Counted from the stretch's first letter, positions 1 to 32,000 are shown. The stretch: DNA of 32,000 nucleotides from Dubosiella newyorkensis (GCF_001945605.1 NZ_MPKA01000056.1:1-32000), one strand, 5' to 3'. Made by a program: numbers and translations. Notes: generated by a model from the letters alone, not told the origin.

Positions 1-36
1 TCCCTGCCTTGAAGCTCTCTGCCTCAACGCTCACTC

Positions 37-65
37 ATATTACCATGAATGAACTGTTCTGTCAA
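37..65 (-). promoter_or_regulatory. Near-consensus sigma-A-type promoter firing leftwards out of the window
   Basis: The reverse complement of 37-65 reads TTGACA-gaacagttcattcatgg-TAATAT: a perfect -35, a 17-nt spacer and a TGn-extended -10. The transcribed target lies beyond the left edge. Confidence 0.4.
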
Positions 66-196
66 CACTTTTTTCAATATTTTTTGAATATTTTTAGAGG
101 ACAGATTGAGGAGAAACCTCAACAGCTCGTTTAGAATACCTCCATCTCCCTATAAAGTCAACTAAAAAACACACAAATTTACTTCCTTTTCTCTAT

Positions 197-1162
197 TTAC
201 TTGCGAAGATCTTGATAACCTCGTAAACCATAAGCGGCTCTTGCGCTCTTGCATGCAATTACGATCGCCTGCTCCAATGCTTTGACCGCTAAAACACCAA
301 CCGCATTTAGATCTGCTTCAACAAGATTTGAAGCCATCGCAAACACCGTATCCCCGTCATTCGAAGTATGAACTGGTCGGATCGTTCGCGCCAAGGCATC
401 TTGAGCCAACATAGCCACTTTTTTCATTTGGGCTTTCGTGAGATCAGCATTTGTGAGAATACAACCAATCGTAGTGTTTTCATGCGCTCGAGTTTCGCTC
501 ATTTGAACAAGGAGTTGTTCTGAATCCAAAAAGCTTAGCGTTTCAGGATCATATAAGCCGCTAACATGCTTCGAAGAATTTGGTTCATACACATCCCCAC
601 AAGCATTGACGGCAACCACAGCACCTACTTGTAGTTTACCGGTCTGGAAAGCACAAGAACCTATACCCGACTTCATCGAATGATCAAAACCAAGTAATTT
701 CCCGACACTCGCTCCTGTTCCTGCTCCAAAATTTCCATGTTCGAAATTAAAATCTTGCGCGGCTATGCATGCCTCTCTTCCCATCGCTTTTGTTGGATAA
801 GCGTTCGGATCCCCGACTCCTAAATCAAATAGCGAAGCTTGACATACGATCGGAACGATCAATTCTCCAAGCTGAAAGCCAACACCAAGTTCTTTCAAAT
901 ACTCCATTACGCCGCTAGATGCTTCTAAGCCAAAGGCTGACCCCCCAGATAAGAGAACGGCATGGATCTTCTGAACCATATTTTCTGGCCTAAGCAGATC
1001 CGTTTCTCTTGTGGCTGGACCACCGCCTCTAACATCGACACCAGCACTCGCTCCCTTGGGCGCTATGATCACCGTACATCCCGTCGCCCCTTCTATATTT
1101 TGAGCATTTCCGATCTTGAATCCTTCAATTTCCTGGATTTTGATTTCCTTCATCCTATTCAC
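197..1162 (-). CDS. P1 family (DmpA/BapA-like, formerly S58) self-processing aminopeptidase
   Basis: 321-aa ORF with GGGPATRETD, LSGGSAFGL and ENTTIGCILTNA...HTSNDGDTVFA motifs typical of DmpA/P1 peptidases. GAGGTG Shine-Dalgarno 5 nt upstream of the ATG. Confidence 0.85.
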   Translation of the reverse strand: MNRMKEIKIQEIEGFKIGNAQNIEGATGCTVIIAPKGASAGVDVRGGGPATRETDLLRPENMVQKIHAVLLSGGSAFGLEASSGVMEYLKELGVGFQLGELIVPIVCQASLFDLGVGDPNAYPTKAMGREACIAAQDFNFEHGNFGAGTGASVGKLLGFDHSMKSGIGSCAFQTGKLQVGAVVAVNACGDVYEPNSSKHVSGLYDPETLSFLDSEQLLVQMSETRAHENTTIGCILTNADLTKAQMKKVAMLAQDALARTIRPVHTSNDGDTVFAMASNLVEADLNAVGVLAVKALEQAIVIACKSARAAYGLRGYQDLRK

Positions 1163-1233
1163 CTCTATATTATTTAATTTTATAAAATGGATCTAAATGA
1201 TACAAATGAAAATCTATAAAACAACCTCTTTAC

Positions 1234-1253
1234 AATTGAAAATATTTTCAATT
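1234..1253. promoter_or_regulatory. 20-bp perfect palindrome AATTGAAAATATTTTCAATT in the divergent peptidase/opp control region (candidate operator)
   Basis: AATTGAAAAT is the exact reverse complement of ATTTTCAATT. It overlaps a minus-strand TATAAT (1256-1251) and lies 17 nt upstream of the opp -35. Confidence 0.4.
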
Positions 1254-1269
1254 ATAGCTTTGAAAACTG

Positions 1270-1299
1270 TTGCATTCGTCCAATGAATGTTGATAATAT
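1270..1299 (+). promoter_or_regulatory. Candidate opp operon promoter
   Basis: TTGCAT (1270-1275), then a 17/18-nt spacer, then TGaTAATAT (1291-1299). Sits about 40 nt upstream of the oppA ATG. Confidence 0.4.
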
Positions 1300-1340
1300 T
1301 TTTATACGTGTTCATCACATGAGCACAAGGAGGAGATTTT

Positions 1341-2960
1341 ATGAAGAAATTCTTATCATTGGCATGCAGTTCAATGATGCTGATTTCTCTTGTGGGCTGT
1401 GGATCCGGAACAGATACTAAAAAATCTGACGGAAACTATGTCACGCTCGCAAAAGAAAATGATGTAATCTCCATGGACTCTAGATACGCGACAGATGGTA
1501 TGTCTTTTGAAATGATCGCTGCTACTGTTGAAGGTTTAGAAACTATGGACAAGGATGGAAATATTGTTCCTGCACTTGCAGAATCTTATGATGTGAGCGA
1601 TGATGGCTTGATCTATACGTTCCATTTAAGAGACGCGGAATGGTCTAATGGAACGCCAGTAACAGCTGCAGATTTCACTTACGCATGGAATGCGACGATC
1701 AAAAATCCAGCCGCTGAATATGCCTACTTATTCGGATCGGATGGAGCATGTATCAAAAACGCGGATGAGATCTTAGCGGGCGATACAGATTTAGATCTTG
1801 CGATCGCAGCCAAAGACGAAAAAACATTCGAAGTGACACTCGCAAAACAATGTCCATACTTCGTTAGCTTGATGTCCTTCCCAGTTTTCTATCCTGTAAA
1901 TGAAGCCTATGCCACAGAGCAAGGTGACCAATATGGATTGACAGCCGACAACTTGATCGCGAACGGTCCGTATAAATTAGTGAGCTGGAGCAAAGGAAAT
2001 AAACTTGTATTAGAAAAGAACGATTCGTATTGGGATGCAGAAAACGTGAAAGTCGACGGCATCAACGTCAATATCGTTCCAGAAGCAAGTACATCGGCTC
2101 TTGATTTCGAAAGCGGAAATACCGATTTCACAAAATTAAACTCTACACTTGTTGACAAATACAAAGATAACGAAGCTTATACAACTGTGCTTGAAGGATA
2201 TTTATGGTATCTACAGTACAATTATGACAACAAATACCTTCAAAACGAAAACTTAAGAAAAGCGATTTCTACAGTGATCGACCGTGAAGACCTCGTAGAA
2301 AACGTATTGAAAGACGGTTCGATCGTGTGTGGAGGTTTTGTCCCTGAAGCTCTTGCGACAGGCCCTGATGGAAAAGATTATCGTGAGTCTGCTCCAGAGT
2401 ATTTCAATATGCTTGCTGAAGACGGATTGAAAGCCGCACAAGAATATTGGGATAAAGCAAAACAAGAACTCGGTGTTAACGAAATCACGCTTTCTCTTCT
2501 TTATGAGCCATCAGATCCTTCGAAACCAGCCGCTGAGTTTATTCAGTCTCAGATTCAGCAATTAGACGGAATCACAGTAGAGATGGTCAGCCAAGAAAAA
2601 GAAAATCGTATCGAAAAACAAAAAGCCGGCGATTTTGATATGGTATTGACACGCTGGGGTCCAGACTACGCCGATCCTACAACATATTTGAACCTAATGT
2701 TGACTGGAAATTCGTATAACTATGGAAAATATTCCAGCAAAGAATACGACGCGAAAATGGCGGAAGCAGCGAATGCGAAATCCGATGAAGAACGTTGGCA
2801 AAAACTTCAAGAAGCTGAAGCGATCTTGATGAACGACGTTCCTGTAGTCGGCGTATTCCAAGTAGGTGGAGCAAGCCTTATCAACAAAAATGTTACAGGT
2901 ATCGAAAACCATGCCGTAGGTGTTCCTTATATCTACAAAAATCTAGAAAAGAAAGAATAA
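1341..2960 (+). CDS. oppA: Peptide ABC transporter substrate-binding lipoprotein (Opp/Dpp/App family 5 SBP)
   Basis: 539 aa. Signal peptide ending in the lipobox LVGC. The overall SBP_bac_5 layout is recognisable. AAGGAGGAG RBS. First gene of a five-gene ABC operon. Confidence 0.9.
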   Translation: MKKFLSLACSSMMLISLVGCGSGTDTKKSDGNYVTLAKENDVISMDSRYATDGMSFEMIAATVEGLETMDKDGNIVPALAESYDVSDDGLIYTFHLRDAEWSNGTPVTAADFTYAWNATIKNPAAEYAYLFGSDGACIKNADEILAGDTDLDLAIAAKDEKTFEVTLAKQCPYFVSLMSFPVFYPVNEAYATEQGDQYGLTADNLIANGPYKLVSWSKGNKLVLEKNDSYWDAENVKVDGINVNIVPEASTSALDFESGNTDFTKLNSTLVDKYKDNEAYTTVLEGYLWYLQYNYDNKYLQNENLRKAISTVIDREDLVENVLKDGSIVCGGFVPEALATGPDGKDYRESAPEYFNMLAEDGLKAAQEYWDKAKQELGVNEITLSLLYEPSDPSKPAAEFIQSQIQQLDGITVEMVSQEKENRIEKQKAGDFDMVLTRWGPDYADPTTYLNLMLTGNSYNYGKYSSKEYDAKMAEAANAKSDEERWQKLQEAEAILMNDVPVVGVFQVGGASLINKNVTGIENHAVGVPYIYKNLEKKE

Positions 2961-3032
2961 CCTGTATTTGAGCTGTAAGATTACCAATCTTCTTGCAGCT
3001 CATTTTTAAATCAAAAACGAAAGGAGTCAAAC

Positions 3033-3983
3033 ATGGATAAATCCACCATAAAATATATTTTAAAGCGATTATTGATTGCAGCCGCCACCTTGTTTGTAAT
3101 CGTATTCGTTCTTTTCATGATCTTAAAACTAATGCCAGGAACTCCATTCAACGATGAAAAGTTGACAGAAGCTCAAAAGGCAGCCATCTACGCCGCCTAC
3201 GGACTCGATAAGCCAGAACTTGAACAATTCTATATCTATATCACCAATATGCTCAAAGGCGATTTTGGAATTTCGTATGCGATCCAAAGAAATATGAGTG
3301 TTGCTGGATTAGTGGCCCCAAGAATCGGCATTTCTTTTTCTCTAGGAATTGGAGCCACGCTTATCGGAACGATCATAGGAATCCTACTAGGAATCGCTGC
3401 CGCTCTAAATCGAAATACGATATGGGATTCGATCGCCACCATCTTCGCTGTAATAGGTGTCTCGATTCCCTCCTTCGTATTTTGTTTGCTGCTTTTGATC
3501 GCTTTTGGCGTAAAATGGCCCGTACTTCCTGTTTTATACAACGCCTCCGACCCGATTCGCTCAAGCATCATTCCCATGGTCGCCTTATCTATGGGTGTGA
3601 TCGCCAATGTTGCCCGTTTCACACGATCTGAAATGATCGAGGTTTTAGGAAGCGAATACATCCAGCTTGCAGAAGCAAAAGGAATCAGCTATAAACATTT
3701 GATCCTTCACCATGCGATCCGCAACTGTCTTATTCCTATGATCACTGTCTTAGGTCCGATCATCGTAGGTTTGATGACCGGAAGTATGGTCATCGAAAAG
3801 ATCTGTGGGATCCCAGGATTAGGTTCTTTACTCGTAAAAGCGATCGAAGTCAGAGACTACAACGTCATATTGGCAGTCTCATTCTTATACTCTGTCATGT
3901 ATATCGTCGTTATGTTAGTGATCGACATTCTATACGGAATCATTGATCCGAGAATTCGACTTGGAAAGGGGGATCGATCCTAA
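3033..3983 (+). CDS. oppB: Peptide ABC transporter permease
   Basis: 316 aa, multi-TM BPD-type permease with the conserved cytoplasmic loop (AEAKGISYKHLILHHAIRN). AAAGGAG RBS. Confidence 0.9.
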   Translation: MDKSTIKYILKRLLIAAATLFVIVFVLFMILKLMPGTPFNDEKLTEAQKAAIYAAYGLDKPELEQFYIYITNMLKGDFGISYAIQRNMSVAGLVAPRIGISFSLGIGATLIGTIIGILLGIAAALNRNTIWDSIATIFAVIGVSIPSFVFCLLLLIAFGVKWPVLPVLYNASDPIRSSIIPMVALSMGVIANVARFTRSEMIEVLGSEYIQLAEAKGISYKHLILHHAIRNCLIPMITVLGPIIVGLMTGSMVIEKICGIPGLGSLLVKAIEVRDYNVILAVSFLYSVMYIVVMLVIDILYGIIDPRIRLGKGDRS

Positions 3984-5026
3984 TGGCTAAATTGATCAAA
4001 AATCAAAAAGATCTTGATGAATTCCTTCAAGATTATCATTATATGCCGCAAGATTATGAACTAATTGACATACCGACTCGTTTTGAATTCGACGAAGACG
4101 TTCCTGCCTCCTCCTTCCTTCATGATGTATGGACCCAATTCAAGTCAAATAAAGGAGCGATCGTGGGTGGTATTATCATTCTGATCTTCATCGTGATCTC
4201 TTTTGTTGCACCGATGACTTCCCATTACTCTTTTGATGCGGTTGACACAGCCCAGCAAAGTATGGCTCCACGCATTCCTGGTTTGACATGGATGAGCTGG
4301 TTCAATGGCGAAGGTGGGATCCGTCAATATACTGGCGATCTAGCCAATGTCTACCATTACTTTGGAACCGATGTGCTTGGACGCGACCTTTGGGTTCGAT
4401 GCTGGGAAGGATGCCGCATCTCGTTGTTCGTAGCGGGAACAGCCGTTCTAGTCAATGTGTTTATCGGAATCTTATATGGAATGATCAGCGGTTATTTTGG
4501 CGGCTGGGTCGATTCAATCATGCAACGTTTCCAAGAAATCGTGAACTCGATTCCGACCCTCGTAATTTTGACCTTGCTTTTATTGATCATGAAACCAGGG
4601 CTTTATACGATCATCGTTGCCTTGATCTTGACAGAATGGATCGGGATGGCTCGGATCACTCGCGCTCAAGTGCTAAAGATCAAAGAATTAGAGTTCATCC
4701 TCGCCTCAAAAACTTTAGGCGCAAGCGGATTTTTCATCATCTTTAAAAACGTGCTTCCTAATATATTTGGACAAATCATAATCATGGCAATGTTTTCGAT
4801 CCCCAATGCGATCTTCTATGAAGCTTTCTTAGCCATGGTGGGCCTAGGTATCCCCGCCCCACAAGCTTCTCTAGGTTCCTTGATCAACGACGGCTTTAAA
4901 ACGATCCTTGTCACTCCATACCAGGTCGTTATCCCAGTTGTGATCCTTGGAATCTTGATGCTTTCCTTTAACTTGCTCGCGGATGGATTGCGTGATGCAT
5001 TCGATCCAAAAATGAAAGAAATGTAG
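3983..5026 (+). CDS. oppC: Peptide ABC transporter permease with OppC-type N-terminal extension
   Basis: 347 aa. TAATG stop/start overlap with oppB. TM-rich sequence with a permease EAA-like region (TEWIGMARITRAQVL). Confidence 0.9.
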   Translation: MAKLIKNQKDLDEFLQDYHYMPQDYELIDIPTRFEFDEDVPASSFLHDVWTQFKSNKGAIVGGIIILIFIVISFVAPMTSHYSFDAVDTAQQSMAPRIPGLTWMSWFNGEGGIRQYTGDLANVYHYFGTDVLGRDLWVRCWEGCRISLFVAGTAVLVNVFIGILYGMISGYFGGWVDSIMQRFQEIVNSIPTLVILTLLLLIMKPGLYTIIVALILTEWIGMARITRAQVLKIKELEFILASKTLGASGFFIIFKNVLPNIFGQIIIMAMFSIPNAIFYEAFLAMVGLGIPAPQASLGSLINDGFKTILVTPYQVVIPVVILGILMLSFNLLADGLRDAFDPKMKEM

Positions 5027-5039
5027 AAAGGAGCTCGAG

Positions 5040-6182
5040 ATGACGAAAAAGAAAAAGATCTTGAAGATCCGCGATTTAGATATATCATTCAAAACTGACA
5101 ACGGTGAAGTCAAAGCCGTTCGAGGCGTTGATCTCGATTTACACGAAGGCGAAACGATCGCTATCGTTGGTGAATCTGGCTCCGGAAAGTCCGTGACCAC
5201 AAAAGCTGTTATGGGAATTCTAGCCTCCAATGGTGTCATTAACAAAGGCTCCATTGAATTTACCTACACCGATCTTTCCAAAGAACGGATTGCTGAGGTA
5301 ACCCAAAAATACGATGGCGTGATCCCTGAAGGATACGCGAAAGAAGAAGAAATCAAAACTGTCGATATCACGCAACAATCCAAAAAGTTTATCCAATCCG
5401 AAATTCGAGGACGGAGGATCGCCATGGTCTTTCAAGATCCTATGACTTCCTTGGATCCGACGATGACAATCGGAAAACAAGTGATGGAAGCGATGCTTTT
5501 CCACTATAAGATCCCCAAAAAAGAAGCGTACGCCCGTGCTGTACAGCTTCTTGAACTCGTCGGCATCACAGATGCAGAAAAACGAATGAAAAATTATCCG
5601 CATCAACTTTCTGGAGGAATGCGACAAAGAATCGTTATCGCGATCGCGCTTTCTTGCGATCCAGAAATCTTAATCTGCGACGAGCCAACGACCGCCCTTG
5701 ACGTGACGATCCAAGCCAAGATCTTGGAACTGATCAAAGATATTCAAAAAAAGAAAAACCTATCCGTGATCTATATCACGCATGATCTTGGCGTCGTTGC
5801 TAAAGTCGCTGATTTTGTCAATGTCATGTATGCAGGAAGGATCATCGAAAAAGGAAGTGTGAACGAAATCTTCTATGGTCCTAGACACCCATATACGTGG
5901 GGCCTTCTTGCTTCGCTGCCCGATGTCGACACAGCCGGCGATGAACTCTACACAATTCCAGGCACTCCTCCAAATCTATTAAAAGAAATCAAAGGGGATG
6001 CTTTCGCGCCAAGAAATCCATTCGCTTTGAAGATCGATGAAAAGATCGCACCTCCAATGTTTGAAATCACGCCAACACATCATGTCGCATCTTGGCTTGC
6101 CGCTCCGAATGCTCCAAAAGTAGAAATGCCGCAAGACTTGAAAGCACGTATAGAAAAAAATAGAAAAGAGGCGAATTGGTAA
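5040..6182 (+). CDS. oppD: Peptide ABC transporter ATP-binding protein
   Basis: Walker A GESGSGKS, signature LSGGMRQR, Walker B ILICDEPTTALD and a C-terminal oligopeptide-ABC extension. AAAGGAG RBS. Carries an insertion of about 30 aa between Walker A and the Q-loop. Confidence 0.9.
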   Translation: MTKKKKILKIRDLDISFKTDNGEVKAVRGVDLDLHEGETIAIVGESGSGKSVTTKAVMGILASNGVINKGSIEFTYTDLSKERIAEVTQKYDGVIPEGYAKEEEIKTVDITQQSKKFIQSEIRGRRIAMVFQDPMTSLDPTMTIGKQVMEAMLFHYKIPKKEAYARAVQLLELVGITDAEKRMKNYPHQLSGGMRQRIVIAIALSCDPEILICDEPTTALDVTIQAKILELIKDIQKKKNLSVIYITHDLGVVAKVADFVNVMYAGRIIEKGSVNEIFYGPRHPYTWGLLASLPDVDTAGDELYTIPGTPPNLLKEIKGDAFAPRNPFALKIDEKIAPPMFEITPTHHVASWLAAPNAPKVEMPQDLKARIEKNRKEANW

Positions 6183-7099
6183 TGGAACCGATCTTAGATG
6201 TTAAAAACCTAAAACAGCATTTTAAAGTCAATCGTAATTTTACAGTCAAAGCTGTTGATGGCATCGATTTCTATATAGCTCCAGGAGAAACATATGGACT
6301 CGTTGGAGAATCCGGTTCTGGAAAAAGCACAACGGGTCGTTCGATCATCCGTTTATACGATCCAACAGATGGAACGATCACTTTTTGCGGACGAACAATT
6401 TCTGGAAAACTTAGTAAAGAAGACCGGAAATTTCTTCACACCAATATGCAAATGATCTTTCAAGATCCGATGGCTTGCCTAAATCCACGCGAAAAAGTCA
6501 TGGATATCGTGGCGGAAGGCCTTGATATTCACCACCTCTATTCAAGCCAGGAAGAGAGAGCAAAGAAAGTTTACGATATGCTAGAACTTGTAGGACTTTC
6601 TAAAGAACATGCCAATCGTTATCCACATCAGTTTTCAGGAGGGCAAAGACAAAGGATCGGAATCGCACGTGCCCTTGTTATGGATCCAAAATTGATCATT
6701 GCTGACGAAGCGATCTCCGCACTTGACGTATCGATCCAGGCACAAGTCGTGAACTTGATGAAAAAGATCCAAAAACAAACGAATACAGCTTTCTTATTTA
6801 TCGCCCATGATCTAAGCATGGTGAAATATATTTCAGATCGCATCGGCGTCATGCATCTTGGACATCTTGTAGAAACTGGAACGACCGAAGAGATTTTTAA
6901 AAATCCGATCCATCCATATACGCGATCCCTTTTATCGGCGATCCCAGAACCTAATCCAATCATTGAAAAAGAGCGCCGCTCTTTTTCATATGATTATGAA
7001 ACAAGCGGAATCGACTACACTAAAGGATCCAACCACCATGTTGGCGGTTCCCATTTTGTCCTGGCGACTGACGAAGAATTTAAAAACTGGACCGCATAA
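6182..7099 (+). CDS. oppF: Peptide ABC transporter ATP-binding protein
   Basis: Walker A GESGSGKST, signature FSGGQRQRIGIARAL, Walker B LIIADEAISALD. The ATG at 6182 overlaps the oppD stop (TAATG). The ORF track starts 6 nt earlier, at TTG 6176. Confidence 0.9.
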   Translation: MEPILDVKNLKQHFKVNRNFTVKAVDGIDFYIAPGETYGLVGESGSGKSTTGRSIIRLYDPTDGTITFCGRTISGKLSKEDRKFLHTNMQMIFQDPMACLNPREKVMDIVAEGLDIHHLYSSQEERAKKVYDMLELVGLSKEHANRYPHQFSGGQRQRIGIARALVMDPKLIIADEAISALDVSIQAQVVNLMKKIQKQTNTAFLFIAHDLSMVKYISDRIGVMHLGHLVETGTTEEIFKNPIHPYTRSLLSAIPEPNPIIEKERRSFSYDYETSGIDYTKGSNHHVGGSHFVLATDEEFKNWTA

Positions 7100-7105
7100 A
7101 CAGGA

Positions 7106-7131
7106 AAAAGCACCGAGAAGGTGCTTTTTTT
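7106..7131. terminator. Bidirectional intrinsic terminator between oppF and the ssb-like gene
   Basis: AAAAGCACC-gagaa-GGTGCTTTT hairpin followed by a T-run on the plus strand. A weaker T-tract follows it on the minus strand. Confidence 0.8.
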
Positions 7132-7189
7132 ACATAAGAAGATATGTATTTAAGAAAAGATGAAGTTGTTTGGATGGAAAAACATTCAC

Positions 7190-7498
7190 TTATTTTAGGT
7201 ATTTGATCGATTCGGCGATAAAGGTTGGGTTATGGAAAGTCCGCCCATCTTTTTCATAGGGTCTTGTCGAAATTCTACCTTTTGCACTGATCCATGTCCC
7301 TTCGGAAGCGACATTGCATAAAGTTTCAGCAATCCCACGCCAAAGCTCAACAGGAATTAAATCAAACTCATAAACACCTTCAGAGTTCGCGAATGGACGC
7401 TGCACTTTTAAAAGGACATTTGCCACTTTGATCCCGCTCACCGTTTCTTTCAAGGTCGGTATTTCTGCTACTTGACCAACAACACAAAATAAATTCAT
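7190..7498 (-). CDS. ssb: Single-stranded DNA-binding protein paralogue (OB fold only, no C-terminal tail)
   Basis: 102 aa. Colinear by eye with the SSB OB domain (VVGQV..P.L...SG..VA...L.V.RPF....G....D...V..W...AE...). Ends straight after the OB fold. AAGGAG RBS. Confidence 0.75.
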   Translation of the reverse strand: MNLFCVVGQVAEIPTLKETVSGIKVANVLLKVQRPFANSEGVYEFDLIPVELWRGIAETLCNVASEGTWISAKGRISTRPYEKDGRTFHNPTFIAESIKYLK

Positions 7499-7546
7499 AA
7501 AACATTGCTCCTTTTCTGAAAGAACTACTCGTTCTTTCCGAGACGT

Positions 7547-7575
7547 ATAGTATTAAATCTTATAGAACTTATCAA
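7547..7575 (-). promoter_or_regulatory. Candidate promoter of the ssb-like gene
   Basis: The minus strand reads TTGATA (7575-7570), a 17-nt spacer, then TACTAT (7552-7547). It is followed by an 8-bp 5'-UTR hairpin GAAAGAAC/GTTCTTTC at 7518-7538. Confidence 0.45.
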
Positions 7576-7580
7576 AAGCG

Positions 7581-7669
7581 CTATTCTATGTAATTCGCAA
7601 ATAAATCCTTAAATTACATAGAATTATTCCCTCTGATTTATATGATAATTATGAAATTACATAGAATAG
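7581..7669. repeat. Three copies of a 13-15-bp motif AATTACATAGAAT(AG): candidate operator set
   Basis: 7655-7669 is AATTACATAGAATAG. 7612-7626 is AATTACATAGAATTA. 7581-7595 is the exact reverse complement of the 15-mer. Centre spacings are 31 and 43 bp. Confidence 0.6.
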
Positions 7670-7770
7670 AACGAAATGAAACTCTGTTTTAAGTTCTTTC
7701 ACAAATCTAAAACAAATCTTGAAACATCGTTTTTATCGAACGAAACTCTATACTTTTTTAAAAACACATT

Positions 7771-7779
7771 TGCTATACT
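7771..7779 (+). promoter_or_regulatory. Extended -10 element (TGcTATACT) upstream of the GH1 gene
   Basis: TGCTATACT lies 30 nt upstream of ATG 7809. No good -35 is present. Confidence 0.3.
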
Positions 7780-7808
7780 GAAAACAGATACAAGAAAAGG
7801 AGAATACT

Positions 7809-9233
7809 ATGAAACACAAACGCTTAAAACCTTTCCCAAAAGACTTTCTTTGGGGCGCAAGCTCTTCAGCCTATCAAGTCGAAGGAGCTAGCCTAGAAGA
7901 CGGTAAAGGCCCATCCTGCCAAGACGTTAAAGAAATTCCAGAAGGAACTTCCGATTTAAAAGTGTGCGCAGACCAATATCATCGTTATAAAGAAGATATT
8001 GCCCTCATGGCCGAAATGGGCTTCAAATCATACCGCTTCTCGATCGCATGGACACGCATCTTGCCGAAAGGAACTGGCGAAGTCAATCCAAAAGGAATTG
8101 AGTACTATAATAATTTGATCAATGAATGCTTAAAATATGGAATCGAACCGATCATCACGATGTTCCACTTTGATATGCCAGCCACCCTTGATGAACGCGG
8201 AAGCTGGGGTAATCCTGACTCTGTGCAATGGTTCGTAGATTTTGCACGTATTCTCTATGAAAATTACGGTGATCGAGTTAAATATTGGTTAACGATCAAC
8301 GAACAAAACGTATTGACACTTTCTGGTCCAGTGATCGGAACCCTCCATCTGCCTGAAAACTGCACGAACGTTTTAAAAGAGATCTACCAACAAAACCACC
8401 ATATGCTCGTTGCTCAAGCCAAAGCCATGGTACTATGCCATGAAATGCTTCCAAACGCTAAAATCGGTCCAGCGCCAAACATTTCCCTCGTTTACCCAGC
8501 CACTTGTAAGCCAGAAGATGTCATAGCCGCCCAAAACTTCAACGCGATCCGAAACTGGCTCTACTTGGACATGGCCGTATATGGAATTTACAATGCGATC
8601 GTTTGGTCTTGGCTTGAAGAAAACGACGCGACACCAACATTTGTGCCAGGCGATAAAGAAGCCATGAAAAACGCGCATCCAGATTTTATCGGATTCAATT
8701 ACTACAACACCGCTACTGTAGCGGCCAGCGACTTAGACGCGGCTGAAGAAACAGCTCTAATGGGCGACCAACAATCTGGAAGAGAAATGGCTGGAATCTT
8801 TAAACAAGTCGACAATCCAAACTTACCAAAAACTGAATTTGGCTGGGAAATCGATCCAGTTGGCTTCCGCGCCACAACGCGCGAAATGTATTCTCGCTAC
8901 CACTTGCCTCTTCTTGTCACTGAAAATGGCTTAGGCGCTTACGATACATTGACAGAAGATGGAAAAGTGCATGACGCCTATCGTATCCACTACTATCAAG
9001 ATCACATCCGCCAGATCCAAGAAAGTATTAGCGATGGTACAGAATTTTTAGGATATAATCCATGGAGCGCGATCGATTTGATCTCTACCCACGAAGGAAT
9101 GGTAAAACGCTATGGATTTATTTATGTCGACCGCGATGAATTCGACCTTAAAACACTCGACCGTTTCCGCAAAGATTCTTTCTACTGGTATAAAAAGGTA
9201 ATCGCATCCAACGGCGAAGATCTAAGCGAATGA
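7809..9233 (+). CDS. Glycoside hydrolase family 1, 6-phospho-beta-glucosidase type
   Basis: 474 aa. Acid/base motif LTINEQN, nucleophile motif VTENGLG, and a C-terminal WSAIDLIS...KRYGFIYVD typical of phospho-beta-glycosidases. AAAGGAGAA RBS. Confidence 0.9.
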   Translation: MKHKRLKPFPKDFLWGASSSAYQVEGASLEDGKGPSCQDVKEIPEGTSDLKVCADQYHRYKEDIALMAEMGFKSYRFSIAWTRILPKGTGEVNPKGIEYYNNLINECLKYGIEPIITMFHFDMPATLDERGSWGNPDSVQWFVDFARILYENYGDRVKYWLTINEQNVLTLSGPVIGTLHLPENCTNVLKEIYQQNHHMLVAQAKAMVLCHEMLPNAKIGPAPNISLVYPATCKPEDVIAAQNFNAIRNWLYLDMAVYGIYNAIVWSWLEENDATPTFVPGDKEAMKNAHPDFIGFNYYNTATVAASDLDAAEETALMGDQQSGREMAGIFKQVDNPNLPKTEFGWEIDPVGFRATTREMYSRYHLPLLVTENGLGAYDTLTEDGKVHDAYRIHYYQDHIRQIQESISDGTEFLGYNPWSAIDLISTHEGMVKRYGFIYVDRDEFDLKTLDRFRKDSFYWYKKVIASNGEDLSE

Positions 9234-9248
9234 TCCAATTTGCAATAC

Positions 9249-9289
9249 AAGACGATCCATCTCTACGATGAGTCGTCTTCTTTTTTTTG
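9249..9289 (+). terminator. Intrinsic terminator after the GH1 gene
   Basis: AAGACGA..CATC-tctac-GATG..TCGTCTT hairpin followed by a run of eight T residues. Confidence 0.75.
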
Positions 9290-9334
9290 ATCAATCTATG
9301 TTATGATGGTCACAGAATCTTGAGGGGTATATTT

Positions 9335-10096
9335 ATGTTTGTTGAAGAAAGACATGCACTCATCTTAGATGAGCTCAATCGAAACGGTAAAGTTAGAGTC
9401 AAAGACTTAAGCGAAAAATTTTCCGTCACGGAAGATTTGATCCGAAAAGATCTCCATACGTTAGAAGAAGCAGGTAAATTAAAACGCAAATACGGGGGGG
9501 CTATCTTGATCAAACAAAACGTCCACCGAGAAGTTGCCGCCCAGCGTAAAAACGTAAACACCGAAGCAAAACGAAAAATCGCCAATATCGCCTATTCTTT
9601 GATCCAACCAGGCACGATCATATTTTTAGATATCTCAACCACCAATATTGAACTAGCGAAGATCCTCGCACAAAACAATTTACCTGTCACCGTCGTTTCC
9701 AATATGATCGAAGTCGTGCAGATTCTTTCCCATAGCGAGATCAATGTGATCATGATTGGCGGAGAATTCGACTACGGGCGCGATGGCTTTATCGGAACAA
9801 TGGCCTACAATATGGTCAAAAACTTTCGTTTCGATCAATCTTTTATCGGCGTCGTTGGAGTTGACCTTGACGAAAACGAAGTCACCACCTATATGGCAAA
9901 CGAAGGAATGTTAAAAACACTCGTTCTCGAAAATTCCAAACAAACCTATATGTTGTGCGAAAACGCGAAACTTAACCAACAAGGAAACTATAAATTCGCA
10001 AAAGTCAGCGATTTTACAGGTTGTATTCTCGAAGGCTCGATCTCCCAAGAACGGAAAAAACAATTCAAAGAAGAACAAGTCAATGTCCTCTATTAA
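9335..10096 (+). CDS. DeoR-family transcriptional regulator (HTH plus DeoR C-terminal sugar-sensor domain)
   Basis: The N-terminus MFVEERHALILDELNRNGKVRVKDLSEKFSVTEDLIRKDL is a DeoR HTH. GAGGGG RBS 7 nt upstream of ATG 9335. The track ORF starts 48 nt earlier at a non-ATG codon inside the terminator. Confidence 0.85.
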   Translation: MFVEERHALILDELNRNGKVRVKDLSEKFSVTEDLIRKDLHTLEEAGKLKRKYGGAILIKQNVHREVAAQRKNVNTEAKRKIANIAYSLIQPGTIIFLDISTTNIELAKILAQNNLPVTVVSNMIEVVQILSHSEINVIMIGGEFDYGRDGFIGTMAYNMVKNFRFDQSFIGVVGVDLDENEVTTYMANEGMLKTLVLENSKQTYMLCENAKLNQQGNYKFAKVSDFTGCILEGSISQERKKQFKEEQVNVLY

Positions 10097-10131
10097 AAAA
10101 ACGGATTAGATAAAACCTAGTCCGTTTTTTA
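10095..10131. terminator. Bidirectional intrinsic terminator between the DeoR gene and the methyltransferase gene
   Basis: ACGGATTAG-ataaaac-CTAGTCCGT hairpin flanked by an A-run and a T-run. Overlaps the stop codon of the minus-strand gene. Confidence 0.7.
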
Positions 10132-11382
10132 GCGCTTCTTAAATTTAGTTTTTTTCGAAAATTTCGATGATTTGAAATTGGAACGCGTCTTAGGAACGGT
10201 ATGTTTGTTCTTGAACGGCGTTTGATTGCTGCGCATCTTTCTTTTCGTCAATAGAGCCACCGTTTCGATATGCTCTGTATAAGGGAACATATCAACAGGA
10301 TGGATCTCATCGGTATAGTATCCAAAACGCTTGAAGACGATCAAATCACGAGCTTGGGTCTTCGGATCGCAAGAAATGTACAAGATCCGATTCGGCTGTA
10401 AGAAGCAAGCCGACTCGATAAACGCCTTCGTCGTTCCCGCGCGAGGTGGATCTAAAATGATCGCCTCATACTTTTGATGAAATTTACGGGCTTCTCTCAT
10501 AAACATCGTAGAATCCATCGCTACAAACCGAATGTTCTTGATCCCATTTTGCTTCGCGTTCAAACGAGCATTTTGAATCGCTTCCTCATTCAGTTCCACG
10601 CCTGTTACTTCTCGACACGAGCTAGCTAGCGTGAGCCCGATCGTTCCTACTCCGCAATACGTATCGAGCACTTTATCTTGCGCCCTTAAATTCAGCAGCT
10701 TCTTTCCTAGTTCATATAATTCCTCGCATTGCTCTGAATGAATCTGATAAAAAGAGTTCGCCGTAAAGGAAATCTTCAACCCACATAAAATATCCGTGAT
10801 CATTCCTTTTCCATAGAGCACGATCGATTCATTTTGGATCACGACACTCGTGTTCCGCGTATTGATATTTTGAACGATCGTCACGATTTGAGGAAATTTT
10901 TCAACAAGCGCATTCACCAGATTTCTGCGAGAAGGAAATTGAACTTTCGAAGTCACAAAAACAACCATGACTTGATTGGTCGAATGAGCATAACGAATCA
11001 TCACATGTCTTAAAAGACCTGTCCCCGTCTTTTCGTTATACAACTCGATCTTCATCGAATCCACCAAATGCGTGATCTCATCGATGATCTCATTCACAAG
11101 CTTTGGCTGCATAAGACAGCCGCTTGTATTGATGACTCGATGTGAATGAGCGGCATACAGACCCGAATACACTTTTTTTTCTTTGTTCTTGGCAAAGCCT
11201 ACAATCACTTTATTTCGATAATACAAATCGTTTTTTGCCATAAGCACTGGCGCCACTTTTACTTGCAAGCCAGCCCTTTCCATGATGTTTTCAACATATT
11301 CTTGCTTTTGTTTGGCTTGCAACGCTTTCGAGCACTTCAAGTTGCTGCAGCCACCACAAAGCTTTTCTACTTTACATTTCAT
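10129..11382 (-). CDS. RumA/RlmD(TrmA)-family 23S rRNA (uracil-C5)-methyltransferase, no TRAM domain, Lys-rich C-terminal tail
   Basis: Cx5Cx2C Fe-S motif at the N-terminus (MKCKVEKLCGGC). SAM motif DTYCGVGTIGL, ILDPPRAG, and catalytic-Cys motif YISCDP. ATG 11382 is preceded by GAGGAG. The track ORF begins 78 nt upstream. Confidence 0.85.
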   Translation of the reverse strand: MKCKVEKLCGGCSNLKCSKALQAKQKQEYVENIMERAGLQVKVAPVLMAKNDLYYRNKVIVGFAKNKEKKVYSGLYAAHSHRVINTSGCLMQPKLVNEIIDEITHLVDSMKIELYNEKTGTGLLRHVMIRYAHSTNQVMVVFVTSKVQFPSRRNLVNALVEKFPQIVTIVQNINTRNTSVVIQNESIVLYGKGMITDILCGLKISFTANSFYQIHSEQCEELYELGKKLLNLRAQDKVLDTYCGVGTIGLTLASSCREVTGVELNEEAIQNARLNAKQNGIKNIRFVAMDSTMFMREARKFHQKYEAIILDPPRAGTTKAFIESACFLQPNRILYISCDPKTQARDLIVFKRFGYYTDEIHPVDMFPYTEHIETVALLTKRKMRSNQTPFKNKHTVPKTRSNFKSSKFSKKTKFKKR

Positions 11383-11443
11383 TTTATACTCCTCGATCTT
11401 TCTTCTAGTGTAGCATTTAATCCGAATGACTACACGTACAACG

Positions 11444-11476
11444 AAAAAAGAACGATTCAACCCGAATCGTTCTTTG
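11444..11476 (-). terminator. Intrinsic terminator after htpG
   Basis: The minus strand reads AGAACGATTC-gggtt-GAATCGTTCT followed by TTTTT. Confidence 0.8.
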
Positions 11477-11481
11477 TCAGA

Positions 11482-13401
11482 TCAATCGCTTAATAACGTA
11501 CAAACCAAACGAGAATACTCGATCGGATCTTGGATCGGGAAGCCTTCGATCAATAAAGCTTGATCATATAAAACTTTCGTGATCTCCTTTGCTTTTTCTG
11601 GATCCGATTCATAAGAATTTTGCAGCTTCGCAAAAATCCCGTTGTTCGGATTGATCTCTAATATCCGTGTCGCTTTCATCGGTGGCATTCCTGCATTTCC
11701 ATTTTGAGCCGACAAGGCAGCATAGACTTTTTCCATTTCAAAAGACATGCCATTGCCTGCGACCAATGTCACTGGATCATCCACAAGACGAGAAGATAAA
11801 CGCACGTCTTCAACCTCGCCCTTCAGTGTCTCTTTCATAAAATCAAGCAAAGATTGATTGGATTGCGTCTTTTCTTCAAGCTCCTTCTTCTCTTCTTCGC
11901 TATCAAGATCTAGATCGCCTTGAGAAGCGTTTTGGAATGAATGTTCACGATACTCCATTAATGTCTGTACGACAAATTCATCCACTTCCGCATTGAAAAG
12001 AAGCACTTCAAAGCCTTTTGACTCCAACTTTTTAACGATTGGAAGTTTCTCCATCAACTCTAGAGAAGAACCCGTGACATAATAGATCGGCTTTTGATCT
12101 TCCTTCATTCGATCCACATATTCAGAAAGTGTAGTCAGCTGTCCATCTTTCGTGCTGTTGAACAAAAGCAAATTCTCTAATTTATCCTTATCTTGCCCAA
12201 AATTGTTATAAACACCAAATTTCAGATCAAGACCAAAGTTCTTCCAGAACGTCTCATATTCTTTACGATCTTTGACAAGCATGCTCGATAATTCGTTGAG
12301 CACTTTCTTTTCGATCCGATTTCGAATGATCCTTAATTGATGATTTTGCTGAAGCATTTCACGCGAAATATTCAAAGATAGATCTTGCGAATCTACCAAG
12401 CCCTTGACGAATCGCAAATAATCGGGCAAAAGCTCTTCGCAATGATCCATAATGAACACGCCCCGAGAATACAATTGTAGACCTGGTTTATAATCTTGCG
12501 AGTAAAATCCCGTTGGAACATGACTAGGAATATAAAGAAGCGCTGTAAAACTGACATTTCCCTCAACATTGAAGAAGATCGTCTTCATTGGATCTGAATA
12601 ATCGTAAAAGTGTTCTTTATAGAATTGATCGAACTCTTCTTTCGTAATCTCCGATTTTGGACGCTTCCATAATGGAACCATAGAATTGAGCGTCTTGTTT
12701 TCTTTAACCGTTTCATATTCAGGAACTTCTTGATCCTTTGTGCTCTCGATCATCCGTTCCACTTCCACATCCATCTTGATCGGATAGCGGATAAAATCTG
12801 AATACTTTTTGACGAGATCGCTAATTTGATTCGAGTCTAGATATTGCGAATAGCGCTCCGTATCGTCATCTTCTTTCAAGCTCAAGATAACTGTCGTACC
12901 ATGCCCTTCTTTGATCGCTGGCTCGATCGTATATCCATTCGCGCCATCGCTTACCCATTCATAAGCTTCATCGCTTCCTGCTTTTTTCGAAATCACTTTG
13001 ACTTCTTTCGCAACCATGAATGCCGCATAGAAACCAACACCAAATTGGCCAATGATATCGACATCGCTCTCGCCTTTTTCTTTTTTCGCCAATTCCTCTT
13101 TAAAAGCTAAAGAACCACTTTTTGCGATCGTTCCTAAATTTTCTTCTAGCTCTTCTTTATCCATACCGATCCCATCGTCTTGGATCGTCAGCAGCCGATT
13201 TTCAACATCCAATTGAATATTGATCGCAAGATCTCCTGGATCTTGATGATTTTGCAACGCATAATAATAATATTTATCGATAGCGTCGGACGCGTTTGAA
13301 ATCAGTTCTCGCAAGAAGATCTCTTTATGCGTATAGATCGAATTGATCATAAGATCGAGCAGACGTTTCGACTCTGCCTTGAATTCCTTTTTTTCAGCCA
13401 T
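11482..13401 (-). CDS. htpG: Molecular chaperone HtpG (Hsp90 family)
   Basis: 639 aa. The N-terminus KAESKRLLDLMINSIYTHKEIFLRELISNASDAIDK and GQFGVGFYAAF are Hsp90 GHKL ATPase signatures. Confidence 0.95.
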   Translation of the reverse strand: MAEKKEFKAESKRLLDLMINSIYTHKEIFLRELISNASDAIDKYYYYALQNHQDPGDLAINIQLDVENRLLTIQDDGIGMDKEELEENLGTIAKSGSLAFKEELAKKEKGESDVDIIGQFGVGFYAAFMVAKEVKVISKKAGSDEAYEWVSDGANGYTIEPAIKEGHGTTVILSLKEDDDTERYSQYLDSNQISDLVKKYSDFIRYPIKMDVEVERMIESTKDQEVPEYETVKENKTLNSMVPLWKRPKSEITKEEFDQFYKEHFYDYSDPMKTIFFNVEGNVSFTALLYIPSHVPTGFYSQDYKPGLQLYSRGVFIMDHCEELLPDYLRFVKGLVDSQDLSLNISREMLQQNHQLRIIRNRIEKKVLNELSSMLVKDRKEYETFWKNFGLDLKFGVYNNFGQDKDKLENLLLFNSTKDGQLTTLSEYVDRMKEDQKPIYYVTGSSLELMEKLPIVKKLESKGFEVLLFNAEVDEFVVQTLMEYREHSFQNASQGDLDLDSEEEKKELEEKTQSNQSLLDFMKETLKGEVEDVRLSSRLVDDPVTLVAGNGMSFEMEKVYAALSAQNGNAGMPPMKATRILEINPNNGIFAKLQNSYESDPEKAKEITKVLYDQALLIEGFPIQDPIEYSRLVCTLLSD

Positions 13402-13414
13402 ACTTTCACTCCTT

Positions 13415-13441
13415 TTAGCACTCTTTTAGTAAGTATGCTAA
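13415..13441. promoter_or_regulatory. CIRCE-like HrcA operator in the htpG 5' region
   Basis: TTAGCACTC-N9-GTATGCTAA against the consensus TTAGCACTC-N9-GAGTGCTAA: the left half matches 9/9 and the right half 7/9. Located between the putative promoter and the RBS. Confidence 0.7.
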
Positions 13442-13442
13442 T

Positions 13443-13471
13443 ATGGTACACCCGAACGCGTACACTGTCAA
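13443..13471 (-). promoter_or_regulatory. Candidate htpG promoter
   Basis: The minus strand reads TTGACA (13471-13466), a 17-nt spacer, then TACCAT (13448-13443), immediately upstream of CIRCE. Confidence 0.45.
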
Positions 13472-13474
13472 AAA

Positions 13475-14068
13475 TTATGCTGAATAGCTTTTTTCTTTTA
13501 AGATCTCGGTGACAAATTCCCAATCCGCCTCGCTTTCCTCTTTTGTATGCTCTTTATACGCGCCAAGATATGGCGTAAAACCAAGACGAGAATACATAAA
13601 GATCGCTGCATAAGATTGAGATTGCGTTGCCAAGTACAATGGATAGCGGCTTGGGATCGAATCATAATGCACGCAAAGCTTTGAAAGCATGGCCCGCGCG
13701 ATTCCTTGATGCTGGGCTTGTTCCAAAACAGCGACATAGTGGACACGTAGTCGTTCTTCCTCAAAATGATGTCCTGGCCATAAGCCTGCGGATGCGACCA
13801 ACGTTCTTTCTTCATCGACTACAAATAAAAAGTTATCTTCAAAAAATGCGCGGTCCTCTTCCAAAAACCGAGAAAGACACCATTTTGCCTCCTCTAGCGA
13901 ATCAAACAAATTGCATGCGGTTTGTAATTGGCACCAAGGCTCAAACAAGGCATCCTCATAGGGAATATAAGAATACCCCTTTTTAAGAGGGATTTCTTTT
14001 TCTACTCTTCTTTTTGGGATAACCATCAATACATTTCGATACGGTATATCACGATCTAACACACTCAT
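13475..14068 (-). CDS. GNAT family N-acetyltransferase
   Basis: 197 aa. Acetyl-CoA-binding motif region VHYVAVLEQAQHQGIARAMLSKL (Q/RxxGxA). AGGAGGAG RBS. Confidence 0.75.
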   Translation of the reverse strand: MSVLDRDIPYRNVLMVIPKRRVEKEIPLKKGYSYIPYEDALFEPWCQLQTACNLFDSLEEAKWCLSRFLEEDRAFFEDNFLFVVDEERTLVASAGLWPGHHFEEERLRVHYVAVLEQAQHQGIARAMLSKLCVHYDSIPSRYPLYLATQSQSYAAIFMYSRLGFTPYLGAYKEHTKEESEADWEFVTEILKEKSYSA

Positions 14069-14176
14069 AGTGACTCCTCCTTGGATATTAGTATAACATA
14101 ATTAAGTAAATATTTTTTCAATTTGTTATATCAATATGATTTTGTATATGATATACTACTACCGGAGGGAAGAACA

Positions 14177-14869
14177 ATGAATCTGATTCAATTACCTAAA
14201 ACTGAAAAAGAACTTGCAAAATATTTTGACCACACTTGTTTGAAAGCCTATGCGACAAACAAAGACTTAGAAAAACTGTGTGAACAAGCCAAAACGATCG
14301 ACTGTGCGATGGTCGCCATCAATACCGTATGGACCAAACCATGCAAAGAATGGCTGAAAGACACCGATGTCCATGTAGGCGCTGCGATTTCCTTTCCTTT
14401 AGGCCAATCCGGCTTAGAAAGCAAGCTTTATGAATGCGAGCAAGCCATCAAAGATGGCAGCGACGAAATCGACTACGTGATCCATATTGGAAAAGCGAAG
14501 ATGCATGATTGGGAATATATCGAAAATGAAATGCGTCAAATGGTCGAACTCTGTCATAAATACAACGTCCCATGTAAAGTGATTTTCGAAAACTGCTATT
14601 TAGATAAAGAAGAAATCAAGAAACTATCTGAGATTGCCAAACAAGTACGCCCTGACTTCATTAAAACAAGCACTGGATTTGGAGAAAGCGGAGCGAAAGT
14701 AGAAGACGTCAAGCTCATGAAAGAAACAGTGGGAGACGATGTCAAAGTCAAGGCAGCCGGAGGGATCCGCGATTGGGAAACTTGCAAACAAATGATCCTT
14801 GCTGGCGCAAGCCGGATCGGAACAAGTTCGTCATTAAAGATCTTAGAAGAATTCAAAAAGGAGGCATAA
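14177..14869 (+). CDS. deoC: Deoxyribose-phosphate aldolase (DeoC/DERA family)
   Basis: [28 protein letters not shown], Schiff-base Lys motif [10 protein letters not shown] and KAAGGIR. GGAGGGA RBS before ATG 14177. The track ORF starts 54 nt earlier. Confidence 0.9.
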
Positions 14870-14871
14870 GA

Positions 14872-15798
14872 ATGAAACCTCTAGTGTTAGAGCCGATCCC
14901 AGATTATACGATTTGGGGCGGCGATACGATTTCCACCTTCAGAAACGCGGACAAAAACTATGGTACATGGTGGGAAGTGAGCGCCCATCCATATTGCACG
15001 AACAAGATCAAAGGAGAAGAAAAAACACTTCAGCAATATATCGATGAAGATCCTGAAAAAATGCTTGGAAAAGGTCTTGATCTCCACGAAATGCTCCGCG
15101 TCGCTTTTTTAGACGCTAAAGACCAGCTTAGCATTCAAGTCCATCCATACGATACCTACGCACAAGAGCACAACCATGATTATGGAAAAGACGAAAGCTG
15201 GTATATCATTCAAGCAAAACCCGGCGCCAAACTTGTCGCTGGCACAAAAACAAAGGATCCTGATCAGATCAAAAAGGCTCTCGAAGAACAAACGATCGAA
15301 GACCTTCTCAATTATGTAGAAGTCAAACAAGGCGATTACATCGATATTCCTTGCGGAATGCTCCACGCACTTGGCAGTGGTATCGTCGCCTTGGAAGTCG
15401 GAACAAATTCAAATACAACGTATCGTTTTTATGACTATCATCGAAAAGATAGTCAAGGAAAAGAAAGACCACTTCATCTCAAGGAATCGTTTGATGTCGC
15501 GGATTTCTCAAAAAAGCCAACATTTGTTCCAGCAAAGAAGGAAACTAGAAGAATTGGAGACACGACAAACTATACAGTGGATGAAGTTTTCGTGAAGGAA
15601 ACACCATTGAAGCTAGAAACCAACGGCCGCTATTTCTTGATTTCTAATCTGGGGGAAGAGACGATCCTCTATACAGACGGAAATGAGACAAGACTTGGAA
15701 AATGGGAATCCGCATTTATTCCTGCCGCCCTTTCTTGTGTTACAATAAATAAAAATGCTCACGTTCTTGTGAGCCGCACGAAAGGTAACAAAAAATGA
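14872..15798 (+). CDS. Class I phosphomannose-isomerase-like cupin (ManA/Pmi family)
   Basis: WGG near the N-terminus. Zn-ligand motifs SIQVHP, GKDESWYII and GMLHALG. Colinear by eye with Firmicutes Pmi. AAGGAGG RBS. The ATG lies 2 nt after the deoC stop. Confidence 0.8.
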   Translation: MKPLVLEPIPDYTIWGGDTISTFRNADKNYGTWWEVSAHPYCTNKIKGEEKTLQQYIDEDPEKMLGKGLDLHEMLRVAFLDAKDQLSIQVHPYDTYAQEHNHDYGKDESWYIIQAKPGAKLVAGTKTKDPDQIKKALEEQTIEDLLNYVEVKQGDYIDIPCGMLHALGSGIVALEVGTNSNTTYRFYDYHRKDSQGKERPLHLKESFDVADFSKKPTFVPAKKETRRIGDTTNYTVDEVFVKETPLKLETNGRYFLISNLGEETILYTDGNETRLGKWESAFIPAALSCVTINKNAHVLVSRTKGNKK

Positions 15799-16667
15799 AA
15801 ACAATTTTAATCACAGGAGCCAATGGATATCTCGCTTCTTATATTTATCTTTTGAACAAAGACAAATTTCATTGGATCCGTATGACCCGAAAGGACGCTG
15901 ATCTAAGCGATCCTGAAAGCGTAAAAAAATTTGTTGAATCCCAAGATTTTGATATTTGCTTCCATACGGCAGCTAATGCGACAACAGCTGTGTGTGAAGA
16001 AAATCCTGAACTCGCCCAAAAGATCAATGTTGAATCGACAAAAGCGATCGTAGATGTATGTAAAGAAAAAAACGCGAAATTGATCTTCTGCTCAACAGAA
16101 CAAGTTTTTAACGGCAAAGAAAACCACGGTCCTTTTTCCGAAGAGGAACAACCAAAAAGTGTGACTGTATATGGAAAAAACAAGATCGAGTGTGAAAACT
16201 ATATTTTAAACACGCTGGATGACGCGGTGATCTTGCGCTATTCATGGATGATGGGCCTCTCCTTTCCTGGAATCAAGGCTTCGCCAAACCTTGTCGCCAA
16301 TGTGATGAACGCGATTTTGCGCCAAACACCAACCTTGTTTACTGTCAACGAAAAACGATGCCTCACCTACGCTCGTCATTTGGCGGAGCAGTTCGCTTTG
16401 ATTTGCGAACTGCCTGGCGGCATCTATCACGTAGCAAGCCAAAACGATCGTTCAACCTACGAGAGTGCTCGTTTTATTGCTGAAACGATCGGCGCAAGCG
16501 CAGATGAAATCGAATCCTATATCGTGCCAAATTATGATCGTTATGCCGATCGGTTCCGCGACTATCGATTGAATGCGGATAAATTGAGCCAATACGGTAT
16601 CGTGTTCGGCACATTTGAAGAAGATGTGTTGCAGATCCTCACTGATTTTAATTGGAGAAAAAAATGA
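15795..16667 (+). CDS. NAD(P)-dependent SDR, RmlD (dTDP-4-dehydrorhamnose reductase)-like
   Basis: Rossmann motif ILITGANGYLASY and catalytic YGKNK (YxxxK) in an RmlD-like context. ATGA overlap with the upstream gene. Confidence 0.7.
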   Translation: MKTILITGANGYLASYIYLLNKDKFHWIRMTRKDADLSDPESVKKFVESQDFDICFHTAANATTAVCEENPELAQKINVESTKAIVDVCKEKNAKLIFCSTEQVFNGKENHGPFSEEEQPKSVTVYGKNKIECENYILNTLDDAVILRYSWMMGLSFPGIKASPNLVANVMNAILRQTPTLFTVNEKRCLTYARHLAEQFALICELPGGIYHVASQNDRSTYESARFIAETIGASADEIESYIVPNYDRYADRFRDYRLNADKLSQYGIVFGTFEEDVLQILTDFNWRKK

Positions 16668-17065
16668 CCTTAAGCGAATTAGCCGTACAAGAATATACAA
16701 ACGGTTTCAACTGTTCCGAATCGATCATCCGCGCTTCCAACGACTATTATGATTTAAATCTCCATGAAGAAGACATGAAAATGATGGCTGGTTTTGGTAG
16801 CGGGATGTATACAGGACTGACGTGTGGTGCTTTGAGCGCGAGCATCGCCGCTCTTTCTAAGAAGATCATCGAAACAAAAGCGCATGATCAATTGGATGAG
16901 ATCCGTCCTTTGTCACAGAAAGTCGTGGCCAGCTTCAACAAAAAATTAGGCCATACCCAATGCGCCCAAATCAAGCCAAAACATTATACGAAAGAACATA
17001 AATGCAAAGAAACAGTGCGTCTAGCGGCTCAATCTTTGGAAGAGGTTCTTTCCCAAGAACTCTAA
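16664..17065 (+). CDS. C_GCAxxG_C_C family putative redox protein
   Basis: Family pattern NCSESI ... LTCGALSAS ... HTQCAQI ... HKCKE. The ATG at 16664 overlaps the upstream stop (ATGA). The track start is 16652. Confidence 0.7.
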   Translation: MTLSELAVQEYTNGFNCSESIIRASNDYYDLNLHEEDMKMMAGFGSGMYTGLTCGALSASIAALSKKIIETKAHDQLDEIRPLSQKVVASFNKKLGHTQCAQIKPKHYTKEHKCKETVRLAAQSLEEVLSQEL

Positions 17066-17088
17066 GCGGAATCTTTCCGCTTTTTGTT
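17064..17088 (+). terminator. Intrinsic terminator ending the deoC operon
   Basis: GCGGA-atctt-TCCGC hairpin followed by TTTTTG. Overlaps the stop codon. Confidence 0.7.
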
Positions 17089-17115
17089 TGCAGAAAAAAC
17101 GGGCTGTGCTATACT
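17088..17115 (+). promoter_or_regulatory. Candidate promoter of the GT14-like gene
   Basis: TTGCAG, a 16-nt spacer, then TGcTATACT. Confidence 0.4.
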
Positions 17116-17136
17116 GACGTTTAACGAGGTAAAAAA

Positions 17137-18015
17137 ATGAAAATCGCATATTGTATCCATTATTTAGGAAAATCCTTCGATGAGCTTTCGGAAAATGTTG
17201 ATCAGCTCATCGACCAAGGAGACGATGTATTTGTAATGATCAACGACGACGATTTAAGAGATCAAATGGTGATCACGTACGCGGATGAACCAGCCTTACA
17301 TGTCTCCCAGATCCAGCAACAAGCACTTCATGGCGACCTCTCGCTGCCAAGAGGGCAGATCGTGCAGCTAAGAAATGCTTTGGATGCTCAGATCAATGAA
17401 AAAAAATCGTATGACCGTTTTATTCTTCTGACCGATGGTATGCTTCCTCTTAAATCTAAAGAAGAAATCGTACGCTACCTAGACCAATATCCAGATCAAG
17501 ATATTTACTATATCAAGGCGACATCGCAAGAAGATCCTTCCTTAAAAAAGCGCTTTGAAAACTATGCCTTTTTCACCAATACGCTAAGCTTTCAAAAAAG
17601 CAAAATGGTCAAAGGCATGAATACGATTACCTCAAAGCTCGTTCATAATTTTAAGAAAAGGGAAATCGAAGATACGCTCGTCCTTTCATATCCATGGTTC
17701 ATCTTGACAGAAAAGAGCGCTCGAGCTTTAGGGGATGCATTCCCGTATTGTTCGAATACGTTTAAAATGTGCCTCTATCCGGAAGAATTGGCGATCGCGA
17801 CGATGCTGCGTAAGTTTTCCGATGTCAAGCATCATAACGAATCCGTTTGGGTCGTTGGAAAAAATGGCGAATATCAATTTCAAGAACCGATCGAACCGCT
17901 TAGCGAAGAAGCTTTGCGTTCCCATCCAAAGGCTTTGTTTGGGGCCACGATCCATCCAGAAACGAACCTTTCGATCTATCAAGATTATTTTGATGCATAT
18001 TCCATCAACCAATGA
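17137..18015 (+). CDS. Hypothetical protein, distantly resembling GT14 Branch-type (core-2/I-branching) glycosyltransferases
   Basis: 292 aa. MKIAYCIHYLGK...DVFVMINDD and FILLTDGMLPLKSKEEIVRYL parallel the bacterial Branch-domain layout (MKIAYLI.AH...FFIH.D and LLSG.D.PLKS..EI). GAGGT RBS. Monocistronic between two terminators. Confidence 0.4.
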   Translation: MKIAYCIHYLGKSFDELSENVDQLIDQGDDVFVMINDDDLRDQMVITYADEPALHVSQIQQQALHGDLSLPRGQIVQLRNALDAQINEKKSYDRFILLTDGMLPLKSKEEIVRYLDQYPDQDIYYIKATSQEDPSLKKRFENYAFFTNTLSFQKSKMVKGMNTITSKLVHNFKKREIEDTLVLSYPWFILTEKSARALGDAFPYCSNTFKMCLYPEELAIATMLRKFSDVKHHNESVWVVGKNGEYQFQEPIEPLSEEALRSHPKALFGATIHPETNLSIYQDYFDAYSINQ

Positions 18016-18031
18016 TTCGACTTAAAAATAT

Positions 18032-18063
18032 AAAAGATCGCTGTTTTGAACAGCGATCTTTTT
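18032..18063. terminator. Bidirectional intrinsic terminator between convergent genes
   Basis: 12-bp perfect stem AAGATCGCTGTT/AACAGCGATCTT flanked by A- and T-runs. Confidence 0.85.
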
Positions 18064-19444
18064 AGTCGTCCTCTTCTTCTTTTTTACGACGCTTCATCGG
18101 CTTTTTTTGATCTTGCTTTTCGAGCGTGTCCCAATCCGATTCTAATTGGGATTCGCTTTCGCTTGTATCAAAATAAGAGCCCTGCAAAGCGTTGAGTTGT
18201 TTTTCTTTGATGCGCAGCCGCGCCTGTAATAGCCGCGCTCGTTTTTTTGCGCTTCTCAACATTCTGCCATATTCGCAAAAAGCGATAAAAGCGATCAAAA
18301 ACAAGACACCACATACGATCAGTCCCCAAAGATAGCCTTGAAATTCATATTGCAAAAAAGCTGTCACGATACAGCAAGCCATGCAGATAAAGATCAAGAA
18401 CATCGTAGAGCGGCAAGAGTTCGCGTATTTGCGGAAAAACCGATACTTTTCTTCTTCATTATCGATTTCTTTTTTATACTCTCCTTCATTTTGTAGATTT
18501 CTAAAAATGAACCAGCCCGCTTCATTTTTTTTCTTTGCTGGCGCTTTCGCGATCAATTTCCAGCCTTCATTTTCCCATTTTCGCCATTCATCGGCAGAAG
18601 GTTCTTCTTTGAAGTAGTTGATCGAATAATAATATGGCTTTGGCTCTCCATGGACAAAATAATACTTTTTTCCGACATGGCGCACAAAATGGTAGCCTTC
18701 CTCGGATTGTTCGTTCAAATACTCTTCGATCAAAGGATATTGAGAAAGCAAAAATCGTTTTCGATCTTCATAGAGATCTTGTTCTTCTTCATCATAGAAC
18801 TCATTCTCATATTCATCTTCCTCATCATCTTCTTCGTCGTCTTCGTCCTCTTCATCCTCTAGATCATCAGACTCGAGATATTCCCGTTCAACTTGATCGA
18901 TACGGATCGTATCATTCTCATCTGTTTCATATTCCGCCTGCTCTTGATCTTCTTGTTCGCTTTCATCGATCTCTTCGACTTCTTTTTCAAAAACAGGATC
19001 TTCTTCAGGCTCATTGCGAGCTTCTTCGATTTGCTCTTCCACTGCTTGCTTCTTTTCAACATCCGCTTCGTTTTCATCACTTGGCGTGATGAGCTCCGCT
19101 TCAAGCACTTCTTCTTGCGGCACCCATTCTATGTCTTGCATACGGGTAGATTCCACTTTTTTTTCCACTGGCTTGATCCGGATCTCTTCTTGGATCACAT
19201 CTTTTGTTTCATATGTATTCGTCTTCACCTTTACGTTGGCTTTGCGGCTCGCGCGCTTTCCAAAGATCTTCCGTTTTGGAGCTGACGTACGGTGTTCTTC
19301 ATCGATCTCAAAGATGCTTGCTGCATCAAAATCACGCAATTCAGGTTCGCTAAATTGAATGGATGAAATTCTATCTTGCTGGTTCAGTTCTTCCAGTTCG
19401 TCTAAGGCACGACTTCTTTTTAAAGGTTTTTTTTCATCTGCCAT
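18062..19444 (-). CDS. Membrane protein with a hyper-acidic disordered N-terminal half and a DUF2812-like domain with two TM helices
   Basis: 460 aa. Residues about 110-227 are D/E-rich, including DDLEDEEDEDDEEDDEEDEYENEFYDEEE. Residues about 231-395 resemble DUF2812 (YLNEQSEEGYHFV...EWRKWENEGWKLI...GWFIFR). TM helices lie at about 346-366 and 371-391. GGAG RBS. Confidence 0.6.
   Translation of the reverse strand: MADEKKPLKRSRALDELEELNQQDRISSIQFSEPELRDFDAASIFEIDEEHRTSAPKRKIFGKRASRKANVKVKTNTYETKDVIQEEIRIKPVEKKVESTRMQDIEWVPQEEVLEAELITPSDENEADVEKKQAVEEQIEEARNEPEEDPVFEKEVEEIDESEQEDQEQAEYETDENDTIRIDQVEREYLESDDLEDEEDEDDEEDDEEDEYENEFYDEEEQDLYEDRKRFLLSQYPLIEEYLNEQSEEGYHFVRHVGKKYYFVHGEPKPYYYSINYFKEEPSADEWRKWENEGWKLIAKAPAKKKNEAGWFIFRNLQNEGEYKKEIDNEEEKYRFFRKYANSCRSTMFLIFICMACCIVTAFLQYEFQGYLWGLIVCGVLFLIAFIAFCEYGRMLRSAKKRARLLQARLRIKEKQLNALQGSYFDTSESESQLESDWDTLEKQDQKKPMKRRKKEEEDD
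18767..18871. repeat. GAA/GAT/GAG low-complexity tract encoding the poly-acidic run
   Basis: Codons for residues 192-226 are almost exclusively Asp/Glu. This tract generates several long spurious antisense ORFs. Confidence 0.8.
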
Positions 19445-19492
19445 TTAGATCACTCCATTTCTTTCTAACCTATTTTACGTGCATTCCTAAGG

Positions 19493-20737
19493 TTAGTCAA
19501 TCCGAGAAACCCAGCAGCCATCTTGAAAGATCGGTACTTCCTTCCCGTCTAGGCATCGTGCAATGATCGATAGATCATCGCTGCCAATCATAAAATCAAC
19601 ATGTGTGCTAGAGACATTCAAACCAGCTTGCTCTTGGGCTTCTTCATCCATTTCCAAGCCGTTCTCAACACACTCCAAGTACGCTTTTCCCAGCGCAAAA
19701 TGACAGGAAGCGTTCTCATCGAAGAGCGTATTATAAAAGAGCCTTCGCATCTTCGCGATCGGTGAATCGGCAGGAACCAAAGCCACTTCCCCTAAATATT
19801 TGGCTCCTTCATCCGTTTCTAGAATACTCTCCAAAACATCTTTGCCCACTTTCGCGTCATAGTCTACGACTTTTCCGTCTTTGAACTCAAACCAAAAATC
19901 TTCGATTCGATTTCCTTGATAGACAAGAGGCAAAGTCGCCACAAGTCTTCCATTCACTCCATACTTGAACGGTGCCGAAAATATTTCTTCCGTAGGAATA
20001 TTGGGCGAATAGGAAGGGGTCCCCTCGACTTGTAATTTAGAATCTCCACCAACGAACCGATAGTTTTCAGGAAGCCGGACTTCTAAATCAGTTCCGGCTT
20101 TATTTTTATACCACAAAGATTGGATAGAAAGTCCATTCAGCCAATTGAGATGGTCTTGAAAAGCATCTAGATGGTTTTGCCAATTTTCCAGCGTATATTC
20201 TTCATCGACCCTGCACGCTTGAAAGATCGAATCCCATAACGCGTCGATTGCTTCTTCTTTAGAAAGAGTGGGAAAGACTTTTTGTGCCCAAGAAGCTGTT
20301 GGGGCGGCCGCGATACACCAAGACACCTTCATTTGGTCTATTTGTTTACGATACTCCTTGCTTGCCCTATTGAAGCTTTTCCGATACATCGTGATACGCT
20401 TTGGATCGGCATCACGCATCAAATCTGGATCATTGCCTGTAAGCGTTAAATAACAGGCTCCCGCTTGCGCGGTTTCGTCATAAAATAAACTCTCGCTCAA
20501 AAGAACGTTTTCGAAACATGAAGGATCGGCATATAATAAATGATCGTGCTCGATCTGCTCGTCTTGATACTTTACGATCACATCCTTCGCTCCTTTTTTA
20601 TACGCTTCTTTCGAAATAAGACGGACAAGCGGATACGCTTCTAGATTGGCGCGTACGACCACAAGCTGTCCATTGTGTACATTCAGCCCTTTTTCTATGA
20701 TCAATTTCGCATACTGTTTCAATTTTTTTTCGTTCAT
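19493..20737 (-). CDS. M29 family aminopeptidase (AmpS/PepS type)
   Basis: 414 aa. The N-terminus KLKQYAKLIIEKGLNVHNGQLVVVRANLEAYPLVRLISKEAYKKGAKDV and the C-terminal HFALG...THVDFMIGS are typical of thermophilic-metalloprotease M29 enzymes. Confidence 0.85.
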   Translation of the reverse strand: MNEKKLKQYAKLIIEKGLNVHNGQLVVVRANLEAYPLVRLISKEAYKKGAKDVIVKYQDEQIEHDHLLYADPSCFENVLLSESLFYDETAQAGACYLTLTGNDPDLMRDADPKRITMYRKSFNRASKEYRKQIDQMKVSWCIAAAPTASWAQKVFPTLSKEEAIDALWDSIFQACRVDEEYTLENWQNHLDAFQDHLNWLNGLSIQSLWYKNKAGTDLEVRLPENYRFVGGDSKLQVEGTPSYSPNIPTEEIFSAPFKYGVNGRLVATLPLVYQGNRIEDFWFEFKDGKVVDYDAKVGKDVLESILETDEGAKYLGEVALVPADSPIAKMRRLFYNTLFDENASCHFALGKAYLECVENGLEMDEEAQEQAGLNVSSTHVDFMIGSDDLSIIARCLDGKEVPIFQDGCWVSRID

Positions 20738-20773
20738 TTTTATTCCTCTTTTTTCTTCTTTTTAGTATAACGC

Positions 20774-20806
20774 AAAAAAGCCGAGACATTCATCTCGACT
20801 TTTTTT
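20774..20806. terminator. Intrinsic terminator ending the feo operon (bidirectional shape)
   Basis: The minus strand reads GTCGAGA-tgaatg-TCTCGGC followed by TTTTTT. The hairpin overlaps the last codons of the 60-aa gene. Confidence 0.7.
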
Positions 20807-20972
20807 CTTGGTGGATATCGTCTCTGATCGCATCCCAATCAATGTGGGAACAACTCGATCCACAGCTTGAACAATCTCCATGACAAGATGATCTAGGCTT
20901 TTTTAATACGCGGATGATCAAGATCACGACTATACTTAAAATGATCATAACAATCACATCGGCAATATTCAT
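20790..20972 (-). CDS. FeoB-associated Cys-rich membrane peptide
   Basis: 60 aa. One N-terminal TM helix followed by CHGDCSSCGSSC. Lies directly downstream of feoB with a GGGAGGA RBS. Confidence 0.8.
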   Translation of the reverse strand: MNIADVIVMIILSIVVILIIRVLKKPRSSCHGDCSSCGSSCSHIDWDAIRDDIHQEKKSR

Positions 20973-20994
20973 TTTCGATATCCTCCCTTCACGC

Positions 20995-23169
20995 TCAAGA
21001 GCGTACTTTATTCAATGAAAAGTCTTTCACAGAAATGTTGGACTTGTCTTCTGAATATCCTTTTCTAAACAGAAGATATAGAATACCTACCAACAAAACA
21101 AGCGCGACAACCGTAAAGAAGTTGAACGGAACTTCATGAAGTAAAAGACCTCCAAGTTGATAGACGATCAAAGAGATCGAATACGCAAACACACACATAT
21201 AACCGATTGAGATCCATGTCCATTTCGCGTTGTTCATCTCTCTTTTGATCGCTCCCATCGCCGCGAAGCATGGCGCGCACAATAAATTGAACAACATGAA
21301 ACTATAGGCTGTGATTGCAGAAAAATCAGCAGCGACCAAAGTCCAAATCTCATTGCCCGCTTCTGAAAGTTCGCCTCCAAAATTATAAAGTACGCCAAAT
21401 GTATTCACGACTTCTTCTTTGGCGATCAATCCTGTAAACGTGGCAACAGTCGCCTTCCAGGCCATATCGCCAACCCATCCAAGCGGATAGAAGATCCATG
21501 CAAGAGATCGTCCAAGAAGCGCAAGTAAAGAGTTGTTGTTGTCGTCCACGAACGCAAAAGCCCCGTTCACAAATCCAAAGGACTGCAGGAACCATAAAAC
21601 GATCGAAGATAATAAGATCAAAGTTCCAGCGCGTTTAATAAAAGAGAATCCTCTTTCCCAAGTGGAATGAAGCACATTGGAAAGAGAAGGAAAATGATAA
21701 GCTGGAAGTTCCATCACGAAAGGTGCTGGTTCGCCCGCAAATGCTTTGAATTTTTTAAGCATGATGCCAGATACCACCACAGCCGCGATCCCGATCACGA
21801 ATGCGGAAGTAGCGACGAGCGAGCTGTTTCCAAAGATTGCCCCCGCAAATAAACCAATGATTGGCATTTTTGCTCCGCATGGAATAAAGCCTGTGGTCAT
21901 GATCGTCAGCTTGCGATCTCGATCTTGTTCGATCGTTCGGCTCGCCATGATTCCTGGAACACCACATCCTGTTGCCACCAAAAGAGGAATGAAGCTTTTC
22001 CCCGATAAACCAAACTTTCTAAAAAGTCTATCCATAATAAAGGCGACTCTGGCCATATAACCGCAATCTTCTAAAATCGATAAGAATACGAACAAGACTA
22101 AGATCTGAGGGACAAAGCCCAATGTCGCGCCTACACCAGCAACGATACCATCTTTCAACAAAGAAGCTAAAATCGGATTGATATGAAAATATTGGATCAC
22201 AGAACCCATCATTCCCGGTATCGTTTCTCCAAATAAAACATCGTTGGCCCAATCCGTGCCGATCGTACCAATCGAAAATGGGGTTGAACCCATCGCGATC
22301 GTATAGATCCCATACATGATCAGCACGAAGATCGGAAGGGCCAAGAATCGATTTGTTACGATCGAGTCGATGCGGTCGGAAACGCTCATCGCATGCTTCG
22401 TCCTTTTCCTTTTTACGCAATCTTGAATCAGTTTTTCGATAAAATCATAGCGTTGAGCAGTCAAGATGCTTTCAATATCGTCGTCAAACTCATTTTCGAT
22501 CGCTTCGCGAAGCTTGGTTATTTTTTGTTGATCAGTCTTGGATAAAGAAAGCTCTTCAAGAATGCGAGAATCGTTTTCGAGCACTTTTAACGCATACCAT
22601 CTTGTTTGCTTAGTTTCAGGCAGCAGACGTTGAATGGAACCAATCGCATCTTCGATCGATCTCGAAAACAAAAATGGCTTCTGCTCTTTTTTAGCGCTCT
22701 CGTTTTTCACTTGCTTCATCAAGGATTCCAAACCTTGTTTTTTTAAAGCAGAAACTTCTACGACTGGTGCGTTAAGCCAGCGCGCCAGCTTTTTGAGATC
22801 GATTTTATCTTCCACGATATCCATCATGTTCAAGCCCACGACGACTGGAATGTCCAGCTCAAGAAGCTGCGTCGTTAAATAGAGATTTCGCTCAAGATTG
22901 CTCGTATCCACTACATCTAAAATCACATCAGGATGTTCTTGGACTAGATAGCTTCGAGCTACGACTTCTTCTAAAGAATAAGGCGAGAGCGAATAGATGC
23001 CCGGAAGATCTTGGATCAAGATCGAAGGATCGTTTTTGTAAGTTCCTTCTTTTTTTTCGACAGTTACCCCTGGCCAGTTCCCTACTCTTTGTTTAGAGCC
23101 GGTCAAGGCGTTGAATAGAGTTGTTTTTCCGCAATTTGGATTTCCTGTTAAAGCTGCTTTGATTTCCAT
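20995..23169 (-). CDS. feoB: Ferrous iron transporter FeoB
   Basis: 724 aa. N-terminal G domain GNPNCGKTTLFNALTG followed by a polytopic membrane domain. Confidence 0.95.
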   Translation of the reverse strand: MEIKAALTGNPNCGKTTLFNALTGSKQRVGNWPGVTVEKKEGTYKNDPSILIQDLPGIYSLSPYSLEEVVARSYLVQEHPDVILDVVDTSNLERNLYLTTQLLELDIPVVVGLNMMDIVEDKIDLKKLARWLNAPVVEVSALKKQGLESLMKQVKNESAKKEQKPFLFSRSIEDAIGSIQRLLPETKQTRWYALKVLENDSRILEELSLSKTDQQKITKLREAIENEFDDDIESILTAQRYDFIEKLIQDCVKRKRTKHAMSVSDRIDSIVTNRFLALPIFVLIMYGIYTIAMGSTPFSIGTIGTDWANDVLFGETIPGMMGSVIQYFHINPILASLLKDGIVAGVGATLGFVPQILVLFVFLSILEDCGYMARVAFIMDRLFRKFGLSGKSFIPLLVATGCGVPGIMASRTIEQDRDRKLTIMTTGFIPCGAKMPIIGLFAGAIFGNSSLVATSAFVIGIAAVVVSGIMLKKFKAFAGEPAPFVMELPAYHFPSLSNVLHSTWERGFSFIKRAGTLILLSSIVLWFLQSFGFVNGAFAFVDDNNNSLLALLGRSLAWIFYPLGWVGDMAWKATVATFTGLIAKEEVVNTFGVLYNFGGELSEAGNEIWTLVAADFSAITAYSFMLFNLLCAPCFAAMGAIKREMNNAKWTWISIGYMCVFAYSISLIVYQLGGLLLHEVPFNFFTVVALVLLVGILYLLFRKGYSEDKSNISVKDFSLNKVRS

Positions 23170-23186
23170 ATTCTCTCCTCGTTTTT

Positions 23187-23408
23187 TTACTCTACTTCGA
23201 TCTTGGACGCGTCTTCTTTTCGAATCGAAAGCTCATATCCGCGAATATTGAGTTCCATCGGATCTCCTAGAGGCGCGATCTTACGAACGAACACTTCTGT
23301 GCCTTTAGTAACGCCCATGTCCATGATGCGGCGTTTTATGGCGCCTGTTCCGTGGAGCTTTTTGACGATGATCGTATCGTTTGGTTTACATGTATCCAGT
23401 GTTTTCAT
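23187..23408 (-). CDS. feoA: FeoA family protein
   Basis: 73 aa SH3-like FeoA (RRIMDMGVTKGTEVFVRKIAPLGDPMEL). ATGA overlap with the upstream feoA. Confidence 0.85.
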   Translation of the reverse strand: MKTLDTCKPNDTIIVKKLHGTGAIKRRIMDMGVTKGTEVFVRKIAPLGDPMELNIRGYELSIRKEDASKIEVE

Positions 23409-23629
23409 TGAATCTCCTTTCCGACCATGATTCTTTGCGCAAGCGTTGCATCTAAAGCGATTCGGATCCCTTTGATTTCAACGATCAAATTTTTCTGAAT
23501 CGCATTTTTGATCACGATCGATTCTCCTTCTACGATGCCAAGATTTCTTAAATGGGTTCGCATCGAATCTTTTCCTGTGATCTTCTCGATCGGATATACT
23601 ACATCCACTTTGCAAAATGATAAAGGCAT
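23405..23629 (-). CDS. feoA: FeoA family protein
   Basis: 74 aa FeoA (HLRNLGIVEGESIVIKN...IVEIKGIRIAL). AAGGAGGAA RBS. Confidence 0.85.
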   Translation of the reverse strand: MPLSFCKVDVVYPIEKITGKDSMRTHLRNLGIVEGESIVIKNAIQKNLIVEIKGIRIALDATLAQRIMVGKEIQ

Positions 23630-23644
23630 TTATCCCGATTCCTC

Positions 23645-23694
23645 CTTTATGTTAGAGTATACTAACTTCAAAGTTAGTATACTCTAACATAAAG
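23645..23694. promoter_or_regulatory. 50-bp perfect palindrome (24-bp arms, 2-nt spacer): candidate double operator at the feo promoter
   Basis: CTTTATGTTAGAGTATACTAACTT-ca-AAGTTAGTATACTCTAACATAAAG. The arms are exact reverse complements, checked base by base. Confidence 0.7.
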
Positions 23695-23704
23695 TTATAT
23701 TCAA
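23676..23704 (-). promoter_or_regulatory. Candidate feo operon promoter
   Basis: The minus strand reads TTGAAT (23704-23699), a 17-nt spacer, then TATACT (23681-23676). The -10 lies inside the distal palindrome arm. Confidence 0.5.
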
Positions 23705-23775
23705 CTAACTTTTCGCCAAGCACTCGCAATTCTTTTTTAAACAAGATATGATAGGATGAAGCCAAGAGATAGATT

Positions 23776-23973
23776 ATGAAAACGATACGCAATGGATGCG
23801 CGATGCTGGGCCTTATTGGAATGATGATCATTCTGGTCCACCGCCTATACACACCTCTGCCTGAAGAAGTGATGAAGATCACTTCCTTGATTTTATCCAT
23901 TTGTCTTTCGATGGTTCTATTTTGCTCATTCACTTTATGGAATGAGAAACGCCGTCAAAAAAGGCACTTGTAG
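23776..23973 (+). CDS. Possible small two-TM membrane protein (65 aa)
   Basis: Two hydrophobic segments (AMLGLIGMMIILV, ITSLILSICLSMVLFCSFTLW) and a basic C-terminus. A plus-strand terminator follows. The SD is weak and there is no recognisable homology. Confidence 0.35.
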   Translation: MKTIRNGCAMLGLIGMMIILVHRLYTPLPEEVMKITSLILSICLSMVLFCSFTLWNEKRRQKRHL

Positions 23974-24030
23974 TCCAAGCAACGATCCGGCTATTTCCCT
24001 CCTCCTACGTTACATTCTCCGGATCTTGGT

Positions 24031-24058
24031 GGCTGATTTATGATCAGCCTTTTCTTTT
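24031..24058 (+). terminator. Intrinsic terminator upstream of tex
   Basis: GGCTGAT-ttatg-ATCAGCC hairpin followed by TTTTCTTTT. Confidence 0.7.
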
Positions 24059-24084
24059 GGCATAATGAAAGAAAGAGAGAACCT

Positions 24085-26202
24085 ATGCAAGAAATTTTAA
24101 AAATACTTACAAACGATCTAGGTCTTCCATCCAAAAACATTCAAGCCGTGCTCGATCTTCTTCAAGAAGGAGCAACGATTCCCTTTATCGCCCGGTATCG
24201 AAAAGAAAAAACAGGCAATATGAATGAAGATCAAATCAAAGAGATCGAGTCTCAATTCTCATATCAAAATAATCTCATGCAACGAAAAGAAGACGTGATC
24301 CGATTGATCGAAGAAAAAGGCCTGCTCAACGAAGAGCTTAGATCGAAGATCCTGAACGCAAGAAAACTCGTCGAAGTGGAAGATCTTTATCGTCCCTATA
24401 AAGAAAAGAAGAAAACAAAAGCTTCCGAAGCGATCGCGAAAGGATTGTTGCCTCTTGCTGAAGCGATCCTTTCTCAAAAACAAACATCTTTAAAAGATCT
24501 GGTTTTTGCTTATTCAAAACTGCCAGCAGAAGAAGCGTTGGAAGGTGCCGGCTACATCATCGCGGAAAAAATCAGCGAAGACGCCGATCTTAGAGCTTGG
24601 ATCCGAGATCAGATCTTAAAATATGGCTCGATCGCCTCTAAGATCAAAAAAGACGCCGAAGATCCAAAGCATACCTATGAGATCTACTACGATTTTTCTT
24701 GCCGTCTTAAGCGGCTAAAACACTTCCAAACGCTCGCCTTGAATCGAGGAGAAAAAGAAAAGATCTTGAATGTGCACCTTGAATATGATCTTGATTCGAT
24801 CCAACGCTATGCCAGCCAACGCTGGATCCGTTCTTCTTCCACTGCCCAACCGTTTTTGCAGGACGCGATCAAAGATGCGCTCAAACGATTGATCTTGCGA
24901 AGCATCCAGCGCGAGATCCGCTCTATGCTTTCAGAAGAAGCGGATGATAAAGCGATCCAAACGTTCTCGATCAACTTGGAACATCTGCTGTTGACCCGTC
25001 CTTTCAAAAAAGCAAGAGTGCTCGGATTTGATCCCGCTTTTCGTACTGGGTGCAAGCTTGCGGTGCTCGATGAGAATGGAAATGTCTTGGCGATCGATGT
25101 GATCTATCCAACCGCGCCGCATAACGATTTTGAAGGCTCAAAAAAGAAGATCGTCTCTTTATTGAAAAAATATAATGTTGACTTGATCGCCATTGGCAAT
25201 GGGACTGCCTCAAGAGAATCAGAACGCTTCGTTTCAACGGTATTGAAGGAATTCCCTTCGGTCAAATATGTGATCGTCTCTGAAGCGGGCGCCAGCGTAT
25301 ATTCCGCCTCGAAGCTTGCGCAAGAAGAATTTCCCGATCTGAGTGTCGAAAAGCGTAGCGCCATCTCGATTGGAAGAAGGATCCAAGATCCTTTGAGCGA
25401 GCTTGTCAAGATCGAGCCTAAATCGATTGGTGTGGGCGAGTACCAGCACGATGTGAATCAAAAAAAGCTTCAAGAGATGCTAGACTTTACGACCCAAAAG
25501 ATCGTCAATCAAGTGGGGGTTCCGATCAATACCGCCTCGAAAAGCATTCTTTCTTATGTTTCTGGATTGAACAAGCGCGCCATCAACGCCTTGTACGCAT
25601 ATAAAGAGAAGACGCCAATTACATCTAGAAAACAGATCCGAGAGATCCGAGGGATCAGCGATACCACCTATGAACAGTGTGTTGGCTTTTTGCGGATCCC
25701 AGAAAGCGAGAATATATTGGACCGTACAGGAATCCATCCGGAAAGCTACGCTCTTACCCAAGAGCTATTGGACCGCTTAGGTCTTGATTTAAAAGACCGC
25801 CAAGAACGGCACTTTTTAAGAAAGCTAGCGATCGCCAATATCGATCAGCTAGCCCTCGACCTAAAAAGCGATCCGTATACGATCCAAGATATCATCAAGG
25901 AACTCAGCCACCCTGGACGGGATGTTCGAGAGACATTGGAAGCTCCTCTCCTTAAGTCGGGAATCCTAGAGCTTAAAGATCTTACGATCGGTATGAAGCT
26001 CGAAGGAACTGTCCGCAACGTTGTCAGCTTTGGCGCTTTTGTCGATATTGGCCTCCATGAGGATGGCTTAGTCCATATATCAAAACTGGCTGATCGTTTC
26101 GTATCGGATCCCAATGAGATCGTCCATGTCGGTGATATCGTCAGTTGTACAGTGATCGGGATCGATCCAATAAAAGAAAGGGTGCAGCTGTCGCTTCTAT
26201 GA
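24085..26202 (+). CDS. tex: Tex family transcription accessory protein (YqgF/HhH/S1 domains)
   Basis: The N-terminus LLQEGATIPFIARYRKEKTGNM is the Tex signature. C-terminal S1 domain GMKLEGTVRNVVSFGAFVDIG. ATG 24085 fits the conserved N-terminus. The track start is 24040. Confidence 0.9.
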   Translation: MQEILKILTNDLGLPSKNIQAVLDLLQEGATIPFIARYRKEKTGNMNEDQIKEIESQFSYQNNLMQRKEDVIRLIEEKGLLNEELRSKILNARKLVEVEDLYRPYKEKKKTKASEAIAKGLLPLAEAILSQKQTSLKDLVFAYSKLPAEEALEGAGYIIAEKISEDADLRAWIRDQILKYGSIASKIKKDAEDPKHTYEIYYDFSCRLKRLKHFQTLALNRGEKEKILNVHLEYDLDSIQRYASQRWIRSSSTAQPFLQDAIKDALKRLILRSIQREIRSMLSEEADDKAIQTFSINLEHLLLTRPFKKARVLGFDPAFRTGCKLAVLDENGNVLAIDVIYPTAPHNDFEGSKKKIVSLLKKYNVDLIAIGNGTASRESERFVSTVLKEFPSVKYVIVSEAGASVYSASKLAQEEFPDLSVEKRSAISIGRRIQDPLSELVKIEPKSIGVGEYQHDVNQKKLQEMLDFTTQKIVNQVGVPINTASKSILSYVSGLNKRAINALYAYKEKTPITSRKQIREIRGISDTTYEQCVGFLRIPESENILDRTGIHPESYALTQELLDRLGLDLKDRQERHFLRKLAIANIDQLALDLKSDPYTIQDIIKELSHPGRDVRETLEAPLLKSGILELKDLTIGMKLEGTVRNVVSFGAFVDIGLHEDGLVHISKLADRFVSDPNEIVHVGDIVSCTVIGIDPIKERVQLSLL

Positions 26203-27110
26203 TTTCAGTGATTGAAAAAACAAGCACCTATCTTCTTTTTATCATGTTTGGATATGCATTTAAATATTTTAATATCTTAGATAAAGACGATGCCAACAAG
26301 CTAGGCAAAATCATCGTTTTGGTGACTTTACCAGCCGCGCTGATCAAGAACGCGGATTCGATCGTGATCCAAAAAGAAACGCTCCTTCTTGCTTCTCTTG
26401 GGATCGTGACGAATATGTTCGGACTTCTCACAGGTTTTTTCTTGAATCATCGCGAACGGAGCGCTAAAACAGCGGCCATCATGCTTTCGACTGCTTCCTA
26501 TAATATTGGTAATTTCGTATTGCCTTTTGTTGAAATGTTTTTTGGGGGTGTGGGCGTTGGTTATTTGTGTATGTTTGATTGCGGAAACGCTTTAATGGGT
26601 CTTGGACTAAATTTAGTGGCCGCTCAATCAGTATCGATGAAAACGATGCGAGTTTCATTGCGATCTATCCTAAAGACTTTGTTAAAGAGCGCTCCTTTTG
26701 TCACTTATGTGCTCTTGTTCGTTTTCGCTTTTTTGAACCTTTCTGTTCCCTCATATATCATGGATATAGCGAATGTGGCTGGTGGAGCGAACTCGTTTTT
26801 GTCGATGTTCATGATCGGCCTTCTGATTCGTTTGGATCTGCCGAAAGAAAAGCTGAAGGCCATCTATAAAACCGTATGGGCCCGTACACTGCTGAATACT
26901 GCTTTGATCGTTTTGATCTTGTTTTTTATGCCGATCCCTGCAACAGCTCGGATCGTCACAGCGCTATGTATCGCAAGTCCTGTTGGTTCGATCTCGCCGA
27001 TTTATGCGTTGCAATGTGGGTATAAAGGCGATCTTGTTGGAATGGCTAGCTCCCTTTCTATCTTCGTTTCTATTGTCCAGATCCTTGCGATCCTTATTAT
27101 TTTTGCTTAA
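26199..27110 (+). CDS. AEC (auxin efflux carrier) family membrane transporter
   Basis: About 303 aa and polytopic. N-terminus LLFIMFGYAFKYFNILDKDDANKLGKIIVLVTLPAALI, typical of the Mem_trans family. ATGA overlap with the tex stop. The track start is 26145. Confidence 0.75.
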   Translation: MISVIEKTSTYLLFIMFGYAFKYFNILDKDDANKLGKIIVLVTLPAALIKNADSIVIQKETLLLASLGIVTNMFGLLTGFFLNHRERSAKTAAIMLSTASYNIGNFVLPFVEMFFGGVGVGYLCMFDCGNALMGLGLNLVAAQSVSMKTMRVSLRSILKTLLKSAPFVTYVLLFVFAFLNLSVPSYIMDIANVAGGANSFLSMFMIGLLIRLDLPKEKLKAIYKTVWARTLLNTALIVLILFFMPIPATARIVTALCIASPVGSISPIYALQCGYKGDLVGMASSLSIFVSIVQILAILIIFA

Positions 27111-27116
27111 AAACAA

Positions 27117-27150
27117 CGAAAAGCCTGCCTAAGCAGACTTTTCTTTTTTT
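27117..27150. terminator. Bidirectional intrinsic terminator between the AEC gene and the topoisomerase gene
   Basis: AAGCCTGC-ctaa-GCAGACTT hairpin with one mismatch (a G-U pair on the minus strand), followed by a T-run. Overlaps the topoisomerase stop codon. Confidence 0.6.
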
Positions 27151-29408
27151 TCTTGTTTTTTAGTTTTTGTGGCTCGTGGTTTCTTTTCGAATTCGAGGAT
27201 CTTGAAGCCAAAAAAGAAATGGCCTAAAAACACTTGATCTTGAAGACGGCCTTTTGCTTTGAACGGTTTTCCTTTTTTAGAAATGAATTCACACTCGATC
27301 TCTTCGCCATTCAAAAGGCGTTCCACTTCTTCATCGCTGAAACGATGTTGCGAGAATACGCGTTTGAATTTGACGTTCTTTCCATTCCAGACACCGGTCG
27401 CATATTCCGTGTCATCTACGATCGGGGTTCCATCTAAATTGAAATATTGTTCTGGCTTGAAGCCATAAAACTTCCGTTTTTTATACGTTTGCGCTTCGAG
27501 CTTTCCTCGGGCCTTGACTTCTTTGCCCGCTTTGTTCGTGAATTGGATCTCGATCTCTTCGCCATTCTTGAGCGCTTCGATCTGTTCAGGCGTAAAGCTC
27601 GTTCCAGAGAATTCTTTTTTGAATTCGACTTCTTTTCCATCGATCACCGCTTTTTCATAATCATCTGGATTTCGTTCGTATGTTTTATGGACGATCTTTT
27701 TCCCATTTTTATTCATTTGATCGAGGTCTTCCAAAACAAGCTGCTCCATTTGGTCTAAAAACGCGTTTGGATCGGATTTCCCTTGACCGACTTCATGCAT
27801 TTGTTTGACGAGCTGTTCGGTCATTTTTAAATCGCCAATATTGGTTCCAGCTAAAAGCTGATACGACATTTGACCATAATCGCTCATCGATAATTTCCCG
27901 CGATTCTCAACGAGAAGCGGAAAGCGCGTATTCGCGTTGGTCACGTCCGCATAAATGCTTGTACGAGTAGCACCTGTACCTACTTCCCGTTTCGCGAGCT
28001 GCTTCATGAGCCATTTCATCGTTGGAGCCACCGGTTTTGGAGGGAAGCCTTCATAAGTGAATGGCGCTGCTTCCTTTCCAAGCTTTTTCGTATTTTCGTC
28101 TTGTTCTTCGGCATCCGAATCATACACAGCTTTCCAGCCTTTTTTCTTCGGGATGTTCGCTATCGCTTTATAGTTCGGATACTTTTCGAGATGTCCTTTT
28201 TGCTGCTCGTATTCATAGTCTTCGGCGAGCATCGCTAAAAAGTTCTTCGCAAGCAGCTTATAGATCTTCTCGGCGCCTGGTCCATATTTTCGCAAACTCT
28301 CTAAGGAAGCAGGTACATTCGGGCCTGGTCGATTGGCCCCATGGGCTCCTTTCGGTTTAACGTGGCTCGCTCTTGATTTTCGATAGGTCAAGAGTTCTTT
28401 TTTTACGCCAACTAGGTCCGCGATCGCATCCGCTAAAGGAAGGAGTTCTTGGAATTGCTCTGGGGTAATATTCTTATCTTCCGTTCTTGGATAAGAAACG
28501 ATTTGATCTTCATACATCTTTTGGTAGGTCGATAAGACAGTTCTCGCTTTCAAGCCTTGAGAAGAGAGCTGTGCTGAAAGGCCAGCTAAGTCGAGCAGCT
28601 GAGGGGGTTTTGTCTTTTTCATCGTCGTCGAATCAACGATGACAGCGCTATTTTCCAAATCGATATCAACTTCTTCAGGTGTCTTGAATTTCTCGGCTTT
28701 TGAATTAGAGAATACATTTCCGTTTTCGTCTTTGAAGCGAAGTTCATAAAAGGGTTCTTTTTTGTAGCTTTCCACTTTCTTCAGCTGGTCGCCGACCATT
28801 TTGACCATCGCGGATTTGAGCCTGCCTTGCCTAAGAACGGACTTTCCGTCACCATTGGCTGTGGCAATCCTAGTGAACTGCATGGATAAATAGTCCCATT
28901 TTGAGCGGAAATCTGCTTTGACATAATCTAAGTCGGTTTCTTTATTTTCAAGCGGTTTACGCTCTTTAAACGCCTTTTGGATCGAAGATTTGCTTTCGTC
29001 GACAAAATACATTCTCGAAATTTTTTTTGGCTTGAGATTCAAGCCATCGATGATTTCCCACGCGAGAAGCTCTCCTTCTCCAGAAGGGTCATCGTCGGTC
29101 GCAATGATCAATTCTTCACAATCACTTAGATCCTTTTTTATTTGTTTGAGGATGTCAGACGCTTCTTTCGTTTGTTTCTTCTTCCATTCGAAATCTTCGC
29201 GTTTCCAAGGAAGATGCTCTGTCTTCCAGGATCTATATTTCTTTTTCAGATCGTCTTGGACTTGTTCATATGGATCATAAAGTTCATAGAGATGTCCGCG
29301 GGCATGAGTGATCCTATAGTGTTCTCCGTTATATGTTCCTTCTTTTCCACCAAGCGCTTTGGCGAAGTTGTTCGCTGCGCTTGCTTTCTCTGTTAAAATT
29401 CCAATCAT
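27129..29408 (-). CDS. Divergent type IA DNA topoisomerase (Topo III-like) with two C-terminal Toprim_Crpt-type repeats
   Basis: Toprim motifs ILTEKAS and IIATDDDPSGEGE. Active-site Tyr motif VSYPRTED (Y306). AHGANRP corresponds to AHEAIRP/AHHAIIP. Two homologous modules of about 70 aa lie at residues about 583-652 and 668-740. Confidence 0.8.
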   Translation of the reverse strand: MIGILTEKASAANNFAKALGGKEGTYNGEHYRITHARGHLYELYDPYEQVQDDLKKKYRSWKTEHLPWKREDFEWKKKQTKEASDILKQIKKDLSDCEELIIATDDDPSGEGELLAWEIIDGLNLKPKKISRMYFVDESKSSIQKAFKERKPLENKETDLDYVKADFRSKWDYLSMQFTRIATANGDGKSVLRQGRLKSAMVKMVGDQLKKVESYKKEPFYELRFKDENGNVFSNSKAEKFKTPEEVDIDLENSAVIVDSTTMKKTKPPQLLDLAGLSAQLSSQGLKARTVLSTYQKMYEDQIVSYPRTEDKNITPEQFQELLPLADAIADLVGVKKELLTYRKSRASHVKPKGAHGANRPGPNVPASLESLRKYGPGAEKIYKLLAKNFLAMLAEDYEYEQQKGHLEKYPNYKAIANIPKKKGWKAVYDSDAEEQDENTKKLGKEAAPFTYEGFPPKPVAPTMKWLMKQLAKREVGTGATRTSIYADVTNANTRFPLLVENRGKLSMSDYGQMSYQLLAGTNIGDLKMTEQLVKQMHEVGQGKSDPNAFLDQMEQLVLEDLDQMNKNGKKIVHKTYERNPDDYEKAVIDGKEVEFKKEFSGTSFTPEQIEALKNGEEIEIQFTNKAGKEVKARGKLEAQTYKKRKFYGFKPEQYFNLDGTPIVDDTEYATGVWNGKNVKFKRVFSQHRFSDEEVERLLNGEEIECEFISKKGKPFKAKGRLQDQVFLGHFFFGFKILEFEKKPRATKTKKQEKKEKSA
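27189..27662 (-). repeat. Two tandem coding repeats (C-terminal topoisomerase repeat modules)
   Basis: GKEVEFKKEFSGTSFTPEQIEALKNGEEIEIQFTNKAGKEVKARGKLE aligns with GKNVKFKRVFSQHRFSDEEVERLLNGEEIECEFISKKGKPFKAKGRLQ. Confidence 0.75.
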
Positions 29409-29481
29409 ACCGTTAGTCTATCAGAAAAATAAAAACAAGCAAAAGAAAAACTTTTCTACTTGATGAAAAATCGCATAAAAC

Positions 29482-29511
29482 AAAAAAAAACACCGCTCAA
29501 TTACGGTGTTT
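29482..29511 (-). terminator. Intrinsic terminator after rplT
   Basis: The minus strand reads AACACCG-taattgag-CGGTGTT followed by a run of nine T residues. Confidence 0.85.
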
Positions 29512-29523
29512 GATTGGTTTCGA

Positions 29524-29886
29524 TTACGCGTTTGCGATCGCGTTTTTTGCTTCTTCGCAAATTTTTGCGAACGATTCAGCATCGTGGATCGCCATTTCAG
29601 AAAGCATCTTTCTGTTGATTTCCACGTTCGCAAGCTTTAATCCATGCATAAGACGCGAATAAGAAAGATCATGCATATGCGCAGCTGCGTTGATACGAGT
29701 GATCCAGATCTTGCGCATATTTCCTTTCAATTTGCGACGGTCATTGTACGCATACTTGAATGAATGCATGACTTGCTCATTGGCAGTTTTATAAAGAGTA
29801 TGTTTCGAACCAAAATACCCTTTTGCTAGCTTTAATATCTTTTTTCTTCTTCTGCGGCTTACAGTACCACCTTTAACTCTTGCCAT
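29524..29886 (-). CDS. rplT: 50S ribosomal protein L20
   Basis: [29 protein letters not shown] is the canonical L20 N-terminus. Confidence 0.97.
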
Positions 29887-29906
29887 TGTGTGTTCCTCCC
29901 TTTATA

Positions 29907-30098
29907 TTACTTCAACATTTCCTTGATACGTTTGTAGTCAGTGCTGCTCAGCAATCCTGGTTTCGCCAAATGACGACGTTGTTTCTTCGTTTTACCGTGG
30001 AAACGATGAGACGTGTAAGCATGGGATCTCTTAACTTTTCCCGATCCTGTGATCTTAACGCGCTTAGCTAATCCTCTATGACTTTTTTGTTTAGGCAT
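29907..30098 (-). CDS. rpmI: 50S ribosomal protein L35
   Basis: [33 protein letters not shown] is canonical L35. Confidence 0.97.
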
Positions 30099-30119
30099 AC
30101 TTAATTCCTCCTACCCTTC

Positions 30120-30659
30120 TTATTTCTTTTTTGGCGCCAACACCGTGGACATGGTGTTTCCTTCAAGCGATGGTCTTTTTTCGATCGCTGCGATGTCTTT
30201 CACTTCATCCAAGAATTGATTCATGATTTGTTTTCCAACTTCTTGGCGAGTCATCATGCGTCCGCGGAATCTCATATCAATCTTTACTTTCATGCCCGAC
30301 TCGATCCATTTTTTCGTTTGACGAACTTTCGTTTCAAAATCATGCGTATCGATGATCGGCGATAAACGTAGAGCTTTGATTTCAACGGTATGTTGTTTAC
30401 GTTTCGCTTCCTTCGCTTTTTTCTGCTGTTCAAAATGGTAACGGCCATAATCTAAGATCTTACATACAGCCGGACGAGCCTTAGGAGCTACACACAATAA
30501 ATCGAGATTTTGACGATACGCGATGTCCAATGCTTCTCTCTTTGATAAAACTCCTAACTGTTTTCCATCCGAATCAATGACAAGAAGTTCTCTAAACGGG
30601 ATTTTTTCGTTAAAAAGATCATCATTGACATTGTTTGGGGCAACTTTTCTGTTATTGAT
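30120..30659 (-). CDS. infC: Translation initiation factor IF-3, probable non-AUG (ATC) start
   Basis: The track ORF (TTG 30530) lacks the conserved N-domain. The in-frame upstream sequence encodes ...NEKIPFRELLVIDSDGKQLGVLSKREAL. No ATG/GTG/TTG lies between the in-frame stop (30669-30671) and 30530. ATC at 30659 sits 8 nt after AAAGGTAGG. Confidence 0.8.
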   Translation of the reverse strand: MNNRKVAPNNVNDDLFNEKIPFRELLVIDSDGKQLGVLSKREALDIAYRQNLDLLCVAPKARPAVCKILDYGRYHFEQQKKAKEAKRKQHTVEIKALRLSPIIDTHDFETKVRQTKKWIESGMKVKIDMRFRGRMMTRQEVGKQIMNQFLDEVKDIAAIEKRPSLEGNTMSTVLAPKKK

Positions 30660-30676
30660 ATACGATACCTACCTTT

Positions 30677-30711
30677 CATAAAAAGAAAATGGGTACACAA
30701 AGGCACCCATT
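30677..30711 (-). terminator. Attenuator terminator inside the infC leader
   Basis: The minus strand reads AAUGGGUGC-cuuugu-GUACCCAUU (9 bp including one G-U) running into UUUUCUUUUUAU, just upstream of the infC RBS. Confidence 0.65.
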
Positions 30712-30806
30712 GATTTACGTTCAAATCGAAAACGAATTGGCCATTGACCCATATATCTATCATATATCGGGTGAGAAGGGGTGCTTCTATCTTTCCATTT
30801 CTTTAC
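30677..30806 (-). promoter_or_regulatory. infC-rpmI-rplT leader RNA, L20-leader-like transcription attenuator
   Basis: Leader of about 130 nt between the promoter and infC. It contains hairpins (AGAAG/CUUCU; ACCCGAUAUAU/AUAUAUGGGU), a GCACCC segment complementary to the terminator 5' arm (antiterminator option), and the terminator itself. Confidence 0.5.
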
Positions 30807-30812
30807 TTTACG

Positions 30813-30841
30813 ACTATACCACAATCCCAAAGAGGATGCAA
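30813..30841 (-). promoter_or_regulatory. Candidate infC operon promoter
   Basis: The minus strand reads TTGCAT (30841-30836), a 17-nt spacer, then TGgTATAGT (-10 at 30818-30813). Confidence 0.55.
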
Positions 30842-30849
30842 TAGGAAAA

Positions 30850-30876
30850 CAAAAAAAAGAACCATGCCTGGTTCTT
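30850..30876 (-). terminator. Intrinsic terminator after tRNA-Lys
   Basis: The minus strand reads AGAACCA-ggca-TGGTTCT followed by a run of eight T residues. Confidence 0.8.
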
Positions 30877-30888
30877 CGATTTCAAAAA

Positions 30889-30964
30889 TGGTGGACCCTT
30901 AGGGATTCGAACCCTAGACCCACTGATTAAGAGTCAGTTGCTCTGCCAACTGAGCTAAGGGTCC
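30889..30964 (-). tRNA. tRNA-Lys (anticodon CTT), CCA encoded
   Basis: The reverse complement is GGACCCTTAGCTCAGTTGGCAGAGCAACTGACTCTTAATCAGTGGGTCTAGGGTTCGAATCCCTAAGGGTCCACCA. It folds by hand into a 76-nt cloverleaf: 7-bp acceptor stem, anticodon stem ACTGA/TCAGT, loop CTCTTAA, T-loop TTCGAAT. Confidence 0.93.
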
Positions 30965-31010
30965 TTGATTTGCTTAGAAATAATAACATAGATAAGGATC
31001 AGAAACAAGA

Positions 31011-31036
31011 TAAAAAGAGCGAAAAATTCGCTCTTT
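31011..31036 (-). terminator. Intrinsic terminator after the CHAP-domain gene
   Basis: The minus strand reads AGAGCGAA-ttt-TTCGCTCT followed by TTTTTA, 3 nt after the stop codon. Confidence 0.8.
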
Positions 31037-31038
31037 CT

Positions 31039-32000
31039 CTATTTTTCCATTTTTTCCGTGCGATGGGCCATAGCCCGGCTCATTTTTTTCTTTCTGGTGA
31101 CTCTTTTCATTTCGACGGGTTTTGCTTTTACCGGCTCGTCCTTTGAAGATGTTTCTTCAAGATCGCAAACTCCTTTTTTCGGGATCGCGAACACGATATC
31201 CGGATAAGCGTTTTTATAATCTTCCCAGCGCACTTTATGGACCCAAATATTTCCGCCTTTTCCATTGAACATGACGTTTCCTTCGGAGATCCATAAATAT
31301 TCTCCATCAAAGGCTTCCACGAAGCCTACATGTCCATATTGTGGCATGAGCGTATTCCGTTCCATACTGAATGTCGCGCCAGCCGCTGGCGTGCTGCTTA
31401 ATTCAAACTTGTCCGAATGGGCTCGCACGATCTCGATCGCATTCGTCTTTCCATTTCCACGCGCGCCACTATCAAAACCATACACTTGATGGAAGCGTGC
31501 CCAAGCGAACCACGTGCATTGACCGACCATGAACGGATTCCCATTGCCTAAAAAATCATTGAGATTGCTCGTCATAAAATCGTCGAGCTTCATCGCCTTC
31601 TTCAAATTTCCGGCATACCCTTTCGCAAGCAGATCGGTAGGATGATACCATGTATTCTTTTCATACGAGATCGTAGGCTTCGTCTCTTGCGGTTTGTTGA
31701 CATCTACTTTCTCAGAAGGCAAAACACTCGTTTGTTTATTCGAATCCACGACCGGCTTCATTTCCTCTGGCTTGATCGTTTCCTCCGGTTTGACCGTTTC
31801 TTCCGGTTTGATCGTTTCTTCCGGCTTTATTTCTTCTTCTGGCCTATCTGGCTTTTCCTCGCCCTCTTCTTGTCCTGGCTCTTCTTCAGGCGTTTCTGGC
31901 TTTTCAGGCGTGGATGGCGTTTCTGGGGATATAGGAACGCTTGGCTCCTGAACATCTCCTTTCGTTGAAGGAGGCGTCGTTGTTTCTGTGCTTGTTGTCG
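31039..32000 (-). CDS. CHAP-domain cell-wall hydrolase/amidase with a Pro/Glu/Lys/Thr-rich repeat linker; 5' end outside the window
   Basis: CHAP catalytic motifs GQCTWFAWARF (Cys) and GHVGFVE (His). I translated the frame upstream of the track's Met (31761) by hand. It stays open to position 32000, encoding (KPEETI)n and PE-rich sequence. Confidence 0.75.
   Translation of the reverse strand, partial: TTSTETTTPPSTKGDVQEPSVPISPETPSTPEKPETPEEEPGQEEGEEKPDRPEEEIKPEETIKPEETVKPEETIKPEEMKPVVDSNKQTSVLPSEKVDVNKPQETKPTISYEKNTWYHPTDLLAKGYAGNLKKAMKLDDFMTSNLNDFLGNGNPFMVGQCTWFAWARFHQVYGFDSGARGNGKTNAIEIVRAHSDKFELSSTPAAGATFSMERNTLMPQYGHVGFVEAFDGEYLWISEGNVMFNGKGGNIWVHKVRWEDYKNAYPDIVFAIPKKGVCDLEETSSKDEPVKAKPVEMKRVTRKKKMSRAMAHRTEKMEK
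31762..31851. repeat. 18-bp tandem coding repeat (about 4-5 units) encoding KPEE(T/I)(I/V)
   Basis: Units are ttcctctggcttgatcgt, ttcctccggtttgaccgt, ttcttccggtttgatcgt and ttcttccggctttatttc, followed by a degenerate unit. Confidence 0.8.

Follow-up and report, generated by a model that had tools for sequence, protein, structure and literature searches.

Codon usage combined with a codon-context bias as the probable source of the GATC surplus in Dubosiella newyorkensis

INTRODUCTION

Dubosiella newyorkensis is a much studied species of the mouse gut. In a 32,000-nt stretch of its DNA (the window, i.e. the whole stretch that was analysed) a first-pass annotation, which took the host to be Firmicutes-like, as this Firmicute indeed is, described the nested palindromes GATC, CGATCG and GCGATCGC as strongly over-represented and HIP1-like. 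The annotation offered extreme codon or codon-pair usage on the one hand, and selection or biased repair linked to methylation of GATC or CGATCG on the other, as possible causes. In cyanobacteria, the HIP1 octamer is enriched 15–300-fold, in each of the three frames as well as outside coding sequence, and its copies show periodic spacing and stronger conservation than control palindromes (PMC5861425); it is accompanied by GATC and CGATCG methyltransferases (PMC5861425, PMC4390886). The question raised by this locus is therefore whether a palindrome is being favoured as DNA, or whether the same letters are produced by the way in which proteins are encoded.

MATERIALS AND METHODS

The coding set comprised the 30 genes of the window, within which 429 of the 447 GATC sites lie. 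The codon shuffle null consisted of 1000 synonymous permutations within each gene. Fractions of G-ending codons were counted where the preceding codon has a synonymous choice, and polymorphism was compared at 14 strain loci. With an extension of 7.7 kb past the right end of the window, the D. newyorkensis DNA covered amounts to about 40 kb of one genome.

RESULTS

GATC exceeds every null model and its nested forms do not

Exact counting yields 447 GATC, 47 CGATCG and 7 GCGATCGC in the window, at a base composition of 42.1% GC. The earlier hand counts were close to these values, as the number of CGATCG sites and the number and positions of the octamers were reproduced exactly, the GATC counts in four intervals came to 15, 19, 9 and 9 (16, 19, 9 and 10 by hand), and GC had been put at 43% by eye. 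The GATC count is 3.78 times the zero-order (base-composition) expectation and 1.41 times the maximal-order Markov expectation, the second rank among the 256 tetramers, and the 429 coding sites compare with 236.7 ± 10.6 in the synonymous-codon shuffles (z = 18, 1.8-fold). The excess is present in 30/30 genes and on both strands, and five other assemblies show it again (O/E 4.4–4.6) in the 7.7 kb that follow the window on its right. GATC is thus over-represented, as the annotation held, against all three nulls. Since codon-preserving shuffles, which it had put forward as its own test, fail to reproduce the GATC density, the observation stands and only its interpretation changes.

The nested enrichment, on the other hand, is not borne out. 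CGATCG occurs 47 times against 45.0 expected under the maximal-order Markov model (CGATC × GATCG / GATC), and GCGATCGC 7 times against 5.1 under the same model and 2.4 ± 1.3 in the codon shuffles; only against base composition does the octamer appear about 30-fold enriched. Within the window, the left and right flanks of GATC are statistically independent of each other, and together with the conditional expectations this independence rules out a hierarchical, HIP1-like enrichment. All seven octamers lie in frame as GCG-ATC-GCn and none is intergenic, so that the annotation's remark that they often encode Ala-Ile-Ala applies to 7/7 (Table 1). Given the abundance of NCG codons and of codons that start with G, both longer palindromes follow from GATC (nCG|ATC|Gnn).

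Table 1. Octamer copies and other features of the window
Feature	Position	Strand	Gene or region	Remarks
GCGATCGC	1800..1807	+	oppA-like gene	Ala-Ile-Ala
GCGATCGC	5640..5647	+	oppD-like gene	Ala-Ile-Ala
GCGATCGC	17791..17798	+	gene 17137-18015	Ala-Ile-Ala
GCGATCGC	24430..24437	+	tex	Ala-Ile-Ala
GCGATCGC	25828..25835	+	tex	Ala-Ile-Ala
GCGATCGC	28420..28427	-	topoisomerase gene	Ala-Ile-Ala
GCGATCGC	29534..29541	-	rplT, L20 gene	Ala-Ile-Ala
tex	24085..26202	+		densest long gene: 57 GATC, 26.9 per kb
Longest intergenic stretch, 310 nt	7499..7808			no GATC; within the largest GATC-free gap, 7430-8042
Intergenic or small-ORF region	23630..24084		upstream of tex	five GATC: 23826, 23877, 23984, 24022, 24042
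18-bp tandem repeat	31761..31843	-	N-terminal part of CHAP-domain gene	unit contains GATC

The surplus resides in one reading phase and is shared by non-palindromic neighbours

When the coding sites are sorted by phase, nnG|ATC accounts for 297 against 114.7 in the within-gene codon shuffle (z = 20.9), the strongest outlier among phased tetramers; GAT|Cnn gives 117 against 101.5, and nGA|TCn 15 against 20.1, with 15/63 Gly/Arg-Ser dipeptides written as GATC. The underlying codon usage is itself favourable, as ATC makes up 71% of Ile codons and GAT 72% of Asp codons. Beyond this, the preceding codon ends in G at a fraction of.69 before ATC,.58 before CTG,.53 before CTC and.52 before ATT, the baseline being.26. 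Before ATC, codons ending in A, C or T are depleted alike (in phase, AATC.48, CATC.55 and TATC.56; in four-fold families,.12/.11/.09 against.26/.23/.28), in-phase GATT is enriched 1.47-fold, and ATA after G is depleted more than ATT. The non-palindromic tetramers GATT, GCTC and GCTG behave in phase like GATC. The bias thus keeps a fixed phase once codon usage and protein sequence are controlled for, and related non-palindromic pairs share it, as is characteristic of codon context. The wider codon-context landscape of the window shows nnG|Cnn to be preferred, and nnG|Gnn and nnT|Ann to be avoided. Our literature search for GATC codon pairs returned nothing specific.

A DNA-level process would leave a different distribution. 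An orphan Dam-type or M.Sau3AI-type methyltransferase might favour GATC as a double-stranded motif, with coding constraint channelling sites into the cheapest phase and the methylated sites serving replication, repair or self-marking, as has been proposed for HIP1 with DmtA and the CGATCG methylases. The rank of nnG|ATC among phased tetramers would suit such a process, as would the higher frequency of G before ATC than before ATT (OR 2.1, P = 5e-4), which is found despite the general avoidance of nnGnnC. A C-over-T increment of similar size is, however, found for the non-palindromic pair CTC/CTT (OR 1.8), and the X|ATZ table of four-fold families is nearly independent, the row effect alone giving 255/297 sites, with a residual GATC-specific interaction of OR 1.9–3.4 (chi-square P = 0.02 in these families). 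Under a methyltransferase, moreover, every synonymous route to GATC should gain. The step from GAC|C to GAT|C carries no GATC-specific effect (GAT versus GAC before a C-starting codon, OR 1.54; Asn control AAT|C, 2.9), and at the phase-3 odds ratio about 39 nGA|TCn sites are predicted. The likeness of GATT, GCTC and GCTG in phase, and CGATCG and GCGATCGC at the level given by GATC, argue in the same direction. Two phases without enrichment, the comparison of Asp with Asn and the intergenic counts given below rule out uniform DNA-level selection on GATC, and we regard the methyltransferase explanation as improbable.

GATC occurs near chance frequency in non-coding DNA

All intergenic DNA of the window (2382 nt) contains 12 GATC, against 7.4 (zero-order) or 9.8 (Markov), which is about chance; the nominal O/E of 1.2–1.6 (P = 0.07) comes from this small sample. 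It leans towards the methyltransferase explanation, but the 12 sites fall far short of the roughly 25 that this explanation predicts, at an enrichment of 2.6–3.8-fold. In the adjacent 16S rRNA region 6 GATC are found against 6.7 expected, and intergenic GATT and AATC together number 28 against about 28 (hand base-composition arithmetic). The enrichment is thus absent, within the limits of the small intergenic sample, from the non-coding DNA of the same genome, as befits a codon-context effect. The annotation had stated that the palindromes are enriched only in coding DNA on the strength of a single GATC in eight intergenic intervals; that count is correct (1 against 3.8 expected, P = 0.11), but the remaining intergenic intervals hold 11 more, and the overall picture is one of chance level and not of depletion. 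Two regions call for comment on their assignment. Upstream of tex, ORFs of 59 and 65 aa are called in some assemblies, and the annotation's intergenic set took in only 23630-23775 of this region. GATC sites 31774 and 31810 belong to the 18-bp repeat of the CHAP-domain gene and are hence coding; this gene extends past the window end.

Within the window, GATC sites are neither regularly spaced nor specially conserved

Nearest-neighbour gaps between GATC sites are slightly over-dispersed (CV 1.14 against 0.99 for random placement), not regular, which speaks against a control of density or spacing, and no period other than the 3 nt of the codon is seen (within 32 kb; HIP1 periods run from kb to 100 kb). 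Single-nucleotide polymorphisms fall on the outer third positions of GATC at 17/570 (3.0%) and on other third positions at 292/8738 (3.3%), with 24 losses and 26 gains of GATC among strains. In comparison with the relative L045 (73% amino-acid identity), conservation of G-ending codons gives a Mantel-Haenszel OR of 1.7 before Ile and 2.4 elsewhere, and conservation beyond controls of the HIP1 type was not found for GATC, on which it was tested as the octamers are too few. A site-specific function of GATC is ruled out by this lack of extra conservation against L045 and of reduced polymorphism at the strain loci, and the same observations, with the irregular spacing, weigh against a methyltransferase. 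Together with the two unenriched frames, the unenriched non-coding DNA and the GATC-predicted counts of CGATCG and GCGATCGC, they leave the annotation's HIP1-like palindrome, as well as its methylation-linked selection or repair, without support, the traits in question being those by which cyanobacterial HIP1 is defined (PMC5861425). Its alternative, extreme codon or codon-pair usage, agrees with a bias that occupies the single phase nnG|ATC, recurs before ATT, CTC and CTG and is absent intergenically.

The polymorphism data also bear on a mutation or repair bias of the transcribed or sense strand, which would put a G in front of ATY and a C behind GAT, become visible only at silent third positions and involve no selection on translation. 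Sites one step off GATC do change towards it, at 9/55 for the T of G|ATT and 13/188 for the third base of nnH|ATC against 3.3% overall, the GATC sites themselves being unprotected. This asymmetry does not discriminate, as any equilibrium with 297 GATC and 55 GATT yields the same (7 versus 9–10 C/T differences). Such a bias would further accord with a lineage shift in GC, as D. newyorkensis has moved to 42% whereas its relatives stand at about 28–34%, and with expression, on which no sign of dependence is seen: rplT, rpmI and infC pooled have 8/14 G-ending codons against about 0.66 overall (14 codons, too few to settle the matter). In tex, identified as encoding the Tex family protein of D. newyorkensis, G is the final base of 39/50 codons that precede ATC/ATT and have a synonymous choice. 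One mutational pathway by itself would, however, hit one neighbour preferentially, whereas A-, C- and T-ending codons are equally depleted; ATA after G is more depleted than ATT; and intergenic DNA is not enriched in GATC, GATT or AATC. Phase restriction alone cannot separate translation from a sense-strand bias, because the base before ATY is silent only at third positions. On balance we hold the strand-bias explanation to be unlikely.

Relatives span moderate enrichment to near-total avoidance

Across the family GATC ranges from 0.25–0.4-fold to 3.8-fold, i.e. from near-total avoidance through moderate enrichment in relatives to the value in the window. AT-rich relatives are nearly devoid of in-phase G|ATC (1/78, 2/140, 0/72 and 19/526). 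Among the avoiding relatives, L049, with a GATC O/E of 0.40, carries a Sau3AI-family system, the endonuclease lying beside a Dcm-type C5 methylase. GATC is therefore a live restriction target in the family, a circumstance that would favour a methyltransferase; relative to codon-aware expectation the target is under-represented in these relatives, and the sign is opposite in the window. Related Bacilli show a weaker preference for G before Ile (1.4–2-fold), even among near-avoiders of G|ATC. In 100 kb of Escherichia coli K-12, GATC has an O/E of 1.04–1.19 and codons end in G at.36 before ATC,.35 before ATT and.34 overall, i.e. without preference, and this control rules out Dam methylation as a sufficient cause. 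A search of the window and its extension (about 40 kb) found no restriction or DNA-methylase gene, the sole methyltransferase gene there (10129-11382) being that of the 23S rRNA m5U enzyme RlmD, and the literature search yielded no relevant paper on methylation or GATC biology in Dubosiella.

The presence in the family of enzymes for C5 methylation of GATC would also suit a very-short-patch type of repair, in which T:G mismatches in GATT or AATC at 5-methylcytosine GATC are turned into GATC, like Vsr at CCWGG in E. coli, and the GATC-creating changes do fall at the outer positions. Loss of AATC and GATT only is predicted by such repair. CATC and TATC are depleted equally with AATC, and in-phase GATT is up; pyrimidine-ending codons before ATC are halved, which purine transitions cannot do; and intergenic enrichment is lacking. 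The tetramer ratios given above rule out transition-only repair of this type, and we consider the explanation as a whole very improbable indeed.

DISCUSSION

The GATC surplus of D. newyorkensis is probably the product of codon usage and a strong, lineage-specific codon-context bias, not of a DNA-level palindrome system. Codon usage alone would raise GATC to about 2.2 times the base-composition expectation, which is the level in other Bacilli of 43–47% GC, and the context preference, with G-ending codons at 52–69% before Ile AUC/AUU, would add a factor of 1.8, the two synonymous preferences being nearly independent and hence multiplying. The preference may act in translation, where a G-ending codon in the P-site would sit beside an A-site AUY read by tRNA-Ile(GAU), and codon-pair bias would here take an extreme, lineage-specific form. 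The preference is perhaps visible in D. newyorkensis because this lineage, unlike its AT-rich relatives, would be under no pressure to avoid GATC. Against a translational reading stand the window's three translation-factor and ribosomal-protein genes, rplT, rpmI and infC, where the effect is not stronger among 14 codons. In addition, nnG|ATC runs counter to a widespread and conserved tendency to avoid nnGnnC codon pairs (PMC2585594). There may also be a small DNA-level component, given the nominal intergenic excess.

Codon-pair, or codon-context, bias in bacterial ORFs was reportedly described by Gutman and Hatfield in 1989. It has been analysed by Tats, Tenson and Remm in 2008 (PMC2585594), and the present case resembles it in that the third base of a codon is non-randomly associated with which codon follows, in that the effect is limited to coding DNA and found in every gene, and in that the general preference for nnG|Cnn and avoidance of nnG|Gnn and nnT|Ann (PMC2585594) recur. 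It differs in that its main class, nnG|AUC, is of the widely avoided type, in its unusual strength (69% versus 26%) and unusually narrow taxonomic spread, the effect peaking in D. newyorkensis, being less pronounced in its sister lineages and absent from E. coli, and in its side effect, the 3.8-fold excess of a palindrome that is a target of restriction and methylation. With HIP1 the locus shares the core GCGATCGC, its apparent excess over base composition and the frequent Ala-Ile-Ala, but here the octamer and hexamer stay at the GATC-predicted level, all octamer copies occupy one frame with none intergenic, and GATC sites are neither specially conserved nor, within 32 kb, regularly spaced. 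Palindrome avoidance under Sau3AI/MboI/DpnII enzymes concerns the same tetramer, under strong frequency pressure in the family, with the opposite sign in D. newyorkensis. Dam-methylated E. coli likewise tolerates a high density of GATC in coding DNA, but its O/E is near unity and it has no G-ending preference before ATC/ATT.

A bolder reading, to which we give little credence, is that the lineage turned the restriction target of its family into a positively maintained in-frame dicodon. It could have done so through a resident GATC methyltransferase, in which case densely methylated GATC would be useful at the DNA level and coding constraint would mask the other frames, or through a peculiarity of tRNA-Ile(GAU) or ribosome decoding, with a preference for a 5′ G that would outweigh the nearly universal avoidance of nnGnnC. 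The residual interaction (OR 1.9–3.4) and the intergenic O/E of 1.2–1.6 give this reading a small probability.

Under the preferred reading, that of codon usage multiplied by codon context, the locus is a cautionary case, in which GATC is nearly four-fold and its nested forms 9–30-fold over-represented without a palindrome-specific process. Scans for HIP-like or methylation motifs need two controls in addition to base composition or codon usage, a maximal-order expectation and a phase-aware null. In practical terms, enzymes that cut at GATC would cleave D. newyorkensis DNA about every 70 bp, GATC methylation, if any, would mark it very densely, and the nnG-AUY context is to be heeded in gene design for this species. 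Within one family, restriction pressure and codon-context preference act on the same dicodon, and GATC ranges accordingly from avoidance to a nearly four-fold surplus.

GATC is over-represented in one reading phase

Exact counting in the window (GC 42.1%) gives 447 GATC, 47 CGATCG and 7 GCGATCGC sites; the seven octamer starts reported in the first-pass annotation were all recovered exactly, and each of its four local GATC hand counts lies within one of the exact value. GATC occurs at 3.78 times the base-composition expectation and at 1.41 times that of a maximal-order Markov model, ranking second among the 256 tetramers. For the 30 protein genes defined in the window (29.1 kb, in addition to one tRNA-Lys), 1000 synonymous-codon permutations were made within genes with protein sequence and codon usage held constant. 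Coding DNA holds 429 GATC sites versus 236.7 ± 10.6 in the permutations (z=18; maximum 267), and as these shuffles fall short of the observed density, the over-representation claimed from inspection is real. The excess is present in 30/30 genes, on both strands, and recurs in the 7.7 kb to the right of the window end in five other assemblies (observed/expected, O/E, 4.4–4.6).

When resolved by reading phase (a hyphen marking the codon boundary), nnG-ATC is observed 297 times versus 114.7 expected from codon shuffles (z=20.9, the largest deviation among phased tetramers), whereas GAT-Cnn gives 117 versus 101.5 and nGA-TCn 15 versus 20.1. A G-ending codon precedes 59% of ATC codons compared with 20.7% of codons overall, and predecessors ending in A, C and T are similarly depleted (0.48, 0.55 and 0.56). 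GAT is favoured over GAC ahead of a C-starting codon with an odds ratio (OR) of 1.54, while the control pair AAT/AAC gives a larger value of 2.9, and Gly/Arg-Ser dipeptides are written through GATC in 15/63 cases. Motif-level pressure on GATC at the strength of the nnG-ATC phase was rejected, as the ∼133/150 Asp-C sites and ∼39/63 Gly/Arg-Ser sites that it predicts are not seen.

The preference extends beyond the palindrome

Among preceding codons for amino acids with a synonymous choice, 69% end in G before ATC and 52% before ATT, and likewise 58% before CTG and 53% before CTC (overall 26%), with 21–34% before ATA and ATG and 8–14% before many codons starting with G or T. The increment of C over T in the following codon is alike for CTC/CTT (OR 1.8) and ATC/ATT (OR 2.1), and the preference for G before Ile is not specific to the GATC palindrome. 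In four-fold families, preceding third base and Ile codon are nearly independent (chi-square P=0.02), and the preference for G before an Ile codon, multiplied by the ATC share of Ile codons (71%), predicts 255 of the 297 nnG-ATC sites. Two distinct synonymous preferences, multiplied together, thus essentially account for the frequency of GATC, leaving a slight residual interaction; codon or codon-pair usage, the alternative that the annotation had also offered, is the correct reading.

In the window, third-position G is preferred ahead of codons that start with C and of some that start with A, and avoided ahead of those starting with G or T. This landscape overlaps the general codon-pair rules, in which nnGCnn is preferred and nnGGnn and nnUAnn are avoided (Tats et al., PMC2585594), and the GATC excess is classed as codon-pair bias in a lineage-specific form of unusual strength; nnG-ATC nevertheless runs counter to the general avoidance of nnGnnC. 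Relative to codon shuffles across all window genes, other phased departures include AG-CT and CAG-C (both 2.9×), G-CTC (2.0×), the Shine-Dalgarno-like AGGA, GAGG and GGGA (0.36–0.53×) and TT-AA (0.42×).

Nested palindromes and non-coding DNA

The first-pass annotation had read the nested palindromes as a HIP1-like element confined to coding DNA. Given the GATC count, flanking bases are independent, so that CGATCG (47 versus 45.0 expected) and GCGATCGC (7 versus 5.1) form no separate signal. Their ratios to base composition alone (9× and about 30×) are inherited from GATC together with frequent NCG codons (GCG 32% and ACG 34% of their families) and G-starting codons flanking ATC; all 7/7 octamers lie in frame as GCG-ATC-GCn and encode Ala-Ile-Ala, as had been proposed.

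The eight intergenic intervals pooled in the annotation hold 1 GATC versus 3.8 expected (P=0.11), and the intervals that it omitted hold 11 more. All intergenic DNA of the window (2382 nt) thus contains 12, versus 7.4 (zero-order) or 9.8 (Markov) expected, while intergenic GATT plus AATC matches expectation (28 versus about 28, by hand arithmetic from base composition), as does GATC in the adjoining stretch with the 16S rRNA gene (6 versus 6.7). Non-coding DNA does not lack GATC, but any enrichment there falls far short of the coding level; the excess itself is indeed only coding, whereas the sites are not.

Defining properties of HIP1 (PMC5861425) are enrichment of the octamer itself, occurrence in every reading frame as well as in non-coding DNA, stronger conservation than in controls, periodicity over long distances and cognate methylases. 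The window differs on the first three: the octamer is near expectation, other phases and intergenic DNA are unenriched, and GATC sites are not conserved beyond controls. The GATC excess is accordingly not a HIP1-type element, and the headline reading was wrong.

No sign of site-level function

When 14 strain loci were aligned to the window, 461 positions proved polymorphic. The silent outer positions of GATC sites in phase vary as often as other silent third positions do (17/570 versus 292/8738; OR 0.89). The window and the other strains differ in the presence of GATC at 50 positions, dividing 24 versus 26 between the two sides, which indicates that the count is at equilibrium. Between 3284 and 28866, the T of in-phase G-ATT is polymorphic in 9/55 sites, always to C (unpolarised), silent third positions overall being 3.3% polymorphic, a pattern that fits equilibrium turnover between GATC and GATT. 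In the comparison with L045, a syntenic relative (amino-acid identity 73%), conservation of G-ending codons is no higher ahead of conserved Ile (Mantel-Haenszel OR 1.7) than elsewhere (2.4). Nor is GATC regularly spaced in the window, gaps being slightly over-dispersed (CV 1.14 versus 0.99 for random placement) with the codon period as sole periodicity. There is no sign of site-level function.

Relatives and restriction

The Tex protein of the window shares 99–100% identity with proteins assigned by NCBI to D. newyorkensis, the host being this Firmicute (Erysipelotrichaceae) of the mouse gut, and proteins identical to HtpG, L20 and OppA lie on many metagenome/MAG contigs with conserved gene order.

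GATC representation in the window and in loci of relatives
Locus	Source	GC	GATC O/E
Window	D. newyorkensis	42%	3.8
L045	Tex identity 70%, gene order as in window	about 42%	2.6
L046	Tex identity 64%	about 42%	2.5
L015, L025	other Bacilli	43–47%	1.9–2.2
L048	Tex identity 63%	34%	1.1
L049	Tex identity 62%	about 29% (28.6%)	0.40
Many other loci	AT-rich gut Bacilli and Izemoplasmatales	26–36%	0.25–1.0

The values for L015 and L025 approximate the level that D. newyorkensis codon usage alone would yield (237/108). In the AT-rich relatives (L007–L014, L016, L018–L032 and L048–L050), in-phase G-ATC is nearly absent (1/78, 2/140, 0/72 and 19/526), and G precedes ATT at the baseline rate or more often (12% versus 10% in L007–L012, up to 33% versus 13% in L048). 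As L049 encodes a Sau3AI-family endonuclease and a C5 methylase, GATC is a live restriction target in the Erysipelotrichaceae. Restriction pressure, where it acts, overrides the codon-context preference. In E. coli K-12, a Dam-bearing strain, 100 kb of sequence shows no enrichment of GATC (O/E 1.04–1.19) and no G-ending preference before ATC or ATT.

Origin of the surplus

The GATC surplus is codon usage multiplied by a coding-specific context preference, whereby Ile AUY tends to follow a G-ending codon. The preference would act in decoding, between the wobble base of the P-site codon and the AUY codon that tRNA-Ile(GAU) reads in the A site, and may be unmasked here because the lineage is free of GATC restriction. 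We regard this reading, with its presumed decoding step, as probable; its weak points are that no dependence on expression level is visible among the few codons available and that the general avoidance of nnGnnC speaks against it. A sense-strand-specific mutation bias, visible only at silent third positions, would look similar, since the base before ATY is silent only with ATY in frame; it is unlikely, given that all three alternative bases are equally depleted and intergenic DNA is flat. DNA-level selection on GATC tied to methylation is a very unlikely source of the excess, and inflation of GATC by Vsr-type repair is barely credible.

Other features

Features of the window and of neighbouring or related loci
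Feature	Locus	Coordinates	Strand	Detail
Complete bacterial 16S rRNA gene	L040, directly left of window position 1	21–1548	minus	Rfam RF00177, 1519 bits
IF3 gene	window	30120–30659	minus	called 136 aa in most assemblies, 179 aa in one
GATC in N-terminal region of IF3 gene	window	30617		
18-bp tandem repeats	window	31761–31843, 31885–31923		N-terminal part of CHAP-domain gene; 3.7–4.2 copies; six-residue repeat encoded
Sau3AI-family restriction endonuclease	L049	18482–19867	minus	496 bits versus NCBIfam equivalog NF040973 (cutoff 300); PDB 4pxg, E=3e-71
C5 cytosine methyltransferase	L049	20038–21276	plus	both L049 genes adjoin resolvase/recombinase genes (region 16423–21276)

Contigs of most D. 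newyorkensis assemblies end at the 16S gene, presumably at a repeated rRNA operon. GC skew on the plus strand is negative across 1–32000 (−0.02 to −0.11), and the share of G-ending codons away from Ile runs at 0.08–0.25 in plus-strand genes and 0.21–0.38 in minus-strand genes, consistent with a single replication arm on which the plus strand is lagging. The infC start codon is usually non-canonical, and the true IF3 start here is probably such a codon. The CHAP-domain gene extends past the window end and spans 361–377 aa in other strains, hence its repeat number probably varies.

The GATC excess is ordinary in kind, but its effect size merits a note, as does the ten-fold variation of a single tetramer across one bacterial family. 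The phase-dependent avoidance of G-ATC in the AT-rich relatives is a sharp signature that could predict GATC restriction systems.
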